64,000 nt of DNA. It comes from Pandoraea pnomenusa. GTDB lineage: Bacteria > Pseudomonadota > Gammaproteobacteria > Burkholderiales > Burkholderiaceae. Position 1 is the stretch's first letter. Each line of letters starts with the position of its first letter. The notes under the pieces were generated by a model, which saw nothing but the letters and a program-made list of their open reading frames with translations, searched no databases and was not told the origin of the DNA. Positions 1 through 64,000 of this stretch are shown in pieces. The stretch is from contig NZ_JBEBXS010000018.1 of the NCBI RefSeq assembly GCF_040391475.1, positions 7,591 through 71,590 of the forward strand, read 5' to 3'. Position numbers and translations under genes: made by a program.

Positions 1-1
1 G

Positions 2-556
2 ACTGAAGCTTACGTCTCGACGGCCGCGACGCCGATTACCGACGCATGTGCGCTAAAGGCGGTGACGCTGATCTCGCAGAACCTGCGTCGCGCCGTTTCG
101 CACGGCGACGACATGACAGCCCGCGAGAACATGGCCTACGCGCAGTTCCTGGCAGGGATGGCGTTCAACAACGCATCGCTCGGCTATGTGCATGCGATGG
201 CGCACCAGCTTGGCGGGTTCTACGACTTGCCGCACGGGGTGTGTAACGCGGTGCTGCTTCCGCATGTGGAAGAGTTCAACGCAAGCGTGAGCGCTGCGCG
301 TCTGAAAGACATCGCGCAGGGGATGGGCGAGAAAGTCGAGGGCCTGAGCGACGAGGAAGGTGCAAAGGTGGCGATCGCCGCGATTCGCCGATTGTCGAAA
401 GATATCGGCATCCCGGCCGGGCTAACCGAGCTTGGCGCAAAGGTGGAGGACATTCCGACACTCGCTGCCAACGCGATGCAGGACGCTTGCGGATTCACGA
501 ACCCGCGGCGTGCCGAGCAGGCGGAGATCGAGGAGATTTTCCGTCGCGCCTTTTAA
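2..556 (+). CDS. Iron-containing (group III) alcohol dehydrogenase, C-terminal fragment (5' end lies outside the window)
   Basis: The reading frame is open from the window edge. Typical Fe-ADH C-terminal motifs are present: [36 protein letters not shown]. This resembles lactaldehyde/propanediol oxidoreductases. Confidence 0.8.
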
Positions 557-657
557 GGGAAGTATCGGGAGGTTGCCGACGACGCGAAGGTCGGTGTTTC
601 GATAATTTCGTCGAAATCACTCGCCCAAGCTTCCCGCCGTAGCACTCTCTAACGAAT

Positions 658-697
658 GGCCCCGTCGACTTCAAAGTCGACGGGGCCATTTTTGTTT
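658..697 (+). terminator. Rho-independent terminator downstream of the alcohol dehydrogenase gene
   Basis: Perfect 12-bp stem ggccccgtcgac / gtcgacggggcc with loop ttcaaa, followed by atttttgttt. Confidence 0.75.
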
Positions 698-763
698 AGA
701 GACCGGCGTACGGTATTGATGTGATTTCGCATCCCGGCAAATTCGGACGAACCAGATTAGGAA

Positions 764-777
764 TCAGAAAATTCTGA
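764..777. promoter_or_regulatory. Inverted repeat TCAGAA-AA-TTCTGA (candidate response-regulator binding site), followed by extra half-sites TCAGAAT (781-787) and GCAGAATTC (800-808)
   Basis: The dyad is read directly from the sequence. The same arms recur at 9762-9775, in the divergent promoter of the two-component genes. Confidence 0.4.
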
Positions 778-1333
778 TCCTCAGAATCACCTTGAATCCG
801 CAGAATTCAACCGTCCCGATTCGATAGGGACGAAGCGCCGGCGCGAATCTGTTGTCCTGAATTTCCAACAGGACGACATGAAAAGCCGTCGATTTTTTAT
901 TTCTGTGGCTTGCGAGTTTCAAGCGCAGTGCGAATGAATGGGTGTGGTGAGATGGGTCAATCAATGTGCCTTGTCTCGGCAAGGCGGATCGGATTTTACG
1001 GCGATAGGCTTTTCCGCAAGAAGCGTTGTCGCGATAGCTTTTTTCGGGGTCCGATTGACCTTGCCGACATGTTCATCGTCACCTATAACAACAGAACAGC
1101 TGACACCCCAATTCGCGAGACGTCCAGTTGCATCTGGCGCTTAGCGGCCAGTCCAAAACTGCAAATCGGCAGGCTTGAGAATGCTCCGGCAGGCAACCAC
1201 GCCGCCGAGTTTAAGCAACGCTGTATGAATGTCGTGGCGCTGATCGAAGCGAAAGCGCAGACGACGAATCAACGACAGCACGCGAAAGATCAAGTTTTCC
1301 CACGGCGCGCAATTTCTCGAGCAGAAATTCGAG

Positions 1334-1360
1334 CGACTGCTCCGACTGCTCCGACTGCTC
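1334..1360. repeat. Perfect 9-bp tandem repeat (cgactgctc x3) in the non-coding tract upstream of autotransporter 1
   Basis: Three identical adjacent copies are read directly from the sequence, followed by a degenerate fourth unit, caattgcac. Confidence 0.9.
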
Positions 1361-1643
1361 CAATTGCACCTTTACGCCGGCCTGTTGCCAGTCGTTAGTC
1401 GTCGCCAGCCAATGGCTCCCTGACCCAGGCCCTGTCGAATCGGGGACGAGTTCCAGCGGACCCCGATCCTGCGCACAAACAGTATGCAGTCGAAGCCCTC
1501 ATCGATCGTCGCCCCTCATCGGCGCTTTCGTTCATTGGCGTCCGACATTCAGTTTTCCAACGTTCGCAGCTTGAAGTGAAAGTCCGTCGCCTCCTCCGGC
1601 GAGGCTTTGCAGTGTCCGCGCAAAAGAACAGGCGAGGTACCCG

Positions 1644-4600
1644 ATGATCATCACGCCCAATTGGCAGTGCCACGCAAAACGTCGACGTTATTCGTGGGCG
1701 AGCGCCGCCGTGGTCGTCGGCACCCTTCCGATGATTGGCATCGGCAGCGCACGCGCGGCTGACTGCAATGTGACCATTACGTCGGCCACCACGATCCCCA
1801 GCAACACCGAGGTTGGCTGCTCGACCGTAACGAATCAAACAGCATCTGCGCTGAATCCCGGCCCGGCGACGGGCGCTGACAGTGCGAACGTTTCGGTCAC
1901 GGGCGCCACGATCTCCCAGCCCGCAGGCAGTGCACCCAAAGACGGCATCGGTGCGACTGCCACGGGCTCGGGCAGCGCAACCGTTTCCGTCACCGACACC
2001 AACGTCACCAATCTGAAGACGACAGGGCCGTCGCTTGGCATCAATGTCGCGGTCGGTGCGGCCAACAGTACGACCACCGGCAATGGCAGCCTGAACCTCT
2101 CGGGCACGAACAACATTCAGGTCGGTCAACTCGATCCCTCCACCGGGCAACCGACTGGTGCAGGCGGCGGAACCATCGTCAACGCGCGCGGTATGGGTAA
2201 CGCAACGACGGTGGGCATCGGGACGTTGAACATCAGCGTCTATGCGGGCACAACCAGCTTCGATCCCAGCCAGGACGACGGGATGGAAACGACGGTTCGC
2301 GGCGGCGTCGCCACGCTGAACCTGGCGGGGCTCACCGGTCCCTCGACGGTCATCGTCACCGGCGGCAACGCCCTGCTGGTCGATTCGCTGCCATCGACAC
2401 CGAACCAGAATGGCGGCACCGTCATCGTGACGGGCATCAGCAACGCGCTCACCGTTACCGAGAACAATACGATTTTCGGGAACGCCGCATCGCCGATCGC
2501 CAACGCAGGTCTGTTGGCGCTGTCGTTCGGCACGGGCACGGTGACGATCCAGGGGACGAGCGCCACGATCAACACACTGGGACCACTGGCCGACGGCATC
2601 CATGCGATCTCCCAACGCGGCGCGGTGTCTGTAAACAACGCCGGCAACATCACCACCAGCGGCACTTCCAGTCACGGTATCGAGGCCACCACGGTCAATA
2701 CCGGCTACGGTTCGACGATCATCACGGTGGGCACGCTTCCGGCCGTCGACACCACCGCACCTACCGGCGATGTCAGCGTCACCAATAGTGGCGCAATCAT
2801 CACAACGGGTGGTGGCAGCGCCACCACGGCCAGTCACGGCATTTACGCGTGGACGCAGTCGGTCGGCACAGGCGCGGCGGGCAACATCACCGTTGCCAAC
2901 AATGCCGGCGGCAATATCACGACGTCGGCAGATTTCAGCGACGCCATTCTCGCGACATCGACGAATACCTCCACCGGCGCAGCCGGTGGCATTGCCGTGA
3001 GCAACGCGGCGACGTTGAGCGCGTCGGGCGCGAGTGCCTACGGCATCGCCGCCATCTCGACCGGCGCCAGCGGCGGCCCGGTCGCCATCACCAATAGCGG
3101 CGCGGTCACGTCACAACAGACGGCAGGCGTCTTTGCGTCCGCAACTGGCGGCTCAAGTCTCACAGTAACCAATGCTGCCGGTGGCAGCATTACTGGCGCC
3201 GAAGGGGTGGTGCTGGACGGCACGTTTGCCTCGTCGCAGATCAATAACGCCGGCACCATCGGGTCGCCGGTGGACTTCGCGATCGACTCGCGAACCCTCA
3301 CCGGACCGCTGACGATCAATAACGAAAGCGGCGGCACGATCAACGGCTTCATGACGCTCGGCGCAGGCCCGAACACCATGACGAACGCCGGTTTGTGGAA
3401 CCTGCGGAACTACAACACCGGAACGAACACGCTTTCCGTGGCGGTATCCGATTTCGGCAATTCGGGCACCAACAGCATCAACAACACCGGCTCGCTGGTG
3501 CTTGCGAACGTCGCCAATGCGAACGTCAATGCCACCGGCGCTTACCTGCCGTTCGGCAATACTACGAATACGCCCTCGACCAACGGTCCCGCGCAAGGGC
3601 AAATCCTCGGCGTACAAACCTTTACCAATAGCGGCGTCATCGACCTCGGTGGCAACCCCGCCGTGGGCAACACGTTGGTCATCACCGGCGGGCACGCGCC
3701 CGGGACTTCGGGCGGCGGCGTCTATGTCTCCAATGGTGGGACGCTCGTGCTCAACTCAGTGCTCAACGAGGGCGGCGCCAACGCCAGGTCCGACGTGCTC
3801 GTGGTCGACGCCACGCAGGTCGGCGCAGGTGGCGCTACCGGCATCAAGATCAACAACATCGGCGGCGCGGGCGCTTCGACTGTCGCTGACGGAATTCCCG
3901 TGGTCGAGGTGCTGGACAAGAGCGCGTCGGCAGCGGGCGCCTTCAAGCTTAGCGGCCGCGCCGTCGCGGGCCCCTACGAATATCTGCTCTTTCAGGGCGG
4001 CGAGGCGGCCACCGGCGGCAATACTGCAGACGGCAACTGGTACTTGCGTTCGCATGAACCAACCACCGAACCCGAACCGCCCGGCATCACAACGCCGCCC
4101 AGGCCGTTGTTTCGACCGGAAGTCCCCGCCTATCTGGCGAATCAGCGCATCGCCAGCGAATGGTTCGTGCACAGCCTGCACGACCGTCTGGGGGAACCCC
4201 AATACATCGAAGGCCAGGGTTTCAATCCCGATGACGACAAGCCCCGTTCCGGATGGCTGCGCATTGTCGGCAAGTGGACGGGCTCGCACAGCAAGGACGA
4301 CATCTTTACGGCAGACACCGACTCCGTCCTGATTCACGGCGGCTTCGAGGTGGCCAAGTGGAAGGTGTTCAACGACGCCGACCGCGCGCACCTTGGGCTG
4401 ATGGCCAGCTATGGCTACGCCAGCACCGACGCCCACGCCGAAGCCAACCCGTACAGTGCCAAGGGCAAGGTGGAAGGCTGGAGTGTCGGCGCCTACGGCA
4501 CGTGGTACCAGAACGACGAACACAAGCTCGGCGCCTACGTCGACCTGTGGTTCCAGTACGGCTGGTTCAACAACCGGGTGGAAGGCGACTTGCTGCCGGT

Positions 4601-5063
4601 GGTGAAGTACAACAGCCGGGGCTTCGCCATCTCCGGCGAAACGGGCTACGCAGTGCCGATCCGCAACGATTGGGTGATCGAGCCGCAGGCCCAGCTGATC
4701 TATCTGGGCTACAACCAGGACGACGTCACTGAGCCGAACTCCACGCAGGTGACCGGCGCCAATTCACACGGATGGATCAGCCGCCTGGGCGTGCGCCTGC
4801 ATCGCACCTTCGTACGCGACGACGACCGCAAATGGCAGCCCTACCTGACGCTCAACTGGTGGCACAGCACGGCCTCCAACACCATCTCGTTCGACGGCTT
4901 CCCCGAAAGCAACCTTTATCCGTCCAACCGTTACGAGGTGAAGCTCGGCGTGAATGCCGACCTGCGCAAGCGCTGGACCGGCTGGGCCAATGTTTCCGGT
5001 GCATGGGGAGCGCAAAGCTTTCATCAATATGCGTTGCGCGTCGGCATGAAATACACGTGGTAA
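1644..5063 (+). CDS. Type Va autotransporter (adhesin/pertactin-like passenger plus C-terminal beta-barrel)
   Basis: Signal peptide (..GIGSARA/ADC). Long Gly/Thr/Asn/Ser-rich beta-helix-type passenger. Pertactin-like junction GPYEYLLFQGG..GNWYLRS. Pro-rich linker EPTTEPEPPGITTPP. Barrel ends in ..RVGMKYTW (terminal aromatic residue). Confidence 0.9.
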   Translation: MIITPNWQCHAKRRRYSWASAAVVVGTLPMIGIGSARAADCNVTITSATTIPSNTEVGCSTVTNQTASALNPGPATGADSANVSVTGATISQPAGSAPKDGIGATATGSGSATVSVTDTNVTNLKTTGPSLGINVAVGAANSTTTGNGSLNLSGTNNIQVGQLDPSTGQPTGAGGGTIVNARGMGNATTVGIGTLNISVYAGTTSFDPSQDDGMETTVRGGVATLNLAGLTGPSTVIVTGGNALLVDSLPSTPNQNGGTVIVTGISNALTVTENNTIFGNAASPIANAGLLALSFGTGTVTIQGTSATINTLGPLADGIHAISQRGAVSVNNAGNITTSGTSSHGIEATTVNTGYGSTIITVGTLPAVDTTAPTGDVSVTNSGAIITTGGGSATTASHGIYAWTQSVGTGAAGNITVANNAGGNITTSADFSDAILATSTNTSTGAAGGIAVSNAATLSASGASAYGIAAISTGASGGPVAITNSGAVTSQQTAGVFASATGGSSLTVTNAAGGSITGAEGVVLDGTFASSQINNAGTIGSPVDFAIDSRTLTGPLTINNESGGTINGFMTLGAGPNTMTNAGLWNLRNYNTGTNTLSVAVSDFGNSGTNSINNTGSLVLANVANANVNATGAYLPFGNTTNTPSTNGPAQGQILGVQTFTNSGVIDLGGNPAVGNTLVITGGHAPGTSGGGVYVSNGGTLVLNSVLNEGGANARSDVLVVDATQVGAGGATGIKINNIGGAGASTVADGIPVVEVLDKSASAAGAFKLSGRAVAGPYEYLLFQGGEAATGGNTADGNWYLRSHEPTTEPEPPGITTPPRPLFRPEVPAYLANQRIASEWFVHSLHDRLGEPQYIEGQGFNPDDDKPRSGWLRIVGKWTGSHSKDDIFTADTDSVLIHGGFEVAKWKVFNDADRAHLGLMASYGYASTDAHAEANPYSAKGKVEGWSVGAYGTWYQNDEHKLGAYVDLWFQYGWFNNRVEGDLLPVVKYNSRGFAISGETGYAVPIRNDWVIEPQAQLIYLGYNQDDVTEPNSTQVTGANSHGWISRLGVRLHRTFVRDDDRKWQPYLTLNWWHSTASNTISFDGFPESNLYPSNRYEVKLGVNADLRKRWTGWANVSGAWGAQSFHQYALRVGMKYTW

Positions 5064-5156
5064 TGCATGCCGGCGACTTCGCCCGCATGCACTGCGAACA
5101 ACGTCACGAGGCGAGTCCGAACGCCCTCGTCAGGTTTTTTCCTTGGGCAGCTTGTT

Positions 5157-8100
5157 ATGAAGAAAAACTATCGAAGCGCCGGTTGGTCGCCGGTCAAGTC
5201 ATGGGCATTGGTCCAACTCGTCGGGTTGCCGATCGCAGGCATGCCGCTTGCGCTCGCGCAGACCGTCAATGTGGATCCCGGTACGAGTCTCATCACGAAC
5301 ACCGGGGCGACGCCCGCCGACGGCACGACGTGGAATCTGACCGGTTCGGGAATCTTCCTTTCGTCGACCGTCACGTTGCCCGGCAGTGGCACGGTGACGA
5401 TCGATGGCAACGGCAATACGCTGACGCTGAACGACGGGAGCGGCAACTACGGACGGTTCATCACCAGCACGTCAGTGCCGACGAGCACCATTAACCTGTC
5501 GAACGTCACCCTGACCGGCGGCCTCAATAGCAATGGCGGCGCCATCTTCATCCAGACGGGCGGCGTGACAATCAACACGACCGGCAATGTCGCGTTCACG
5601 GGCAATAACTCGACGATCGACGGCGGTGCCATCGAGATCAACAGCGGCAACCTCACGCTCGGTGGTGCCGGCAGCACCGTCACCATCGCCAACAACACCG
5701 CCGCCAACTCGGGGGGCGCACTCATTGTCTTCGGCACGACGACGTTTATCGGCAACACGATCCTGTCGAACAACAGCGCGGTCGGCACCGGTGGGGGGCT
5801 GTTCTCGTACAACAATGTCACGAGCACCGGCAGCCTGACCGCGAACGGCAACACAGCGGGCAATTCCGGCAGCGGCGGTGCGATCTATTCGATGCTCGGC
5901 GGCGTGACGACCGATGCCATCAGTGCCGACGGCAATCAGGCAGGCAACAACGGCGGCGCAATCCAGGCCACCGGCCCCGTGAGCCTCGCCGCGACGACCG
6001 GCGACGTGACCTTGACGAACAACAAGGCCGGCACCACCAGCGGCACCAACGGTGGCGGCGGTGCGGTCGGCAGCGGCGGCGGCATCACCGTCGGCAATGC
6101 CAGCGGTACCAACACGATCACCGGCAATAGCGCAAATTGGGGCGGTGCGTTTTACATGAGCACCTCGGCTGGCAGCACCCTTGCGATGGCCGGCACCACG
6201 ACCCTGTCGAACAATACGGCTACCTCCGGTGGCGGCGCCGTGTATTCCTCAGGGGATGCAACGATCAATCTCAACGGGCCCACCACCATCGATGGCAATG
6301 CCGTGACCAACGGTCCGGGCGGCGCGATTTACTCGCGGGGTGCCGTAGCGCTCACCACGTCGACTGGCGCCGTCAGCCTCAGCAACAACAAGGCGTCAAC
6401 GAACGGCGGCGCCATCTATGCGTCAGGCGCCGTGACGATCGACGCGAATGGCGCCGTCAGCCTCGGCAACAACAAGGCGTCGACGAACGGCGGCGCCATC
6501 TATGCGGCCGGCGACGTGACGATCAACGCGGGCGCCCCCGTGACCCTCTCGGGCAACACCGCAACGTCGGGCGCGGGCGGCGCCATCTACACGTCCGGCA
6601 ACGTGACCCTCAGCGCGACGGGCGGCGACATCAACCTGACGAACAATTCGGCAAGCGGTCTCGGCGGCGCCATCTGGACCATCGGCAACGCAACGCTCAA
6701 TGCCACGGGGGGCAACATCACCTTCCAGGGCAATCTGATGCAAGACCCCGTGGCGAACGCGATCTGGTTCGCCAACAGGACAGGCAATGCAACGGCAACG
6801 CTCAATGCCGCTGCGGGCCGGACGATCACGTTTTACGATCCGATTGCGAACGCTCCGGCGACCGGCCAACTGACGGTCGTGGCCACGGGCCCCGGCACCG
6901 TGATATTCGATGGCTCGCAATACACCGACGCCGCAAGTCAGTGGTCACAGGTATACGGCAACACGACAGTCCAGGGCGGCACCTTCGTCGTCCGGAATAA
7001 CGCTGTCTACGGCACGCTTGCCGCCGATGTCGCCCAGACCACGCCCACGAGCTTTACGCTCGCATCCGGCGCAACGCTGGCCGGTGGCGGCACAGGCACC
7101 GTGCGCGCAGACAACGTAACGCTTGGCGGCACGCTGAATGTTGCAGGGACTGCCACACCGGGAACCGCCTCGGGGGGCTACAGCGTTTTCAACGTTGTCG
7201 GTAACAACGTGGCATTCGGACCGGGCAGCCAGGTGCTGTTCAACACGTATCTGAACGATGCAAGCACACAACTCAGCGACGTCCTCGTCCTCAATCTGAA
7301 CGGCAGCGCCACGTCGGGTACCGCCAGCATCGTCGTCAACAATACGGGCGGCGTCGGGCAAGTCACTCAGGGCGACGGTATCGAACTGGTGCGCACCGTC
7401 AACGGCTCGTCGGCCAACGCGTTCACGCTGGGCAAGCCGGTCGAAGCCGGTGCCTACCAGTACCTGCTGTATCACGGGGGCCTCGGCGCCAACGAGTCAA
7501 ACGGCAACTGGTATCTGCGCTCTTATCTGGAAGAGCAGCCGGGCGAACCCGAACCGCCGGGTGAGCCTGATCCGGGGCCGGTCGCGTGGCGTCCGGGCGT
7601 GGCGGGCTACATCATGACCCCGTTGCTGAACCTGGACTACGGATTCACCACGCTCGGCACGCTGCACCAGCGCGTGGGCGACGTACCCGGCGCGATCAAG
7701 CCGCAGCAAAACACGGCCGCCAACGGGATCTGGGGCCGCGCCAATATCAGCTCGTTCGACGCCGATACGCTCAATCGCTTCCGCGCGAACTCAACCACCT
7801 TCTTCGCGCAATTCGGCAAGGACTGGACGCTGGCCCAGCCGGAAGGCGGCGGCAGCACCCACGCGGGTGCGACGGCCACCATCGGCAACATCTCGGGCCG
7901 GTTTCACGATGACTCGCGTGCCATCGCCGGCCTCGATACCGAGACCGGCACCGTCTCCACGCAGGCGGGGAGTGTCGGGGGCTACTGGACACGCTACCTG
8001 AGCGACGGCACCTATTTCGACAGCGTCGGACAGGTGACGTACTACCACAACCGCTACGGCGGTCAGGACGGCAACGCATCGCAGAGCGGCGTGGGCTTCA

Positions 8101-8561
8101 CGCTCTCACAGGAAGTGGGCAAGCCGTTCCAGATCGGCTCGACGCCGATCGCGATCGAACCGCAAGCGCAACTGTTGTATCAGTACCTGTCGCTGGGTGA
8201 TTTCAGCGATGCGATCTCGCCGGTATCGGGCACGCATACGAATGCGCTGCGCGGGCGTGCGGGCTTCCGCATCTTCAGCGCCGCGTTGTCCAACTCGGAC
8301 GACAGCAGCGTGCTGACCTGGGCAAAGCCGTACGTCACGTTCAACGTGCTGCACGACTTCCTCACGCCGGGCCAGACCGTGGTCGGAGGCACGCCGTTCA
8401 CACCGGCGCTCACGCGGACTTGGTATGAGGCGGGTGCGGGCTTCACGGCCACCACCAGCAAGCACGGGCAACTGTACGCACATGCCGGTTATCGGCACAG
8501 CCTCGGCGGCGATTACAGCCAAGGGTTCTACGGCCAGATCGCTTTCCGTTACCTGTGGTAA
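5157..8561 (+). CDS. Type Va autotransporter with polymorphic-outer-membrane-protein (Pmp-type GGAI/FxxN) repeats
   Basis: I chose the ATG at 5157 (MKKNYRS.., signal peptide ..PLALA/QT) over the longer track ORF. More than 10 GGAIY/GGAIW/GGAIQ repeats. Junction AGAYQYLLYHGG..GNWYLRS. Linker EEQPGEPEPPGEPDPGP. Barrel ends in ..IAFRYLW. Confidence 0.9.
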   Translation: MKKNYRSAGWSPVKSWALVQLVGLPIAGMPLALAQTVNVDPGTSLITNTGATPADGTTWNLTGSGIFLSSTVTLPGSGTVTIDGNGNTLTLNDGSGNYGRFITSTSVPTSTINLSNVTLTGGLNSNGGAIFIQTGGVTINTTGNVAFTGNNSTIDGGAIEINSGNLTLGGAGSTVTIANNTAANSGGALIVFGTTTFIGNTILSNNSAVGTGGGLFSYNNVTSTGSLTANGNTAGNSGSGGAIYSMLGGVTTDAISADGNQAGNNGGAIQATGPVSLAATTGDVTLTNNKAGTTSGTNGGGGAVGSGGGITVGNASGTNTITGNSANWGGAFYMSTSAGSTLAMAGTTTLSNNTATSGGGAVYSSGDATINLNGPTTIDGNAVTNGPGGAIYSRGAVALTTSTGAVSLSNNKASTNGGAIYASGAVTIDANGAVSLGNNKASTNGGAIYAAGDVTINAGAPVTLSGNTATSGAGGAIYTSGNVTLSATGGDINLTNNSASGLGGAIWTIGNATLNATGGNITFQGNLMQDPVANAIWFANRTGNATATLNAAAGRTITFYDPIANAPATGQLTVVATGPGTVIFDGSQYTDAASQWSQVYGNTTVQGGTFVVRNNAVYGTLAADVAQTTPTSFTLASGATLAGGGTGTVRADNVTLGGTLNVAGTATPGTASGGYSVFNVVGNNVAFGPGSQVLFNTYLNDASTQLSDVLVLNLNGSATSGTASIVVNNTGGVGQVTQGDGIELVRTVNGSSANAFTLGKPVEAGAYQYLLYHGGLGANESNGNWYLRSYLEEQPGEPEPPGEPDPGPVAWRPGVAGYIMTPLLNLDYGFTTLGTLHQRVGDVPGAIKPQQNTAANGIWGRANISSFDADTLNRFRANSTTFFAQFGKDWTLAQPEGGGSTHAGATATIGNISGRFHDDSRAIAGLDTETGTVSTQAGSVGGYWTRYLSDGTYFDSVGQVTYYHNRYGGQDGNASQSGVGFTLSQEVGKPFQIGSTPIAIEPQAQLLYQYLSLGDFSDAISPVSGTHTNALRGRAGFRIFSAALSNSDDSSVLTWAKPYVTFNVLHDFLTPGQTVVGGTPFTPALTRTWYEAGAGFTATTSKHGQLYAHAGYRHSLGGDYSQGFYGQIAFRYLW
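6366..6533 (+). repeat. Near-identical 84-bp (28-codon) tandem duplication inside autotransporter 2
   Basis: Units 6366-6449 and 6450-6533 differ at only about nine positions. They encode GAVSLSNNKASTNGGAIYASGAVTIDAN and GAVSLGNNKASTNGGAIYAAGDVTINAG. Confidence 0.85.
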
Positions 8562-8935
8562 GCCACGAGTCGGGCGTTCAGCCGCGCCAGTGCGTCGGCT
8601 AGCAGGGTTAGCAGGGCGTGGGCCGTACGCGAGTCCCCGTCCGGCCCGAAATGCTCGAGCGACTCGCAGACGCCGGCCAGACCGGAACATGCCAGCATCT
8701 TCGCCGAGCTTTTCAGGCGGTGGGCACAAGCCGCGACCGCCTCGAAATCGCCTGCCGCCAGCGCCATGCGCAGGGCCTGCAGGTCTTCGGCATTCGTCGC
8801 CACGAGACTGTCGACAAGTTCTTCGACGATCGCGGCGTCCTCGCCCGCCAACGCGGCCAGCCGATCGCGCAAACCATCGAGCTCTGCGTCGGTCACGACA
8901 CTTTCGCCTGACGCGAATCCTCGTACCTCATGCAT
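8549..8935 (-). CDS. Free-standing histidine phosphotransfer (HPt) domain protein
   Basis: 128-aa all-helical protein with the HPt signature ..ACAHRLKSSAKMLACSGL... It starts 25 nt downstream of the response-regulator gene. Its 3' end overlaps the 3' end of the convergent autotransporter 2 gene by 13 nt. Confidence 0.8.
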   Translation of the reverse strand: MHEVRGFASGESVVTDAELDGLRDRLAALAGEDAAIVEELVDSLVATNAEDLQALRMALAAGDFEAVAACAHRLKSSAKMLACSGLAGVCESLEHFGPDGDSRTAHALLTLLADALARLNARLVAYHR

Positions 8936-8960
8936 CCTGACACCTCCCGCTCATGTGCCG

Positions 8961-9590
8961 CTATGGCGCGATGTGAAACCGCTTGGCGAGGTCGGCCAAC
9001 TCCACCACGCTGGAGGTCCGGAGCTTCTTCATCAGATTGATCTTGTGGCTGCTCACTGTCTTGTTGCTGATGTGCAGCATCTCGGCGATGGCCTGATTCG
9101 AATGCCCTTTGACGAGCAAACCCAGCACGAGGATTTCCTTGTTGCTGAGCTCACGCAGCCGTGCTTCGTCGCCCTTGCCGTCCACGTTGGACGCCGACGA
9201 CGTGACGGCTTCGGGGAAGACGCGATACCCCGCCAGCACCATCTCCACCGCGCGAAGTATTTCCGAAATGTCTTCGGTCTTGCTGACGTAGCCGTCGGCG
9301 GCGAGCGCCATGACCCGGGGCCCATAGACGGCGGGATTCTGTCCGGAGAAGACGAGAATCCGAATGGTGGGATGAATCGACTTGAGTCGCGGAATCAACT
9401 CCATGCCTCCCGTCCCTGGAAGGTCGAGATCTAGAACGACCAGATCGGGGGCAGCCGTCTTTGTCAGCTCGACGGCGGCCGGCCCATTGCCGGCTTCCAG
9501 AATCGTGCCGATCCCCAACACGCTCGCGAGTTGCGTCCTGAGCACCAGACGCATCACCGGATGATCATCGACGATCAGAACCGTCTTCAT
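8961..9590 (-). CDS. BvgA/EvgA-like response regulator (receiver plus LuxR/NarL-type HTH)
   Basis: Start trimmed to the ATG at 9590 (MKTVLIVDDHPVMRLV..). Receiver motifs: DLVVLDLDLPG, ILVFSG. AGYRVFP linker. LuxR HTH: LSNKEILVLGLLVKGHSNQAIAEMLHISNKTVSSHKINLMKKL. By eye it aligns closely with my recollection of Bordetella BvgA. Confidence 0.9.
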   Translation of the reverse strand: MKTVLIVDDHPVMRLVLRTQLASVLGIGTILEAGNGPAAVELTKTAAPDLVVLDLDLPGTGGMELIPRLKSIHPTIRILVFSGQNPAVYGPRVMALAADGYVSKTEDISEILRAVEMVLAGYRVFPEAVTSSASNVDGKGDEARLRELSNKEILVLGLLVKGHSNQAIAEMLHISNKTVSSHKINLMKKLRTSSVVELADLAKRFHIAP

Positions 9591-9761
9591 GGTATTGCCT
9601 TCGCACTGAAAAAAACCGCGCTCCGAAAGGTCCGCCGGACCCGGCGCCTCCCGACACGATGCTCCGCAATGTCGTGAGCGCTGAGATAGTACGCGCGCAT
9701 TTGACAAGAGATGTCGTTCCGACGTTTCAACGCCGAAAATCAGACCTTTCCGGTGGGGCAA

Positions 9762-9775
9762 TCAGAATATTCTGA
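9762..9775. promoter_or_regulatory. Perfect palindrome TCAGAATATTCTGA in the divergent regulator/kinase promoter, with further TTCTG(A) half-sites at 9820-9824 and 9828-9833
   Basis: Read directly from the sequence. The arms are the same as in the dyad at 764-777. Confidence 0.45.
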
Positions 9776-9845
9776 ATATTACGCAGCATTGGCGTAAATC
9801 GCTGATAATGCAGGGGAAATTCTGTGGTTCTGAGCAAGTTGCGTC

Positions 9846-12800
9846 ATGTGTCTTTCGTCCCTCCTCTGCGCGATCGGTGTGTCGACTCACCGGCCAACGT
9901 ACCGTCAATGGCTGAATGGGTGTCTCGCGCTGGCGGGGCTGGTAGCGGCGCTTGTTGCCGTGCCGGGCGCCGCCAAGGCGCCGCCCTCGCCTACCACCCT
10001 GCGGGTAGGTATCCTGCCAAACGGGTTGCCGCCATTTTCCTTGCAGCAAAACGGGGGAGTGGCCGGCATTGGTGCGGACACGCTGCGTGCTGCGCTGGGC
10101 AACCCCGATCTTCGACTAGAGCCTCGCCTCTACCCCAATGTGCCAGCGATGATCTCGGCGGCCTGCGCACAAGAAATCGATATCGTGCTCGATTTGGCCG
10201 AGTCACCTGATCGCAGCCGCTGTCTTTCGTTCTCATTGCCCTATTTCGACGGTGACGCGGTCACCTTCGGTCGTACGGGGGCGTCGATCGCCCGCGACAC
10301 CCCGGGGGCGCGGTTCGCAGTGAGGCGCGGGCTGTTGCTCGAGCCGATATTGCGCGCGCGCTATCCGAAGGCCCGGCTGGTCTACATCAACGACGTACAG
10401 GACGGCCTGCAAGCGGTTGTCGACGGACGCGCCGACTTCTTCCCGGCGTTGCGTCCCGTTGCGGAGTACGTGCTGGCCAAGACGCCGATGCCCGGCATCA
10501 CGGAGGTCTCGTCGCACCGCGAACCCAGTGGCGCCATTCGTTTTGGCCTGGGCCCTCACGCGGTGCACTTGCTGCCCGTCGTGAACGACGGCCTCCGATC
10601 GCTCTCCGACGCACAGCGCAAGTCGATTCTCGGCACGTGGGTTCAACCGGCTTTCGGATCGCCGGGCGCCGTGGCGATGCCCTTCTTCCTGACCGACGAG
10701 GAACGCGCCTATCTGGCGACGCTTCCCCCCTTGCGCGTCGCGTTCGACTCGAACCGTCCCCCTTACGCCTACCTCGACAAAAGTGGGCAACCCAGCGGCA
10801 TCGCCGCCGAGTACCTCACCTGGCTTGGTGGCGTACTCGGTGTGCAATTCCAGCGCGTGCCGACCGGCAGTCTGGCGGCGACGGCAGACGCATTACGTGC
10901 AGGCACGGTGGATATGGCGTCCGTGGCGACGCAAGGCAACGCGTTGTGGCAGGGCCTGCGTGTCTCGGAACCTTACGCAACGTTCCCCGTCGTCATCGTC
11001 GGCCGCGTGGAGGCACCCTCCGTGGACGGATTGCATCAGCTCGCCGGTCGAAGGATCGTGACGGCGAGATTGACCGGTCTCGCCGCGTCCTTGCAGACCA
11101 GAATTCCTGGCGCGAAATGGGAAGAAGTGGAGAGCGTCGAAGAAGCACTCGAGAGGGTCAACACGAACCAGGCCGACGTGTTCATCGGCGGATTTCCTGC
11201 AGCCGACATGGCCTTGCGGCATCGTTTCATCGGCACGTTGCGTGTCATCGGCCCCACGAACCTCCATCTGCATGTCGGATTCGCGCTGCGACCGGAACTG
11301 GCGCAGAGGCTTGGGCCGATCATCGACCGTGCGATTTCCGCGCTGCCCGAGAAGAATCGGCTCGATATCCAGCATCACTACGTGGTGGCGAACTACGTGC
11401 TCGGGCCGTCGCTGCGAACCCTGTTGCTGAAATTTGCGCTGCCCGTCGCGGGACTGTTGCTCGTCATCGTGGTGATGTCGGCGCTTCTCGCCCTGTTCCG
11501 CAGGGAGATTCGTCGGCGGCGCAACGCCGAGAGCGAGTTGTCGTCGCAACTGGCCTTTCAGAGAATCCTGCTCGACACGATTCCGGTGCCGATGGTGGTC
11601 CGCGACGCAGACGGACGTTTTACCGTCGCCAACCATGCGACGGAACGGCTGGTCGGGTGCCCACGGTCGGCGCTGCTTGGCAAGACCTTGCGCGAAATCG
11701 GCTTCTGGGCCGACGAAGATGTGCAGCGGATCGACGCAGCGTGCGAGGCCGTGTTGCGCACGGGCGAACCCCACGCCTATGCCGTCTCACGTACGGGCGA
11801 AGACGGGAAGGTTCGTCATTTTCTCAACCAGGTTCAGCCCTTCGGTCAAACAGGCAACACGCACGCCGCGGTGATCTGTGTTTCCCACGAGGTCACCGCA
11901 GAGCGCGAACATCTGGAGGCGCTATCGCAAGCGCGCGACAAGGCGGAAGCCGCCCTGCGGGCGAAGGACCGGTTCCTCGCGCTCATGAGTCACGAAATCC
12001 GGACGCCGATGAGCGGCATTCTCGGGCTGGCCGAACTGCTCAACCATACGACGCTGAATCAGGAACAGACCGCCATGATCGGCATGATCGAAGGGTCGGC
12101 CACTACGCTCATGCAGATTCTCAACGACATCCTCGAGTACTCGAAGATCGAAGCCGACAAGGTCGAGCTCGAAGCGTTGCCGGTCGATATTCGCGAACTC
12201 TGCGACATGGCGCTGGGCCTGCTCGCGGTCTCCGCGCATGAGAAAGGTCTGCGTCTGCGGCTCGACGTCGGCGAGGATGTTGCCGCCGAGGTCATCGGCG
12301 ATGGGCTGCGCTTGCGGCGCATCCTCATCAATCTGTTGAGCAATGCGATCAAGTTCACGGAGCACGGCTCGATCTCGCTGTCGGTCAGGGTCGCGGCGCA
12401 AGACGCAGGCGTGCAAACCATCGAGTGGTGTGTCGCCGACACGGGCATCGGCATCGCGCAAGCGCTTCAGGAGAAACTGTTCGATCCGTTCTTCCAGGCC
12501 GACGCCTCCACCACGCGCCGGTTTGGCGGGACCGGTCTCGGCCTGACGATCTGCCAGAAGATCGTCCGGATGATGGGCGGGTCGATCACGGTGTCGAGCA
12601 CCCCGGGTCACGGCGCGCAGTTCAAGGTAAGCGTACCGATGCCCGTGAAGGCACTGCACTATGCGACGCCCGCGTTGAACGGCATCCGAGCCAGGATTTG
12701 CCTGAAGGATGCTGACATGGCGCGATCGCTGCAATGCCTGCTAACAGCGGCGGGGGCCGAGGTCCGGGTGGACCGTCTTCCGGACGGCATCGCTCACGCG

Positions 12801-13559
12801 GCGGACATCGAAGACGACTTGCTCGTTGTCGATGACGACGCGTCGCTCCCCGCAGACATTCCCTGCGCGATCTTGCGCACCACGTTGAAGGCCAAGTCGT
12901 CGGGATACCGATTGACGACCGAGGGCGCACGTCTGAGCGTGAATCCGTTGACATGGCACGGCGCCACGCAGGCCGCGCTGGCGGCTTGTAGTCGAAGCCA
13001 ATCGCGAGGTAGCGAATCACATGCGTTGACGGCAGCGCCAGTAACACTGCCCGCGAAGTCGCTGACGAAGCGGGAAGAAGCGCTGAAACGTGGGGAATTG
13101 ATCCTCGTGGCCGAAGACCATCCGACAAACCGCCTGCTCCTGCAACGGCAATTGAGTCAGTTGGGCTACGCGAGCGACACCGTCAACGATGGCGAGCAAG
13201 CCTGGGCGGCGATACGCAACACGCCGTACGCATTGCTGATCTCGGATTGCCACATGCCGGGCATCAATGGCTACGACCTTGCGCGACGCATCCGCACGCG
13301 CGAGCGCGACGAGACGTTGGCGCACCTGCCCATCATCGCGATCACAGCCAACTCCGGCATCGAGGAAGTGGAGCGATGCAAGGACGCCGGTGTGGACGTT
13401 ACGCTGTTCAAGCCAGTGCAGTTGCAGGCGCTGCGTGACTGTGTCGCGCGCTATCTGCCGGCTGGAGCGAAGTCAGCTACGTGCACGGCAGGTGACGCTC
13501 AACCGGCGGCACCCTCGTCGCAAGACGCCGCAGAGGCACAGGCCGTCACGGACAGCTAG
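9846..13559 (+). CDS. BvgS/EvgS/RocS-like hybrid sensor histidine kinase (two periplasmic solute-binding/Venus-flytrap domains, TM, PAS, HisKA-HATPase, degenerate receiver-like region, receiver; no HPt)
   Basis: Signal-anchor. Two PBPb-like segments (LRVGILPNGLPPFS.., LRVAFDSNRPPYAYLD..). TM helix LPVAGLLLVIVVMSALLALF. PAS (IPVPMVVRDADGRFTVANHATERLVG). H-box LALMSHEIRTPMSGILG. N-box LINLLSNAIKFT. G-boxes DTGIGI and GGTGLGLTIC. C-terminal receiver ILVAEDHPTNR..LLISDCHMPGINGYDL..FKP. Confidence 0.9.
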   Translation: MCLSSLLCAIGVSTHRPTYRQWLNGCLALAGLVAALVAVPGAAKAPPSPTTLRVGILPNGLPPFSLQQNGGVAGIGADTLRAALGNPDLRLEPRLYPNVPAMISAACAQEIDIVLDLAESPDRSRCLSFSLPYFDGDAVTFGRTGASIARDTPGARFAVRRGLLLEPILRARYPKARLVYINDVQDGLQAVVDGRADFFPALRPVAEYVLAKTPMPGITEVSSHREPSGAIRFGLGPHAVHLLPVVNDGLRSLSDAQRKSILGTWVQPAFGSPGAVAMPFFLTDEERAYLATLPPLRVAFDSNRPPYAYLDKSGQPSGIAAEYLTWLGGVLGVQFQRVPTGSLAATADALRAGTVDMASVATQGNALWQGLRVSEPYATFPVVIVGRVEAPSVDGLHQLAGRRIVTARLTGLAASLQTRIPGAKWEEVESVEEALERVNTNQADVFIGGFPAADMALRHRFIGTLRVIGPTNLHLHVGFALRPELAQRLGPIIDRAISALPEKNRLDIQHHYVVANYVLGPSLRTLLLKFALPVAGLLLVIVVMSALLALFRREIRRRRNAESELSSQLAFQRILLDTIPVPMVVRDADGRFTVANHATERLVGCPRSALLGKTLREIGFWADEDVQRIDAACEAVLRTGEPHAYAVSRTGEDGKVRHFLNQVQPFGQTGNTHAAVICVSHEVTAEREHLEALSQARDKAEAALRAKDRFLALMSHEIRTPMSGILGLAELLNHTTLNQEQTAMIGMIEGSATTLMQILNDILEYSKIEADKVELEALPVDIRELCDMALGLLAVSAHEKGLRLRLDVGEDVAAEVIGDGLRLRRILINLLSNAIKFTEHGSISLSVRVAAQDAGVQTIEWCVADTGIGIAQALQEKLFDPFFQADASTTRRFGGTGLGLTICQKIVRMMGGSITVSSTPGHGAQFKVSVPMPVKALHYATPALNGIRARICLKDADMARSLQCLLTAAGAEVRVDRLPDGIAHAADIEDDLLVVDDDASLPADIPCAILRTTLKAKSSGYRLTTEGARLSVNPLTWHGATQAALAACSRSQSRGSESHALTAAPVTLPAKSLTKREEALKRGELILVAEDHPTNRLLLQRQLSQLGYASDTVNDGEQAWAAIRNTPYALLISDCHMPGINGYDLARRIRTRERDETLAHLPIIAITANSGIEEVERCKDAGVDVTLFKPVQLQALRDCVARYLPAGAKSATCTAGDAQPAAPSSQDAAEAQAVTDS

Positions 13560-13600
13560 GGCGCCTACCGTCACCGCCTGGTATCGCGAATCTTCAGGTC

Positions 13601-13636
13601 AAGAAAAAAATGGCCTCGCGAGTCCACGGGGCCATT
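13601..13636 (-). terminator. Hairpin plus T7 tract (read on the minus strand) terminating the SDR gene; it lies between convergent genes
   Basis: Stem aatggcc/ggccatt (13609-13615 / 13630-13636). The A7 tract at 13604-13610 reads as T7 on the minus strand, immediately after the hairpin. The loop is long, so this is a moderate call. Confidence 0.55.
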
Positions 13637-13685
13637 CTCGTTGCTGACCGCCCCCATCCAACAACCGCCCCGCGGCGATCGCCAC

Positions 13686-14519
13686 TCAGGCGACGCTGGC
13701 ATGCGCGAGTTCGCGGAAGTTCATCCAGTGGGAACTGACGAGCCAGCCCGCATCGACCGGCAGGCTCACCCCGGTGATCGCGCTCGATTCGTCGCTCATC
13801 AGGAAGCTCACGGCCGCCGCGATTTCGTCTGTACCGACCAGACGCCCGAGCGCCGAGTGCGCTTCGATGGCCGTCGCGCTGCGCTTTCCGGTGGCAAGTT
13901 TGTCCTCGAAGATCGGCGTGAGCGTAAAGCCGGGGGCGACCGAATTCACACGGATACCCGACGCGCCGAGTTCACCGGCGGCGAGTTGGGTGAGCGCGCC
14001 CAACGCCACTTTCGCCGGTGAATAGGCGTGCAGCGGCAATGGGCGCAACTCGTTGATCGACGTAATGTTCACGACCGCACCGGCGCCGGCCTCGGTCATG
14101 AGCGGTGTGAAAGTGCGCAGGCAGTGCTGCGCGCCAAAGTAGTTCACTTCCCATACGCGACGCTGCATCTCGTCAGTCATGTCGAGCATCGGCATCACAT
14201 CCTGCAACACACCCGCCACGTTCACGAGCCCGGCGACGCCTGCCTCGCGCAGCGATGCCGCCAACGCATCCACCCCTGCGTGATCGGTCACGTCGAGCGC
14301 CGCCAGTTGCATTCGCGCGTCGTCCGCACGCGCACCGAAAACGCTCTGCAGTCGCGCCAGATCCAGGTCCGTGGCCACGACATGCCAGCCGTCGTCATGG
14401 AGACGATTGGCCACCGCCAATCCGATGCCACCGCTCGCGCCAGTGACCACGACAACCTTGCCGGCATCGCGCAACGCGTTCAACGAGGGGCGCTTCGCGC
14501 GGTGAGGGGATGAGTTCAT
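13686..14519 (-). CDS. Short-chain dehydrogenase/reductase (SDR) family oxidoreductase
   Basis: Rossmann motif VVVVTGASGGIGLAV, NVAG, catalytic YSPAKVAL. Confidence 0.9.
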   Translation of the reverse strand: MNSSPHRAKRPSLNALRDAGKVVVVTGASGGIGLAVANRLHDDGWHVVATDLDLARLQSVFGARADDARMQLAALDVTDHAGVDALAASLREAGVAGLVNVAGVLQDVMPMLDMTDEMQRRVWEVNYFGAQHCLRTFTPLMTEAGAGAVVNITSINELRPLPLHAYSPAKVALGALTQLAAGELGASGIRVNSVAPGFTLTPIFEDKLATGKRSATAIEAHSALGRLVGTDEIAAAVSFLMSDESSAITGVSLPVDAGWLVSSHWMNFRELAHASVA

Positions 14520-14558
14520 ACAGGACGTCTCCGTCGGATTGTGTTGTCGTTTTTATTT

Positions 14559-14575
14559 CTAAACAATTCGTTTAG
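14559..14575. promoter_or_regulatory. Dyad CTAAAC-aattc-GTTTAG upstream of the SDR gene (second TetR-type operator candidate)
   Basis: Read directly from the sequence. It shares the arms CTAAAC/GTTTAG with the perfect palindrome at 15323-15338. Confidence 0.5.
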
Positions 14576-14600
14576 TTTATCCACAACCCCGACGGCGGCG

Positions 14601-15299
14601 TCAAGCTTTTTTTGCCAACGCCCTCGCGCGTGTCGTTTTGTTCGCACCGGATGTCGCGCTGCCCGAGCGCGACCTCGTCAGCGCGGGCACCGTGCCATTG
14701 GGGCCGAGCAGACCTTGCATGACAAGGTCGACGTGCTCACGCACGAACGCCCGGGTCAGCGGCTTGTGTCCGACGAGCAACCGGTAGTAAAGCGGCGCGT
14801 AGAGAATGTCGAGAACGACGTCGGGATCGCCCGGCTTGATGAGCCCCCGAGCGATGGCATCGCGCACGATCTCGACGCCCTGCTCGCGTCGCGCGGAGAC
14901 GTAGCCGTCGCGAAACGCCTGCGCAATCTCGGGGTCGGACTGCCCCTCTGCGATCAGCGCGCTGATCATCGTGCCCATCGGTCCGCAGAATTCCTCGGCC
15001 ATCTTGAGCAGACGCGAGAAGATGCTGTCGAGCTGCAACTCTTCCGGATACGGCAGTGCCTGCCCGGCTTCGCGCAGGAACGCCGTCATGATGACGGACG
15101 CACGGTTCGGCCACCACTTGTAGATCGTGGCCTTGCTCACCCCCGCCGCCGTGGCAATGGCTTCCATCGTCGTGGCGTGCAGCCCCTGTTCGAGCAGGAG
15201 ACGATAGGCGGCGTCGAGCACGGCACGCTCGGCCTCGACACTGCGCTTGCGACCGCGTCGGCCTGGCGTGGGAGATTCGGGATTCGACTGACTTGACAT
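14601..15299 (-). CDS. TetR/AcrR family transcriptional regulator
   Basis: N-terminal TetR HTH: RAVLDAAYRLLLEQGLHATTMEAIATAAGVSKATIYKWWPNRASV. Confidence 0.9.
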   Translation of the reverse strand: MSSQSNPESPTPGRRGRKRSVEAERAVLDAAYRLLLEQGLHATTMEAIATAAGVSKATIYKWWPNRASVIMTAFLREAGQALPYPEELQLDSIFSRLLKMAEEFCGPMGTMISALIAEGQSDPEIAQAFRDGYVSARREQGVEIVRDAIARGLIKPGDPDVVLDILYAPLYYRLLVGHKPLTRAFVREHVDLVMQGLLGPNGTVPALTRSRSGSATSGANKTTRARALAKKA

Positions 15300-15322
15300 T
15301 CGTTGTGTCCGGACAAATACTA

Positions 15323-15338
15323 AACTAAACGTTTAGTT
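15323..15338. promoter_or_regulatory. Perfect 16-bp palindrome AACTAAACGTTTAGTT in the divergent TetR/aldolase intergenic region (probable TetR operator)
   Basis: The sequence equals its own reverse complement. It lies 24 nt upstream of the tetR start codon and 75 nt upstream of the aldolase ATG. Confidence 0.6.
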
Positions 15339-15412
15339 CATAAATAACGACACCGTATTGAAACACATCTGGCAGACAACCCTGCCAACGGTGCGTCGGC
15401 TCGGAGAACGGA

Positions 15413-16210
15413 ATGCTGAAGTCTGACACAGTTTTTTCTTCCTTTGACCTGCCTGTCGGCGAGACGATTGCCGACACCGGCATCACGCCGGAGGAGCAAC
15501 GCGTACGCGAGGATCTGGCCGCGGCGTACCGGCTGTGCGCGCTTAACGGCTGGGACGACCTCATCTACACGCACTTGTCAGCGCGGGTGCCCGGCCCGTC
15601 GCATCACTTTCTCGTCAACCCGCTTGGCCTGTCGTTTCAGGAGATCACCGCGTCGAACCTGGTGAAGATCGATCTGGACGGGCGCGTCGTGGGGCACTCG
15701 CCATACCGCCCCAATGCGGCGGGCTTCGTGATTCACGGGTGCATTCATGCGGCGCGCGAAGACGCCGCCTGCGTGATGCACCTGCACACCGAAGCGGGCA
15801 TGGCGTTGTCCGCGCTCGAAGACGGACTGCTGCCGATCACTCAACACGCCATGCGCTTCGTCGGACGGCTCGGATACCACGACTACGAAGGCATCGCGCT
15901 CACCATCGAGGAACGCGACCGCCTGCTCGCCGACCTCGGCAATCATGCCGCCCTGATTCTGCGCAATCACGGCACGTTGACGGTCGGGCGCTCGGTGGGA
16001 CATGCCTTCGTCGAGATGTTCTATCTGGAGAAGGCTGCGCGTGCGCAATTGCTGGCGCAGAGCACCGGCGCGCGCCTGCGCATTCCGCCGCATCACGTCG
16101 CGCTGTTGACGGCGCAGCAGTGGGTGACGGACATGCGCGGCTCGGGAGATCGAGAATGGCCGTCGCTGTTGCGGCAGCTGGCCCGCGACGGACACGATTA
16201 CAAACAGTAA
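15413..16210 (+). CDS. Class II aldolase/adducin-domain protein
   Basis: Family-typical segments: YTHLSARVPG..HFLVNPLGLSFQEITASNLVKIDLDG and HLHTEAGMALSAL. RBS ggagaa lies upstream of the ATG. Confidence 0.85.
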   Translation: MLKSDTVFSSFDLPVGETIADTGITPEEQRVREDLAAAYRLCALNGWDDLIYTHLSARVPGPSHHFLVNPLGLSFQEITASNLVKIDLDGRVVGHSPYRPNAAGFVIHGCIHAAREDAACVMHLHTEAGMALSALEDGLLPITQHAMRFVGRLGYHDYEGIALTIEERDRLLADLGNHAALILRNHGTLTVGRSVGHAFVEMFYLEKAARAQLLAQSTGARLRIPPHHVALLTAQQWVTDMRGSGDREWPSLLRQLARDGHDYKQ

Positions 16211-16326
16211 TCTCCCAGCCTGGCCAGCTGGCGGCAGGATAGCTTTGCGAAGTGGCGTCAGGTAGTACGTATCAGGCAGTTGGTAGTCATCAGCACCCAA
16301 AAACAGAACCATGACGGAGACACCCC

Positions 16327-17724
16327 TTGAACCCGACCATCGCATCACAGGCGAGTCAACCCGTGGCGGGCAGCGATAACGCTGCCGCACTGGACTCGCG
16401 CATCGCGCAGGAAACCATCGGCCAGCTATTTCGCCGCATCCTGCCCTTCCTGATCCTCTGCTATATCGTGGCCTTCCTCGATCGTGTGAACGTCGGTTTT
16501 GCGGCGCTGCACATGAACGGCGACCTCGGGTTCACCGCCACCGTCTACGGCTTCGGCGCGGGCATCTTCTCCATTGGCTACTTCGTCTTCGAGGTGCCGA
16601 GCAACCTGATCCTCCACCGCGTGGGCGCGCGCATCTGGATTGCGCGGATCATGGTGACGTGGGGCATCGTCTCGGCGGGCTTCGCGTTCGTCTCGGGCGA
16701 AACGTCCTTCTATGTCATGCGGTTCCTGCTGGGCGTTGCCGAAGCGGGTTTCTTTCCCGGCATCGTGCTGTATCTGAGCCTGTGGTTCCCCGGGCGCGCG
16801 ATGGCGCGCGCCACGGCGATCTTCATTCTCGGGTTGCCGCTGGCGGTGCTGATCGGCGCCCCGCTCTCGACGTGGATCCTCACCTCGTTCCACGAATTCG
16901 CCGGATTGCGCGGCTGGCAATGGATGTTCCTGCTCGAAGGCGGGCTCGCGGTGGTGGTGGGCGTCGTGGCTTACTTCGTGCTGGGCAATGCCCCGGACAA
17001 GGTGACGTGGCTCGACGAGACGCAGCGCGAATGGCTCGTTCGCACACTGGCGCAGGAGAAGGCGGCGAAAGAACGCGCCCGTCAGTATGGCGTCATGGAA
17101 ACGCTGCTCTCGGGCAAGGTGCTGCTGTTGGCCTTCGCCATCTTCTGCAATATCACGGCGCTGTTCGGTATCACGCTGTGGATGCCGCAGATCATCAAGG
17201 GCATCGGCGGGCTGGACAACACGCGGGCCGGACTGCTGAGCGCGGTGCCATACGTGTGTGCGGGCGTAGCGATGGTCGTGAACGCGCGGCACTCGGACAA
17301 GACGGGTGAGCGCCGCTGGCACATTCTGCTGCCGGCAGCCATCGGCGCCATCGGGTTGGTGATGGCGGGAAATGCCGCGTCGCCCTACGTCGGGATTCTC
17401 GGGTTGTGCATTGCGGCGGCCGGGATTCTGGCGTCGAACATTCTGTTCTGGCCGATGGTGCCAATGTTCCTGACGGGCGCGGCAGCCGCCGCCGGAATCG
17501 GGTTGGTGAACTCCGTGGGCAACCTCGGCGGCTTCGTCGGTCCGTATCTGACAGGTTGGGCCAAGGACACGTTCGGTGGATACGGCGCGAGCATGACCAC
17601 GCTGGGCGCGATGGTGCTGCTCTACGGTGTGTTGCTGTTCGTTTTCCTTACCGTGAGTGCGCGACGCGCAGGTGGCGTCGATGGCGTCGGTGGCGCCGCC
17701 ACGGGTATTGCGAGGTCTTCATGA
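16327..17724 (+). CDS. MFS transporter (anion:cation symporter / TtuB-like organic-acid family)
   Basis: 12-TM-like hydrophobic profile. LDRVNVGFAAL..DLGF..YGFGAGIFSIGYFVFEVPSN is typical of ACS-family MFS transporters. TTG start as given in the ORF track; the exact start is uncertain. Confidence 0.85.
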   Translation: MNPTIASQASQPVAGSDNAAALDSRIAQETIGQLFRRILPFLILCYIVAFLDRVNVGFAALHMNGDLGFTATVYGFGAGIFSIGYFVFEVPSNLILHRVGARIWIARIMVTWGIVSAGFAFVSGETSFYVMRFLLGVAEAGFFPGIVLYLSLWFPGRAMARATAIFILGLPLAVLIGAPLSTWILTSFHEFAGLRGWQWMFLLEGGLAVVVGVVAYFVLGNAPDKVTWLDETQREWLVRTLAQEKAAKERARQYGVMETLLSGKVLLLAFAIFCNITALFGITLWMPQIIKGIGGLDNTRAGLLSAVPYVCAGVAMVVNARHSDKTGERRWHILLPAAIGAIGLVMAGNAASPYVGILGLCIAAAGILASNILFWPMVPMFLTGAAAAAGIGLVNSVGNLGGFVGPYLTGWAKDTFGGYGASMTTLGAMVLLYGVLLFVFLTVSARRAGGVDGVGGAATGIARSS

Positions 17725-19229
17725 ATATTGCCGGTACGCTCGCCCGCGCGGCACAGCGACACCCCGGGCACGTTGCCACCTATGTGGGCGACGCGCCGCA
17801 GTCCGACTACGCGACACTCGCCCGACGGTGTGCCGCCATCGCCGCCGGATTGCGCTCGATGGGCTTGCCTGACGGCGCGCGCGTCGCGCTCTGGATGCGA
17901 AACCGCCCGGAGTATCTCGAATGGCTCTATGCGATCTGGTGGGCCGGGCTGGTGGCCGTGCCCATCAACGCGAAATTGCATCCGCGCGAGGCCGCCTTCA
18001 TCGTCAACGACGCCGAGGCTGCGGTGCTGCTTGCAGAGGCGGAAGACCTGGAGGCGATTCGAGACCATATTGACGGCAAGGTGACGGGCTTCGCGCCGGA
18101 AGACGCGCAGATTGCCCATTGGATGGCAGGCGATGCGACCGTCGCGGTGGCGTCCCGCGAGAATACCGATCTGGCGTGGATCTTCTATACGTCGGGGACG
18201 ACGGGCCGTCCGAAGGGGGTCATGCTCTCGCATCGCAATCTCTGGTCGATGGCGGCCTGCTACATGACGGATGTCGACGCCGTCGGGCGCGACGACCGCA
18301 CGCTCTATGCCGCCCCCATGTCGCACGGCGCCGGGCTCTACAGCGTCGTGTTCATGATGCAGGCGGCGGGGCACATCTTCCCCGCGTCGGGTGGCTTCGA
18401 TGCGGAGGAAATGTTCGCGCTGGCCGAGACGCTCGGCAATGTCTCCTGCTTCGCCGCGCCGACAATGATCAACCGTCTGGTGCGGCACGCGCAGGCCTCC
18501 GGTGCTTCGTCGGCCGGATTCAAGACCCTCGTCTATGGCGGCGGCCCGATGTACTCGGCCGACATCGAGCGCGCGTTGGCGGTGATGGGCTCGCGGTTCG
18601 TGCAGATCTACGGTCAGGGTGAGTCGCCGATGACGATCACGGTGTTGCCGCGCGATGAAATCGCAGCGACGGCACATCCGCGGTGGTCGCAACGACTGGC
18701 ATCGGTAGGCCATGCGCACGCCATGGTGGAAGTGGCGGTGGTCGATGACGACGGCGTACCGGTCGCGGCCGGTGTACCGGGCGAAGTCGTGGTGCGTGGC
18801 GACGTCGTGATGCAAGGCTACTGGCGCAATCCGGAAGCGACAGCGAAGACGTTACGCGACGGCTGGCTGTGGACGGGCGACATCGGCGTGCTGGATGACG
18901 ACGGCTTTCTCACGCTCAAGGATCGCTCGAAGGATGTCATCATCTCCGGCGGCACGAACATCTATCCGCGCGAAGTCGAAGAGGTGCTGCTCCGTGCAGA
19001 GGGCGTGGCGGAGGTCGCCGTGATCGGTGAAGTCGACGCCGAGTGGGGTGAGGTGGTCGTGGCGTATGTCGTCTGCGTGCCCGGCGTGACGCTCGATACG
19101 GCCACGCTCGATGCGTATTGCCTCGACCACATCGCGCGGTTCAAGCGCCCGAAGCGCTATGTCGCCGTGGATGCGCTGCCGAAGAACCATTATGGAAAGG
19201 TGTTGAAGACGGCGTTGCGAACGCCCTGA
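17721..19229 (+). CDS. AMP-dependent acyl-CoA synthetase/ligase
   Basis: Start trimmed to the ATG at 17721 (MNIAGTLARAAQRHPG..), which overlaps the MFS stop codon (ATGA). AMP-binding motif IFYTSGTTGRPKGVMLSHRN. Later motifs GEVVVRGDVVMQGYW, WLWTGDIG, DRSKDVIISGGTNIYPREVE. Confidence 0.9.
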   Translation: MNIAGTLARAAQRHPGHVATYVGDAPQSDYATLARRCAAIAAGLRSMGLPDGARVALWMRNRPEYLEWLYAIWWAGLVAVPINAKLHPREAAFIVNDAEAAVLLAEAEDLEAIRDHIDGKVTGFAPEDAQIAHWMAGDATVAVASRENTDLAWIFYTSGTTGRPKGVMLSHRNLWSMAACYMTDVDAVGRDDRTLYAAPMSHGAGLYSVVFMMQAAGHIFPASGGFDAEEMFALAETLGNVSCFAAPTMINRLVRHAQASGASSAGFKTLVYGGGPMYSADIERALAVMGSRFVQIYGQGESPMTITVLPRDEIAATAHPRWSQRLASVGHAHAMVEVAVVDDDGVPVAAGVPGEVVVRGDVVMQGYWRNPEATAKTLRDGWLWTGDIGVLDDDGFLTLKDRSKDVIISGGTNIYPREVEEVLLRAEGVAEVAVIGEVDAEWGEVVVAYVVCVPGVTLDTATLDAYCLDHIARFKRPKRYVAVDALPKNHYGKVLKTALRTP

Positions 19230-19253
19230 GTGCGGCGTCCGTACCGGCATTGC

Positions 19254-19290
19254 AAAAAGACCACGCGACTTCCGCGTGGTCTTTTTCTTT
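19254..19290 (+). terminator. Rho-independent terminator after the acyl-CoA synthetase gene
   Basis: Stem aaaaagaccacgcg / cgcgtggtcttttt with loop acttc, followed by a T-rich tail. Confidence 0.8.
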
Positions 19291-19445
19291 GGGGCGTGAA
19301 CCACGTCGCCACCGCCCCGCGTCGGTCCGGGGACGGGTGGATATAGTACGATCTCGATATTCGGACTCGGCGTCGGTCACGCCGCTGCCCGTCAGACCAT
19401 TGTTTCGGCCCCAATAGCGCTCACTCTCCTGCTCCCCTTTCCACC

Positions 19446-20327
19446 GTGCCCACAAAAAGCGTAGACACTGCGCCCAAGGCTCGCAAACCGAAAGCTATCG
19501 CGAGCCCAGCCAATTCCCCCGAAAAATCCGTCGCCAGCGCAGGAAATTCCCCGCCACTCGGCACGCAGAGCATCCACCGCGCGGTGACCGTGCTGCGCGA
19601 AGTCGCCGCGCACGGCCTGAAAGGCCTGCGCCTCTCCGACATCGCCGACGCACTGTCGCTCGAACGCCCCACCGCGCACCGCATCGTCAAAGGTCTCGTG
19701 GCGCAGGGCATGCTGATGCAGAACCGCGAAACCCGGCACTATCATCTCGGCCATGTCGTGTATGAACTCGGCCTCGCGGCCTCGCCGCATTTCAGCCTGC
19801 GCGAGCTATGCCAGCCCACGCTGCAGACGCTGGCGGACAAGTCGGGCGACTCCGTTTTCCTGATGGTGCGCAGCGGACTCGACGCGGTATGCATCGATCT
19901 GCTCGAAGGGGGGTATCCGATTCAGACGCGCACGCTGGAGATCGGTGGACGCCGTCCGCTCGGCGTCGGTGCCGGTAGCCTCGCATTGCTCATTTCGCTG
20001 CCGCCGGACGAACGTGCGCGCGTCATGGCGACCAACGCAGGCCGTCTCACGACGTTCGGGAATTTCACGCAGGCGCGGCTCGACAACGCCATCGCCGTGT
20101 CGACCGAAGCCGGTTACGCCATCAACGAGGAAGACGTGCTACCGGGCGTCTCGGCCATTGGCCTGTCGATCCGTCCGCGCCAGGGCACCCCTTACGCGGC
20201 GATCAGTATCGCCGCCATCGAGTCGCGCCTCTCGGGGGCGCGTCGCATCGAAATGGCCAAGCTGCTGCAAAAGGAAGTTCGCGCGCTCGAGAAGCGGCTG
20301 GAAGCCGAATCGCTGCACTGGGAGTGA
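19446..20327 (+). CDS. IclR family transcriptional regulator (paralog 1)
   Basis: IclR HTH (GTQSIHRAVTVLREVA..LRLSDIADALSLERPTAHRIVKGL) and effector domain (GDSVFLMVRSG.., GYAINEEDVLPGVSAIG). GTG start; no upstream ATG is in frame. Confidence 0.85.
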   Translation: MPTKSVDTAPKARKPKAIASPANSPEKSVASAGNSPPLGTQSIHRAVTVLREVAAHGLKGLRLSDIADALSLERPTAHRIVKGLVAQGMLMQNRETRHYHLGHVVYELGLAASPHFSLRELCQPTLQTLADKSGDSVFLMVRSGLDAVCIDLLEGGYPIQTRTLEIGGRRPLGVGAGSLALLISLPPDERARVMATNAGRLTTFGNFTQARLDNAIAVSTEAGYAINEEDVLPGVSAIGLSIRPRQGTPYAAISIAAIESRLSGARRIEMAKLLQKEVRALEKRLEAESLHWE

Positions 20328-20343
20328 CACCCCGCCGGGGGCA

Positions 20344-20892
20344 TCACCCCAGCGCGAGATCCGGGTGGGGCGTCGGTACGCCGTAGGCCCCACCGGCGTA
20401 CAGCAACGGCACGCGGTCGCAATGATGGAGATCCATCACTTCACCGACAAAAATGTAGTGATCGCCGCCTTCGTATTTGAACGCCAGGTCGCATTCGAAC
20501 CAGGCGACGCAGCCGTCGAAGAGCGGCATCCCCCCTCTTCCGCTGCGCCACTCCACGCCGTCGAAACGATCCGGCACCGGCGAAGCAAAGCGCGAAGCCA
20601 GCGGCATCTGATCGGCGCACAGCACGTTGATCGCGAACTTCCCCGATGACTCGAACACCTCCAGGCTGCGCGAGCGCTTGTTGATGCTCCACAGCACCAG
20701 TGGCGGAGAGAGTGACACCGAATTGAACGAATTGGCCGTCAGACCGACCGGTGTGCCGTCAGGCATGGTGGTCGTGACAATCGTCACCCCGGTCGCAAAG
20801 CGTCCCAGCGCGTGACGAAAATGACTGGCATCGAATGTCGTGTTCACGGGAGCCTCCTCAAGAAACGCCATGACAATTTCGCTTCGTTGCAT
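20344..20892 (-). CDS. Flavin reductase (NAD(P)H:flavin oxidoreductase, HpaC/HsaB-type)
   Basis: Flavin_Reduct signature FRHALGRFATGVTIVTT..GLTANSFNSVSLSPPLVLWSI. Last gene of the long minus-strand operon. The alternative ATG at 20871 is also possible. Confidence 0.85.
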   Translation of the reverse strand: MQRSEIVMAFLEEAPVNTTFDASHFRHALGRFATGVTIVTTTMPDGTPVGLTANSFNSVSLSPPLVLWSINKRSRSLEVFESSGKFAINVLCADQMPLASRFASPVPDRFDGVEWRSGRGGMPLFDGCVAWFECDLAFKYEGGDHYIFVGEVMDLHHCDRVPLLYAGGAYGVPTPHPDLALG

Positions 20893-20940
20893 CGCACGTC
20901 GATGACCGTCATGCGGCCCGGCGATGACTGAGTACCGTAT

Positions 20941-21369
20941 TCAGTGCGCGCGGGGTGCGGCGACCACGGCAGCGCCGCTCGCGACGGTTTTTTCCCCAAC
21001 GCGCGCCACGATGTCGCAACGCAGGCGCCGCCGGCCATCGCTGCCCGGCGAGCAATCGGCGACCGTGCCCACCACCATCACGACATCGCCCGGGCGCACC
21101 GGTGCGTTGAAGCGCGCTTCGATATCGACGATGGCCGCCGCAGGGCCGGCCCAGTCGGAGACCGCACGCCCCATGAATCCCATCGTGAGCATGCCGTGCG
21201 CAATGACGCCGCCGAGTCCTGCGTCTTGCGCGTAGCTCTGGTCGTAGTGAATGCGGTTGTAGTCGTCCGACGCTCCCGCGTAACGCACGAGTTGCGTGGT
21301 CGTCACCGCAGGCAGCGAGAGCGCGAAGGTGTCGCCGACGCGCGCGTGCAGAAGATGTGCCCCGTTCAT
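20941..21369 (-). CDS. MaoC-like (R)-specific enoyl-CoA hydratase, hot-dog subunit
   Basis: Start trimmed to the ATG at 21369. MaoC motif YAGASDDYNRIHYDQSYAQDAGLGGVIAHGML. There is a 4-nt ATGA overlap with the upstream partner gene. Confidence 0.85.
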   Translation of the reverse strand: MNGAHLLHARVGDTFALSLPAVTTTQLVRYAGASDDYNRIHYDQSYAQDAGLGGVIAHGMLTMGFMGRAVSDWAGPAAAIVDIEARFNAPVRPGDVVMVVGTVADCSPGSDGRRRLRCDIVARVGEKTVASGAAVVAAPRAH

Positions 21370-21851
21370 GCCAGACTCCTCGACGCCACTTGTTGCGCCG
21401 ATCGATAGACCGTGGTGCGCCGCACCGCGAACACACATTCGTGCGCCACGCCGTCTTGCTCCACCAGATAGCCGGACATCACCTGACGCAGCAACGACAT
21501 CGCACCGCGTGCGCCGTCCTTGTCGTCGATGCCGACCAGTTGCAACCGGCATTCGAAGCGCATGCCCGCGACGATCGGCCGGTGATAGTGAAACCCCATC
21601 TCGCCCGCCACAACGCGACGCCTGTCGAGCGTTGCCATCCACGGCGGATCCTGCGGCGCGCGAAAGCAGGTGGGAAACGTTGGCGGCGCGACAATGCTCT
21701 CGTATCCGTGACGACGGGCAAAGGCTTCGTCGCGATAGAGCAAATTGTCGTCGCCGATGGCGTCGGCGAACTTGCGGATCGCGCCGCGCTCGACCTCCAC
21801 CAGAAACGGTGGCGCGCTCGTGCCAATCAATGAACGGTCGATTTCAGTCAT
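21366..21851 (-). CDS. MaoC N-terminal-type hot-dog protein (non-catalytic partner subunit of a heteromeric hydratase)
   Basis: Start trimmed to the ATG at 21851 (MTEIDRSLIG..). GAIRKFADAIGDDNLLYRDEAFARRHGY..VAPPTF is typical of the N-terminal half of split or fused MaoC dehydratases. Confidence 0.75.
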   Translation of the reverse strand: MTEIDRSLIGTSAPPFLVEVERGAIRKFADAIGDDNLLYRDEAFARRHGYESIVAPPTFPTCFRAPQDPPWMATLDRRRVVAGEMGFHYHRPIVAGMRFECRLQLVGIDDKDGARGAMSLLRQVMSGYLVEQDGVAHECVFAVRRTTVYRSAQQVASRSLA

Positions 21852-21905
21852 CGTCACGCTCCTCGTTCGTCGCGCTATGGCGCCATGGCCGCCCGACACC
21901 GGTGG

Positions 21906-23072
21906 TCATTCGACACGCTCCACGATGGTCGCCGTGCCGAGTCCGCCGCCGCAGCACATCGACTGCAAGCCGTAGCGCGCGTCGCGTAATTCCAGCTCGT
22001 CGACAAGCCCGGCCATCAGGCGGGCACCGGTCGAACCGAGCGGATGCCCCACGGCGATCGATCCGCCGTTCACGTTCACGCGCGACAGCTCGGGCCGGAT
22101 CTCCGCGAGCCATGCGCCCAGCACCGAAGCGAACGCCTCGTTGATCTCGAACAGGTCGATGTCTTCGAGCGCCAGTCCGCTACGCGCGAGAATCTGCTGT
22201 GTCGCCGGAATCGGGCCGGTCAGCATCATGGCCGGATCGACGCCCACCACCAGTTGCGCGCGCAACACGGCACGCGGGCGCAGTCCGTATTCGCGGGCTT
22301 TTGCCGCCGTCATCATCAGCACGGCAGCGGCGCCGTCCGACACCTGACTCGCATTTCCCGCCGTCACACGGCCGTCTTCGCGAAACGAGGCCTTGAGCGA
22401 GCCCAGCTTCTCGAGCGACGTGTCACGACGCACGCCTTCGTCGCGCGTCAGCATCTCGCCGTCGGCCCCAACGACCGGCAGCAGTTGCCGTGCGAAGCGA
22501 CCGGCGTCGTGCGCGGCAGCACTCAATGCATGGCTGCGCAACGCCAGCTCGTCGAGATAGGAGCGGTCCAGCTTCCAGTGCGCGGCGATGCGCTCGGCGG
22601 CGATGCCCATCGACGGCATGGAGAAGCGCTCGACCAACGACTCCGGATACCGACGCCCGTATTTGGTGTCGTCGTTACCGCCCTGCGTGGTGGACATCAA
22701 CTCGACGCCACCGGCGATCACCACGTCGCAGGTGCCGCTGCGGATCAGGTTGTCGGCGAAGTGAATCGCCTGCTGCGAGGAGCCGCAGGCACGCTGCACG
22801 GTCGTGCCCGGCACGGTGAACGGAAAGTCGGCCATGAGCAGCGCAGTGCGTGCGATGTTGCCGGCCTGCTCGCCCACCTGCGTGGCGCATCCGGCCACCA
22901 CATCGTCGACCGCGTCGGCAGGCACGCCGGTGCGCGCGAGTACCGCACCCAGCACCTGCGACAGCAGCGCGGCGGCGTGCCACTGACGCAGCGCCCCGCC
23001 CCGTCGTCCGACGGGCGTTCGCACGACATCGACGATGACCGGGTCCCGATCGGCAAGCGCGGAAGCTTTCAT
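21906..23072 (-). CDS. Acetyl-CoA C-acyltransferase (degradative thiolase)
   Basis: Start trimmed to the ATG at 23072 (MKASALADRDPVIVDVVRTPVGR). Active-site segments VQRACGSSQQA, NVNGGSIAVGHPLGSTGARL, CCGGGLGTA. Confidence 0.9.
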   Translation of the reverse strand: MKASALADRDPVIVDVVRTPVGRRGGALRQWHAAALLSQVLGAVLARTGVPADAVDDVVAGCATQVGEQAGNIARTALLMADFPFTVPGTTVQRACGSSQQAIHFADNLIRSGTCDVVIAGGVELMSTTQGGNDDTKYGRRYPESLVERFSMPSMGIAAERIAAHWKLDRSYLDELALRSHALSAAAHDAGRFARQLLPVVGADGEMLTRDEGVRRDTSLEKLGSLKASFREDGRVTAGNASQVSDGAAAVLMMTAAKAREYGLRPRAVLRAQLVVGVDPAMMLTGPIPATQQILARSGLALEDIDLFEINEAFASVLGAWLAEIRPELSRVNVNGGSIAVGHPLGSTGARLMAGLVDELELRDARYGLQSMCCGGGLGTATIVERVE

Positions 23073-24256
23073 TCTCCCGACTCCCCGGACTTCGCCGCCC
23101 ACTGACTGTTCTTCCGCCCGAGCAGATGGCCCGCGATCATGTTCTTGTGAATCTGCAGCGTACCGCCGTAGATCGAACCGCCGCGCACTTCGCGGTAGCG
23201 GCCTTCCACCGGGTATTCCGTCATGTAGCCGTAACCGCCGAGCAGTTGAATCGCGTCGTCGCAAATCTCCTTGGCGGCCTGCGCAACGTAGACCTTGGCC
23301 ACCGATGTCTCCAGCGGCGACGGCAAGCCGCTGGCCGTGTTGCACGCGGCGCGATAGGTCAGCAACTGCGCCGCTTCGAGCTTCACCTTCATGTCGGCCA
23401 GCATCCACTGCAACCCCTGAAAGTCGGCCAGCTCGCGGCCGAACTGCTGGCGCTCCTGCACGTACTGCAGTGCGAAATCGAACGACGCCTGCGCCGAGCC
23501 CAGCATGCGCGAGATGCTGCCCAGACGCTCGACGTTGTACACGCTGATGAGCTTGGCGAACGCCCGGCTCTCCGCGAGGATGTTCGCCTTCGGCACCCGG
23601 CAATCGTCGAAGTAAAGCTCGTACTGACGCTCGCCGGCCATGTTCACCGTGCCACTGCTGCACGAGAAGCCCGGCGCGTCGTGCGGCACCATGATCGCGC
23701 CGATGTCGCTCGCCCGCCCGGTGTTGCCGAAACGGCAGTACAGCATCGTGTAGTGATGCCCCTTGGCCGCACTGATGAAGATCTTCTGGCCGTTGATGAT
23801 GACGTCGTCGCCCTCGATCCGGGCGCGGGTCTTCATCGCGGTGGCCGCCGACCCGGCGTCCGGTTCCGTGATGCCGATGGACACGCCGATCTCACCGCGC
23901 GCGACGCCGCCGACGAAACGCGACTTCTGCGCCTCGGTCCCCAGTTCGAGCACGGCGCCGATGGCCCCCGTCGACGTGCGATGCGCCAGGCCGCCCAGCG
24001 TCGAATCGACACGCTGGATGGTCTGGATCAGCAGCAGCGTCTCCAGCAAAGGCAACCCCATGCCGCCGTACTCCTGCGGCATGTTCAGCGCGAGCAATCC
24101 GGCTTCGGCCATTTGCCGGCGCAGGCGTTGCAACGGCGCGAAGTCGCCCTGCGTTTCGGCCTCATGGGCCTCCTTCGCCAGCGGCAGCAACTGACGGCAC
24201 AATTTCTCGGTCGCGTCGATCAGTTCGCGCTGCGATCCGGTGAGCTGAAAATCCAT
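23069..24256 (-). CDS. Acyl-CoA dehydrogenase (LCAD/IVD-like variant)
   Basis: Full ACAD architecture. The C-terminal motif reads SIYGGTLQIHK instead of the MCAD-type YEGTxEI, so Gly replaces the usual catalytic Glu, as in LCAD-type enzymes. Confidence 0.9.
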   Translation of the reverse strand: MDFQLTGSQRELIDATEKLCRQLLPLAKEAHEAETQGDFAPLQRLRRQMAEAGLLALNMPQEYGGMGLPLLETLLLIQTIQRVDSTLGGLAHRTSTGAIGAVLELGTEAQKSRFVGGVARGEIGVSIGITEPDAGSAATAMKTRARIEGDDVIINGQKIFISAAKGHHYTMLYCRFGNTGRASDIGAIMVPHDAPGFSCSSGTVNMAGERQYELYFDDCRVPKANILAESRAFAKLISVYNVERLGSISRMLGSAQASFDFALQYVQERQQFGRELADFQGLQWMLADMKVKLEAAQLLTYRAACNTASGLPSPLETSVAKVYVAQAAKEICDDAIQLLGGYGYMTEYPVEGRYREVRGGSIYGGTLQIHKNMIAGHLLGRKNSQWAAKSGESGE

Positions 24257-24298
24257 GGAAACTCTCGAAGTCTTGATTGACGAAGGCGGCGTCCCGAC

Positions 24299-25477
24299 TT
24301 AACGCTGAAGCGTCGAGTCGAACGATTCGCCCAGTTCGGCCGCACCCACGATCTGCGCCGTCTTGTCGTGGCCAACGTGCAGGATGTGCGTGTTCAGATC
24401 CCGGATCAGGCGCGCCAGCGGAAACTCGTCGAACAGCGCCGTCGAACCGGCCAGCATGATCAACGTGTGCGACATCTCGAGCGCCGCATGCGCGCAGATA
24501 GACTTGGCCTGCATCGAGATCAGCTCGGCGCGCTGGACATCGCCCGCGCGCCACGCATCGATCGCGTTCTCGAACACCACCTGTGCGCCGTGCAATTGCG
24601 TCTTGGCTTCACCCATGCGCAGTTGCACGAACGGGTCCTTGCCGCGGCCACGTTCGACGAGACTCTTGCGCACCCACTCATAGGCGCCCTCGATCATGCC
24701 GAGATAGTTCGCCGTGAAGCCGAGGTGGAAGCGTCCCTGCCAGCGCCCGCGCGGATACACGCCCGGCTCGCCCAGCACATGCAGTTCGTCGATGAAGACG
24801 TCGTTCAGATAGATCTCCGGGCTGGGGCACACGCGCATACCCGTCGGGCGATACCAGTCATGATTGACGGTAAGCCCTTCCATACCCGGCTCGACGATGA
24901 CCATCAGGTGCGACTTGAAGTATTCCGTTTCGCCTTCGATGGTCGCGAACACGATGGCAACGCCGTTCTCGTAGCCATTGGTCGCGTAATTCTTGTTGCC
25001 GTTGACGATGTAGCCGCCGTCGACCTTCTTCGCGGTCGTCTTGAGCACGTACATGTGCTTGCGGCCTGCTTCGCTGCCCACGAACGACGACACGCTCATC
25101 TTCTGCGTCATCGGCTTCACGAAACGTTCGCGCTGCGCGTCGGTACCCAGCTCGTCGATCGCCCATGCCACGTGGTTCTGCACCTGCATGCAGTGGGCGG
25201 TGCCCGGAGACACGCGCGCCACGCGACGCATCCCTTGCAGGAACGTCGCCGGATCGGCCGACATCACATTGCTGCCGAGGCCGCCGTGTTCCTTGCGCAC
25301 GGTCGCCGTCAGCAGACCAAGCTCGAACAGATCCTGCAGGTTCTCGAACGGCATGGCGGCCGCGTCGTGATATTCGCGCTCACGAGCCGGAAAGCGGCTT
25401 TGCACGACGTCTTCGAGCGCCGCGAGCACATCGGGGTTGCCCTGCCTGGACAACGAAGGGGTTTCCGCAAAATTCAT
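24299..25477 (-). CDS. ACAD-fold protein of the 'type 2' class, probable flavin-dependent monooxygenase oxygenase component
   Basis: Start trimmed to the ATG at 25477 (RBS aggagg). ACAD-like length and fold cues are present. The C-terminal region reads ..ARLIRDLNTHILHVGHDKT.. where dehydrogenases carry RDAR..YEGTxEI. No catalytic Glu motif is visible. Confidence 0.7.
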   Translation of the reverse strand: MNFAETPSLSRQGNPDVLAALEDVVQSRFPAREREYHDAAAMPFENLQDLFELGLLTATVRKEHGGLGSNVMSADPATFLQGMRRVARVSPGTAHCMQVQNHVAWAIDELGTDAQRERFVKPMTQKMSVSSFVGSEAGRKHMYVLKTTAKKVDGGYIVNGNKNYATNGYENGVAIVFATIEGETEYFKSHLMVIVEPGMEGLTVNHDWYRPTGMRVCPSPEIYLNDVFIDELHVLGEPGVYPRGRWQGRFHLGFTANYLGMIEGAYEWVRKSLVERGRGKDPFVQLRMGEAKTQLHGAQVVFENAIDAWRAGDVQRAELISMQAKSICAHAALEMSHTLIMLAGSTALFDEFPLARLIRDLNTHILHVGHDKTAQIVGAAELGESFDSTLQR

Positions 25478-26547
25478 GTTGCCTCCTGAAAGGGGACCGC
25501 CTGAGCCTCCGGAGCGGAGATGTTGGCGGTTTCTATCGCCTTCGGGCCGATGGCGCGCGCAGCGGTGTTCGCTGTCGCTACGGGAATCGTTTCCGCGAAA
25601 TGACACGTCACCCAGTGGCGCGGCGCGATCTCCCGCGCGACTGGCTTTTCTTCACGACAACGCGCTGCCGCATGCGGACAACGCGGATGAAACGGGCATC
25701 CGGCGGGCGGATTCATGGGCGACGGAATCTCGCCGGCGACCGCCTGCGAGCCGCTGCCGCCGCGTGCGTCGACCGAAGCGATCAACGCCTGCGTGTACGG
25801 ATGTCGCGCGCCGCGCATCAACGTCGCCGTATCCGCCACTTCCATGAACTCGCCGAGGTACAGCACGCCGATGCGCTGACTCATGTAGGCCACGACGGCG
25901 AGGTCGTGCGAGATCAGCAGATACGTGAGATCGAGCGTGCCCTGCAGGTCCTTGAGCAGATTCAGGATCTGGGCCTGAATCGATACGTCGAGTGCCGACA
26001 CGGGCTCGTCGAGAATCATGCAGCGCGGGCTCAGGCTCAACGCGCGGGCGATGGCCACACGCTGACGTTGGCCGCCGGAGAGTTCGTGCGGGAATTTCCG
26101 CCGTGCGCCACCCGGCAAGCCGACGAGTTGCAGCAACTCGTCCACGCGACGGGCACGGCCTGCGTCGTCGAGCGTGCGATGAATACGCAGCGGTTCGTCG
26201 ATGATCCGGCCGATGCGCATGCGGGGATTGAGTGCGCTGTACGGGTCTTGCAGCACCGGTTGCAGAACACGGTGGAAGTGCTCGCGTGCCGCGCCATTCA
26301 ATTGCTGAATGTCCTGCCCGTCGACCTTCACCTCGCCGCTCGTGGCCGGCTCGGCCAGCATCAGCATCTTGGCGATGGTGCTCTTGCCGGAACCGGATTC
26401 GCCCACCAGCCCGAAGGTCGCTCCCGGCTCGACATCGAACGTCACCCCTGCAACGGCATTGAGCGGGCGCGCACGTCCCAGCAGACCACGACGCACGTCG
26501 TAGGTCTTTCTGAGGTCTCGCACGGAAAGATACGGTTGCGACATCAC
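25474..26547 (-). CDS. ABC transporter ATP-binding protein (DppF/OppF-like)
   Basis: Walker A GESGSGKST, signature LSGGQRQRVAIARAL, Walker B MILDEPVSALD, oligopeptide-type C-terminal extension (PMNPPAGCPFHPRC). Confidence 0.9.
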   Translation of the reverse strand: MMSQPYLSVRDLRKTYDVRRGLLGRARPLNAVAGVTFDVEPGATFGLVGESGSGKSTIAKMLMLAEPATSGEVKVDGQDIQQLNGAAREHFHRVLQPVLQDPYSALNPRMRIGRIIDEPLRIHRTLDDAGRARRVDELLQLVGLPGGARRKFPHELSGGQRQRVAIARALSLSPRCMILDEPVSALDVSIQAQILNLLKDLQGTLDLTYLLISHDLAVVAYMSQRIGVLYLGEFMEVADTATLMRGARHPYTQALIASVDARGGSGSQAVAGEIPSPMNPPAGCPFHPRCPHAAARCREEKPVAREIAPRHWVTCHFAETIPVATANTAARAIGPKAIETANISAPEAQAVPFQEAT

Positions 26548-27659
26548 GCCACCTCCTTGCGCACGTGCGGCGCACCGCGCAGCGCCTCATCACCGATGCC
26601 GCCGATGCCGTCGGTTCCGCCCGTTGCTGCGTGACGGCCAACGCCCTGCGCCGCGCCCTTTTCGGAGGCCGACCACATCTGTACGGTCTGCCAGCACGCA
26701 CTGCGGCGTGCACCGTCCTGCCACTCGAACCAGTCGGGATACTGATCGCGACACTGCCGCGTGGCGAGCGCGCAGCGCGGCGCAAACCGGCACCCCTGCG
26801 GCCATTCGGTCAGCCCGGGCTGTTGCCCCGGAATCGCTTCGAGCCGCTTCTCGTAACGCCCCAGCGACGGCACGGCGCGAAGCAGGCCTGCGGTGTACGG
26901 ATGCGCCGGACGCGCAAACACGTCGGCGATCGGGCCAGACTCGACGATGCGTCCACCGTACATGATGGCCACGTCGTCGCAGAACTGTGACGCGAGATGC
27001 AAATCGTGCGTCACGAAGATCAGCGCCATGTTGCGCTGCTGTTGAAGCTCCCGGAGCAGCTTGAGAATCTGCAACTGCACGGTGACGTCGAGCGCCGTGG
27101 TCGGCTCGTCGCAGATCAGCAATTCCGGGGAGAGTGCGACATTGATGGCGATGGACACGCGTTGACGCATGCCGCCGCTGAACTGGAACGGGTAGCTGTC
27201 GAGACGTTCCAGCGCGGCCGGAATCTTCACGCGCTCCAGTACATCGACGCTCAATCGGCGCAATTCGGCCTTGTCGCGAATGCCCTGGTGTACGCGGAAG
27301 ATCTCCGCGACCTGATCGCCGATCGTCAGCAGCGGATTGAGAGACGTCATGGCGTCCTGCAGGATCATGCCGATCTCGCGACCCCGGATCTTCGCCATCT
27401 CCGCCGCCGAGAGCTTCGTCAGATCGCGGCCCTTGTAATGCACTTCGCCCTGCACGACGCGGCCATTCGACGGCAGCAGGCCGAGCAGCGTGTTGCACGT
27501 CATGCTCTTGCCCGAGCCGGACTCGCCGACCAGCGCCAGCGAGCGTCCGGCGTCGACGCGCAAGCTGACGTTGTCGACCGCCGTGACCACGCCGTGCTTG
27601 CCGCGCAGCATGGTCGTGAGGTTGCGTGCCTCGAGCAGGGGTTGGAAGGCTGTCGTCAT
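26544..27659 (-). CDS. ABC transporter ATP-binding protein (DppD/OppD-like)
   Basis: Start trimmed to the ATG at 27659 (MTTAFQPLLEARNL..). Walker A GESGSGKSM, signature FSGGMRQRVSIA, Walker B LICDEPTTALD. Confidence 0.9.
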   Translation of the reverse strand: MTTAFQPLLEARNLTTMLRGKHGVVTAVDNVSLRVDAGRSLALVGESGSGKSMTCNTLLGLLPSNGRVVQGEVHYKGRDLTKLSAAEMAKIRGREIGMILQDAMTSLNPLLTIGDQVAEIFRVHQGIRDKAELRRLSVDVLERVKIPAALERLDSYPFQFSGGMRQRVSIAINVALSPELLICDEPTTALDVTVQLQILKLLRELQQQRNMALIFVTHDLHLASQFCDDVAIMYGGRIVESGPIADVFARPAHPYTAGLLRAVPSLGRYEKRLEAIPGQQPGLTEWPQGCRFAPRCALATRQCRDQYPDWFEWQDGARRSACWQTVQMWSASEKGAAQGVGRHAATGGTDGIGGIGDEALRGAPHVRKEVA

Positions 27660-28558
27660 TACCACCCCCTCGACATGGTGGGACTGAGGCGATCGCGCAA
27701 TGCGTCGCCGAGCTGATTGGCGAGCAGCACGGTGACCATCAGGACCATGCCCGGAATCCCGCAGATCCACCATGCGGTTTCGAGATAGCCCCGACCGTCG
27801 GCGATCATCGCGCCCCACGACGGCGTCGGCGGTTGCACGCCGAGCCCCAGGAACGACAGCGTGGCTTCCAGGATGATGATGGTGCCGATGTCGAGCGTGG
27901 CGAGCACGATGAACGTGTTGATCACGTTCGGCACGATGTGCGCGAACATGACACGCACGCGCGACGCACCGGCGAGCTTCGCGAGCAAGACGAAATCGCG
28001 TGAGCGCAGCGACAGCGCTTCCGAGCGCGTGACCCGGGCGAAGCGCGCCCAGTTGGCCAGGCTCAATACGATGACCAGATTGAACACGCTGAAGCCGATG
28101 GCGCCCACGAGCACCAGCGCGAGAATCACCGCCGGCAGTGCCAGCTGGATGTCGGCAATGCGCATCGCCACCGCGTCGACCCATCCGCCGAGATAGCCCG
28201 CCGCAATGCCGAACAGGCTGCCGAACACGCCCGCCATGAGTACCGCACAAAAGGCGACGTACAGCGAAATCTGCGACCCCCAGATCACACGCGACAGCAG
28301 GTCGCGCCCGAGTTGGTCGGTGCCGAACCAGTGCGCCGCCGAAGGCGGTTTGAGGATGTCGCTCAACGAAATCGCATTCGGATCGTACGGTGCGAGCCAC
28401 TGCGGTGCGAGGGCCACGACGACAAGCGCCAGCGCGAGGGCCATGCAGACCCATAGCTGGACGTCGCGCCAGAGGCGGCGACGCGCACGAACTTCCGGCA
28501 CCGGCACACTGGCTTCGGCCGGACGCTGTCGCAAATCGAGGGGAGTAGCGTCATGCAT
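27659..28558 (-). CDS. ABC transporter permease (DppC/OppC-like)
   Basis: Multi-TM protein with a BPD_transp_1-type core (..RSEALSLRSRDFVLLAKLAGASRVRVMFAHIVPN..). Confidence 0.9.
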   Translation of the reverse strand: MHDATPLDLRQRPAEASVPVPEVRARRRLWRDVQLWVCMALALALVVVALAPQWLAPYDPNAISLSDILKPPSAAHWFGTDQLGRDLLSRVIWGSQISLYVAFCAVLMAGVFGSLFGIAAGYLGGWVDAVAMRIADIQLALPAVILALVLVGAIGFSVFNLVIVLSLANWARFARVTRSEALSLRSRDFVLLAKLAGASRVRVMFAHIVPNVINTFIVLATLDIGTIIILEATLSFLGLGVQPPTPSWGAMIADGRGYLETAWWICGIPGMVLMVTVLLANQLGDALRDRLSPTMSRGW

Positions 28559-29468
28559 AGCGAATCCTCGGATCGACGTAGGCGTAGAGCACGTCCACGG
28601 CCAGGTTGAGCAAGGTGAAGATCAGCGCGCCCACGGTGACTGCGGCCTGCACGACCGTGTAGTCGAGATTCGAGATCGAATCGAGAATCAGGCGACCGAT
28701 GCCCGGCCACGAGAAGATGAACTCGACCGAGACAGCGCCGCCCATCAGAATGCCGAACTGCAATGCCGTGAAGGTAATCATCGGCAGCAGCGCGTTGCGT
28801 AAGGCGTGGCGGAACACGATCGTGCGCTCCGGCACGCCCTTGATGCGCGCGAACTTGATGTATTCCGTATCGAGCACTTCGGACATGCTCGAGCGCGTGA
28901 GCCGCATGATCCCGGCCGCCGAGTACCAACCGAGCGCCACGGCAGGCATCACGAGATGCGAGAACGTGCCGTAGCCGTTGGTCGGAAACCACGACAACTG
29001 GATCGAGAAGAGGCGGATGAAGAGCAGACTGAACAGGAACGGCGGCGCCGCCTGCCCCAGCACCGCGAAGAGCTTGGCGCACTGATCCACCGCACCGCCG
29101 CGACGCACCGCCGCGATGGCACCAAGCGGAACGCCCACCAGAATGCCCAGCCCGAGCGCCGACGTCGTGAGCAGCAGCGTGGGCCCCAGCGCGCCGAGTA
29201 CCACGTCGAGCGCAGGCCGCGAGAAGCGATACGACATGCCGAGCTGGCCCTGCAGCAGATGCCAGAGGTAGCTCACGTATTGCACGGCCACCGGGCGATC
29301 CAGGCCCATCTGGTGACGGAGCAGCGCGCGGTCGGCTTCGGTCGCTTCCGGGGGCAGCATCAGGTGCGTCGGATCGCCGATCAGCCGTACGATCAGGAAG
29401 ATCACCAGCGTGACGAGCAGCACCGTGATCAGCGACTGCGCCACTCGACGCGTGAGATAGCGAATCAT
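28551..29468 (-). CDS. ABC transporter permease (DppB/OppB-like)
   Basis: Start trimmed to the ATG at 29468 (MIRYLTRRVAQSLITVLLVTLVIF..). EAA-type loop ..MSEVLDTEYIKFARIKGVPERTIVFRHALRNALLP... Confidence 0.9.
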   Translation of the reverse strand: MIRYLTRRVAQSLITVLLVTLVIFLIVRLIGDPTHLMLPPEATEADRALLRHQMGLDRPVAVQYVSYLWHLLQGQLGMSYRFSRPALDVVLGALGPTLLLTTSALGLGILVGVPLGAIAAVRRGGAVDQCAKLFAVLGQAAPPFLFSLLFIRLFSIQLSWFPTNGYGTFSHLVMPAVALGWYSAAGIMRLTRSSMSEVLDTEYIKFARIKGVPERTIVFRHALRNALLPMITFTALQFGILMGGAVSVEFIFSWPGIGRLILDSISNLDYTVVQAAVTVGALIFTLLNLAVDVLYAYVDPRIRYA

Positions 29469-31264
29469 GCGGGCGTCTCCCCGTCCTGTGCGGCGTCGTT
29501 GTCCATCAGATTGCGTGTGGCACGATCGCGCAGCTCCAGCTTGCGAATCTTCTGGCTGCCGGTCAGCGGCCAGGCGTCGATGAACTCGACGTAGCGGGGC
29601 ACCTTGTAGCTCGCGATATGCTCGCGGCAGTACTGCTGCAGCGCGAAGGGCGAGATGTCTGCCCCGTCCTGGCACTCGATGTACGCGTAACCCACTTCGC
29701 CGAGGCGTGGGTCGGGCACACCGACGACGACCGCCTGACGCACGCCCGGATACGTCTTCAGGAAGACCTCGATCTCCTGCGTCGCGACATTGAAGCCGCC
29801 CGGCTTGATCATCTCCTTCACGCGCCCGCGGTACGTGAGGTAACCCTCGGTGTCGAGCTCGCCGAGATCGCCGGTAAGCAGCCAGCCCTGCGCGTCGATG
29901 GCTTTGCGATCTTCTTCGGGCATGCGGTAATAGCCCTTCATGACCACGTAGCCCGAAATGCAAATCTGGCCGATCGATCCGGCCGGCAGCGCCTGACCGG
30001 TCTCGATATCGGTAATGCGCACTTGCACGCCTCGCACCGGGCGCCCGTTCGTGCGGGAACGCTTCTCGTACGGGTCGTCCCAGCGGGTGCGCACCACCGC
30101 GTTCGAAGTCTCCGACATGCCGTAGGCACTCACCAGCTCCGGCACGTCGAGCGTGCTGCTCACCCACTCGAACGACGCCGTGGGGAGCGGTGCGCCCGTG
30201 CCGGTGCGCAGGCTCGACAGGTCGTACTGTCCGATGTCGGCAAACGCCTTGAGATCCTGAACGATGGTGTCGACGAAGAAGCTGACCGTGATGTGTTCGC
30301 GCTCCACCAGTTCACAGAAGAGCCTGGGCGAGAACTGATCGGCGATGACCATGGCGGCGCCGGACAGCGCCATCGCCAGCGTGTAGAACGTACCCGTCGC
30401 CGTGAAGAGCGGTACGCACGAGAGGTAGCGGTCCTGCGCTGTGAGGCGCAGGCACTGCGCCGCATAATGGTTGTTCGCGAGCAGCGCACCGTGGCGCACC
30501 ATCGCCCCCTTCGGGAACGACGTCGTGCCCGACGTGTACAGGATCTGCGCGACGTCGTCCGGGGCGACCTGCGCGAAGCGTCGCGCCAATGCGCCGTCGT
30601 CCATGCAGCGACGACCACGGGCTTCGATGGCGTTGAAACACTCCATGCCGGACGGCAGGGTGCGATCCGTGGAAGACAACCCGATGACACGGCGAAGCGC
30701 CGGCATGCGCTCACATTGCCATGCGCCCCGGCGCTGCATCGTCCACTCGGGATCGAGTTGCGCGAGGATGTCGAAGTAACGCACGCCACGCTCGGCCGAT
30801 CCGCCACGCTCCTGCACGATCAGCGTGGTCGCCTCGGATTGCCCCAGCACGTAGGCAACATCGCTGTCGCGGAACCGGGTGTTCACCGGCACCAGCACCG
30901 CGCCGATGAGCGGCACGGCCCATCGGGCAATGAGCCATTCGGTGCCGTCGGACATCCACAGCGCCACGTTCTCGCCGGGCCCCACGCCCAGCGACATCAA
31001 GCCGCGAGCGAACGCATGAATGCGTTGCGCCAACTGCGAGAACGTCAGGCGCGTCTCGCCGTGCACGACGGCCTCGCGATCGCCGTGAGCGTTCGCGATC
31101 CACGTCAGCGCACTCGCGAAGGTCTCGCGGGTCCAGTCGATCGCGTCGCCCGAAGGCGCCCCAACGTCTGCCAGGGCCGGCGTCGCTGTCGGGGCCAGTA
31201 CGCTATCGTCGTCTCGATTCATGGTCTGATTCATCCGTTCGCGTTCGCTCGGGGGCCGGATCAC
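29465..31264 (-). CDS. AMP-dependent acyl-CoA synthetase/ligase embedded in the ABC-transporter gene block
   Basis: AMP-binding motif ILYTSGTTSFPKGAMVRHG. Later motifs GQICISGYVVMKGYY, WLLTGDLG, GRVKEMIKPGGFNV. The GTG at 31264 overlaps the SBP stop codon. An ATG 30 nt downstream (31234, MNQTMN..) is an alternative start. Confidence 0.85.
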   Translation of the reverse strand: MIRPPSERERMNQTMNRDDDSVLAPTATPALADVGAPSGDAIDWTRETFASALTWIANAHGDREAVVHGETRLTFSQLAQRIHAFARGLMSLGVGPGENVALWMSDGTEWLIARWAVPLIGAVLVPVNTRFRDSDVAYVLGQSEATTLIVQERGGSAERGVRYFDILAQLDPEWTMQRRGAWQCERMPALRRVIGLSSTDRTLPSGMECFNAIEARGRRCMDDGALARRFAQVAPDDVAQILYTSGTTSFPKGAMVRHGALLANNHYAAQCLRLTAQDRYLSCVPLFTATGTFYTLAMALSGAAMVIADQFSPRLFCELVEREHITVSFFVDTIVQDLKAFADIGQYDLSSLRTGTGAPLPTASFEWVSSTLDVPELVSAYGMSETSNAVVRTRWDDPYEKRSRTNGRPVRGVQVRITDIETGQALPAGSIGQICISGYVVMKGYYRMPEEDRKAIDAQGWLLTGDLGELDTEGYLTYRGRVKEMIKPGGFNVATQEIEVFLKTYPGVRQAVVVGVPDPRLGEVGYAYIECQDGADISPFALQQYCREHIASYKVPRYVEFIDAWPLTGSQKIRKLELRDRATRNLMDNDAAQDGETPA

Positions 31265-32826
31265 TTCCAGCTGAGGCTGCGCAGGTTGTAGTACCCGCTG
31301 CCGTGCTGCGGCTCCCAGTTCAGCTTCACGTCCTGCGCAAAGGTGTAATAAAGCTCGGTAATCAGCACGGCGTGGCCGTCGTCATGCAGCAGCCGGCCGA
31401 TCTTCTTGAAGATCTCGTCGCGTTGCTCGCGCGAGGTGGCGGCGTCGCCCTCTGCGACCAGCTTTTCGACTTCCGGGTTGTAGTAATCGGACCACGTACC
31501 GTCTTTCGTCGCCGCACCGCTGATCGGGTGCACCGGATCGTAGATGGCGTTGGAGAACTGCATCATCGTCATCGGACCGCCCTTGTGCGTGTTGTTCAGG
31601 CGACTCCATGCGGCGTAGTCGATGACCTTGACGTTGGTCTTCACGCCCACCGCCGACCAGTACGCCGCGATCACTTCGCACAGCTCCTTCGGGTTGTCCG
31701 TCGGACACAGCAGATCGGTCGTGAAGCCGTTCGGATAACCGCCCTGCGCCAGCAGCTTCTTGGCCTGCGCCGGATCGTACGGATAAGGCTTGATCGTGCG
31801 ATCGACACCATAGGGATAGCTCGACGACACATACGACGACATTTGCGCACCCACGCCATGCAGTGCCTGATTGATGATCGCCTTGGTATCGAGCGCATAG
31901 TTCAGCGCCAGACGCACTTCTCGCTTCGAGAGCGGCGTGCCGGGCACGTTCGAGTACAACCGCACGGCCAGCGGGCTGCCCACGGGCACCGACTTCACGG
32001 TGAGACCGGCGTTCGACTTCAGGCGCGCCACGTCCACGCTCGGCACGTAGTCGATGACGTCGACTTCACCGTTGAGCAGCGCGTTGATACGGCTGCTCGC
32101 CTCGGGAATCACCTTGAAGACGAGACGCTTGATGCCCGGCTTCGGGCCCCAGTACCCATCGAATCGATCGAGCGTGACCGACTGCCCGATCTTCTGCTCG
32201 ACGAACTTGTACGGGCCCGAACCCACCGGCGCCCGCGCGAACGCCTCGGGCGACGCCAGCGATTCGGTATAGGCCTTGGGCACCAGCAGGAGGTAGCCGG
32301 CGATCTTGTTGAGGAATGCGCCGTCCTGACGCTTCAGATGAAACACGACAGTCGTGTCGTTCGGCGCATCGACGTGATCGACCAGATTGGCGAAGTAAGG
32401 CCGCCGGGTGCTCTTTGTCTCCGGCGCGACGATCCGCTCCAGCGAGTACTTCACGTCCTTGGCCGTAAGCTTCGCGCCGTTGTGAAACTTGACGTCGTTG
32501 CGCAGCGTGAAGGTGTACTGCAGGCCGTCAGGGGCGATCTTCACGCCGGTGGCCACGCTCGGCTTGAGGTTGCCGTCGATGTCGAACGCGTAAAGCGTGT
32601 CGAACAGCTGCCAGCCGTAGCGCTGCGAGTCGCCCGTCGCGGCCACCTGGCCGTCGAGGTTGTTGATGTCCTTGCCCACGGCGAAGACAACGGTATCGCG
32701 ATCGACCGCCGGTTTGCCACCGATGGCCATCGACGCCGTCGGCGACAGGAGCGCCGCGCACAATGCGATGCCCGATCCGAGCCACGCCATCTTGCGCGGC
32801 CACGCTTGCAATGCCCGTGTGTGCAT
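31261..32826 (-). CDS. ABC transporter substrate-binding protein, family 5 (peptide/opine/nickel type), paralog 1
   Basis: Signal peptide (..LLSPTASMA). SBP_bac_5 hallmarks ..GDSQRYGWQLFDTLYAFD.., KFHNGAKLTAKDVKYSLER, ..AAWSRLNN... Confidence 0.9.
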   Translation of the reverse strand: MHTRALQAWPRKMAWLGSGIALCAALLSPTASMAIGGKPAVDRDTVVFAVGKDINNLDGQVAATGDSQRYGWQLFDTLYAFDIDGNLKPSVATGVKIAPDGLQYTFTLRNDVKFHNGAKLTAKDVKYSLERIVAPETKSTRRPYFANLVDHVDAPNDTTVVFHLKRQDGAFLNKIAGYLLLVPKAYTESLASPEAFARAPVGSGPYKFVEQKIGQSVTLDRFDGYWGPKPGIKRLVFKVIPEASSRINALLNGEVDVIDYVPSVDVARLKSNAGLTVKSVPVGSPLAVRLYSNVPGTPLSKREVRLALNYALDTKAIINQALHGVGAQMSSYVSSSYPYGVDRTIKPYPYDPAQAKKLLAQGGYPNGFTTDLLCPTDNPKELCEVIAAYWSAVGVKTNVKVIDYAAWSRLNNTHKGGPMTMMQFSNAIYDPVHPISGAATKDGTWSDYYNPEVEKLVAEGDAATSREQRDEIFKKIGRLLHDDGHAVLITELYYTFAQDVKLNWEPQHGSGYYNLRSLSWK

Positions 32827-32859
32827 TGAATTCTCCGAAGAAAGACGCCGGACGAAGAC

Positions 32860-33633
32860 TTACCGCAGTGTCTCCGGGCCGCCTTTGACATAGATGATTT
32901 GCCCCGAAACGAACGACGCGTCTTCACTGCAGAGGAATGCCACGACATTGGCGATGTCCCGCGGCACACCGACGCGGCCGAGCGGAATGCTCTTGGCACG
33001 CTGCCGTTTGTATTCCTCGGGATCGATGCCGCGACGCTCTGCGGTCTGACGCGTCATTTCGGTGTCGACGAACCCCGGCGCCACCGCGTTGACGTTGATG
33101 TTGAAGGGGCCGAGTTCGATGGCGGCCGTGCGCGTGAAGGCTTGCAAACCCGCCTTGGCCGACGAGTAGTTCGCCTGCCCGCGATTGCCGAGTGCCGATG
33201 TGGAAGAGAGATTGACGATCTTGCCGCTGCGTTGCTCGACCATATGTCGTTGCGCGGCGCGCGTGCACAGGAAAGTGCCGCGCAAGTGGACGTTCATGAC
33301 GCGATCCCAGTCGTCGACCGACATCTTGAACAGCAGGTTGTCACGGGTGACGCCTGCATTGTTCACGAGGACGTCGAGTCCGCCGAGTTGCGCGATCACC
33401 TGCGCAAACAGCGTCTCGACCTGCGCCTCGTCGGTCACGTCGCATCCGAAGCCTACGGCCTCGAATCCGCCGTCACGACGTAATGCGTCAGCGGCCGTTT
33501 GTGCAGCGTCTGCCGAGATATCGCAGATCGCCACACGCGCACCCTCCTGCGCGAACCGTTCGGCGGTCGCGTAGCCGATGCCACGCGCGCCTCCCGTCAC
33601 TAGGACCACCTTTCCCTGGAAGCGATTGCTCAT
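32860..33633 (-). CDS. SDR family oxidoreductase (FabG-like 3-oxo/3-hydroxyacyl reductase)
   Basis: Start trimmed to the ATG at 33633 (MSNRFQGKVVLVTGGARGIGYA). Also NNAG and YSSAKAGL. First gene of the long minus-strand operon. Confidence 0.9.
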   Translation of the reverse strand: MSNRFQGKVVLVTGGARGIGYATAERFAQEGARVAICDISADAAQTAADALRRDGGFEAVGFGCDVTDEAQVETLFAQVIAQLGGLDVLVNNAGVTRDNLLFKMSVDDWDRVMNVHLRGTFLCTRAAQRHMVEQRSGKIVNLSSTSALGNRGQANYSSAKAGLQAFTRTAAIELGPFNINVNAVAPGFVDTEMTRQTAERRGIDPEEYKRQRAKSIPLGRVGVPRDIANVVAFLCSEDASFVSGQIIYVKGGPETLR

Positions 33634-33992
33634 GCGCTTGCGTCTCCTGGTTGTGGCGCTGCCTGATCTATGCAGGCAGTCGTCGTAATGCAAACCAGTC
33701 TAGTCACGCGTTGCGATATGGTCAATATTTGAAACAAATAACTTTGCACAAATTTCATCAGGGATAACTCTCAGTTCATTCGACACACCATCGGTTATCT
33801 TTATAACGCAAGCGAAAGCCAGTCTTTATATGGATTACTACTTAGCTAATCACGACAATTCCACTTGCATCACCTGCTGAAACTGGCGCATCATTTATTC
33901 CACTATTTGAACGTTTACGCGACAGACCCCGAAACATCATGCAGAACGCGGCGCCACTCACCCGCTCCTTGTCGCCTGACGCGCCTCGCGCG

Positions 33993-35594
33993 TCAGGCAA
34001 GGCGTGCGCCCACGCTCTGCGCCACTTCACCGGTTTGCGCGGCGTTCCGCCCGGCAATACGGCCGCCGACGATGCACTCGGCAAGGTTGCCGCCCGCCAT
34101 GTAGATGTGGCCGAATACGCTGCCAAGCTCCCCCGCAGCGAAGAGCCCCGGAATCGGCTCACCGAACGGATCGAGCACTCGCTGCGATGCATCATGCACG
34201 GGACCGCCCTGCGTATTGATGACAACCGGCCACAGCGACGCCGCGTAGTACGGCCCCTCGCGCAGCGGCGTCATCGTCTCCGGCCGACGTCCGAAGGCGT
34301 CGTCATGCCCGGCATCACACCCCGCATTCCACTCCGCTACCGTGCGCACCAGCCCTTGAGCATCGATGCCCAGCTTTTGCGCGAGCGCCTCGATCGTGTC
34401 GGCCTTTTGCAACAAACCGTTCTCGACTTCCTTCAGGTTGTCGGCACTCCATTCGTACCAGGCATCGCGATCGTTCGTGATCGAGCGGCCCATCGGGTAC
34501 ATGCGGCGCCCGGCCTCATCGAAGATCAGGAACGACGGCAGGCGATCGTGCCGATAGGCCGACGGATCGTAGTGATCGAACTGGCGCACTCCGGTGTCCG
34601 AGATGTACGGCGGATACTCGTTGACGTAGCGACGCCCGCGTTGATCGACGACGATCCACGCCATCTTCGGCAACGGCTTCGACGCGCGCTCGGGCGTCCA
34701 CATCGGCAGAATCTTGGCGTAAATGCCAAACGGGTACGACGGATCGGGATGGCGAATCCCGTACGGCCCGTGGTGGTGCCACATATGCCAGAGGGCAGCG
34801 CCCGCTGCTTGCGCCATGCGAATGCCGTCACCCGTGTTGCCGCGAAAGCTCCCCGGCAGCACCGGGGTCGAGACGAAGAACTGACGCTTCATCTCCTCGT
34901 CGGCCTCAAAGCCGCCGCAAGCGAGAACCACCCCACTGCGCGCACGCACGTGAAGCGATTCGTCATGCCTGCGCAGCCGCACGCCGACCACTTCGCGCGT
35001 GGCGCCCTGCACCAGCCGCTCGACGCTCGTCGACAACCACACGTCGATCAGTCCCTTCGCGCGGCGCGCCTCGACGTTGTCCAGCAGCAACTTGAACAAC
35101 AGACATCCCGGGCGGAAGGGCCTCGCCGCAAGATACCCCGCAGGATCCCCGAAGCCGGGAATCGATTCGATGTCCGCGTAGGCGAGCGAATCGCATCCCG
35201 GGAACGGGTAGTTGCCGGTTGCCGGCTCCACACGCACGACAGCGCCGTCGACTTCCGCGAGTTCGCGCAGATACGCCGGCACCTGCGTCATACCGACGGC
35301 AAGGGTCTCCAACACATCGTCGGGCGTGCGTCCGCCGCAGGTGCGCTGAAGGTAGCGAAACGCCGCCTGCGCATCGTCGGACACGCGCACACCGCCGGCC
35401 GACAGAATCGAAATGCCGCCCGGATCGGGCATTTTTTCGATCAACAACACACGCGCACCGGCGTCTGCACTTTCGATGGCCGCCACGGCACCCGCCGCGC
35501 CGTAGCCCACGACAATCACGTCATATTCCGCCTGCCACTGCGCCGCCACGCCGGGCGCGATCCGATGTTCCGAAGTCTCCAAGAAAGCAACCAT
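33993..35594 (-). CDS. FAD-dependent oxidoreductase (FAD_binding_2 class: KstD / fumarate-reductase-flavoprotein-like)
   Basis: Start trimmed to the ATG at 35594. Dinucleotide fold YDVIVVGYGAAGAVAAIESADAGARVLLIEK. C-terminal GLFAAGELGS..GGNLAECIVGGRIAG is typical of this family. Confidence 0.85.
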   Translation of the reverse strand: MVAFLETSEHRIAPGVAAQWQAEYDVIVVGYGAAGAVAAIESADAGARVLLIEKMPDPGGISILSAGGVRVSDDAQAAFRYLQRTCGGRTPDDVLETLAVGMTQVPAYLRELAEVDGAVVRVEPATGNYPFPGCDSLAYADIESIPGFGDPAGYLAARPFRPGCLLFKLLLDNVEARRAKGLIDVWLSTSVERLVQGATREVVGVRLRRHDESLHVRARSGVVLACGGFEADEEMKRQFFVSTPVLPGSFRGNTGDGIRMAQAAGAALWHMWHHHGPYGIRHPDPSYPFGIYAKILPMWTPERASKPLPKMAWIVVDQRGRRYVNEYPPYISDTGVRQFDHYDPSAYRHDRLPSFLIFDEAGRRMYPMGRSITNDRDAWYEWSADNLKEVENGLLQKADTIEALAQKLGIDAQGLVRTVAEWNAGCDAGHDDAFGRRPETMTPLREGPYYAASLWPVVINTQGGPVHDASQRVLDPFGEPIPGLFAAGELGSVFGHIYMAGGNLAECIVGGRIAGRNAAQTGEVAQSVGARLA

Positions 35595-35665
35595 GTGTCG
35601 ACGACTCCTAGTTGTCCACTGCACATCAATTCTTAAACCCACACCATTACCCGGAGGAAACCGAG

Positions 35666-35887
35666 ATGCCCACCCACACCGTCCAATCTGAAATCACCGG
35701 CACCGTCTGTCAGGTACTTGTCGCCGAAGGCGACACCGTGTCGGAAGATCAGGCCCTGCTGATGGTCGAGTCGATGAAGATGGAAATTCCGGTCATCGCA
35801 CCGCGCGCCGGACGCGTTACGAAAGTGCACTTCAACGTGGGCGATCCGATCGGCGAAGGTGACGGCGCCGTAAGCATCGACACCTGA
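35666..35887 (+). CDS. Minimal biotin carboxyl carrier protein (stand-alone biotinyl domain, 73 aa)
   Basis: Start trimmed to the ATG at 35666, with RBS ggagga 8 nt upstream. Biotinylation motif LMVESMKMEIPV is embedded in a lipoyl/biotinyl fold-length sequence. Confidence 0.85.
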   Translation: MPTHTVQSEITGTVCQVLVAEGDTVSEDQALLMVESMKMEIPVIAPRAGRVTKVHFNVGDPIGEGDGAVSIDT

Positions 35888-35948
35888 TCGCCACCCACGG
35901 GACGTCGTCGCCGCACGCCACATCACGTGACGCGCGGCGACGATTCCC

Positions 35949-37547
35949 TTAGTGCCAGGCGACCTTGCGGAAGTTGAGGAAGCCCGAGCCTTGCTGCACC
36001 CCCCACGTCAGCGACTTCTTCTTCGCGAAGACGTTGAACAATTCCGTCACGAGCACCGCCGAAGCGTCGTCATGGAGGATCTTGCCGATCTTGCGGAACA
36101 GCGCACCGCGCGCCTCTGCGCCCGTCGTCGTATCGAGCTGCTTGAGTAGCGCCTCGACTTCGGGGTTGGAGTAATCGGACCAGGCACCGTCTTTCGAGAA
36201 CGACCCTGCGACCGGATGGATCGGGTCGTAGATGGCGTTCGTGAATTGCGTGGTCGTCATCGGGCCGGTCTTGTGCGTGTTGTTCAGACGACTCCACGCC
36301 GCATAGTCGATGCGATTGATGTCGACCTTCACGCCGACCTGCCCCCAGTAGGCCGCCAGCGCTTCCGCGAACTCCTTCGGCGTTCCCACGGCGTCGTAGA
36401 GCTTGATCGAGAAACCGTTCGGATACCCCGCCTGCTTGAGCAGTGCGCGCGCCTTCACGGGATCGTACGGATACGGTGCGACGCTCGGATCGCCGCCATA
36501 GGGGAAGTATTTCGAGATGAACGTACCCATCGGCGCACCGACACCGTGGAACACGCCCTTGATGATGGCGTTGGCGTCGATGGCGTAGTTCAGCGCAAGG
36601 CGCACGTCACGCTTGGACAACGGCGAGTCCGGCACATTCGAGTACAGGCGCACGTGCATCGGCGACGACACCGGATTGGTGATGACGTCGAGCGCGGCGT
36701 CCTGACGCAGACGGGCCACCTCGGCGAGCGGGATCATCGCCGCGATGTCGACCTCGCCCGACACAATCGCGTTGACCCGGCTCGACGGCTCCGGGATGTA
36801 TTTGAAGACGAGCGTCTTGATGGCAGGCTTGTCGCCATAAAAATCGTCGAAGCGCTCGAGCTCGAGATATTGGCCGACCTTGTTGGTTTTCACGCGATAA
36901 GGTCCCGTGCCGATCGGCGCGGCAGCGAACGCCTCCACATTCGGCAGCGACGACGTGTACTTCTGCGGCACGATGAACAGGAAGCCCGCGATCTTGTTGA
37001 GGAAGACGCCGTCGGGCTGCTTCAGGCGAACACGAACCGTGAGCGGGTCAGGCGTGTCGACACCATCGATGACCGGCGCGAAATAGGGGCGACGCGTACT
37101 CTTCGACACCGGATCGATCACGCGCTCGATCGAGTACTTCACATCCGCCGAAGTGAACGGATCGCCGTTGTGGAACTTGATGTTCGGCCGGAGCTTGAAG
37201 GTGTAGACGAGCCCATCGGACGACATGGTGTAGCTCGTGGCCATGCGCGGCACGATGTTGCCCTTGGCATCGAAGCCGTAGAGCGTATCGAAAATCGACA
37301 TCGCATAGCGCTGCGAATCGCCGCTCGCCGTGACCAGCGCGTCGAGACTCTGAATCTCCTTGTCGAGCGCGATCACCAGCGTGTTGCGGTCCACCGCCGG
37401 CCCCGTCTTGTCAGCCGCCGCCGCGTCGGCGGACACACCCGCCGCCCCGAGCAAACCCAGCGCTCCAGCGGTCAGCGCGGTCATCGCCCCGAGCCGCAAC
37501 CCCGACGTCACACGCGCCATCGCGCGCCATCCCGTGATTCGATTCAT
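35949..37547 (-). CDS. ABC transporter substrate-binding protein, family 5, paralog 2 (orphan; no adjacent permease genes)
   Basis: Alignable by eye with the SBP at 31261-32826 over long blocks (GDSQRYAMSIFDTLYGFD, KFHNGDPFTSADVKYSIERV, STRRPYFAP, FLNKIAGFLFIVPQKY, AAWSRLNNTHK). Signal peptide ..GAAGVSADA. I chose the ATG at 37547; the track uses a GTG at 37571. Confidence 0.9.
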   Translation of the reverse strand: MNRITGWRAMARVTSGLRLGAMTALTAGALGLLGAAGVSADAAAADKTGPAVDRNTLVIALDKEIQSLDALVTASGDSQRYAMSIFDTLYGFDAKGNIVPRMATSYTMSSDGLVYTFKLRPNIKFHNGDPFTSADVKYSIERVIDPVSKSTRRPYFAPVIDGVDTPDPLTVRVRLKQPDGVFLNKIAGFLFIVPQKYTSSLPNVEAFAAAPIGTGPYRVKTNKVGQYLELERFDDFYGDKPAIKTLVFKYIPEPSSRVNAIVSGEVDIAAMIPLAEVARLRQDAALDVITNPVSSPMHVRLYSNVPDSPLSKRDVRLALNYAIDANAIIKGVFHGVGAPMGTFISKYFPYGGDPSVAPYPYDPVKARALLKQAGYPNGFSIKLYDAVGTPKEFAEALAAYWGQVGVKVDINRIDYAAWSRLNNTHKTGPMTTTQFTNAIYDPIHPVAGSFSKDGAWSDYSNPEVEALLKQLDTTTGAEARGALFRKIGKILHDDASAVLVTELFNVFAKKKSLTWGVQQGSGFLNFRKVAWH

Positions 37548-37804
37548 TTCGACCTCATTATGTATGTTCACATATTGGAATTACAAAAGCATCGAAAACC
37601 CCACCCGGATTTGTACCAATTCTTCTGGCACGTTGTTGAAATATCCGCTATAAAAGCTAGGAAACATGGTTCACGATGTCAATAAGCGATCATACCGACG
37701 CGACATCCTCGCTCACGCAGCGCACCATATAATCGTTATCTATTTCAATATATGGAAATCCGGAAAGCCGAACGCTCCGGATACATCGCACCGCCAGGAA
37801 ACTC

Positions 37805-39343
37805 ATGGACAAACGCAAGATCGACGAACTCCACGCACGCCGCGAAGCGATCCGTACCGCGACGTCGGCGACAGCTATCGAAAAGCTTCGCGACCAGGGG
37901 AAGCTCACGGCACGCGAGCGGATTGCGTTGTTGCTGGACGACGGAAGCTTCGTCGAGATGGGCATTCATGCGCACAGTGCGCACCCGTCGTTGCGTGAGC
38001 GAACCCCTGCCGACGGCATCGTGACCGGGCACGGCACCATCGACGGACGCATCGTCTACGTGGCCGCCGACGACGCGACCGTGCTGGGCGGCACGCGTGG
38101 GCGCGTTGGCGAGATCAAGATCGCGCGCGTGCGCGATGCTGCATTGCGCCATCGAAAACCGTTCATTGCGCTGATGGAAGCCGGCGCGGCGCGCGTGCAG
38201 GAGAGCTTCGGCGCGATGGCCGCGAATATGGGCGCACGTTTCGCCGATCATTTCCGGATGTCCGGTCAGATTCCGCAACTCGCCGCGATCCTCGGCCCGG
38301 CCTTTGGCGGCCCCTCGTTCACCGCCGCGCAATCCGACTTCACTGCCCTCGCGCGCGGCACCGGTGTGATGGGCATGTCGGGGCCGCTCGTGGTGAGGGT
38401 CGGCACGGGGGAAACGGTCACGACCGACGCGATTGGCGGTGCGGACGTCAGCGAGACCGTCACCGGGCAGGCGGACTATGTCGGCGATACCGAAGCGGAC
38501 ACGCTGCGCAGCCTGCGAACGTTTCTGTCTTTCCTTCCGAGTCATTGCGACGAACTGCCGCCGGTGGCGGAAGCGAAACCGGCTGCCGTCGACACGGAAG
38601 ACGGTCGCGAGAAGCTGCGCGCCTTGATCCCCGATATTGGCCGTCAGGCATACGACATGAAGCGCGTGCTCAGCCTGCTCGTCGACGCGGGCGACCTGTT
38701 TCATTACCGGCCGCGCTTCGGGCCGAACCTGATTACCGCGTTCGGGCGGATCGATGGGCAGCCGGTCGGCTTCGTCGCCTCGAATCCGATGGCGCGCGGT
38801 GGCGTGATGGATGAGAAGACGGCGCAGAAGGCACGCAAGTTTGTCGATATCTGCGACGCGTTCCACGTGCCGCTTGTCTTCATCTGCGACGCGCCCGGCT
38901 TTCTCGTGGGGCCCGACATCGAGAAGCACCGGATGGTGTCGCTCGCTGCGCGCCTGCTCAATACCGTGTGTGCGGCGTCGGTGCCGAAGATCACGATCGT
39001 GGCGCGCAAGGCGATTGGGCTGGCCTATCTGGCGATGTGCGGCCGTGCCATGCGCCCCGACTATCTGGCCGCGTGGCCCGGCGCACACTTCGATGTGATG
39101 GGACCGGAAGCAGGTGTCGAACTCGTGTACGGACGCGAAATCGCTGCAGCGCCGGACCCCGCCGCACGCAAGGCCGAGATCATGGCCCGACTCGACGAAC
39201 AATCGAGCGCGCTCGAGGCCGCGGCGCAAGGCTGGATCGACGATGTGATCGACCCTGCCGAGACCCGCAACGCCATCCGGCAAGCGTTGCGCGCGGCGGC
39301 AGACGCTCGCCGCCCGGGATTCAAACATCGCATCGACCCTTGA
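37805..39343 (+). CDS. Acyl-CoA carboxylase carboxyltransferase (beta) subunit
   Basis: N-terminal KLRDQGKLTARERIALLLDDGSFVEMG and the two-crotonase-lobe organisation are typical of PccB/MccB/AtuC-type carboxyltransferases. Confidence 0.9.
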   Translation: MDKRKIDELHARREAIRTATSATAIEKLRDQGKLTARERIALLLDDGSFVEMGIHAHSAHPSLRERTPADGIVTGHGTIDGRIVYVAADDATVLGGTRGRVGEIKIARVRDAALRHRKPFIALMEAGAARVQESFGAMAANMGARFADHFRMSGQIPQLAAILGPAFGGPSFTAAQSDFTALARGTGVMGMSGPLVVRVGTGETVTTDAIGGADVSETVTGQADYVGDTEADTLRSLRTFLSFLPSHCDELPPVAEAKPAAVDTEDGREKLRALIPDIGRQAYDMKRVLSLLVDAGDLFHYRPRFGPNLITAFGRIDGQPVGFVASNPMARGGVMDEKTAQKARKFVDICDAFHVPLVFICDAPGFLVGPDIEKHRMVSLAARLLNTVCAASVPKITIVARKAIGLAYLAMCGRAMRPDYLAAWPGAHFDVMGPEAGVELVYGREIAAAPDPAARKAEIMARLDEQSSALEAAAQGWIDDVIDPAETRNAIRQALRAAADARRPGFKHRIDP

Positions 39344-39388
39344 GCCATCGGCCCGGACGTCGTCCCCCCATCGAATGACCTCGACACC

Positions 39389-40177
39389 ATGAGCATCGAT
39401 TTCTCCGTGAACGAAGGCGTGGCCACCGTGCGCCTGAACCGTCCGGAGGCGCTCAATGCCATCGACTATCCGATGCGCACTCGCCTTCAGGAACTGTGGC
39501 GCCATATCGGCAGCACGCCGGAGATTCGCGCCGTGGTCGTCACCGGCACCGGGGAACGCGCGTTCAGCAGCGGCGCGGACCTACGGCGAACGCCGCCGCC
39601 AGCTACATCGTTCGCCGCCCAGATGTTTGGCGGGGCAGGCGCCGAGCCCGAAGTGGGATCGCTGACGGTCGGCCTCGATTTCGACACGCCCGTGATCTGC
39701 GCTTTCAATGGACTCGCCTACGGTGGCGGTCTGGAGATCGGTCTGGCGTGCGACATTCGCATCGCCGCCGACACAGCGCGCTTCGGGTTGCCTGAGGTCA
39801 CGGTTGGATCGATGCCGGGTTCTGGCGGCACGCAGCGGCTGCCTCGCCTGATCGGCAGCGCCAACGCCATGTGGATGTTGTTGACCGGCGATTCGATCGA
39901 CGCTCAAACTGCACTACGCATCGGGTTGGTGAGTCATGTGGTGCCGCCGGAGGCGCTTGCCGAGACTGCCAACGGCATGGCCCGACGGATTGCCGATGCA
40001 GCACCGCTGGCGGTACGCGCCATCAAACGCGCAGCGCGCGATGGCCTGGAAATGTCGTTGCAGGCAGGTCTCGCACACGAGCGTCAGATGTGGGGACTGC
40101 TGCGCGACACGGAAGATCGCAAGGAGGGTCGGGAGGCATTCGTACAGAAGCGCCCACCCGTGTATCGGGGACGTTGA
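39389..40177 (+). CDS. Enoyl-CoA hydratase/isomerase (crotonase) family protein
   Basis: RPEALNAI, VVVTGTGERAFSSGADL, AFNGLAYGGGLEIGLACDIRIA, EDRKEGREAFVQKR. Confidence 0.9.
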   Translation: MSIDFSVNEGVATVRLNRPEALNAIDYPMRTRLQELWRHIGSTPEIRAVVVTGTGERAFSSGADLRRTPPPATSFAAQMFGGAGAEPEVGSLTVGLDFDTPVICAFNGLAYGGGLEIGLACDIRIAADTARFGLPEVTVGSMPGSGGTQRLPRLIGSANAMWMLLTGDSIDAQTALRIGLVSHVVPPEALAETANGMARRIADAAPLAVRAIKRAARDGLEMSLQAGLAHERQMWGLLRDTEDRKEGREAFVQKRPPVYRGR

Positions 40178-40316
40178 AGTGGTGAGGTAAAGCCGGATTC
40201 GCGTGGGTCTGATCTTATGACGCGGCGATGCCTGCGGCATACTTCGCACTCCCATCATTGATAAGCCGAAGCGCCTGCGCAGCACAGGCGCCATACGGCA
40301 CTACGGACCGTTTTCC

Positions 40317-41234
40317 ATGAACCTGCCTCCACGATCCGCCAGTGGCTTCGACGACGGCCTTGTCGACGCCCCGCCATCGCCACCGGGCAGTGCATCGAAT
40401 GGCGACGCGACGCATGCGTCTGCTCCGCGCCGCGCGAACGAGGGGACGCAGAGCATACAGCGCGCCATCGCCGTGCTGCGCCTCATTGCCATGCGCGGCC
40501 CACAGGGGTTGCGGCTGCATGAAATTGCCGAGGGCCTGGCGCTGGAGCGCATTACGGCGCATCGGATCGTCAAGGGACTGGCGTTCAGCAACATGCTGCA
40601 ACTCGACGCGCAGACGCGACGCTACACGCTCGGCCACATGGCGTATCTGCTCGGCCTGAGTGCATCGCCAGCGTTCGACCTGAAGGAGCGATGCCAGCCG
40701 ACGTTGCGGCGACTGGCCGACGCCACCGGAGATTCGGTCTTCCTGATGGTACGAAGCGGCTTCGAGGCCGTGTGTTTCGACCACGTGCAGGGCAGCTACC
40801 CCATTCGCACGCACAGCCTGAAGATCGGCGCTCGCCGGGCGCTCGGTGCGGGCGCCGGAGCGATGGCGCTGCTTGCCGCACTGCCGGACCATGACGTCGA
40901 AACGGCCATCGCGGCGAACGCCATGCACTTGCCGCGCTATCGCGACATCTCGCCCGAGCGGTTGCGCGAGCTTGTCGCGAAGACACGACAGGACGGTTAC
41001 GCCACCAATTTGCAGACGGTGATTGCGGACGTGAGCGCCATCGGCATGACGCTGCCGCGCCGCGATGGCCCGGCATTCGTTTCGATCAGTATCGCGTCGA
41101 TCACTTCGCGCATGACGGGTGCGCATCTCGACGAAGCGCGGCACGCGCTCAGGCACGAGACCGACGCGCTGGGTCTATTGCTCGACGACGCGCGCGTGAA
41201 GTGGGGCGGCATGACCGACGACGCTTCCCGCTAG
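40317..41234 (+). CDS. IclR family transcriptional regulator (paralog 2), embedded between the hydratase and biotin carboxylase genes
   Basis: GTQSIQRAIAVLRLIA..LRLHEIAEGLALERITAHRIVKGL and GDSVFLMVRSGFEAVC. It aligns block for block with the IclR at 19446-20327. Confidence 0.85.
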   Translation: MNLPPRSASGFDDGLVDAPPSPPGSASNGDATHASAPRRANEGTQSIQRAIAVLRLIAMRGPQGLRLHEIAEGLALERITAHRIVKGLAFSNMLQLDAQTRRYTLGHMAYLLGLSASPAFDLKERCQPTLRRLADATGDSVFLMVRSGFEAVCFDHVQGSYPIRTHSLKIGARRALGAGAGAMALLAALPDHDVETAIAANAMHLPRYRDISPERLRELVAKTRQDGYATNLQTVIADVSAIGMTLPRRDGPAFVSISIASITSRMTGAHLDEARHALRHETDALGLLLDDARVKWGGMTDDASR

Positions 41235-41299
41235 CGGGTGACGGTATCGACACAGTTTCGGGAGCGTTCCCGACCATGACAACGCAGGAGGTAGGAGAC

Positions 41300-42652
41300 A
41301 TGTTTACGAAGGTCCTCGTCGCGAATCGCGGCGCTGTTGCGGCGCGCATCATTCGCGCGCTGCGTCAGATGAACATCCGTTCCGTCGCCGTGTGTTCCGA
41401 GGCCGACGCGACGCTGCCGTATCTCGCGCAAGCCGACGAGGTTTATGCCATTGGCCCGGCGCCTGCAATGTCGAGCTACCTCGATCAGGATCGCCTGTTG
41501 GATGTGCTGGCGCGCTCAAAGGCGGACGCCGTGCATCCGGGTTACGGGTTTCTCTCGGAGAATGCCGCCTTCGCACGGCGTGTGATCGAGGCGGGTGCGG
41601 CATTCATCGGACCGTCGCCGCGTTGGATCGAGGCCATGGGACACAAGACACGCGCCAGGGAGTTGATGGCGCGTCACGGCATGCCGATGTCGCCGAGTTC
41701 GGGGCTGCTCGACGACCACACGGAATCGATCAGCGCCGCCGCGCGGGCTATCGGCTATCCGGTGCTCATCAAACCGGCTGCAGGCGGTGGTGGTATCGGC
41801 ATGGTGCCGGCACGCGACGAAGTCTCGCTGCTCGCCGCGATTGCGCAGGCGCGTTCAGTGTCGCAGAAGAGCTTCGGCAATGGCGACCTCTATCTGGAAA
41901 AGCTGATCGAGCGGCCGCGTCATATCGAGTTTCAGATTCTGGCGGACAAGGCGGGGAACGCCTGCCATCTGTTCGAGCGGGACTGCTCGGTTCAGCGTCG
42001 GCATCAGAAGGTGATCGAGGAATCGCCGGCACCGCTGTTGCCGCGTCGCGACATGGAGAAGACCGCAGAGCGGATCGCCGGGCTGCTGCAGGACATGGGC
42101 TACGACGTCATCGGCACGGCGGAGACGCTTTTCGGCGCCGACGGGACGTGCAATTTCCTGGAAATGAATACGCGATTGCAGGTCGAGCACGCGGTGACGG
42201 AAGCGATTACCGGCGTAGATCTGGTGACGTCGCAGATTCGGCTTGCGGCGGGGGAAGGACTGGCGTCGGTGATTCCCGATGCGCCGCGTGTGAATGGGCA
42301 CGCCATTGAAGTGCGCGTGTATGCGGAGGACCCGGTGCGATTCTTTCCGTCACCGGGGAAGCTGGAGACCTTCGAGCTGCCACAAGGAGAAGGGATTCGC
42401 GTGGAGACCGGGTACATGCAGGGAAATACCGTCACGCCGTATTACGATCCAATGCTCGCGAAGATTATCGTTCACGCGGTGGATCGTGCGGCGGCGATCC
42501 GGCAGATGAAAGAGGCGCTGCTTGCAACGCAGGTGCGCGGCGTGAAGACGAACATCCCGTTCGCGGTTCAGGTACTCGATGATGAGCTGTTTCAGCTCGG
42601 ACACATTCATACCGGCTTGGGGACGGATATTCTGGCGGCGGCGCGGCATTGA
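41300..42652 (+). CDS. Biotin carboxylase (ATP-grasp) subunit without a fused BCCP domain
   Basis: Start trimmed to the ATG at 41300 (RBS aggaggtagga). MFTKVLVANRGAVAARIIRA.., HPGYGFLSENA, IEFQILADKAGN, EMNTRLQVEHAVTE. The protein ends after the BC C-terminal domain (450 aa). Confidence 0.9.
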   Translation: MFTKVLVANRGAVAARIIRALRQMNIRSVAVCSEADATLPYLAQADEVYAIGPAPAMSSYLDQDRLLDVLARSKADAVHPGYGFLSENAAFARRVIEAGAAFIGPSPRWIEAMGHKTRARELMARHGMPMSPSSGLLDDHTESISAAARAIGYPVLIKPAAGGGGIGMVPARDEVSLLAAIAQARSVSQKSFGNGDLYLEKLIERPRHIEFQILADKAGNACHLFERDCSVQRRHQKVIEESPAPLLPRRDMEKTAERIAGLLQDMGYDVIGTAETLFGADGTCNFLEMNTRLQVEHAVTEAITGVDLVTSQIRLAAGEGLASVIPDAPRVNGHAIEVRVYAEDPVRFFPSPGKLETFELPQGEGIRVETGYMQGNTVTPYYDPMLAKIIVHAVDRAAAIRQMKEALLATQVRGVKTNIPFAVQVLDDELFQLGHIHTGLGTDILAAARH

Positions 42653-42718
42653 GGGGATGCGGCACGGCGTGATGCCGTGTTGTTCGGGCGTTCAGGCGTT
42701 CAGGCGGTAGAAATGACG

Positions 42719-42752
42719 ATAGGCCACGTGATTCTCACGTGGCCTATTTTTT
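42719..42752 (+). terminator. Strong rho-independent terminator after the biotin carboxylase gene
   Basis: Perfect 12-bp stem ataggccacgtg / cacgtggcctat, loop attct, followed by tttttt. Confidence 0.85.
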
Positions 42753-42968
42753 GCGTCAGCTATGCCATTGCGCGCTGGCACCTTCGCTGTACTAATACTT
42801 CCGTAGATATTTTGTATCCCGAATCGTTAAAGATAACGCCATCGCCTGCCGATATTTAAGTACGCCGCCATTCAGATCAATGGGCACCCTCGCCATTCTA
42901 TGGGTATGAATCTCGGCTTTCGGCGTACCAATTTCGCGAAAGCCGACAACTACATCACGCCACGCGAC

Positions 42969-43619
42969 ATGAATAAATCGATCAGACGCATTGTCACGTT
43001 GTCAGCATCAGCGAGCATCCTTAGCGCATGTTCGGCACTTGAACCGACTCGCCATATCCTCACGCAGAACCCCACCTATGATCCGGCCACATCGGCGCGG
43101 CTGCGAGTGCAAGGCTCCAATGCCGGGGGGCAAGTAGCATTGCGTTTCGGGCAAGCTTGCTACCCGCCCGCGTACGAAGACGACGGAAAGACGGTTCTCG
43201 GGCAGGGCCGCGGCTTTTTTACCCAGTACAAGTATTCGTCGACGAGCGTGCTGATCGGCATGCCGGAGAGCCCCCGAAAGTGGATGCGCGCCGATGGGCT
43301 CAAGTTCAAGGAATACATCATGGAGTACGTCGTCCCTGCGGATGCGCCCACCATCGTGTTGCTCAGCGGCAATCGTGCCATCAATTACGGCGGATCGAGG
43401 CAAGCCCAGACGTGCACGCCGCCCCCCACTCAGTTCACGCCGCAACCCGGTAAGGACTACGAGGCATTCGAAGAGGGCGGCGGCGGGAGATGCTGGATCG
43501 AAATCCGTGAGATCGATGCACGCGGCCACGACATTCCCGTTGCAGCAAGTCGCGCACCCTATTGCACCCCGAGCAAGGTGGTGGAGGCAGTCAAGACGGG
43601 GCCGGATGCCGAACACTGA
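42969..43619 (+). CDS. Hypothetical lipoprotein (216 aa)
   Basis: Start trimmed to MNKSIRRIVTLSASASILSAC (lipobox L-S-A-C). The mature part has four further Cys residues. I recognise no family motif. GC content is lower than in the surrounding genes. Confidence 0.6.
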   Translation: MNKSIRRIVTLSASASILSACSALEPTRHILTQNPTYDPATSARLRVQGSNAGGQVALRFGQACYPPAYEDDGKTVLGQGRGFFTQYKYSSTSVLIGMPESPRKWMRADGLKFKEYIMEYVVPADAPTIVLLSGNRAINYGGSRQAQTCTPPPTQFTPQPGKDYEAFEEGGGGRCWIEIREIDARGHDIPVAASRAPYCTPSKVVEAVKTGPDAEH

Positions 43620-43649
43620 TCCCCATCCCTCATCTATCGGAGATTTTCA

Positions 43650-44066
43650 ATGCATAAACATTTGCTGACGCTTCTGTGCTGTGTCGCCGTCCCCGCAATG
43701 GCCTCGGTCAAGTGCGAGACGCAGAACCTCAACGGTCATAGCACCAATATCTGCGTGAATTCGGGTAAGTTCTCACACGATTACTACACGCTCGTCGTGG
43801 ACAAGAGCGTTTTGTTCACCCTTCCCGACGATTATGTTGAAGACATCGTACTGACCCATCGTGTTCCGGAAGACGCCGCCATTGAATTCCCGGCTTCGGC
43901 CAGCCTTGCTGCCGGGACGGTCGTTCGCATCACCGGCGGCTGCGTGCCTGTCAGCGAAAAGAAGCCCCTCGGCGGGAAAATGATCGGCATAGAAGTGGCT
44001 CGGGTCTGCTCGTTCAAATGGGGTGATGTCGATGTGCTGAAGGACGCGCGACTGAGTTTTGAATGA
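43650..44066 (+). CDS. Hypothetical small secreted protein (138 aa)
   Basis: Signal peptide MHKHLLTLLCCVAVPAMA/SV. Four Cys in the mature part. No recognised motif. Followed by an imperfect hairpin aaccccgggaaa..tttctcggggtt at about 44089-44127. Confidence 0.6.
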   Translation: MHKHLLTLLCCVAVPAMASVKCETQNLNGHSTNICVNSGKFSHDYYTLVVDKSVLFTLPDDYVEDIVLTHRVPEDAAIEFPASASLAAGTVVRITGGCVPVSEKKPLGGKMIGIEVARVCSFKWGDVDVLKDARLSFE

Positions 44067-44262
44067 TTGGCTGGGGGATCCCAGACAGAAAAACCCCGGG
44101 AAACTGTCGTTTTCTCGGGGTTTTCGAAGCTCGTCAAACGTCTGCGAAGCTACAGGGGTAACTCCACCACGACCGGATGATTGCAGCGCTTTTGTGATTA
44201 TCCGCCTCCGTCCGGTACTTGGTCAGGCTCGGCGCTTCCGAAGCGTCGAACGGATATCCGAT

Positions 44263-45069
44263 ATGTTTAGAAGAGGGGAAAGTGTGCGCCGTCTCAAGCT
44301 TTTGTTTATGTTTGCCTGCGTGTATTTCGGTTCGACCAGCACCGTCTTCGCAGCTCAGTTGGACGGCTACTTTGAAGCGAGTCGACAGTTCGATGCATGG
44401 ATAGAGAAAACCGGCGCCATGCCGCGTCTTTCAGACGAACGGGCGGCCACGTTCCTTGCCACGCTTTCTGACAGTCAGCGCTTTCTGGACGGAAATACAT
44501 TCGACGAAGCACAGCTTCCCGCGCTGCTGGATCTGTGCGACAAGGCGAACCGCAAAGGCATTGTTTACCTAATGTTCGATCTGGACAAAGAGTTCGACGA
44601 GAGCATGCCCCTTGAAGCTGCCCAGCAGGTCATCATCAAACGGATGCTGCAGAACGCCCACACTTACCAGAACGAATTGGCAGAACTGCAGCCGTTTGCG
44701 ACGCGGTGCATGGGAAGGTTGGTATCGTCAATTTCGCCGCTTTTCGACCGCATGAAGCCGGAGGAAATCACATCCGTGCGCCGCGCGGGACTCGATAAGA
44801 TGCGCAAGGGGATGGATTCTGCCGTTCTTGGAACGTTGGTCTCTGCAAGCGACCTTTCGCTGAAAGATCGCTACCGGACGAACACGCTCATGGCAGTTGC
44901 GGAAACCGCGCCCCAGTTTGTTTCCGCCATGAATCCAGACGAGCGAGAGAAACTCTTGTCGGCGGCAAAAGAGGCAATCAGTACAGCACCGGAAAATCTG
45001 AAAGGCTACATTGAGAAAATCGCAGACGCGCTCGCGGAGCCAAGCTGCGAAGGGTTGTGCCGGTACTGA
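44263..45069 (+). CDS. Hypothetical exported, predicted all-helical protein (~260 aa)
   Basis: The track ORF starts at 44059, but the hydrophobic signal-like segment (RRLKLLFMFACVYFGSTSTVFA/AQ) follows the ATG at 44263. A GTG at 44284 with RBS aagagggga is an alternative start. No recognised motif. Confidence 0.55.
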   Translation: MFRRGESVRRLKLLFMFACVYFGSTSTVFAAQLDGYFEASRQFDAWIEKTGAMPRLSDERAATFLATLSDSQRFLDGNTFDEAQLPALLDLCDKANRKGIVYLMFDLDKEFDESMPLEAAQQVIIKRMLQNAHTYQNELAELQPFATRCMGRLVSSISPLFDRMKPEEITSVRRAGLDKMRKGMDSAVLGTLVSASDLSLKDRYRTNTLMAVAETAPQFVSAMNPDEREKLLSAAKEAISTAPENLKGYIEKIADALAEPSCEGLCRY

Positions 45070-45171
45070 TCGAGGTGTCTGCTTTCCGACTTCAGTGACC
45101 GATGAGGGTCGGAAACTGCCCCCAATTATCGAACGGGACACACGATGTTCCGCGATGCGGGGTTGGAAACG

Positions 45172-45201
45172 CAAAAGGGTTACGTGAAGATCACGTAACC
45201 C
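45172..45201 (-). terminator. Hairpin plus TTTT (minus strand) just downstream of tRNA-Thr
   Basis: 11-bp perfect stem gggttacgtga / tcacgtaaccc with a 3-nt loop. On the minus strand it is followed by ttttgc. Confidence 0.6.
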
Positions 45202-45212
45202 CTTGCTGTATT

Positions 45213-45288
<76 letters not shown>

Positions 45289-45411
45289 GAAGTCGTGTAT
45301 TGTAACCGATTCACTGGTCACTGCGACTACCTGTCGGTGCAATTTCCTTCGCCATCCGGAACGCCTGGGAAAGCACTTGCTACCGCCCTCCCAAACGTCC
45401 CTCTTCGCGAA

Positions 45412-45870
45412 TTACTTCACCACCTTCAGGTGTGCACGTCCGGCGTTGCCGCCAGCCGCGCCGTTACCGCCGGGACGCGTCGGGTCCGGATCGTCGTCAA
45501 TCGGCTCCTGCGACGACGGCACCGCTTCCAGCTCGGTACCCTCGTCCGCAGACGCCTGCTTGTCGACCGGGAAAGCCATCCCCTGTCCGTTCTCGCGAGC
45601 GTAAATCGCCAGCACGTTCGGCACCTGCACTTCAACCTTCTGTGAGATGCCGCCGAAGCGGGCGCTGAATTCAATCCAGTCGTTGCCCATCTGCAATCCG
45701 CTCGTGGCGTCGAAGCTGATGTTCAGCACGATCTCGCCATCTTTCACAAACTCTCGCGGCACTCGCGTCTTGGCATCGACATGCACGGCCAAATACGGCG
45801 TGTACCCGTTGTCGGTACACCACTCGTACAGCGCGCGCAGAAGATAAGGCTTGGTAGACGTTTCTGGCAT
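45412..45870 (-). CDS. sspB: ClpXP specificity-enhancing factor SspB (stringent starvation protein B)
   Basis: N-terminus KPYLLRALYEWCTDNGYTPYLAV and acidic/Gly-rich tail. Located downstream of sspA. Confidence 0.9.
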   Translation of the reverse strand: MPETSTKPYLLRALYEWCTDNGYTPYLAVHVDAKTRVPREFVKDGEIVLNISFDATSGLQMGNDWIEFSARFGGISQKVEVQVPNVLAIYARENGQGMAFPVDKQASADEGTELEAVPSSQEPIDDDPDPTRPGGNGAAGGNAGRAHLKVVK

Positions 45871-45946
45871 ATAACCAACTCGTCCCGCCGCGAAACCCGC
45901 CCGTCATCTTCCACAGGCCAGCCTCGGCAGCGGGCAAATCAACGCA

Positions 45947-46558
45947 TCAGCGACGCATGACCTTTTCGGACGGCGTCAGCGCTTCAATGTACGCCGGACG
46001 GCTGAAAATCCGCTCGGCATACTTCATCAACGGGGCAGCATTCTTCGACAACTCAATGCCGTAGTGATCCAGACGCCACAGCAACGGGGCAATCGCCACG
46101 TCCAGCATCGAGAACTCTTCACCCAACATGTACTTGTTCTTCACGAAAATCGGCGCAAGCTGCGTCAGACGATCGCGAATCGATGCACGGGCCTTCTCGT
46201 GCGTCTTCTCCGCCGCCTTGCCCTTCTCGTTCTCGAGCGAGCTCACATGCACAAACAGCTCTTTCTCGAAATTGAACAGGAACAATCGCGCGCGAGCACG
46301 CTGCACCGGATCGGCCGGCATCAGCTGCGGGTGCGGGAAACGTTCGTCGATGTACTCGTTGATGATGTTCGATTCGTACAGAATCAGATCACGCTCGACA
46401 AGAATCGGCACCTGACCGTACGGGTTCATCACCGCAATGTCTTCCGGCTTGTTGAACAGGTCAACGTCACGGATTTCGAAATCCATGCCTTTTTCGAACA
46501 AAACCAGCCGGCAACGCTGGGAGAAGGGGCACGTCGTGCCCGAGTACAAAACCATCAT
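45947..46558 (-). CDS. sspA: Stringent starvation protein A (GST-like)
   Basis: MVLYSGTTCPFSQRCRLVLFEKGMDFEIRDVD.. GST fold. Conserved sspA-sspB pairing. Confidence 0.9.
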   Translation of the reverse strand: MMVLYSGTTCPFSQRCRLVLFEKGMDFEIRDVDLFNKPEDIAVMNPYGQVPILVERDLILYESNIINEYIDERFPHPQLMPADPVQRARARLFLFNFEKELFVHVSSLENEKGKAAEKTHEKARASIRDRLTQLAPIFVKNKYMLGEEFSMLDVAIAPLLWRLDHYGIELSKNAAPLMKYAERIFSRPAYIEALTPSEKVMRR

Positions 46559-46641
46559 AGCGCGTCTTCCTTAAAAACCAACGGGGCCGGGGCGGGAAAT
46601 CGGCGCTCCCCATACCCTGGCCCCGTCGTACAGACGTTATT

Positions 46642-47361
46642 TTACTTCACGTCCTTCCAATAGGCCGCATTCAGGCGCCAGGCCAGTACCGTAAAGAGTC
46701 CCAGGAACAACAGAACCCAGACACCCAACTGCCGGCGTGTCCGCTGAGCCGGTTCCGACATCCAATCCAGATAAGATACCAAATCCGCCATGGCAGAATC
46801 AAATTCCACAGGTTTCATCGTCCCCTGGGTGATCTGCACGAACTGCACCGGACCGTGCTCCGCCCCCTCGACATGCTTCACCCCCCGCTGTCCCTGCAAC
46901 TGCCAGAACGGGTTCGGCATGGCCACATTGGGGTACGCCACGTTGTTCCAGCCCGTCGGGCGGGTGTCATCTCGATAGAACGTACGCAGATAGGTGTACA
47001 GCCAGTCCGTCCCCCGGGCCCGCGCCTCCACCGACAGGTCGGGCGGCGCAGCGCCAAACCACGACTTGGCGTCCGCCGCGCGCATGGCGACCGTCATCGT
47101 GTCGCCGATCCTGTCCGTCGTGAAAAGCAGATTGTTCTTGATCTCCACGTCCGACAGGCCCAGATCCTTCAGGCGCGAGAACCGCATCGACGCCGCCGAG
47201 TGACAGTTCAAACAGTAGTTCACGAACAGTTTCGCCCCGCGCTGGAGCGAAGCCAGATCGTCGATCCGGTTCGGCGCCGTGTCGAGCGCCGCCCCTTCTT
47301 CAGCCATGGCCGGCGCCGCAAAGCCACTCAAGAGCGCCAGGATAAGCAACAGTTTTCTCAT
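46642..47361 (-). CDS. petC: Cytochrome c1 subunit of ubiquinol-cytochrome c reductase
   Basis: Signal peptide, heme motif CLNCHS, C-terminal TM anchor. Follows petB. Confidence 0.9.
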   Translation of the reverse strand: MRKLLLILALLSGFAAPAMAEEGAALDTAPNRIDDLASLQRGAKLFVNYCLNCHSAASMRFSRLKDLGLSDVEIKNNLLFTTDRIGDTMTVAMRAADAKSWFGAAPPDLSVEARARGTDWLYTYLRTFYRDDTRPTGWNNVAYPNVAMPNPFWQLQGQRGVKHVEGAEHGPVQFVQITQGTMKPVEFDSAMADLVSYLDWMSEPAQRTRRQLGVWVLLFLGLFTVLAWRLNAAYWKDVK

Positions 47362-47392
47362 CTTGATATCCCTAGTCGTCGTTGGCTTGCGC

Positions 47393-48778
47393 TCAATGCG
47401 CCGCGAAGGTCACGCGATCCGGCACCGGCTTGAAGGTGCCGCGCTTGCTCCACAGCGGCATCAGCCAGAAAAATCCGAAGTAATACAGCGCGCCGACCTG
47501 CGAAATGGCGGTCTTCACCGGCGTGGGTTCCTGGATCCCCAGATACCCCAGCACCGCGAAAACAACGACGAGAATACCCAGCAGCACTTTGTGGAAGCCC
47601 GGACGATAGCGAATCGACTTGACCGGGCTGTGGTCCAGCCACGGCAGGAAGAAGAGCGTCACCACCGCACCGCCCATCACCACCACCCCCCAGAACTTGG
47701 CTTCGGTCAGGTACATCGCAAGCAGCAACAACACTACGCCGCCAGACGCCGCAACCTTGGTGGTCGCCGCCGCCTTGCCCTTGATCCACCAGACCGCCGT
47801 AATGAGCACCGCCAGCCCCATCAGGATGTGCTTGAAATCGTCGGTCGTGGCACGCAGCATCGAGTAGAACGGCGTGAAATACCAGACCGGAGCGATATGC
47901 GGCGGCGTCTTGAGCGGGTCGGACGGGATGAAGTTGTTCGCCTCAAGGAAGTATCCGCCCATCGTCGGCGCGAAGAACACGATCGCCGAGAACACCATCA
48001 GGAACACGCCCACGCCCATGATGTCGTGCACCGTGTAGTACGGATGGAACGGAATGCCGTCGAGCGGGCGGCCATTGGCGTCCTTCTTGTCCTTGATCTC
48101 CACGCCGTCCGGGTTGTTCGAGCCCACTTCATGCAGCGCGATGATGTGCGCGACGATCAGGCCGATGAGCACCAGCGGAATCGCGATCACGTGGAACGCG
48201 AAGAAGCGGTTGAGCGTGGCGTCCGAGACGACGTAATCGCCACGAATCCACAGCGACAGATCCGGGCCGATGAACGGAATCGCCGAGAACAGGTTCACGA
48301 TCACCTGCGCGCCCCAGTACGACATCTGGCCCCAGGGCAGCAGATAGCCCATGAACGCCTCGGCCATCAGGCACAGGAAGATCAGGCAGCCGAACACCCA
48401 CACCAGCTCGCGCGGCTTACGGTACGAGCCGTACAGCAGTCCGCGGAACATGTGCAGATACACCACGACGAAGAACATCGAGGCGCCCGTCGAGTGCATG
48501 TAGCGGATGAGCCATCCCCACGGCACTTCGCGCATGATGTACTCGACCGACGCGAACGCCAGGTTGCCGTCGGGCTTGTAGTTCATCACCAGGAAAATGC
48601 CGGTGAGGATCTGGATCACCAGCACCAGCATGGCCAGCGATCCGAAGAAATACCAGAAGTTGAAGTTTTTTGGGGCGTAATACTCGGAAGCGTGGTCTTT
48701 CCAGAGCTGCGTGAGCGGAAACCGGCGATCGATCCAGCCCAGCAAGCCCGTCGTGTCGACCTGTTTGTCGGCGGCCAT
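47393..48778 (-). CDS. petB: Cytochrome b subunit of ubiquinol-cytochrome c reductase
   Basis: Classic cytochrome b sequence (NFNFWYFFGSLA.., WLIRYMHSTGASMFF.., PEWYF-like PVWYFTPFY). Confidence 0.95.
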   Translation of the reverse strand: MAADKQVDTTGLLGWIDRRFPLTQLWKDHASEYYAPKNFNFWYFFGSLAMLVLVIQILTGIFLVMNYKPDGNLAFASVEYIMREVPWGWLIRYMHSTGASMFFVVVYLHMFRGLLYGSYRKPRELVWVFGCLIFLCLMAEAFMGYLLPWGQMSYWGAQVIVNLFSAIPFIGPDLSLWIRGDYVVSDATLNRFFAFHVIAIPLVLIGLIVAHIIALHEVGSNNPDGVEIKDKKDANGRPLDGIPFHPYYTVHDIMGVGVFLMVFSAIVFFAPTMGGYFLEANNFIPSDPLKTPPHIAPVWYFTPFYSMLRATTDDFKHILMGLAVLITAVWWIKGKAAATTKVAASGGVVLLLLAMYLTEAKFWGVVVMGGAVVTLFFLPWLDHSPVKSIRYRPGFHKVLLGILVVVFAVLGYLGIQEPTPVKTAISQVGALYYFGFFWLMPLWSKRGTFKPVPDRVTFAAH

Positions 48779-48780
48779 GT

Positions 48781-49395
48781 TTACGCTTCTCCTTTTTCGT
48801 CTTTACCGATCACGATCTTGTTGTCGTTCACGAACATGAAACGAGGAACGTCGAGATTCTTCGGTGCCGGCTTGTTCTTGAACACGCGACCCGACATGTC
48901 GTAGGTCGAGCCGTGGCACGGGCAGAGGAAGCCGGGATCATGGCCCAGCGCAGGCAGAGTGTCCGCCGCGTAAGGCCCGGACGGGATGCAACCGAGGTGC
49001 GTACAGATACCGACCACGACGAGCATTTCCTTGCGCGATTCGCGCGCACGGAACTCGTTCTTGGCATAGTCGGGCATCGGGTAGGAAAACGTCTCTTTCG
49101 AGTCCGGATCGGCCAGCTCCGACGTCACTTTGGACAGCGAAGCCAATTGCTCCGGTGTGCGATATACGATCCACACAGGCAGCCCACGCCAGGAAACCGT
49201 CATCATCTGGCCCGCCTTGAGGCCGCTGATATCCGCTTCGACCGGCGCCCCGCCTGCCTTGGCGCGCTCCGATGGTTGAAGGGAACTGACGAAAGGAACG
49301 AGAGTTACAACGCCGCCCACGCCTCCAGCTACGGACGTTGCAATCAGCAGATTCCGGCGATTACTGTCGACGGCCTTTTCTTGATTGTCACTCAT
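48781..49395 (-). CDS. petA: Rieske iron-sulfur subunit of ubiquinol-cytochrome c reductase
   Basis: Tat-type N-terminus (NRRNLLIATS). Rieske motifs CTHLGC and CPCHGS. I chose the ATG at 49395 (MSDNQEK). Confidence 0.9.
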   Translation of the reverse strand: MSDNQEKAVDSNRRNLLIATSVAGGVGGVVTLVPFVSSLQPSERAKAGGAPVEADISGLKAGQMMTVSWRGLPVWIVYRTPEQLASLSKVTSELADPDSKETFSYPMPDYAKNEFRARESRKEMLVVVGICTHLGCIPSGPYAADTLPALGHDPGFLCPCHGSTYDMSGRVFKNKPAPKNLDVPRFMFVNDNKIVIGKDEKGEA

Positions 49396-49814
49396 CACAA
49401 GCCCCACACGGTTGAATTTGTATTTCCGTCAACCTTAAATCATACGCGAGCGTAAATGCCTGAAACAACGGCAAAACGCCCCAGTCTCCTAGTGGTTTTC
49501 GCGTATTTTCAAAGGATTAACGTACCCTGCGGGTGATTTGCGACCACCCGGGGTTTCGCTTCTGGGATGCTGCACGAGACCCGCTATGATCGCCGCTTTC
49601 GTTGACGTGCGCACGACATTTAGTAACATTTTCATTGTCGCGCCCTGATAACATCGGGGCGCACGACCTGAGGCATTCGCGTGACAATGACCGACGCGAA
49701 CCCTGCCGTCGCCGTACAGGTCGCGGGACTTTACCGGTCAATCAATGCCAATTCGTGAGGGTCGGCGCAGCAATGCTTCCCCCCGGCCACTCATCAAAAC
49801 AGCGGAGGAATGGC

Positions 49815-50261
49815 ATGAGCTTCATGTCGGAATTCAAGGAATTTGCCGTCAAAGGCAACGTGATCGATCTGGCGGTCGGTGTGATCATCGGCGGTGCGTT
49901 CGGCAAGATCGTCGACTCGGTCGTCAGGGACCTCATCATGCCGATCGTCGGCGCCATCTTCGGCGGCCTCGACTTCTCGAGCAAGTTCATCGTGCTCGGC
50001 AGCATTCCGCCCAGTTTCCAGGGCAACCCGACGTCCTATGCCGACCTCACGAAGGCCGGTGTCGCCGTGTTCGGTTACGGCAACTTCATTACCGTCGCCC
50101 TGAACTTCCTGATCCTGGCGTTCATCATCTTTCTGATGGTCAAGCAGATCAACCGCCTCAAGCGCCCGGCCGCGGAAGCCCCGGCCGAACCGGCGCCCAC
50201 GCCGGAAGAGGTCGTTCTGCTGCGCGAAATTCGCGACAGCCTCAAGAAGCAGAACGGGTAA
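49815..50261 (+). CDS. mscL: Large-conductance mechanosensitive channel
   Basis: Start trimmed to the ATG at 49815 (RBS ggagga). [33 protein letters not shown] is the MscL signature. Confidence 0.9.
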
Positions 50262-50271
50262 GCACGCGCAA

Positions 50272-50292
50272 AGGGCGGTCTTGCACCGCCCT
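50272..50292. terminator. GC-rich hairpin between the convergent mscL and nif3 genes
   Basis: Stem agggcggt / accgccct with loop cttgc. No clear U-tract, so function is uncertain. Confidence 0.4.
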
Positions 50293-50315
50293 CGCCCGCG
50301 CCGGGCCGCATCCGG

Positions 50316-51065
50316 TCAGGCCGGATTCGTCATATCGAAGAACCGATGCTCGAGCCCGAAACGGCTGGCGATGTGCTCGCCAACCGCTCTGGCCCCGCCA
50401 CGCTCGGTGGCGTGGTGGCCCGCCGCCAGGTACCCCACGCCGCTCTCGAGCGCGAGATGCTGGGTCGGCTCGGACACTTCGCCGCTGATATAGACGTCGG
50501 CTCCCGCCGCGATGGCCGCTTCGAAGAAACCTTGCGCCCCCCCGGTGCACCACGCCACACGGCGCACCGGACGGCTCGGGTCGCCGAGCATCAACGGCGC
50601 ACGTCCCAGTTGTGTCTCGACGTGCGACGCCAGTGCGGCCAGTGTCGTCGGTTGCGAAGGCGCCCCCAACCAGCCGAGCTGGTCCGGCCCGAAACGCCCG
50701 CCATCGTCGGCAAAGCCTAGCAACTTGCCCAATTGCGCGTTGTTGCCCAGTTCCGGGTGGGCGTCGAGCGGCAGATGGTAGGCAAACAGACTCATGTCGT
50801 TGCCGATCAACAGTCCCAAACGACGACGCTTCATCCCGGTAATACGGGCATCTTCGTTCTTCCAGAAATAGCCGTGATGGACGAGAACGGCATCGGCGCC
50901 CCAATCGCGGGCCGCTTCGAGAAAAGCCAGGCTGGCGGTCACGCCGCTGGCGATTTTTCGGATGTCGCTGCGCCCTTCGACCTGTAGGCCGTTCGGGCAG
51001 TAATCGCGAAATTGCGCGATTTGCAGGGTATCGTTCAGATACAATTCGAGTTCAACACGATTCAT
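50316..51065 (-). CDS. Nif3-like dinuclear metal centre protein (YbgI family)
   Basis: [11 protein letters not shown].., VLVHHGYFW.., ISGEVSE.. are typical of the NIF3/YbgI family. Confidence 0.85.
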
Positions 51066-51083
51066 ATAAGGTCTCGCTCTTTC

Positions 51084-52301
51084 ATGCTCAGACGCTTCTG
51101 GCTACTGTTCGCGCAAGCGGTCACCGTGCTGCTTGCGTTGCTTTTCATCATCGCCACACTCAAGCCTCAGTGGCTGCAACGCCAGGGTTCGTTCGGCAAG
51201 CAACTGGCAAATCCGATCATCGCCTTGCAGGAAGTCGGCCCGAGTCTGTCGGACAAGCCGGCTGTCGGCTCGTATGCCGACGGCGCGCAGAAGGCGATGC
51301 CCGAGGTCGTCAGCATTTTTTCCAGCAAGGAACAAAAGCAAAACCGCGACCCGCGTCTCGATGACCCGCTGTTCCGCTATTTCTTCGGCGACGGCGGCGG
51401 TACGGTGCGGCAAGACCCGGTCTCGAGCCTCGGCTCGGGTGTGATTGTGAGCAGCGAAGGCTATATTCTCACGAATCATCACGTGGTGGACGGCGCCGAC
51501 GAGATCGAAGTCGCCCTCGCCGACGGCCGCAAGGCACGCGCCAAACTGGTGGGCAGCGATCCGGAAACCGATCTCGCGGTGCTCAAGATCACGCTCGACA
51601 ATCTGCCCGCCATCACACTCGGCCGCATGGATCAGGTACGTGTGGGCGACGTCGTGCTCGCCATCGGCAATCCGTTCGGCGTCGGTCAGACGGTCACGAT
51701 GGGGATCATCAGCGCGTTGGGCCGCAACCACCTCGATATCAGCACGTTCGAGAACTTCATCCAGACCGATGCGGCCATCAATCCCGGGAATTCCGGTGGT
51801 GCACTGGTCGACGTGAACGGCAACCTGCTGGGCATCAACACGGCGATCTACTCGCGTAGCGGCGGCAACATGGGCATCGGCTTCGCGATCCCGGTCTCCA
51901 CGGCTCGCACGGTGCTTGAGAGCATCATCACCACGGGTACGGTCACACGTGGCTGGGTTGGTGTCGAGCCGCAGGACATTACCTCGGACATCGCCGAGTC
52001 GTTCGGCCTGAAGCAGGATTCGGGCGTCATCATCGCCGGTGTCGTGCAGGGCGGCCCGGCCGACAAGGCGGGCGTGCAACCGGGCGACATCCTGAGCAAG
52101 GTGAACGACGAGTCGATCCGCGACACCACCGAACTGCTCAACGTCATCGCGCAGATCAAGCCGGGCACGCAGACCAAGATTCACGTCACGCGCAAGAAGA
52201 AGGAACTGGATCTGACGGTTGTCGTCGGCAAGCGCCCGCCCCCGCCCAAGCGGCCGGTGCAGGACGAGGACGATGGCAGCGACGAGAACAACGCCGACTG
52301 A
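51084..52301 (+). CDS. DegS/AlgW-type periplasmic serine endoprotease (S1C, one PDZ domain)
   Basis: Start trimmed to the ATG at 51084 (N-terminal TM anchor). Catalytic triad context [26 protein letters not shown] segment follows ([24 protein letters not shown]). Confidence 0.85.
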
Positions 52302-52327
52302 CGGCGTCACGTTCCCGGCAAGACAAG

Positions 52328-52360
52328 ACGGCTGCGCTTCGGCGTGGCCGTTTTTATTTG
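52328..52360 (+). terminator. Rho-independent terminator after the protease gene
   Basis: 10-bp stem acggctgcgc / gcgtggccgt (two G-U pairs), tetraloop ttcg, then tttttattt. Confidence 0.75.
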
Positions 52361-52372
52361 CTCCGTCCGACA

Positions 52373-52405
52373 ACAAAAAAGCACGGGACGGGACCCGTGC
52401 TTTTC
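52373..52405 (-). terminator. Bidirectional hairpin terminator serving tatC
   Basis: Stem gcacggg / cccgtgc with loop acggga, flanked by A6 on one side and T4 on the other. Read on the minus strand it is followed by tttttt. Confidence 0.7.
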
Positions 52406-52464
52406 GGTTGATACTCACAACGACTCCGCAGGATCGGCTTACCCGCGGGTGGCATTCACGGCCC

Positions 52465-53256
52465 TTACGGCGCCGCCTGCCCGTTCCCTTCGCTGCCCTC
52501 GTCTGCGTGCTGGCCCTGCTTCACGAACACCCGCGCAGCAATCAGACCCAGCTCATAGAGAATGCACAGCGGCACGGCCAGCATCAGTTGCGACAGGATG
52601 TCGGGCGGCGTCACGACCGCCGCCAGCACGAACGCACCGACCACCACGTACGGACGGATCTGCTTGAGCTTCTCGATGCTCACCACGCCCATGCGTGCGA
52701 GCACCACCACCACGACCGGCACTTCGAAAGTCACCCCGAAGCATAGGAACATCGTGAGGATGAAACTCAGGTAGTTGTCGATATCGGTGTTCATCTCCGC
52801 ACCCAGTGGCGCGTTGTAATGCGCCATGAAGTGGAACACCGTCGGGAACACCAGGAAGTAAGCGAACGCCATACCGGCAAGGAACAGCGTATAGCTGCTC
52901 ACGACCAGCGGCATGATCAACTTCTTCTCGTGCTGGTACAGCCCCGGCGCCACGAAGGCCCAGACCTGATACAGCACGATGGGCAACGCAATCACGAACG
53001 CGACCATCATCGTGACCTTCATCGGCACGAAGAACGAACCGGTGATGTCGGTGACGATCATCTTGCCGCCTGCGGGCAGCGATTGCATCAGCGGTCGGGC
53101 GAATATCCGGAAGATGTCCGGTGCCCAGTAGACCAGCGAGAGGAACACCACGATGACGGCTGCACCCGCGCGAATGATGCGATTGCGCAGCTCGATCAGA
53201 TGCGAGATGAAAGTCTCTTCGGTGCCCCCTTCGGGGATTTGCTTGTCGTCGCTCAC
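52465..53256 (-). CDS. tatC: Twin-arginine translocase subunit TatC
   Basis: FISHLIELRNRI.., six-TM profile, conserved tatABC order. Confidence 0.95.
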   Translation of the reverse strand: MSDDKQIPEGGTEETFISHLIELRNRIIRAGAAVIVVFLSLVYWAPDIFRIFARPLMQSLPAGGKMIVTDITGSFFVPMKVTMMVAFVIALPIVLYQVWAFVAPGLYQHEKKLIMPLVVSSYTLFLAGMAFAYFLVFPTVFHFMAHYNAPLGAEMNTDIDNYLSFILTMFLCFGVTFEVPVVVVVLARMGVVSIEKLKQIRPYVVVGAFVLAAVVTPPDILSQLMLAVPLCILYELGLIAARVFVKQGQHADEGSEGNGQAAP

Positions 53257-53321
53257 GTCGACTTATCCAGGAATGAAGCCGGCACAGTGCCAGATGGCGG
53301 GAAGGTCGCGGCGGTTGTGCC

Positions 53322-53864
53322 TCAGAAGAACTTGGTGGGTCGACGCAGCTTGGCCGGCGTATGACGCGCCACGCGCGCCGCTCCCGACTGTACCCGGGTG
53401 CGTGTGACGCTGGCCTGCTTGAACCACATCGGCGTAGCAGCCCGGCGCACGCGCCAGTTGCGACGCTTGGTCGACCCGCGCACGCCCGATGTCACGACCG
53501 GCTCGCTGAGATAGCTGTCCGAGTAACCGGTGGCGGCGTCTGTGGCGCCGCCCGCCATCTCGCTGGTCGAGGTGCCCGTGGCACTCGCCCAGGCGTCGTT
53601 GAGCGACGCCTCCTGCTCGTGCAACTGCTTCTGAATCGTGTTCTGGGCGCTGCGGGCCGCGTCCTCGAACTGCGTGCGCATGTTGCGCAGCTCGTCGAGT
53701 TCCATCTCGCGGCTCACCTCGGCCTTCACATCGTTGATATAGCGTTGTGCACGGCCGAAGAGGGCGCCCGCCGTGCGGGCCACCTTCGGCAGACGCTCCG
53801 GACCGATCACGACCAGCGCAACCACGCCGATCAGCATCAGTTTGGAAAGGCCGAGATCGATCAT
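53322..53864 (-). CDS. tatB: Twin-arginine translocase subunit TatB
   Basis: MIDLGLSKLMLIGVVALVVIGPERLPKVARTAG.. followed by an amphipathic helix and a long disordered tail. Confidence 0.9.
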   Translation of the reverse strand: MIDLGLSKLMLIGVVALVVIGPERLPKVARTAGALFGRAQRYINDVKAEVSREMELDELRNMRTQFEDAARSAQNTIQKQLHEQEASLNDAWASATGTSTSEMAGGATDAATGYSDSYLSEPVVTSGVRGSTKRRNWRVRRAATPMWFKQASVTRTRVQSGAARVARHTPAKLRRPTKFF

Positions 53865-53876
53865 GTCGACGCCAGC

Positions 53877-54131
53877 TTAGCCTTGCTTGTGGTTGCTTGC
53901 GTCCTTGGCCTGCACGTCGATGGTCGTCGCATCGCGCAGTTCCTTGGCAGCTGCCGCCGGGTCGTCCTTGGCCGACGGGGTGTTGCCATCGGTGCCTTCC
54001 TTCATGCCGTCCTTGAAACCCTTGACCGCACCGCCCAGGTCGCTACCCATGTTACGCAGCTTCTTGGTACCGAAAACCATCATCACGATCACCAGCACGA
54101 TCAGCCAGTGCCAAATACTCAACGAACCCAT
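53877..54131 (-). CDS. tatA: Twin-arginine translocase subunit TatA
   Basis: [40 protein letters not shown]. Confidence 0.9.
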
Positions 54132-54500
54132 GACCTCTCTCCTTGCGTTTCCCCACCCCTGCCGCCTTGCGACGGGGTCTCGTCTAGCCGCGTTACCCGG
54201 GCGTTTCCGCCCTCAGGCACGCGCCCTGTGTTTGCCCCCGTGCCCGCAGCAACATGCCCCATTGTGGCACATTGCGCGTCACGTCCTGCATCGTAACCGG
54301 GCCGGACACCGGGTAGAAATAAATGTTTCGTGAAACCTTCCGTAATGCGGGACAGTTGCACGTTCAGGCGACGTTGCGCGGCATTTCGTCACGCGAAATC
54401 AGCCCTTTCAGCCCCTCACTACCCGGCGCAACGCCCGGCGAAATCGGCGACTGTCAGGCGATCCGCTTCACGTCCGATTCACGCCCGCTTCACGTCTGAC

Positions 54501-54875
54501 TCACATCCGCTTCCAGGGGCGTGGCCCGGCCAGAATGTGCATGTGAAGATGATAAACCTCCTGCCCGCCACCCGGTCCGGTGTTCATCACCACGCGAAAG
54601 CCATTGCCCTCGATGTTCGACGCGTCGCCGTCGAAGCGATAGCCGTGATCCGCCGCCAGCTTCGGCGCGAGCATCATCATCTTGCCCAGCAGCGCCTGGT
54701 CTTCCAGCTGGCAATCCTGCAGCGTGGCAATGTGCTTGCGCGGCACCATCAGCAGGTGCAGGTCGGCCGCCGGATTGATGTCCTTGAACACCACGACGTC
54801 GTCGTCGGCGTGGACCTGCGCGCTCGGGATCTGCCCGGCAATAATCTTGCAGAAGATACAGTTGTCGTGCGTCAT
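54501..54875 (-). CDS. Histidine triad (HIT) nucleotide-binding protein
   Basis: CIFCKII.. N-terminus and the HIT motif HLHMHILAG. Confidence 0.9.
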   Translation of the reverse strand: MTHDNCIFCKIIAGQIPSAQVHADDDVVVFKDINPAADLHLLMVPRKHIATLQDCQLEDQALLGKMMMLAPKLAADHGYRFDGDASNIEGNGFRVVMNTGPGGGQEVYHLHMHILAGPRPWKRM

Positions 54876-54937
54876 GCGTATGTCTTCCTCTTGCTATCTC
54901 GACCGAATCCGATGCGCGGCCCGAAAGCGCAGCGCCC

Positions 54938-55369
54938 TCAGGTCCGCGTGGCGTACATGGGCTTGTTGTCGTTCAGGTAGAGCCAGCCCTTGACGATTCG
55001 GTACAGTGTCCAGATGCCCAGCACCCAGAGAATCGCGAAGCCGACCATCACCACGGCCAGCGCCACACCGAGCACGCCCCAGACCACCGACCACCAGAAG
55101 GTGCGGATCTGCCACGTGAAATGCGAGGCGTACAGGGTGCCGGCTGCGTCGTCGCGCTTGATGTAGTTGACGATGATCGCCACGATGGCGGTCACGCCGC
55201 CCGTGAGCCAGAACAGCGCATACAGCGCGTAGAGCACGTGCGTGAGCTTGCGCAACGCGCGCTCCTGTTCTTCGGTCGGACCAGTCTGGATAGGCGTCGT
55301 GTTCACTACGTAGGGATTGTCAGTGCTGCCCGGCGAGCCGGTCGAGCCAGGGGATTGCGGATCGTTCAT
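54938..55369 (-). CDS. Small integral membrane protein of unknown function
   Basis: Pro/Gly/Ser-rich N-terminus followed by three hydrophobic helices (LYALYALFWLTGGVTAIVAIIV.., WWSVVWGVLGVALAVVMVGFAILWVLGIW). No enzymatic motif. Confidence 0.7.
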   Translation of the reverse strand: MNDPQSPGSTGSPGSTDNPYVVNTTPIQTGPTEEQERALRKLTHVLYALYALFWLTGGVTAIVAIIVNYIKRDDAAGTLYASHFTWQIRTFWWSVVWGVLGVALAVVMVGFAILWVLGIWTLYRIVKGWLYLNDNKPMYATRT

Positions 55370-55481
55370 GAGGCGTCTCCTCGCGTGAACCTGCTTGGGC
55401 GGGTTGGGGCCGGTCGGGGCCCGTTGCGCCTGTCTGTCCCGGCGCCCCGACGACGTCGGGCAGCCGGACGTTCGGCAGGCG

Positions 55482-55838
55482 TCAGTCGGCGTGTTCGCCG
55501 CGCGTGCCGCGCTGGGCCTTTTCGACCAGCCCCGACAGCCCTTCGCGGCGCGCCAGTTCGGCGAGCACTTCGCCCGGGCTCAGGTCGTGGTGCGCGAGCA
55601 GGACCATGCAGTGAAACCACAGGTCCGCCGTCTCATTGACGAGCTTCTGTCGCAGATCGCCGGCCCCGCCAATGCGGATGTCCTTCGCCGCGAGCACCAC
55701 TTCGGTGGCTTCTTCGCCGATCTTCTTGCAGATCGCGTCGTCGCCCTTGTGAAACAGGCGGGCGACGTATGATTTGTCGGGATCGCCACCCTTGCGCGAG
55801 GCGATCACTTCGGCAACACGCTCGAGCGTATCGTTCAT
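55482..55838 (-). CDS. hisE: Phosphoribosyl-ATP pyrophosphatase
   Basis: Start trimmed to the ATG at 55838. [41 protein letters not shown]. Confidence 0.9.
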
Positions 55839-55843
55839 GGGGC

Positions 55844-56242
55844 TCACTTGTAGATCTTGTGCGGGTCCTTGAGCACCGGCTCGACGGTGGCCCAGCGGCC
55901 ATCCCCGACGTTGCCCTCGAACTTCTGGAAGAAACAGGAATGGCGACCGGTGTGGCAGGCAATGCCGTCGATCTGCTCGACCTTGAGCAGCACCACGTCT
56001 TCGTCGCAATCCAGACGGATCTCGTGCACCTTCTGCACGTGCCCCGACTCTTCGCCCTTGTGCCACAGGCGTTTGCGCGAACGCGAGTAATAGACGGCCT
56101 CGCCGGTCTCGACCGTGCGCGCAAGCGCCTCACGGTTCATCCAGGCGAACATCAGCACGTCGTTGCTGCCGACTTCCTGCGCGATCACGGGCACGAGGCC
56201 CTGCGCGTCCCAACTTACCTTGTCCAGCCAGTCTTGCGTCAT
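55844..56242 (-). CDS. hisI: Phosphoribosyl-AMP cyclohydrolase
   Basis: Start trimmed to the ATG at 56242. [53 protein letters not shown]. Confidence 0.9.
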
Positions 56243-56256
56243 GATCCGAATTCCGT

Positions 56257-57030
<774 letters not shown>

Positions 57031-57068
57031 GATGTTGGCACGCGAGACGGCGGTTGCCGCAGTCTCGC

Positions 57069-57818
57069 TTATGCCGCTCCTTCGGAAAGCTCGTCGGCGC
57101 GCGTTTGCGCCGCCGCGAAATTCAGGTCGCCCGAGTAGATCGCGCGACCGCAGATGACGCCTTCGACGCCCTCGTTCTCGACCTTGCACAGCGCGTCGAT
57201 GTCGCCCAGGTTCGACAAACCGCCGCTGGCGATCACCGGCACCGTCACGGCCTGCGCCAGGCGCACGGTCGCTTCGATGTTGATGCCCTGCAGCATGCCG
57301 TCGCGGCCGATATCCGTGTAGATGATCGACTCCACGCCGTAATCCTCGAACTTGCGCGCCAGATCCACGACTTCGTGGCCGGTGAGCTTGCTCCAGCCAT
57401 CGGTGGCAACCTTGCCGTCCTTGGCGTCGAGGCCGACGATGATGTGGCCGCCGAAGGCGCTGCACGCGTCGCGCAGGAAACCCGGATCCTTCACCGCCGC
57501 CGTACCGATGATGACGTACGACAGACCGTCGTCGAGATAGCGCTCGATGGTGTTCAGGTCACGAATGCCGCCGCCCAGTTGCACGGGGATGTCAGCGCCC
57601 ACTTCCTGAATGATGGCGCGGATAGCCGCTTCGTTGCGCGGCTTGCCAGCAAATGCGCCGTTCAGGTCCACCAGATGGAGTCGGCGCGCGCCTTGCTCGA
57701 CCCAATGTCGGGCCATGGCGGCGGGCTCCTCCGAGAATACGGTGGCTTGATCCATGTCGCCTTGTTTAAGGCGAACACATTGACCGTCTTTGAGGTCGAT
57801 GGCCGGGATGAGCAGCAT
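57069..57818 (-). CDS. hisA: 1-(5-phosphoribosyl)-5-[(5-phosphoribosylamino)methylideneamino]imidazole-4-carboxamide isomerase
   Basis: I chose the ATG at 57818 ([22 protein letters not shown]); the track starts two codons earlier at a TTG. Confidence 0.95.
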
Positions 57819-58020
57819 AGGCAATCGTGAAACGTCGCTAGTGGGAAGTAAAAGAAAGTCGCGAATTACGCGGACAACACAAAACCGATCCCCGCCTTGC
57901 CGGGCAACGGCACATCGGAATCGGTTTCATCAACATGACACACAGTATAAGCGGTGAGAGCGTACACGCTCTGAAAGGCACGAGGGCTCGCAGCGCACAG
58001 GCGCGCCACCCCCGTCACGA

Positions 58021-58659
58021 TCAGGGCTTCCACTGGGCAAAATTGCGATACAGGGCCAGACCGGCCTGCGCGCTCTTCTCCGGGTGGAACTGAGTGGCGA
58101 AGATATTATCTTGGGCCACTGCACAGGTAAAGGGCACACCATAGACCGTTTCACCGGCGGTCAGTTCGGGCTTCGCAGGCACCACATAGTAGCTGTGCAC
58201 GAAGTAGAAATAGCTGTCGTCGGGCACGCCGGCCCAGATCGGGTGGTCCTGCGTCTGACGCACGCGGTTCCAGCCCATTTGCGGGATCTTGAAACGCGAG
58301 CCGTCATCTTGCAGGCGACCTTCGAGGTCGAAGCGCACCACGCGGCCCGGCATCAGGCCCAGCGCGGGCGTGTTGCCTTCGTCCGACATGTCGAACAGCA
58401 TCTGCTCGCCCACGCACACGCCGAACATCGGCTTGGTGGCGGCGGCCTCGACGACCGCCTCACGCAGACCCGACTCGTTCAGGCAGCCCATGCAGTCGCG
58501 CATCGCGCCTTGCCCGGGGAGCACCACGCGGTCGGCGGCGCGAATCTCGGCGGCGTCGCTGCTGATGCTCACGTCGGCCTCGGGCGCCGCTGCACGCAAC
58601 GCCTGGTAGACCGAGCGCAGGTTGCCCATTCCGTAGTCGACAATCGCAATCTTATTCAT
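58021..58659 (-). CDS. hisH: Imidazole glycerol phosphate synthase glutamine amidotransferase subunit
   Basis: [17 protein letters not shown].., catalytic [15 protein letters not shown]. Confidence 0.95.
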
Positions 58660-59282
58660 CTCAAACCCGGCAGCAGAATTTTTAAACCATCCACAATGAA
58701 TTCAACGGCCAGCGCCGAGAGGATCAACCCCATGATGCGCGTGCCGATGTTGATACCCGTGCGGCCAAGCCAGCCTTCGATGCGCGAGGCGCTGCGAAGC
58801 GCCACCCAGCATACCGCGCCGACGCCGGCACCGATCGCCACGAGCGCCAGCATCTGCGCCCAGCCGTGGGCACGGCCGGAGTAGATGATCACGGTACTGA
58901 TCGTGCCCGGTCCGGTCAGCAGCGGAATCGCCAGCGGGACCACGGCGATATTCGGCCGCTCCTCCGCCTCGTGACGCTCTTCGGCTGTCGCGCGCGTGTT
59001 CCCGGTCTGGGCGTTGATCATGTTCACCGCCATAAGCAGCATGATGACCCCGCCCCCGACTTCCAGCGACGCGATCGAAATGCCGAAAAAGCGGATGATC
59101 GCCTCGCCGAACAGGCCCGAGCCCGCCACCACCAACGCCACGGCAATCGCCGCCACCTTGATCGTATGACGCTTCTCTTCGCGCGTCTGCGACTGCGTCA
59201 GGCTGATGAACAGCGGGATCGCCCCCAGCGGGTTGATCAGGGCCAGCAGCGAGATGAAAAACTTGAAGACGTCGGGTGTCAT
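58656..59282 (-). CDS. MarC family integral membrane protein inserted in the his operon
   Basis: I chose the ATG at 59282. [21 protein letters not shown].. and the multi-TM profile are typical of the MarC/UPF0056 family. Its stop codon overlaps the hisH start. Confidence 0.85.
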
Positions 59283-59394
59283 AGGGGCACGCGGCGCCGG
59301 CATCCGGCCGGGCGATGATGCTTCGCAGGAGCGCCGGCACGCGTCGCCGGCGGGCTATCCGGCCGGCGTCTGGCGCCAGCCGGCCAGTCTCACG

Positions 59395-59982
59395 TTACAG
59401 GCTTCCCTTGGTCGACGGCACGACACCCGCGGCACGCGGGTCGATCTCGACCGCCATGCGCAGCGCGCGACCAAACGCCTTGAACACCGTTTCGCACTGG
59501 TGGTGGGCGTTGATGCCGCGCAGGTTGTCGATATGCAGCGTGACACCGGCGTGGTTCACGAAACCGCGGAAAAATTCGATGGTCAGGTCAACGTCGAAGT
59601 TGCCTACCCGTGCGCGCGTGAACGGCACGTGGAATTCGAGACCGGGACGGCCCGAGAAGTCGATCACCACGCGCGAGAGCGCTTCGTCGAGCGGCACGTA
59701 GCTGTGGCCGTAGCGCACGATGCCCTTCCGGTCGCCGATGGCCTTGGCCACGGCCATGCCCAGCGTGATGCCGACGTCTTCCACCGTGTGGTGATCGTCA
59801 ATGAAGGTATCGCCCTTGGCTTCGACTTCCATGTCGATGAGGCCGTGGCGCGCGATCTGGTCGAGCATGTGGTCCAGAAACGGCACGCCGGTATCGAGCG
59901 TCTTCCGGCCGGTGCCGTCCAGATCGATCTTGACGCGTATTTGCGTTTCGCTGGTATCGCGAACGACTTCCGCAATGCGCAT
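59395..59982 (-). CDS. hisB: Imidazoleglycerol-phosphate dehydratase
   Basis: Start trimmed to the ATG at 59982. [45 protein letters not shown]. Confidence 0.95.
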
Positions 59983-60010
59983 GATGGTGAGTTCTCGTCG
60001 TATAGCTTTG

Positions 60011-61075
60011 TTAGAGCGATTCGGCCAGGGCTTGGACCATGGCCGCATTCTCCGTGGGGGTGCCGACCGTCAATCTGAGGCAATTGGCCAGCAATACGTG
60101 CATTTTACCCACGTTTTTGATCAACACCTTGTGTGCCAGCAGGCCGGCGTGGGTTTTGTCGGCATCCGGCACACGGACCAGCACGAAATTGGCCCGGCTC
60201 GGGAAGACGGTCACCCCCGGCAGCGCCGCCACGGCAGTCGCCAGACGCTCGCGCTCGGCGCGCAATTCGGCCGCCTGCGCGTCGAGCACGTCGAGGTGAT
60301 CGAGCATGAATTCGGCGCACGCCTGCGTGAGCACATTCACGTTGTAGGGCGGACGCACCTTGTCGAGCTGGTCCAGCCATTGCGCGCCGCCCGCCACGTA
60401 ACCGAGTCGGATACCTGCCAGGCCGAGCTTGGAGACGGTGCGCATGACCAGCAGATTCGGGAACTCGGCCAGACGCGGCATCCACGTCTGGCCGGCAAAC
60501 GGCTGGTACGCCTCGTCGATCACCACGAGCCCGCGACCGGCCGTACGCACGAGCGTTTCGATCTCGTCGTCGGCGAAGAGGTTGCCGGTCGGGTTGTTCG
60601 GATAGGCCAGATACACGACCGCCCCCGGATGCGCCGCAATCGCGTTGAGCATGGCCGGCATGTCGAGCGAAAAGTCGGCGCGCAGCGGCACGCCCACGAA
60701 TTCGACACCCGCGAAGCGCGACGACATCTCGTACATGACGAAACCCGGCATCGGGGCAATGACCGCCGCGCCAGGACGCGCCGTGGCCATGGCGATCATG
60801 CTGATGATCTCGTCCGAGCCGTTGCCCAGCAACAGCTTCGCCCCGGCCGGCACGCCCATGGTCCGGGCCAGCTTTTCGAGCAACGCCTTCGGTTGCGGCG
60901 CCGGATACCGGTTCAGCGCCACGTCGGCCAGACGCTGGCCCAGCGCGGTGCGCAGGGCGTCGGGCAGGCCGTACGGGTTCTCCATGGCGTCGAGCTTCAG
61001 AAAGCCGCTCGCGTCAGGCACCGGATAAGAGTTCATGGCGAGCACATCGGGGCGGATCACTTGATCGACGGACAT
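60011..61075 (-). CDS. hisC: Histidinol-phosphate aminotransferase
   Basis: Class II aminotransferase; PLP-Lys context [15 protein letters not shown]. Position in the his operon supports the call. Confidence 0.9.
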
Positions 61076-61130
61076 GGTGTAGGTGGCGATGAAAAGGTGC
61101 GAGGCGTTTGAATGGAGCGAAGGGGTTGAA

Positions 61131-61613
61131 TCAGTTGAAAGCGAACGTCAGCCGCCCGGCATCGGCACCGTCGATCTTGACGGTACACCGGCGACCGGTT
61201 TCCACGCTGCCGAGGGCGTCGGTAATGCGCTGCAAGCGCACCCCCGTCTGCCAGGACAGCGCCTGCGCCACGGCCGGACTCACGCGAGCGGGCGATGCAT
61301 TCGCCTCGCAGCGCATGGCGACCAGCCGGTTACCCACGCGTCCGAAGACCCCGTGACCGACTTCCTCGTCGGTACCGCGCAGGGCGGTTTTGCCATCGAG
61401 GCGCAGCACGTAGACGTCGTTATCGAAGGCCTGACGCCGCACGCACACCGTCATGCGCTCGACGGACGCGCCTTCGAACGTGGCGTGCTGACAATAGCTG
61501 CCGCCCGCATACGCGGCGGTGCTGGCCGTCCCCACAAAGGCGAACAGCGCGACAGCACGCAGCGCAGCCCGCACGAAGCGAGCTGGCAAACGACAGAAGG
61601 GGAAAGCAGACAT
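61131..61613 (-). CDS. Hypothetical exported protein between hisD and hisC
   Basis: Start trimmed to the ATG at 61613 ([38 protein letters not shown], signal-peptide-like). No recognised motif. Confidence 0.6.
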
Positions 61614-61686
61614 TGCGCGGGTCCGACGCCGGGCGGTGGCCGACGTCGTGGGACAGTACGCGGGCCGCAGGGCGTCGTCGCGCATG

Positions 61687-63005
61687 TCAGGACTCGTGAT
61701 GCAGACGGTATTCGGCGCTGCGCGCGTGCGCTTGCAGGCCTTCGCCGTACGCCAGTTCGGCAGCGATTTCGCCAAGCATGCGGGCACCGCCCTCGCTCAC
61801 TTCGATCAGGCTGGAGCGCTTGATGAAGTCGTACACGCCCAGCGGCGACGAGAAGCGCGCGGTGCGCGACGTCGGCAGCACGTGATTCGGCCCCGCGCAG
61901 TAGTCGCCCAGGCTCTCGCTCGTGAACTTGCCAAGGAAGATCGCCCCGGCGTGGCGAATCTTGTCGCCCCACTGCTGCGGCGTTTCAGCCGAGATTTCGA
62001 GGTGCTCCGGCGCGATCACGTTGGCGATTTCGCAAGCCTCGGCCATGTCGCGCACCTTGACCAGTGCGCCACGGCCTTGCAGCGACGCGGCGATCACGTC
62101 GCGACGCGGCATGTCTTCGATCTGGCGCTCCATCGACGCGTGCACGCGGGCGATGTACTCATCATCCGGGCACAGCAGGATCGACTGCGCGAGTTCGTCG
62201 TGTTCGGCCTGCGAGAACAGGTCCATCGCGACCCAGTCGGGATCGGTCGTGCCGTCGCAGATCACGAGGATTTCGGACGGCCCGGCAATCATGTCGATAC
62301 CGACGGTACCGAACACGCGACGCTTGGCCGCCGCCACGAAGGCGTTGCCCGGACCGACGATCTTGTCGACGGCCGGCACGGTCTCGGTGCCGTAGGCCAA
62401 TGCGCCCACTGCTTGCGCACCACCGATGGTAAACACGCGGTCGACACCGGCGATATGCGCGGCGGCGAGCACCAGCGGGTTCTGCACGCCGTCGGGCGTG
62501 GGCACCACCATGATGATCTCTTTCACCCCGGCCACACGCGCCGGAATGGCGTTCATGAGCACCGACGACGGGTACGCGGCCTTGCCACCCGGCACGTAAA
62601 TACCCACGCGATCGAGCGGCGTGACCTTCTGGCCCAGCACCGTGCCGTCCGACTCGGTGTATTGCCAGCTGTGGGTCCCGCACTCGATGCGTTGCTTCTC
62701 GTGGTACGCCCGCACACGTGCCGCCGCGGCTTCGAGTGCGGCACGGCGCTTCGGCTCCAGACCTTCGAGCGCTGCGGCCAGCGCTTCGGCGGGCAGCTCC
62801 AGCGCCGCCATATCGGGCGCGCTCAGACGGTCGAACTTGTTCGTATATTCGATGACGGCCGCATCGCCGCGCGTCTTCACGTCGGCAAGAATTTCGGCGG
62901 CCGCACGGTCGATGGCGGCGTCTTCACTCGCCTCGAATGCCAGCACTTCGCGCAGTTGCGTCGCGAAGCCTTCGGCACCGGAGTCGAGTTTGCGAATATC
63001 GAGTT

Positions 63006-63009
<4 letters not shown>
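61687..63009 (-). CDS. hisD: Histidinol dehydrogenase
   Basis: ..[12 protein letters not shown].., QAEHDELAQ.., [21 protein letters not shown]... Confidence 0.95.

Positions 63010-64000
<991 letters not shown>

Follow-up and report, generated by a model that had tools for sequence, protein, structure and literature searches.

A Conserved Operon of Pandoraea pnomenusa Combining a Dpp-Type Importer with Acyl-CoA Catabolism and Its Possible Role in the Breakdown of a Small Organosulfur Carboxylate

Gene Content and Organization of the Locus

The analyzed window comprised 64,000 nucleotides of Pandoraea pnomenusa DNA and contained a run of 13 minus-strand genes, designated g1–g13, which extended from position 33633 down to 20344 (Table 1). 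All 13 ORFs were present, and recomputation of the 12 junctions revealed overlaps in eight of them, namely, 4 nt in g2/g3 (GTGA), g3/g4 (ATGA), g6/g7, g7/g8, g9/g10 and g11/g12, 8 nt in g4/g5, and 1 nt in g5/g6; the other gene pairs were separated by gaps of 33 nt (g1/g2), 42 nt (g8/g9), 6 nt (g10/g11) and 48 nt (g12/g13). The genes g1–g13 are translationally coupled and are probably transcribed as one operon. Thus, the original prediction of such a run with overlapping junctions was confirmed, and its family assignments for the 13 genes all agreed with the Pfam and NCBIfam results, while the end of the MaoC gene, placed there at about 20909, was corrected to 20941. The starts of g3, g11 and g13 were ambiguous, and the gene calls of an identical public contig matched the shorter variants of g11 (161 aa) and g13.

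The 359-nt gap located 5' of g1 was AT-rich (GC 0.485 vs. 0.647 in the operon) and contained a promoter-like site identified by consensus match only. No T-run followed the stem-loop read directly at the end of the upstream flavoprotein gene, and a scan of positions 19200–38000 gave 8 terminator-like sites vs. 12.5 expected from shuffles. The boundaries of the operon as given are plausible.

Table 1. Features of the locus (positions within the window).
Feature	Coordinates	Strand	Characteristics
IclR-family regulator 1	19446..20327	+	HTH_IclR + IclR_C; convergent with operon 3' end
g13, NAD(P)H:flavin reductase	20344..20892	-	Flavin_Reduct 151.5 bits; last operon gene; start possibly 20847
g12, MaoC (R)-specific hydratase subunit	20941..21369	-	MaoC_dehydratas 80.8 bits; 4-nt overlap with g11
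g11, hot-dog subunit, MaoC-N/HadA-like	21366..21899	-	FAS1_DH_region 89.7 bits; start possibly 21851
g10, thiolase	21906..23072	-	Thiolase_N + Thiolase_C
g9, short-chain-type acyl-CoA dehydrogenase (ACAD)	23069..24256	-	catalytic Glu on helix G
g8, ACAD-fold protein, putative oxygenase component of a two-component flavin monooxygenase	24299..25477	-	
g7, DppF-type ATPase	25474..26547	-	ABC_tran + oligo_HPY
g6, DppD-type ATPase	26544..27659	-	ABC_tran + oligo_HPY
g5, DppC-type permease	27659..28558	-	BPD_transp_1 + OppC_N; 8-nt overlap with g4
g4, DppB-type permease	28551..29468	-	BPD_transp_1 + BPD_transp_1_N
g3, AMP-forming acyl-CoA ligase	29465..31264	-	AMP-binding 280 bits + AMP-binding_C; start uncertain, alternative 31234
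g2, family-5 periplasmic binding protein (SBP), 521 aa	31261..32826	-	SBP_bac_5 296 bits (Pfam)
g1, FabG-like short-chain dehydrogenase (SDR), 257 aa	32860..33633	-	adh_short_C2 241 bits; first operon gene
Promoter-like site TTGACC-17-TAGACT	33725-33697	-	in 359-nt gap 5' of g1
Perfect 11-bp stem-loop gcctgacgcgc-gag-gcgcgtcaggc	33974..33998	-	over stop codon of FAD_binding_2 flavoprotein gene
FAD_binding_2 flavoprotein, KstD / fumarate- or urocanate-reductase-like	33993..35642	-	FAD_binding_2 153 bits; directly upstream of operon
Stand-alone biotin carboxyl carrier protein, 73 aa	35666..35887	+	biotinylation motif VESMKME
Second family-5 binding protein without own permeases	35949..37571	-	SBP_bac_5 301 bits; 56.6% identical to g2
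Acyl-CoA carboxyltransferase, PccB type	37805..39343	+	Carboxyl_trans 388 bits
Crotonase-family enoyl-CoA hydratase	39389..40177	+	ECH_1 209 bits
IclR-family regulator 2	40317..41234	+	HTH_IclR + IclR_C
Biotin carboxylase without fused carrier domain	41297..42652	+	Biotin_carb_N, CPSase_L_D2, Biotin_carb_C only

The functional locus is larger than the 13 genes to which the original prediction had limited it: these stood, and linked genes that it had left out were found on both sides. All NCBIfam models scored below their cut-offs for the upstream flavoprotein (e.g., KstD 200 vs. 789 and TcuA 147 vs. 369), the gene of which is followed by the SDR gene in Caballeronia, Pusillimonas and Imbroritus as well. 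The biotin carrier was 44% identical to the product of a Biotin_lipoyl gene of a Pseudolabrys cluster, and a 73-aa Biotin_lipoyl gene also flanked the Caballeronia cluster. The carboxyltransferase was closest to PccB and the 12S subunit (349 bits vs. 220 for MCC beta and 216 for GCC beta), no equivalog model reached its cut-off for the crotonase, and the biotin carboxylase orthologue comes after SDR–g8–MaoC in alphaproteobacteria. The two IclR regulators were 49% identical, and the convergent placement of regulator 1 was repeated in Caballeronia, Pusillimonas, Imbroritus and Variovorax.

Importer, Embedded Ligase and Conservation of Gene Order

The structures nearest to g2 were those of unnamed SBPs, AgaA and DppA (155–177 bits), and every score of g2 against the NikA, DppA and GsiB models was far below the cut-off. 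The ligase gene g3, for which no NCBIfam equivalog model reached its cut-off, lies between the SBP and permease genes, its start overlapping the stop of g2 in GTGA and its stop overlapping the start of g4 in ATGA. The gene-neighborhood comparison suggested with the original prediction showed that the order g1–g12 or g2–g12, with the ligase in this position, is shared by at least 13 species genomes from six genera. The arrangement SBP–ligase–permease–permease–ATPase–ATPase followed by the enzymes was found in Pandoraea (four species), Paraburkholderia susongensis, Caballeronia, Variovorax, Pusillimonas and Imbroritus, as well as in uncultured betaproteobacteria. Since the order recurs across genera, it is beyond chance, and the importer and enzymes form one unit; the proposal of a dedicated uptake-plus-degradation unit was thus borne out, including the placement of the ligase. 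An ordinary peptide importer merely located beside an unrelated fatty-acid-type degradation operon would agree with the typical Dpp/Opp-type components, but is exceedingly unlikely, given that the ligase lies within the transporter block with start/stop overlaps on both sides, that its position and the surrounding enzyme genes are kept across six genera, and that the DppA, OppA, GsiB and NikA models were far below their cut-offs.

CoA-Dependent Enzymes

The operon encodes a complete beta-oxidation set (ligase, ACAD, MaoC pair, SDR and thiolase). The g1 product exceeded the cut-off of the FabG subfamily model NF009466 (258.8 vs. 222) and g10 that of TIGR01930, acetyl-CoA C-acyltransferase (423 vs. 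240.55); g11 remained below the cut-off of the HadA model (59.6 bits), as did g13 with its nearest models, the reductase parts of HpaH-C1 and HsaB. None of the curated equivalog models reached its cut-off for any enzyme of the operon, and no describing paper was found in the literature searched for this cluster. The operon matches no named pathway, as had been predicted.

The best PDB matches of g9 were Bcd (231 bits), SCAD (207 bits) and the 3SP-CoA desulfinase 5af7 (200 bits); where the latter has AYNSQR, g9 reads VYNVER, and YEG is replaced by IYGGT. The designation of g9 as "LCAD-like" held for the position of the catalytic Glu only, while its overall similarity was nearest to butyryl/short-chain ACADs. 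A short-chain substrate is favored by this similarity of g9 to Bcd, SCAD and the desulfinase and by that of the carboxyltransferase to PccB, and the bulky or branched carboxylate suggested earlier was not supported. The presumed echo of the Atu/Liu terpenoid pathways likewise found no support in the PccB-type carboxyltransferase, the biotin carboxylase without a fused carrier and the short-chain type of g9. The same was true of the steroid echo, for which the model scores fell far short of the cut-offs, with 200 vs. 789 (KstD), 55 vs. 450 (HsaA), 159 vs. 230 (HsaB), 389 vs. 515 (steroid thiolase) and 240 vs. 750 (CasG).

ACAD-Fold Protein g8 and Its Relatives

All ACAD domains, including Acyl-CoA_dh_2, were detected in g8 (Pfam), and its top NCBIfam model was SfnB (93 bits vs. 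a cut-off of 431); the SfnB, DszC and MsuC-type cut-offs were all missed by a wide margin. Glu is missing at both ACAD catalytic base positions. The C-terminal motif of g8 is RDLNTHILHVGHD; g8 has a DszC-like R-D-x-x-T-H-x-L-H motif, and its family is very conserved. The AF2 model had a pLDDT of 83.6, and the Foldseek ranking mixed ACADs with TdsC/DszC; in sequence and fold, g8 is equally near to true ACADs and to DszC/TdsC.

Neighborhoods were counted in 80 loci with g8 relatives (reductase, rhodanese and the like within 10 kb). Orthologues of g1 (at least 55% identity) and g12 adjoined the g8 relatives in 50 and 46 loci, respectively, and those of the flavoprotein and carboxyltransferase occurred in 28 and 24. 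A flavin reductase was found in 27 loci, and a g9-type ACAD was absent beside the g8 relatives in 46, e.g., in Roseovarius, Herbaspirillum and Cupriavidus. The missing catalytic Glu, the DszC-like motif, SfnB as the top model, the flavin reductase of the same operon and the relatives without a g9-type ACAD suggest that g8 is an oxygenase. Alternatively, g8 would pair with g9, without catalytic activity of its own, in an alpha2-beta2 acyl-CoA dehydrogenase similar to ChsE1–ChsE2, which takes part in degrading steroid side chains, and the flavin reductase would be incidental: the two genes are adjacent, the catalytic Glu is kept in g9 and missing in g8, the architecture of the MaoC-N/MaoC pair is similar to that of ChsH1/ChsH2, and several operon versions have no flavin reductase. 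Such a heteromer is nevertheless quite improbable in view of the 46 loci without a g9-type ACAD, the very strong conservation of the g8 family, which extends to the ACAD active-site region, its recurrence with flavin reductase genes in unrelated contexts, and steroid models that were all far below their cut-offs.

Longer Operon Form and Sulfur-Type Neighbors

The original view of the unit also did not cover a longer, rhodanese-bearing form of the operon and the sulfur context of the g8 family. In Pusillimonas and two uncultured betaproteobacteria (MAGs), a second ligase, a rhodanese of about 500 aa and a g8 paralogue, i.e., a second ACAD-fold gene, are located between the MaoC and flavin reductase genes, and Imbroritus has a rhodanese gene after that for the thiolase. 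No flavin reductase gene occurs in the operon versions of Caballeronia, Variovorax and Imbroritus. Within 10 kb of the g8 relatives, 29 of the 80 loci had a rhodanese orthologue, 17 a TauD-family gene and about 8 a luciferase-like monooxygenase (LLM) gene; at least one of the three was present in 49. Lower-identity g8 relatives lie in clusters with Dpp-ABC, LLM, TauD, MetQ-like and PF03601 genes, and in pAtK84c, a g8 relative adjoins genes for a TauA-like SBP and LLM. In Paracoccus, a g8 homologue and a flavin reductase accompany a bona fide 3-sulfinopropanoyl-CoA desulfinase (661.6 bits vs. a cut-off of 600), AcuI (487 vs. 440), a CoA-transferase and an IlvX-like TPP enzyme. This gene set has its parallel in the cluster for thiodipropionate in V. 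paradoxus TBEA6 (PMC6370202). Rhodanese genes occur in known organosulfur-acid clusters, e.g., the mercaptosuccinate cluster (PMC5373536). The Pandoraea window contained no rhodanese gene, and Pfam scans of its called genes revealed no desulfinase, sulfite-handling or sulfonate genes.

Sulfur scavenging rather than carbon catabolism, with the importer and g8/g13 recovering sulfur from an organosulfur compound and the CoA enzymes only disposing of the carbon skeleton, would fit the clustering of g8 relatives (47–52% identity) and related Dpp-type importers with LLM, TauD and MetQ-like or TauA-like binding proteins, which resembles sulfate-starvation clusters. It overlaps with catabolism of an organosulfur compound, differing mainly in physiology, but is rather improbable, since the operon of the window combines a full set of beta-oxidation enzymes with a thiolase and a linked carboxylase, contains no LLM or TauD genes and is flanked by IclR rather than sulfur regulators.

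Proposed Function

The favored prediction is that the operon takes up a small organosulfur carboxylate, activates it with CoA and processes it through a single beta-oxidation turn and a flavin-dependent oxygenation. A dedicated role in the catabolism of a small carboxylic acid, most likely one containing sulfur (thioether, thiol, sulfinate or sulfonate), was judged, from sequence comparison, to have somewhat less than an even chance; the rhodanese of the longer operon and the sulfur-metabolism context of the g8 family favor the sulfur class. The proposed order of steps is as follows. The compound would be imported by the Dpp-type transporter (g2, g4–g7) and trapped as a CoA thioester by g3, encoded within the transporter block; g9, the heteromeric (R)-specific hot-dog hydratase g11/g12, g1 and g10 would then perform one beta-oxidation-type turn. 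With reduced flavin from g13, g8 may oxygenate the heteroatom or the adjoining carbon, leading to cleavage of the carbon–sulfur bond via elimination or collapse of the hydrated product. The flavoprotein, crotonase and three-part PccB-type carboxylase would handle the short (probably C3) acyl-CoA product, and the two paralogous IclR regulators may govern the two halves of the locus.

Several points speak against an organosulfur substrate: C3 thio-acids need neither a thiolase nor a full beta-oxidation turn, TauD and LLM enzymes are not sulfur-specific, and both regulation by IclR proteins and a transporter from the peptide/opine/metallophore family suit many acids without sulfur. To these are added the window without rhodanese, g8 scores that fall far short of the cut-offs for SfnB, DszC and MsuC-type models, and the operon versions without flavin reductase. 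The same architecture could serve a sulfur-free alicyclic, aromatic-substituted or otherwise hindered short acid; g8/g13 would then hydroxylate a carbon in the manner of HsaAB or HpaH, and a ring ketone would be desaturated by the KstD-like flavoprotein. The nearest relatives of g13 are reductases of phenol- and steroid-type two-component hydroxylases, the flavoprotein weakly matches KstD and 4-oxocyclohexanecarboxylate desaturases, the SDR weakly matches hydroxycyclohexanecarboxylate dehydrogenases, the window has no sulfur-handling gene, and regulators of the IclR family typically belong to operons for aromatic and alicyclic acids. However, a sulfur-free substrate is unlikely, albeit deserving consideration: all of these model matches are far below the cut-offs, no ring-cleavage or ring-hydrolase gene was present among the locus genes scanned, both g9 and the carboxyltransferase belong to short-chain types, and the rhodanese of the longer operon and the rhodanese, TauD, LLM and desulfinase neighbors of the family are left unexplained.

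Thus, the original interpretation was partly supported. The sulfur context of the ACAD-fold family points to a substrate class other than terpenoids or steroids.

Structure and Boundaries of the Operon

The original prediction of thirteen minus-strand genes between 33633 and 20344 agreed with the ORF listing and translation, and the family proposed for each product was recovered with Pfam and NCBIfam. The genes, designated g1–g13 in order of transcription, encode a FabG-like SDR (g1), a family-5 SBP (g2), an AMP-forming ligase (g3), two permeases (g4, g5), two ATPases (g6, g7), an ACAD-fold protein (g8), an ACAD (g9), a thiolase (g10), a MaoC-N/MaoC pair (g11, g12) and a flavin reductase (g13). 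Recomputing all junctions reproduced the predicted start/stop overlaps in eight gene pairs, namely, 4 nt for g2/g3 (GTGA) and g3/g4 (ATGA), 8 nt for g4/g5, 1 nt for g5/g6, and 4 nt each for g6/g7, g7/g8, g9/g10 and g11/g12; the remaining four junctions were gaps of 33, 42, 6 and 48 nt. The stop codon of the MaoC gene was corrected to 20941, and for g3, g11 and g13, start codons 30–48 nt further downstream are possible. Upstream of g1 there was an AT-rich gap of 359 nt (GC content 0.485 vs. 0.647 in the operon) containing a promoter-like site, and a perfect hairpin covered the stop codon of the gene preceding g1. Eight terminator-like sites were found in the region 19200–38000, fewer than the 12.5 expected from shuffles. 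Together, these boundary features and the scarcity of terminator-like sites make a single transcription unit from approximately 33.7 kb to 20.3 kb plausible. The right part of the window contains housekeeping genes (bc1 complex, Tat, his operon), which indicates that the locus is chromosomal.

According to Pfam and NCBIfam, the beta-oxidation set of the operon was complete and comprised the ligase g3, the ACAD g9 with a catalytic base, the MaoC-type hydratase g11/g12, the 3-hydroxyacyl dehydrogenase g1 and the thiolase g10, which passed TIGR01930. The importer was of the Dpp/Opp type (peptide/opine/nickel), with g2 (SBP_bac_5, 296 bits), two permeases (BPD_transp_1 with BPD_transp_1_N or OppC_N) and two ATPases (ABC_tran and oligo_HPY, twice). 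In the model search, g2 was not an orthologue of peptide, glutathione or nickel binders, as its scores were below the cut-offs of NikA (177 vs. 393 bits), DppA (175 vs. 1005), GsiB (161 vs. 594) and OppA (77 vs. 947); the second SBP encoded nearby likewise remained below the cut-offs for such binders. The PDB relatives of the SBP and of the linked flavoprotein gave no ligand clue. In a betaproteobacterial MAG (locus L014, approximately 14474–17583), a second ligase gene was preceded by its own family-5 SBP gene, so that SBP–ligase pairs occurred twice in one operon; the orphan second SBP of the window may be a remnant of a similar pair.

Genes Linked to the Operon

The thirteen genes originally reported as the unit are real, but the unit was incomplete, since the mapped neighbours outline a larger functional locus. 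The features around the operon are listed below.

Positions of features flanking the g1–g13 operon in the window
Feature	Position	Strand and placement	Remarks
FAD_binding_2 flavoprotein gene	33993–35642	minus, directly upstream of operon	precedes SDR gene in relatives too
Biotin carrier protein gene (73 aa)	35666–35887	plus	motif ESMKM
Second family-5 SBP gene	35949–37571		56.6% identical to g2
Class II aldolase-family, MFS transporter and second acyl-CoA ligase genes	15362–19229	plus, adjoining IclR gene	ligase 27.7% identical to g3
Region of lower G+C	42900–46000	just past biotin carboxylase gene	G+C 0.57–0.585 vs. ~0.64
Two tandem autotransporter genes (1139 and 1164 aa)	1644–8561	plus	autochaperone and beta-barrel in each; Chlamydia PMP repeats in one
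Hybrid sensor kinase gene (1237 aa) and LuxR-type response regulator gene	8961–13559	divergent	kinase with periplasmic SBP_bac_3, PAS, HisKA/HATPase and receiver

Beyond the second SBP gene was a divergent plus-strand set encoding a carboxyltransferase, a crotonase, a second IclR regulator, which shared 49% identity with the first, and a biotin carboxylase that had no carrier domain. The carboxyltransferase was PccB-like (349 bits for PccB and 12S vs. 220 for MCC and 216 for GCC beta), and the biotin carboxylase had no Biotin_lipoyl domain, the BCCP being encoded by the separate 73-aa gene.

The aldolase, MFS and ligase genes were present on the identical contig L001 and missing from the matching loci of four Pandoraea species and Paraburkholderia susongensis; they were therefore treated as unrelated neighbours, and a strain-specific insertion appears to be their origin. 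A class II aldolase-family gene was also found in the g8-relative cluster of plasmid pAtK84c. The region of lower G+C, in which the ORFs 42900–43619 and 44059–45069 had no Pfam match, may be foreign DNA at the edge of the locus.

Conservation of the Locus across Genomes

A pattern scan revealed relatives in approximately 100 stretches among 185,579 species genomes, the hosts being soil, sludge and marine Alpha- and Betaproteobacteria. For comparison, 80 genome loci encoding g8 relatives were retrieved, and all proteins of the window were mapped onto them. The g8 protein had counterparts of 95–98% identity in four Pandoraea species and in P. susongensis, and an identical copy was present on a contig of assembly GCA_040395615.1. 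The order SDR–SBP–ligase–permease–permease–ATPase–ATPase–g8–ACAD–thiolase(–MaoC-N–MaoC) was kept in Pandoraea, P. susongensis, Caballeronia, Variovorax and Pusillimonas, as well as on an Imbroritus plasmid and in several uncultured betaproteobacteria, with protein identities dropping to 55–85%; the convergent IclR gene at the 3' end of the operon was likewise kept in relatives. Since the ligase gene recurs between the SBP and permease genes across genomes, this arrangement is a conserved feature and not an accident of a single genome. The gene content, coupling and synteny are matters of direct observation, and the conserved order across genera in the 80 loci bears out the earlier proposal that importer and enzymes form a dedicated unit.

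Occurrence of genes within 10 kb of g8 relatives in 80 genome loci
Gene	Loci
SDR	50/80
MaoC	46/80
g9-type ACAD	34/80
Family-5 SBP	29/80
Flavoprotein	28/80
Flavin reductase	27/80
Thiolase	26/80
Biotin carrier	26/80
Carboxyltransferase	24/80
Biotin carboxylase	24/80
TRAP	13/80

Carboxylase parts, crotonase and flavoprotein also surrounded g8 relatives in Alphaproteobacteria (Xanthobacter, Pseudolabrys, Roseovarius and others), where a TRAP transporter took the place of the ABC importer and SDR–g8–MaoC–biotin carboxylase formed one gene string. A longer form of the operon, with three extra genes between MaoC and flavin reductase, was identified in three Pusillimonas genomes and two betaproteobacterial MAGs; the extra genes encode a second ligase (~60% identical to g3), a multi-domain rhodanese of ~500 aa and a second ACAD-fold paralogue (36–39% identical to g8). 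None of the three was found in the window. In Imbroritus, a rhodanese gene followed the thiolase gene.

Several further features were observed in individual loci. The long-form ACAD-fold paralogue (L013, L014 and L018–L020, at ~17.7–20.4 kb in each) matched g9 in having a Glu ('VYPAER') where the catalytic Glu of g9 is located; g8 had Gly ('VYPRGR') there, a difference on the basis of which the two may catalyse different chemistry. In Caballeronia sp. LZ035 (L003, 7022–7939), the orthologue of permease g5 was called as two ORFs (98 and 192 aa), which may reflect a frameshift or a decaying transporter, and the flavin reductase was also absent there. The P. susongensis locus (L008) was as near to the window (86–97% per protein) as the Pandoraea loci L007, L009 and L070, which suggests that the locus was transferred recently or that the genome is taxonomically mislabelled. 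In 17 of the 80 loci (L006, L088 and 15 more alphaproteobacterial ones), g8 relatives were adjoined by a fused ribBA gene (DHBP synthase/GTP cyclohydrolase II); such a dedicated gene of riboflavin synthesis is unusual in a catabolic cluster and may reflect a high flavin demand.

The ACAD-Fold Proteins g8 and g9

The g8 protein consisted of three ACAD Pfam domains, and its AF2 model (pLDDT 83.6) had TM scores of 0.78–0.86 to ACADs and TdsC/DszC in Foldseek. Valine occupied the position of MCAD E376 and glycine the helix-G (IVD) position, both being conserved across a highly conserved family with the invariant stretches RWQG[RK][FY]HLG, TH.LH.GHD and C-terminal FDSTLQR. The top NCBIfam model was SfnB (93 bits vs. 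a cut-off of 431), DszC scored 78 against 850, and g8 was below every curated oxygenase cut-off of NCBIfam. In both phmmer and Foldseek, true ACADs and DszC/TdsC were interleaved at similar rank, so similarity alone leaves the choice between oxygenase and dehydrogenase unsettled, and structure prediction with Foldseek was uninformative as a discriminator. A putative oxygenase is favoured by the missing base, by the Flavin_Reduct gene, which is the last of the operon and recurs near g8 relatives, and by the 46 of 80 loci in which no g9-type neighbour accompanies the g8 relative; it should be noted that some versions of the operon had no flavin reductase. The same 46 loci argue against a ChsE-like heteromer of g8 and g9, which is unlikely.

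The g9 protein was nearest to butyryl-CoA (231 bits) and short-chain (207 bits) ACADs, followed by the desulfinase structure 5af7 (200 bits). In g9, YGG replaced the YEG motif, and a Glu in 'VYNVER' occupied the position known from isovaleryl-CoA dehydrogenase; the desulfinase has Gln at this site (ACAD motif variants are reviewed in PMC8360864). This Glu marks g9 as a predicted true dehydrogenase with an alternative base. The 3-sulfinopropanoyl-CoA desulfinase, although the best NCBIfam model of g9, was ruled out as its function by the score of 281 bits against a cut-off of 600 and the retained Glu. An IaaF-like decarboxylating alkylmalonyl-CoA dehydrogenase was unsupported, the motif being YGG and not GGG and the helix-G Glu being present (PMC8360864 for the motifs).

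Sulfur-Related Neighbours of g8 Relatives

Within 10 kb of g8 relatives, rhodanese orthologues were found in 29 of the 80 loci, from Alpha- and Betaproteobacteria alike, TauD-family genes in 17 and luciferase-like monooxygenases in approximately 8, and 49 loci had at least one of these three. The g8 relatives of Herbaspirillum, Cupriavidus pampae and Bradyrhizobium lablabi (47–55% identical) were accompanied by related Dpp-type importers, luciferase-like monooxygenases and TauD, together with a MetQ-like lipoprotein and a protein of PF03601, the putative sulfate-exporter family. The neighbours of the g8 relative on plasmid pAtK84c included a luciferase-like monooxygenase and a binding protein of the TauA-like kind. 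In Paracoccus, the g8 relative (57% identical) and a flavin reductase adjoined a 3-sulfinopropanoyl-CoA desulfinase that passed the cut-off (661.6 vs. 600) and had Gln where g9 keeps the catalytic Glu. The Paracoccus cluster also contained a family-III CoA-transferase, an AcuI acrylyl-CoA reductase (487 vs. 440), an IlvX-like TPP enzyme and an aldehyde dehydrogenase, a set that parallels the thiodipropionate cluster of Variovorax paradoxus TBEA6 with acdA, act, ilvX, a semialdehyde dehydrogenase gene, ech genes and mdo (PMC6370202). No cupin thiol dioxygenase was present among the gene calls of the Paracoccus cluster. Rhodanese genes belong to the mercaptosuccinate clusters of Variovorax and Advenella (PMC5373536).

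The context of the g8 family thus points to sulfur. In the window itself, no rhodanese was found, and Pfam scans of its called genes revealed no other sulfur genes. The sulfur reading is weakened by the fact that TauD and luciferase-like enzymes are not specific for sulfur and that C3 thio-acids need no thiolase. A non-sulfur substrate undergoing carbon hydroxylation is a serious rival, although it is less probable than an organosulfur acid. The latter is retained as the preferred substrate only tentatively, with somewhat less than even confidence.

Comparison with Known Systems

The catabolism of 3,3'-thiodipropionate and 3,3'-dithiodipropionate in V. paradoxus TBEA6 and Advenella mimigardefordensis DPN7 (Mdo, Act or SucCD, Acd desulfinase, Ech-20/30) resembles the operon as proposed in being a CoA-dependent breakdown of small organosulfur acids in Burkholderiales with an ACAD-fold enzyme of non-standard chemistry; the desulfinase match of g9 and the true desulfinase beside the Paracoccus g8 relative add to this likeness. 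In that route, hydratases act on the thioether-CoA and the product is propionyl-CoA (PMC6370202, PMC5373536). However, g9 fails the desulfinase model, and gene content and order differ, with an ABC importer with embedded ligase, a thiolase, a MaoC pair and a putative two-component oxygenase in the operon; Mdo, Act and TTT-type uptake were not found in the window.

The systems DszC/TdsC with DszD, MsuC with MsuE, and SfnB share with g8 an ACAD fold without the catalytic Glu, a similar C-terminal histidine-rich motif and a separate flavin reductase, and g8 relatives also occur in sulfur-acquisition clusters beside LLM monooxygenases. Nevertheless, g8 was only 21–23% identical to its top Foldseek matches, DszC/TdsC included, and, instead of DszA/SsuD-type partners, it is accompanied by an importer and the enzymes of a CoA-thioester pathway.

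In the DMSP demethylation branch DmdB–DmdC–DmdD (3-methylthiopropionate), a ligase and an ACAD are followed by a hydratase that frees the thiol from 3-thio-acyl-CoA, and the operon would share this ligase–ACAD–hydratase logic. It differs in having MaoC-type hydratases, whereas DmdD is a crotonase, and in the addition of a putative oxygenase, a thiolase, a carboxylase and an ABC importer; models of DmdB, DmdC and DmdD were not among the listed NCBIfam matches.

The pimFABCDE operon of Rhodopseudomonas palustris (dicarboxylate beta-oxidation) likewise combines a CoA ligase, an ACAD, hydratase/dehydrogenase and thiolase functions with a linked binding-protein-dependent importer, but it is not known to include an oxygenase, a carboxylase or a MaoC pair. 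The PimC and PimD models scored 70–77 bits against cut-offs above 620, and the transporter belongs to another family. The variant YGG, which replaces YEG in g9 as well, has been reported for pimeloyl-CoA dehydrogenases (PMC8360864).

The original prediction also saw echoes of steroid side-chain and Atu/Liu pathways, neither of which was supported. Steroid and bile-acid degradation (ChsE, ChsH, FadA5, KstD, HsaAB) is similar at the family level, with a ligase, adjacent ACAD-fold genes, a heteromeric MaoC pair, a thiolase, a FAD_binding_2 flavoprotein and an ACAD-fold oxygenase with reductase. It was ruled out by context and by model scores far below the cut-offs (KstD 200 vs. 789, HsaA 55 vs. 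450, HsaB 159 vs. 230, steroid thiolase 389 vs. 515, CasG 240 vs. 750). In addition, g9 has short-chain character, further steroid genes are absent, and neither the host lineages nor the neighbours suggest such a pathway. Removal of a beta-methyl branch of the Atu/Liu type (acyclic terpenes, leucine) was raised by the carboxylase genes, as the locus links an ACAD with its catalytic Glu at the isovaleryl-CoA dehydrogenase position to a crotonase and a biotin-dependent acyl-CoA carboxylase. The PccB-like carboxyltransferase, not MCC/GCC-like, the BCCP separate from the biotin carboxylase, the short-chain character of g9 and the lack of any HMG-CoA-lyase-type domain among the genes scanned at 13.7–46.6 kb argue against such a pathway, which was ruled out.

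Proposed Pathway and Its Significance

The locus probably encodes a dedicated importer and CoA-dependent catabolism with a two-component oxygenase. The ABC importer would take in a small carboxylate, the CoA ester of which would be formed by the embedded ligase g3, and g9, the MaoC pair, the SDR and the thiolase would carry out a beta-oxidation-type turn via (R)-3-hydroxyacyl-CoA. The g8 and g13 proteins would oxygenate the heteroatom or a neighbouring carbon, making a carbon–sulfur bond cleavable, and the flavoprotein, crotonase and PccB-type carboxylase would handle the resulting short acyl-CoA, probably acryloyl- or propionyl-CoA. That the steps occur in this order, that g8 acts as an oxygenase and that the substrate contains sulfur is inferred. 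Speculative candidate substrates include thiodipropionate-like thioethers, 3-mercapto- or 3-methylthiopropionate homologues, sulfo- or sulfino-acids, lipoate- or biotin-type side chains, and thiophene or thiolane carboxylates. The alphaproteobacterial version occurs in X. tagetidis and an Aquamicrobium MAG, but equally in at least four other Xanthobacter species, so thiophene-2-carboxylate was set aside; no gene assignment for it was found, and it stays a lead only. Genetic literature on the degradation of biotin or lipoate side chains was not found for comparison.

A more specific proposal, regarded as somewhat doubtful, is an undescribed CoA-dependent route for aliphatic organosulfur acids, in which the importer with built-in ligase would trap the thioester and the ACAD-fold two-component flavin monooxygenase family defined by the g8 signature would oxygenate sulfur, either in place of the cupin thiol dioxygenase Mdo or by activating a thioether for elimination. 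Depending on the lineage, the importer/oxygenase pair would serve carbon use, coupled to beta-oxidation and a three-part carboxylase, or sulfur scavenging, coupled to LLM/TauD enzymes. A full-text literature search found no published description of the cluster, and no NCBIfam equivalog model (release of June 2026) reached its cut-off for any enzyme of the locus. The building blocks are of known kinds; their combination and the g8 family have no assigned function.

If the substrate is without sulfur, the locus would still be a well-defined orphan pathway, with the two binding proteins and the ligase as assay handles. If the proposed reading is true, the locus would represent an unassigned catabolic module and a case of uptake coupled to thioesterification, with the CoA ligase gene set among those of an ABC importer. 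Its genes would then be candidates for use in the degradation of thioether or sulfo-acid additives and in the production of thiol precursors for polythioesters. The locus would also give a function to a sharply conserved ACAD-fold family now annotated only as 'acyl-CoA dehydrogenase family protein' and would bring a CoA-linked branch into the cycling of organosulfur carbon by bacteria, beside the DMSP, thiodipropionate and mercaptosuccinate routes.

Follow-up and report, generated by a model that had tools for sequence, protein, structure and literature searches.

Investigating a window of 64,000 nt from Pandoraea pnomenusa (GCF_040391475.1, NZ_JBEBXS010000018.1, positions 7,591-71,590 of the forward strand; "the window" means this whole stretch), we found a Pandoraea accessory island carrying acyl-CoA carboxylase genes as three separate proteins: a biotin carboxylase (BC), a carboxyltransferase (CT) and a carrier of 73 amino acids (mini-BCCP; Table 1). 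The original prediction had described a 450-aa BC without a biotinyl domain, a 512-aa CT followed by a crotonase, a minus-strand gene of a solute-binding protein (SBP) between the carrier and CT genes, an IclR gene between crotonase and BC, and no HMG-CoA-lyase-like gene. All of this was found again, with the genes at the coordinates given there: the BC comprises Biotin_carb_N, CPSase_L_D2 and Biotin_carb_C and lacks Biotin_lipoyl, the crotonase gene starts 45 nt downstream of CT, and an HMGL-type lyase is absent from the island and from this contig. The SBP gene is divergent from the CT operon. The CT-crotonase-IclR-BC unit, and with it the island, ends at the intrinsic terminator.

Table 1 Features of the carboxylase island and its surroundings (positions within the window)
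Feature	Position	Strand	Basis
Second IclR-family regulator gene	19446-20327		
Associated operon	20344-33693	-	Pfam, NCBIfam
KstD-like FAD_binding_2 flavoprotein	33993-35642	-	Pfam
Divergent control region (71 bp), flavoprotein vs BCCP gene	35595-35665		Sequence; function inferred
Mini-BCCP	35666-35887	+	Pfam, NCBIfam, orthologues, AF2 + Foldseek
Inverted repeat, 17-nt arms, between convergent BCCP and SBP genes	35905-35943		Repeat search
Family-5 periplasmic SBP	35949-37571	-	Pfam SBP_bac_5 (1e-89)
AT-rich divergent control region	37572-37804		Sequence comparison
CT (beta subunit)	37805-39343	+	Pfam, PDB matches, trees, 80 orthologous loci
Crotonase-type enoyl-CoA hydratase	39389-40177	+	Pfam ECH_1 (8e-62)
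IclR-family regulator	40317-41234	+	Pfam HTH_IclR + IclR_C
Stand-alone BC	41300-42652	+	Pfam, NCBIfam, catalytic motifs
Intrinsic terminator	42718-42748	+	Strong hairpin, 14-bp stem then T run
tRNA-Thr	45213-45288		

The mini-BCCP gene, preceded at 7 nt by the ribosome-binding site GGAGGAA, sits between the minus-strand genes of the FAD enzyme and the SBP. The inverted repeat behind it is probably a bidirectional terminator, in which case the gene would be monocistronic. The region separating it from the flavoprotein gene, whose length of 71 bp presupposes a flavoprotein start at 35594, holds a CACCAT box common to both AT-rich control regions; the longer element CACCAT-N-GTTATCT-N-ATATGGA occurs in just two copies, one in the region between SBP and CT and the other upstream of the SDR operon (33694-33992). 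This associated operon encodes an SDR, an SBP, an acyl-CoA ligase, ABC permeases and ATPases, a DszC/SfnB-like protein of the ACAD fold, an ACAD, a thiolase region, a MaoC hydratase and a flavin reductase, and is presumed to be the source of the carboxylase substrate. Both IclR genes adjoin the unit and probably take part in its control.

The 73-aa protein has the features of a biotin carrier (Pfam Biotin_lipoyl, E=3e-16), with K38 of the VESMKME motif as the biotinyl-Lys. Its best NCBIfam match is NF004547 (71 aa; 71.5 bits at a cut-off of 75), and it also matches NF006079, both being models of carriers of about 70 aa. The AlphaFold model (pLDDT 88) matches BCCP domains in Foldseek, with a TM score of 0.94 to the P. 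horikoshii BCCP and of 0.86 (39% identity) to B. subtilis BLAP (PDB 1Z6H). Among 44 orthologues the motif E(S/A)MKME is present in 42, and MKM is invariant. The BC has intact catalytic motifs, is 50% identical to AccC of the same genome and belongs to a well-supported clade distinct from AccC, which is found in these clusters in Alpha- and Betaproteobacteria. The CT (Pfam Carboxyl_trans, E=9e-116) shares 37-39% identity with canonical PccB and about 32% with MCC beta, and in the phylogenetic trees it forms a clade of its own (support 99-100), apart from both. Its active-site motifs differ from those of PccB (EAGAAR for DSGGAR, IGLAY for FGGAY), and throughout the family Leu takes the place of PccB G419, a conserved Gly of the oxyanion hole. 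For these proteins we found neither a paper nor biochemical data in the literature; catalytic activity of the CT is assumed.

The carrier had been described as the only one. Within the window this is correct; the genome as a whole also encodes AccB and an MCC alpha with a fused carrier, which leaves the mini-BCCP as the only unassigned one. Likewise, the genome encodes three BC domains (AccC, MCC alpha and the island BC) and the CTs of ACC, of MCC and of the island. By this inventory the island BC, CT and mini-BCCP are mutually the sole free partners, in support of the predicted split three-protein enzyme.

We recovered 80 CT-related loci in Alpha- and Betaproteobacteria and counted co-occurrence over the 56 with at least 8 kb of flank on each side; the genomes being related, these counts are not independent of each other. 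The mini-BCCP gene lies within 10 kb of CT in 45/56 loci, closer than 500 bp in 24 and in 23 of these divergently; the KstD-like flavoprotein is likewise present in 45, directly downstream of CT in 32. Both accompany CT in 43 loci, and both are absent in 9. Among those 43 loci, a BC gene is found within 10 kb in 24, in three arrangements, and is missing from this distance in 19. Gene orders vary while the parts stay: in Azospirillum BC-BCCP is divergent from CT-FAD, and in Pusillimonas CT-ECH adjoins BC-BCCP. The proposed tie to the neighbouring catabolic operon gains weight from these comparisons, since dozens of genomes keep the genes of mini-BCCP, CT, flavoprotein, SDR and ACAD in one place and orthologues of SDR, ACAD1, MaoC and ACAD2 recur beside CT elsewhere. 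The most constant partner of CT and mini-BCCP is the steroid-dehydrogenase-like flavoprotein, which lacks the fumarate-reductase His and Arg and has INTQGG and YMAGGN instead of HHTMGG and NRLGGN, as in KstD. The crotonase, with both catalytic Glu motifs (GGGLEIGL, GLPEVTVG), is a lineage-variable neighbour following CT in about half of the loci.

We consider it reasonably probable (about 0.6) that the island encodes a dedicated three-protein acyl-CoA carboxylase, which carboxylates the alpha-carbon of an acyl-CoA supplied by the neighbouring operon for import and beta-oxidation. With ATP and bicarbonate, the stand-alone BC would attach a carboxyl group to the biotin of the free 73-aa carrier; the carboxylated carrier would shuttle to the CT, which would move CO2 onto the alpha-carbon of an acyl-CoA delivered by import, CoA ligation and beta-oxidation. 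The resulting 2-carboxyacyl-CoA would bypass a mutase and be handled within the cluster, where the flavoprotein may act next by desaturation adjacent to a carbonyl, followed by hydration by the crotonase.

The closest solved relatives of the CT are the alpha-carboxylating enzymes PccB, 12S and AccD5, with 349 bits for S. coelicolor PccB and 348 bits for the P. shermanii 12S subunit. This would also suit a split but ordinary carboxylase of propionyl-, acetyl- or butyryl-CoA, merely disposing of an end product of beta-oxidation, as would the Leu at the position of the specificity residue D422 of PccB (the same as in 12S), the lack of any other PccB-type CT in this genome and the resemblance of the neighbouring ACAD to short-chain butyryl-CoA dehydrogenases. 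We nevertheless regard such a function as unlikely: the genome lacks a methylmalonyl-CoA mutase that could consume methylmalonyl-CoA, in Alphaproteobacteria this CT coexists with a canonical PccB/PccA (998 bits to Methylorubrum PccB), identity to PccB is low and the active-site motifs are family-specific, and the CT is almost never found without the flavoprotein. Against a dedicated three-protein enzyme stand the loci without a nearby BC and X. flavus, where a BC of the dedicated clade was found nowhere. In X. tagetidis such a BC adjoins a different CT paralogue, and in the clusters of Pusillimonas, Roseovarius and Variovorax M-6 the BC comes from other lineages, so that the BC partner is exchangeable or borrowed. 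The loci without a nearby BC and X. flavus also raise the question of whether CT and mini-BCCP work as a transcarboxylase or carboxyacyl-CoA decarboxylase, with BC as an optional add-on; moreover, among NCBIfam models the CT matches mmdA best (432 bits, far under the cut-off of 999), and it shares a GxSYLAMC-like motif with 12S transcarboxylase. A BC-free enzyme seems rather improbable to us all the same, as in the window the intact BC lies downstream of CT and is putatively co-transcribed, more than half of the loci with carrier and flavoprotein have a BC gene in the cluster, the genome has no sodium-pump decarboxylase subunit OAD_beta, and among the conserved neighbours we saw no second CT of the 5S type.

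The original prediction compared the island with the methylcrotonyl-CoA and geranyl-CoA carboxylases (MCC/GCC), in which carboxylase and hydratase serve to remove a beta-methyl branch. On this model the CT would be a gamma-carboxylase acting on a beta-methyl-branched enoyl-CoA, with the crotonase and then an unseen lyase as the next steps. The neighbourhood of CT and crotonase (adjacent here and in 12/56 loci), the Atu/Liu-like content of ligase, ACADs, SDR and ECH, and an HMG-CoA-synthase-like gene in the Alphaproteobacterial clusters fit this picture, and the split B. subtilis enzyme is regarded as an MCC of leucine degradation (PMC4016012). The comparison with MCC/GCC did not withstand the phylogenetic placement of the CT outside the MCC-beta/GCC-beta clade: most MCC/GCC beta chains score 213-220 bits (220 for P. 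aeruginosa MCC beta and 216 for GCC beta, where the genome's own MCC beta reaches 893), and the MCC-type AccD1 and M. smegmatis chains 244-253. A canonical MCC is already encoded on contig 28, a lyase is missing from the contig, methylglutaconyl/carboxygeranoyl hydratase models are absent among the top matches of the crotonase, and it is the flavoprotein that is constant; we therefore hold this function to be very unlikely. That the 73-aa protein is unrelated to CT and BC, being a lipoyl protein or a PxpABC/KipIA-type component, is hardly credible. Short biotinyl and lipoyl domains are admittedly difficult to separate by sequence and the gene is probably transcribed alone; against this stand the invariant MKM, the conserved closeness to CT, and the location of PxpB on another contig that carries neither a BC nor a carrier.

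The yng operon of B. subtilis, which we take to serve acyl-CoA catabolism, with genes for a ligase, an ACAD, a crotonase and an HMG-CoA lyase, resembles the island in its separate BC (YngH), carrier of about 73 aa (YngHB/BLAP) and CT of about 510 aa (YngE, compared by description); the island differs in lacking the lyase, in its non-MCC-type CT and in the constant KstD-like flavoprotein. BirA attaches biotin to BLAP in vitro, and with YngH/YngHB as precedent it would be too strong to call a split BC/BCCP unprecedented in this class (PMC4016012). With PccA/PccB and 12S the island CT shares the fold, the two-domain layout and the presumed alpha-carboxylation of an acyl-CoA; unlike in PccA/PccB, the alpha subunit is split and has no BT domain, and the CT clade is separate. 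MCC and GCC (LiuB/LiuD, AtuC/AtuF) likewise belong to acyl-CoA catabolic clusters with ACAD, crotonase, SDR and ligase, whereas in the island BC and BCCP are unfused, the beta subunit is of a different clade and the lyase is missing. The mycobacterial Rv3221c/TB7.3-type carrier (NF004547, the family match just under cut-off) is also a stand-alone single biotinyl domain, in a different genomic context and with partner enzymes not defined. Archaeal ACC/PCC (Metallosphaera, Acidianus) consists of separate AccC, AccB and PccB, corresponding to BC, BCCP and a PccB-type CT as here, and fixes CO2 onto acetyl- and propionyl-CoA; its BCCP is about 170 aa long with an N-terminal extension, unlike the mini-BCCP, and we know of no flavoprotein linked to it.

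The split architecture itself is thus already known from B. subtilis YngH/YngHB/YngE and archaeal ACC. The substrate may be a short or medium acid, possibly sulfur-bearing, to which weak hints point, or sterically blocked; as the CT belongs to an uncharacterised clade and is almost always accompanied by the KstD-like flavoprotein, it is probably a new one.

The carboxylase gene set of the window is real. Pfam and NCBIfam scans recovered every gene of the original prediction at the position assigned to it (see table), and its split nature was borne out as well: the biotin carboxylase (BC) stops at residue 450 with no carrier part, and the carrier (mini-BCCP) is encoded by a separate 73-aa gene, whose neighbours on both sides, for a flavoprotein and a solute-binding protein (SBP), lie on the minus strand. 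The crotonase keeps both catalytic glutamates in a motif check. The two AT-rich control regions of the locus have a box in common, CACCAT-N(3-6)-GTTATCT-N(5-9)-ATATGGA, in two copies only. This is consistent with shared regulation of the SDR operon and the carboxyltransferase (CT) operon, and one of the two IclR regulators may use the box as its operator. Between the BC terminator and tRNA-Thr(UGU), GC is lower (0.57-0.585, against about 63% for the window) and high-GC3 ORFs are absent. The island position differs among Pandoraea genomes, and the tRNA-flanked region is therefore variable.

Features of the carboxylase locus and its surroundings (window coordinates)
Feature	Position	Strand	Remarks
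Import and CoA-dependent oxidation operon	20344-33693	-	SBP5/ABC importer, acyl-CoA ligase, SDR, MaoC hydratase, short-chain-type ACAD, DszC/SfnB-like ACAD-fold protein, flavin reductase
585-aa ORF	21906-23663	-	between the MaoC gene and ACAD1
Box in AT-rich control region	33780-33830		SDR operon; common box
KstD-like FAD_binding_2 flavoprotein	33993-35642	-	Pfam
Mini-BCCP, 73 aa	35666-35887	+	biotinyl domain, VESMKME; RBS GGAGGAA
Hairpin	35905-35943		17-nt arms; between the mini-BCCP gene and the convergent SBP gene
Family-5 SBP (SBP5)	35949-37571	-	Pfam
Box in AT-rich control region	37725-37765		SBP/CT divergon; common box
CT	37805-39343	+	Carboxyl_trans domain full length (Pfam, NCBIfam)
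Crotonase	39389-40177	+	Pfam, NCBIfam
IclR gene	40317-41234	+	Pfam, NCBIfam
BC	41300-42652	+	three BC domains, no carrier domain (Pfam, NCBIfam)
Strong terminator	42718-42748		3' of the BC gene
Low-GC region	42753-45288		BC terminator to tRNA-Thr(UGU)
tRNA-Thr(UGU)	45213-45288		

The lysine of the carrier's ESMKME motif (K38) is invariant in 26 aligned orthologues, and E(S/A)MKME recurs in 42 of the 44 carriers found at related loci, which are about 73 aa long. In structure superpositions the AF2 model (pLDDT 88) matches the P. horikoshii BCCP with a TM score of 0.94, and it superposes also on the stand-alone B. subtilis protein BLAP; motif and predicted structure are thus those of a barrel-sandwich carrier whose (A/S)MKM hairpin would bear the biotinyl-lysine. 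The BC combines the three Pfam domains of an ATP-grasp biotin carboxylase with intact catalytic motifs (ERDCSVQRRHQKVIEE, EMNTRLQVEH and GHAIEVRV), shares 50% identity with the genome's own AccC and belongs to a well-supported clade of BCs that sit in such clusters in both proteobacterial classes. It is the least fixed component of the set, since unrelated BC lineages serve in other clusters, X. flavus lacks any BC of the window's clade and in X. tagetidis a BC of this clade adjoins a different CT paralogue. At the latter locus (L135; G427 C77:187300-190800) the BC orthologue (58% identity) and the CT paralogue (36% identity) are immediate neighbours, the latter being part of an 822-aa ORF with the CT domain starting at about residue 342. 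It could represent either another split carboxylase or an N-terminally extended CT.

The inventory of the genome (99.7% complete) comprises three BC domains, four Carboxyl_trans matches and, besides lipoyl proteins, three biotinyl carriers. AccC and AccB are encoded on contig 24, AccA and AccD on contig 11, and contig 28 holds a canonical methylcrotonyl-CoA carboxylase (MCC) made of a fused BC-BCCP and a CT scoring 893 bits to the P. aeruginosa MCC beta subunit. As acetyl-CoA carboxylase (ACC) and MCC account for the rest, the window's BC, CT and mini-carrier have only one another left as free partners. The MCC beta subunit, with its fused alpha subunit nearby (contig 28, 39399-40901 and 47874-48875), is the only other CT of the PccB family in this genome. 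Membership of the 73-aa carrier in a Pxp/Kip system is ruled out: the sole PxpB homologue sits on contig 16, apart from any BC or carrier.

Among solved structures, the CT matches S. coelicolor PccB and the 12S transcarboxylase subunit at about 349 bits each, the beta subunits of P. aeruginosa MCC and geranyl-CoA carboxylase (GCC) at 220 and 216 bits, respectively, and glutaconyl-CoA decarboxylase at no more than 99 bits. Trees were built from the family together with paralogues, taken from relatives as well as from three Alphaproteobacteria that carry the cluster and in which the canonical PccB was recognised by an adjoining fused PccA and a score of 998 bits to Methylorubrum PccB. The family forms one clade (support 99-100), apart from both the MCC-beta clade and canonical PccB, and its identity to the PccB of Xanthobacter and Ferrovibrio is 37-39%. 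The family also has invariant motifs of its own, EAGAAR in place of DSGGAR and IGLAYL in place of FGGAYD. Of the oxyanion-hole glycines, G168 and G169, which form the first Gly-Gly pair, are invariant. The specificity residue D422 of S. coelicolor PccB is Leu409 here, a Leu found also in 12S, and the oxyanion-hole residue G419 is Leu406 in the whole family. As only backbone amides serve at this latter position, the sequence leaves activity plausible. A search for longer proteins revealed no fused CT-flavoprotein or CT-carrier forms of the family, the sole match being an LCC-like protein of 39% identity.

Within Pandoraea, proteins of P. fibrosis, P. aquatica and P. commovens share 92-95% identity with the CT, which occurs in six of the 24 sampled species at differing positions; a sample of 400 genomes from the order contained no orthologue, so it is an accessory gene. 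A plasmid collection yielded no CT match above 43% identity. When 185,579 species genomes were scanned with a pattern, 80 loci emerged with CTs of 50-95% identity, distributed over Burkholderiales and several alphaproteobacterial orders, whose neighbours were searched with the window proteins and by ORF clustering. Most frequent were the flavoprotein (53 loci), SDR (47), mini-BCCP (44), ACAD1 (38) and a four-domain rhodanese (32), followed by a MocR regulator (28), BC, SBP5 and MaoC hydratase (27 each) and ACAD2 (23). The record titled Paraburkholderia susongensis (L017, NZ_FXAT01000001.1) carries the whole cluster in unchanged gene order and with 86-96% protein identity to Pandoraea, reflecting either a recent transfer or a wrong taxonomy of the record; several MAGs labelled Bordetella parapertussis appear to be mislabelled.

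Linkage was counted at those 56 loci whose flanks extend to 8 kb or more on either side; they stem from related genomes and are therefore not independent. Carrier and flavoprotein occur both at 43 loci, neither at nine and only one of them at four; the flavoprotein gene follows the CT directly in 32 of the 56, and the carrier gene lies within 500 bp of it in 24, divergently in 23 of these. The original prediction proposed co-occurrence of the carrier with the BC/CT pair as a check: the carrier accompanies the CT in 45 of the 56 loci, and among the 43 with carrier and flavoprotein, 24 have a BC gene no more than 10 kb away. These counts, together with the genome inventory, indicate joint inheritance of the three components, the link of the BC being partial. 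A crotonase follows the CT or the CT-flavoprotein pair in at least 23 of the same 43 loci. Gene orders vary, from divergent carrier-BC and CT-flavoprotein pairs in Azospirillum (BCCP<-BC, CT->FAD) to CT-crotonase beside BC-BCCP in Pusillimonas, and since the same parts recur in several orders, selection on the set is a better account than inherited synteny. Some CT orthologues of 56-59% identity (L037, L041, L047, L057 and similar loci) have no mini-BCCP, flavoprotein or BC within 10 kb; an AMP-ligase gene follows those of L037, L041 and L047 on the opposite strand but not that of L057, and in a thinned tree L041, L047 and L057 group together, with L037 placed elsewhere. These may be orphan CTs that work with another partner.

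Could the system simply be a propionyl-CoA carboxylase (PCC)? This would make the finding ordinary, but such a role is unlikely, as methylmalonyl-CoA mutase (PF01642) has no match in the genome and the Alphaproteobacteria with the window-type CT also retain a canonical PCC. The genome contains no canonical PccB either, and the window's CT itself departs from canonical PccAB in its low identity, its own clade and the Leu at the specificity position; propionyl-CoA presumably takes another route here, such as the methylcitrate cycle. A sodium-translocating decarboxylase of the Mmd/Gcd/Oad type is excluded, because the genome has no match to the membrane beta (pump) subunit, OAD_beta (PF03977). 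The original prediction had further drawn an analogy to MCC and GCC, in which a carboxylase and a hydratase serve to remove a beta-methyl branch and a lyase follows. This analogy proved unsupported: no HMGL-like lyase is encoded on the window's contig (all four matches of the genome are on others), the CT is not of the MCC/GCC type, and BC and carrier are separate, whereas LiuBD and AtuCF have a fused BC-BT-BCCP alpha subunit.

The flavoprotein aligns with urocanate reductases, fumarate reductases and KstD, and a search of the ESM Atlas returned only generic FAD-oxidoreductase clusters. A fumarate-reductase-type enzyme acting on a dicarboxylate can be rejected, as the His and Arg residues that bind substrate carboxylates are absent (INTQGG for HHTMGG, YMAGGN for NRLGGN). 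In this the protein resembles KstD, and judged by these residues it is likeliest a desaturase acting next to a carbonyl. The neighbouring pathway has the look of a beta-oxidation route for a hindered acid, of the Bbs type or the steroid-side-chain type. The carboxylase would put CO2 on C2 of a pathway intermediate, and flavoprotein and crotonase would then act on the carboxylated product. In alphaproteobacterial clusters a TRAP transporter and a family-III CoA-transferase replace the ABC importer and the ligase, and the four-domain rhodanese, an HMG-CoA-synthase-like/DUF35 protein, an SCP-x-type thiolase and an EhuR-like MocR regulator are added. The HMG-CoA-synthase-like domain is fused to DUF35 and adjoins the thiolase at three of these loci (L033:2763-4247, L074:2989-4461, L089:2940-4412); the trio resembles PhlABC or BbsAB, which by analogy points to C-C cleavage or condensation of an unusual kind in the pathway. 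The rhodanese (about 540 aa) lies between MaoC/ACAD and thiolase genes (L070:6945-8474, L072:5685-7307 and 30 other loci); it is absent from the window's cluster, and the two homologues in the same genome (37-38% identity) are encoded on contigs 32 and 10.

Given the rhodanese and the DszC/SfnB-like oxygenase, added in many alphaproteobacterial clusters, the substrate may be an organosulfur acid; these two are the only hints of sulfur. Specific candidates failed. The top NCBIfam match of ACAD1 is 3-sulfinopropionyl-CoA desulfinase, but it reaches 281 bits against a cut-off of 600, and butyryl-CoA dehydrogenases are its best solved relatives, closer than the desulfinase. Thiophene-2-carboxylate was considered, as X. 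tagetidis and Aquamicrobium carry the cluster, yet relatives that do not degrade it carry it too, and in the literature on this compound no link to a carboxylase was found. As to 3,3'-thiodipropionate, the proteome paper on V. paradoxus TBEA6 mentions neither carboxylase nor biotin.

The split architecture as such is not unprecedented. Archaeal ACC/PCC consist of three subunits, and NCBIfam models of carriers of about 70 aa exist, the window's carrier falling just under the cut-off of one. The B. subtilis Yng system likewise combines a stand-alone carrier of about 73 aa with a stand-alone BC in an acyl-CoA catabolic cluster; its carrier BLAP (YngHB) is biotinylated by BirA, and the genes beside it code for subunits of a carboxylase regarded as an MCC (PMC4016012). 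The window's cluster differs from the Yng operon in having no lyase. The novelty lies in a CT clade with a BC lineage dedicated to it, in the near-obligate tie of both CT and carrier to a KstD-like flavoprotein, and in the lack of a known downstream route.

We consider it possible, with a probability of roughly 0.4, that the CT clade represents a new substrate class of biotin-dependent acyl-CoA carboxylase, which, forming a constant unit together with a hydratase and a flavoprotein of the KstD type, would carboxylate, desaturate and hydrate an acyl-CoA beyond the reach of normal beta-oxidation. To our knowledge, only few substrate classes of these enzymes are known (acetyl, propionyl, long-chain, methylcrotonyl and geranyl), and each new one has so far brought to light new catabolic logic. 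A coherent CT clade in at least 80 species, together with a BC lineage of its own, a free carrier of minimal size and a near-obligate flavoprotein, offers a cloneable system for substrate discovery. Moreover, as the BT domain holds alpha6-beta6 carboxylases together, the system of the window would allow the study of a carboxylase which works without this domain and with a freely diffusing 8-kDa carrier.
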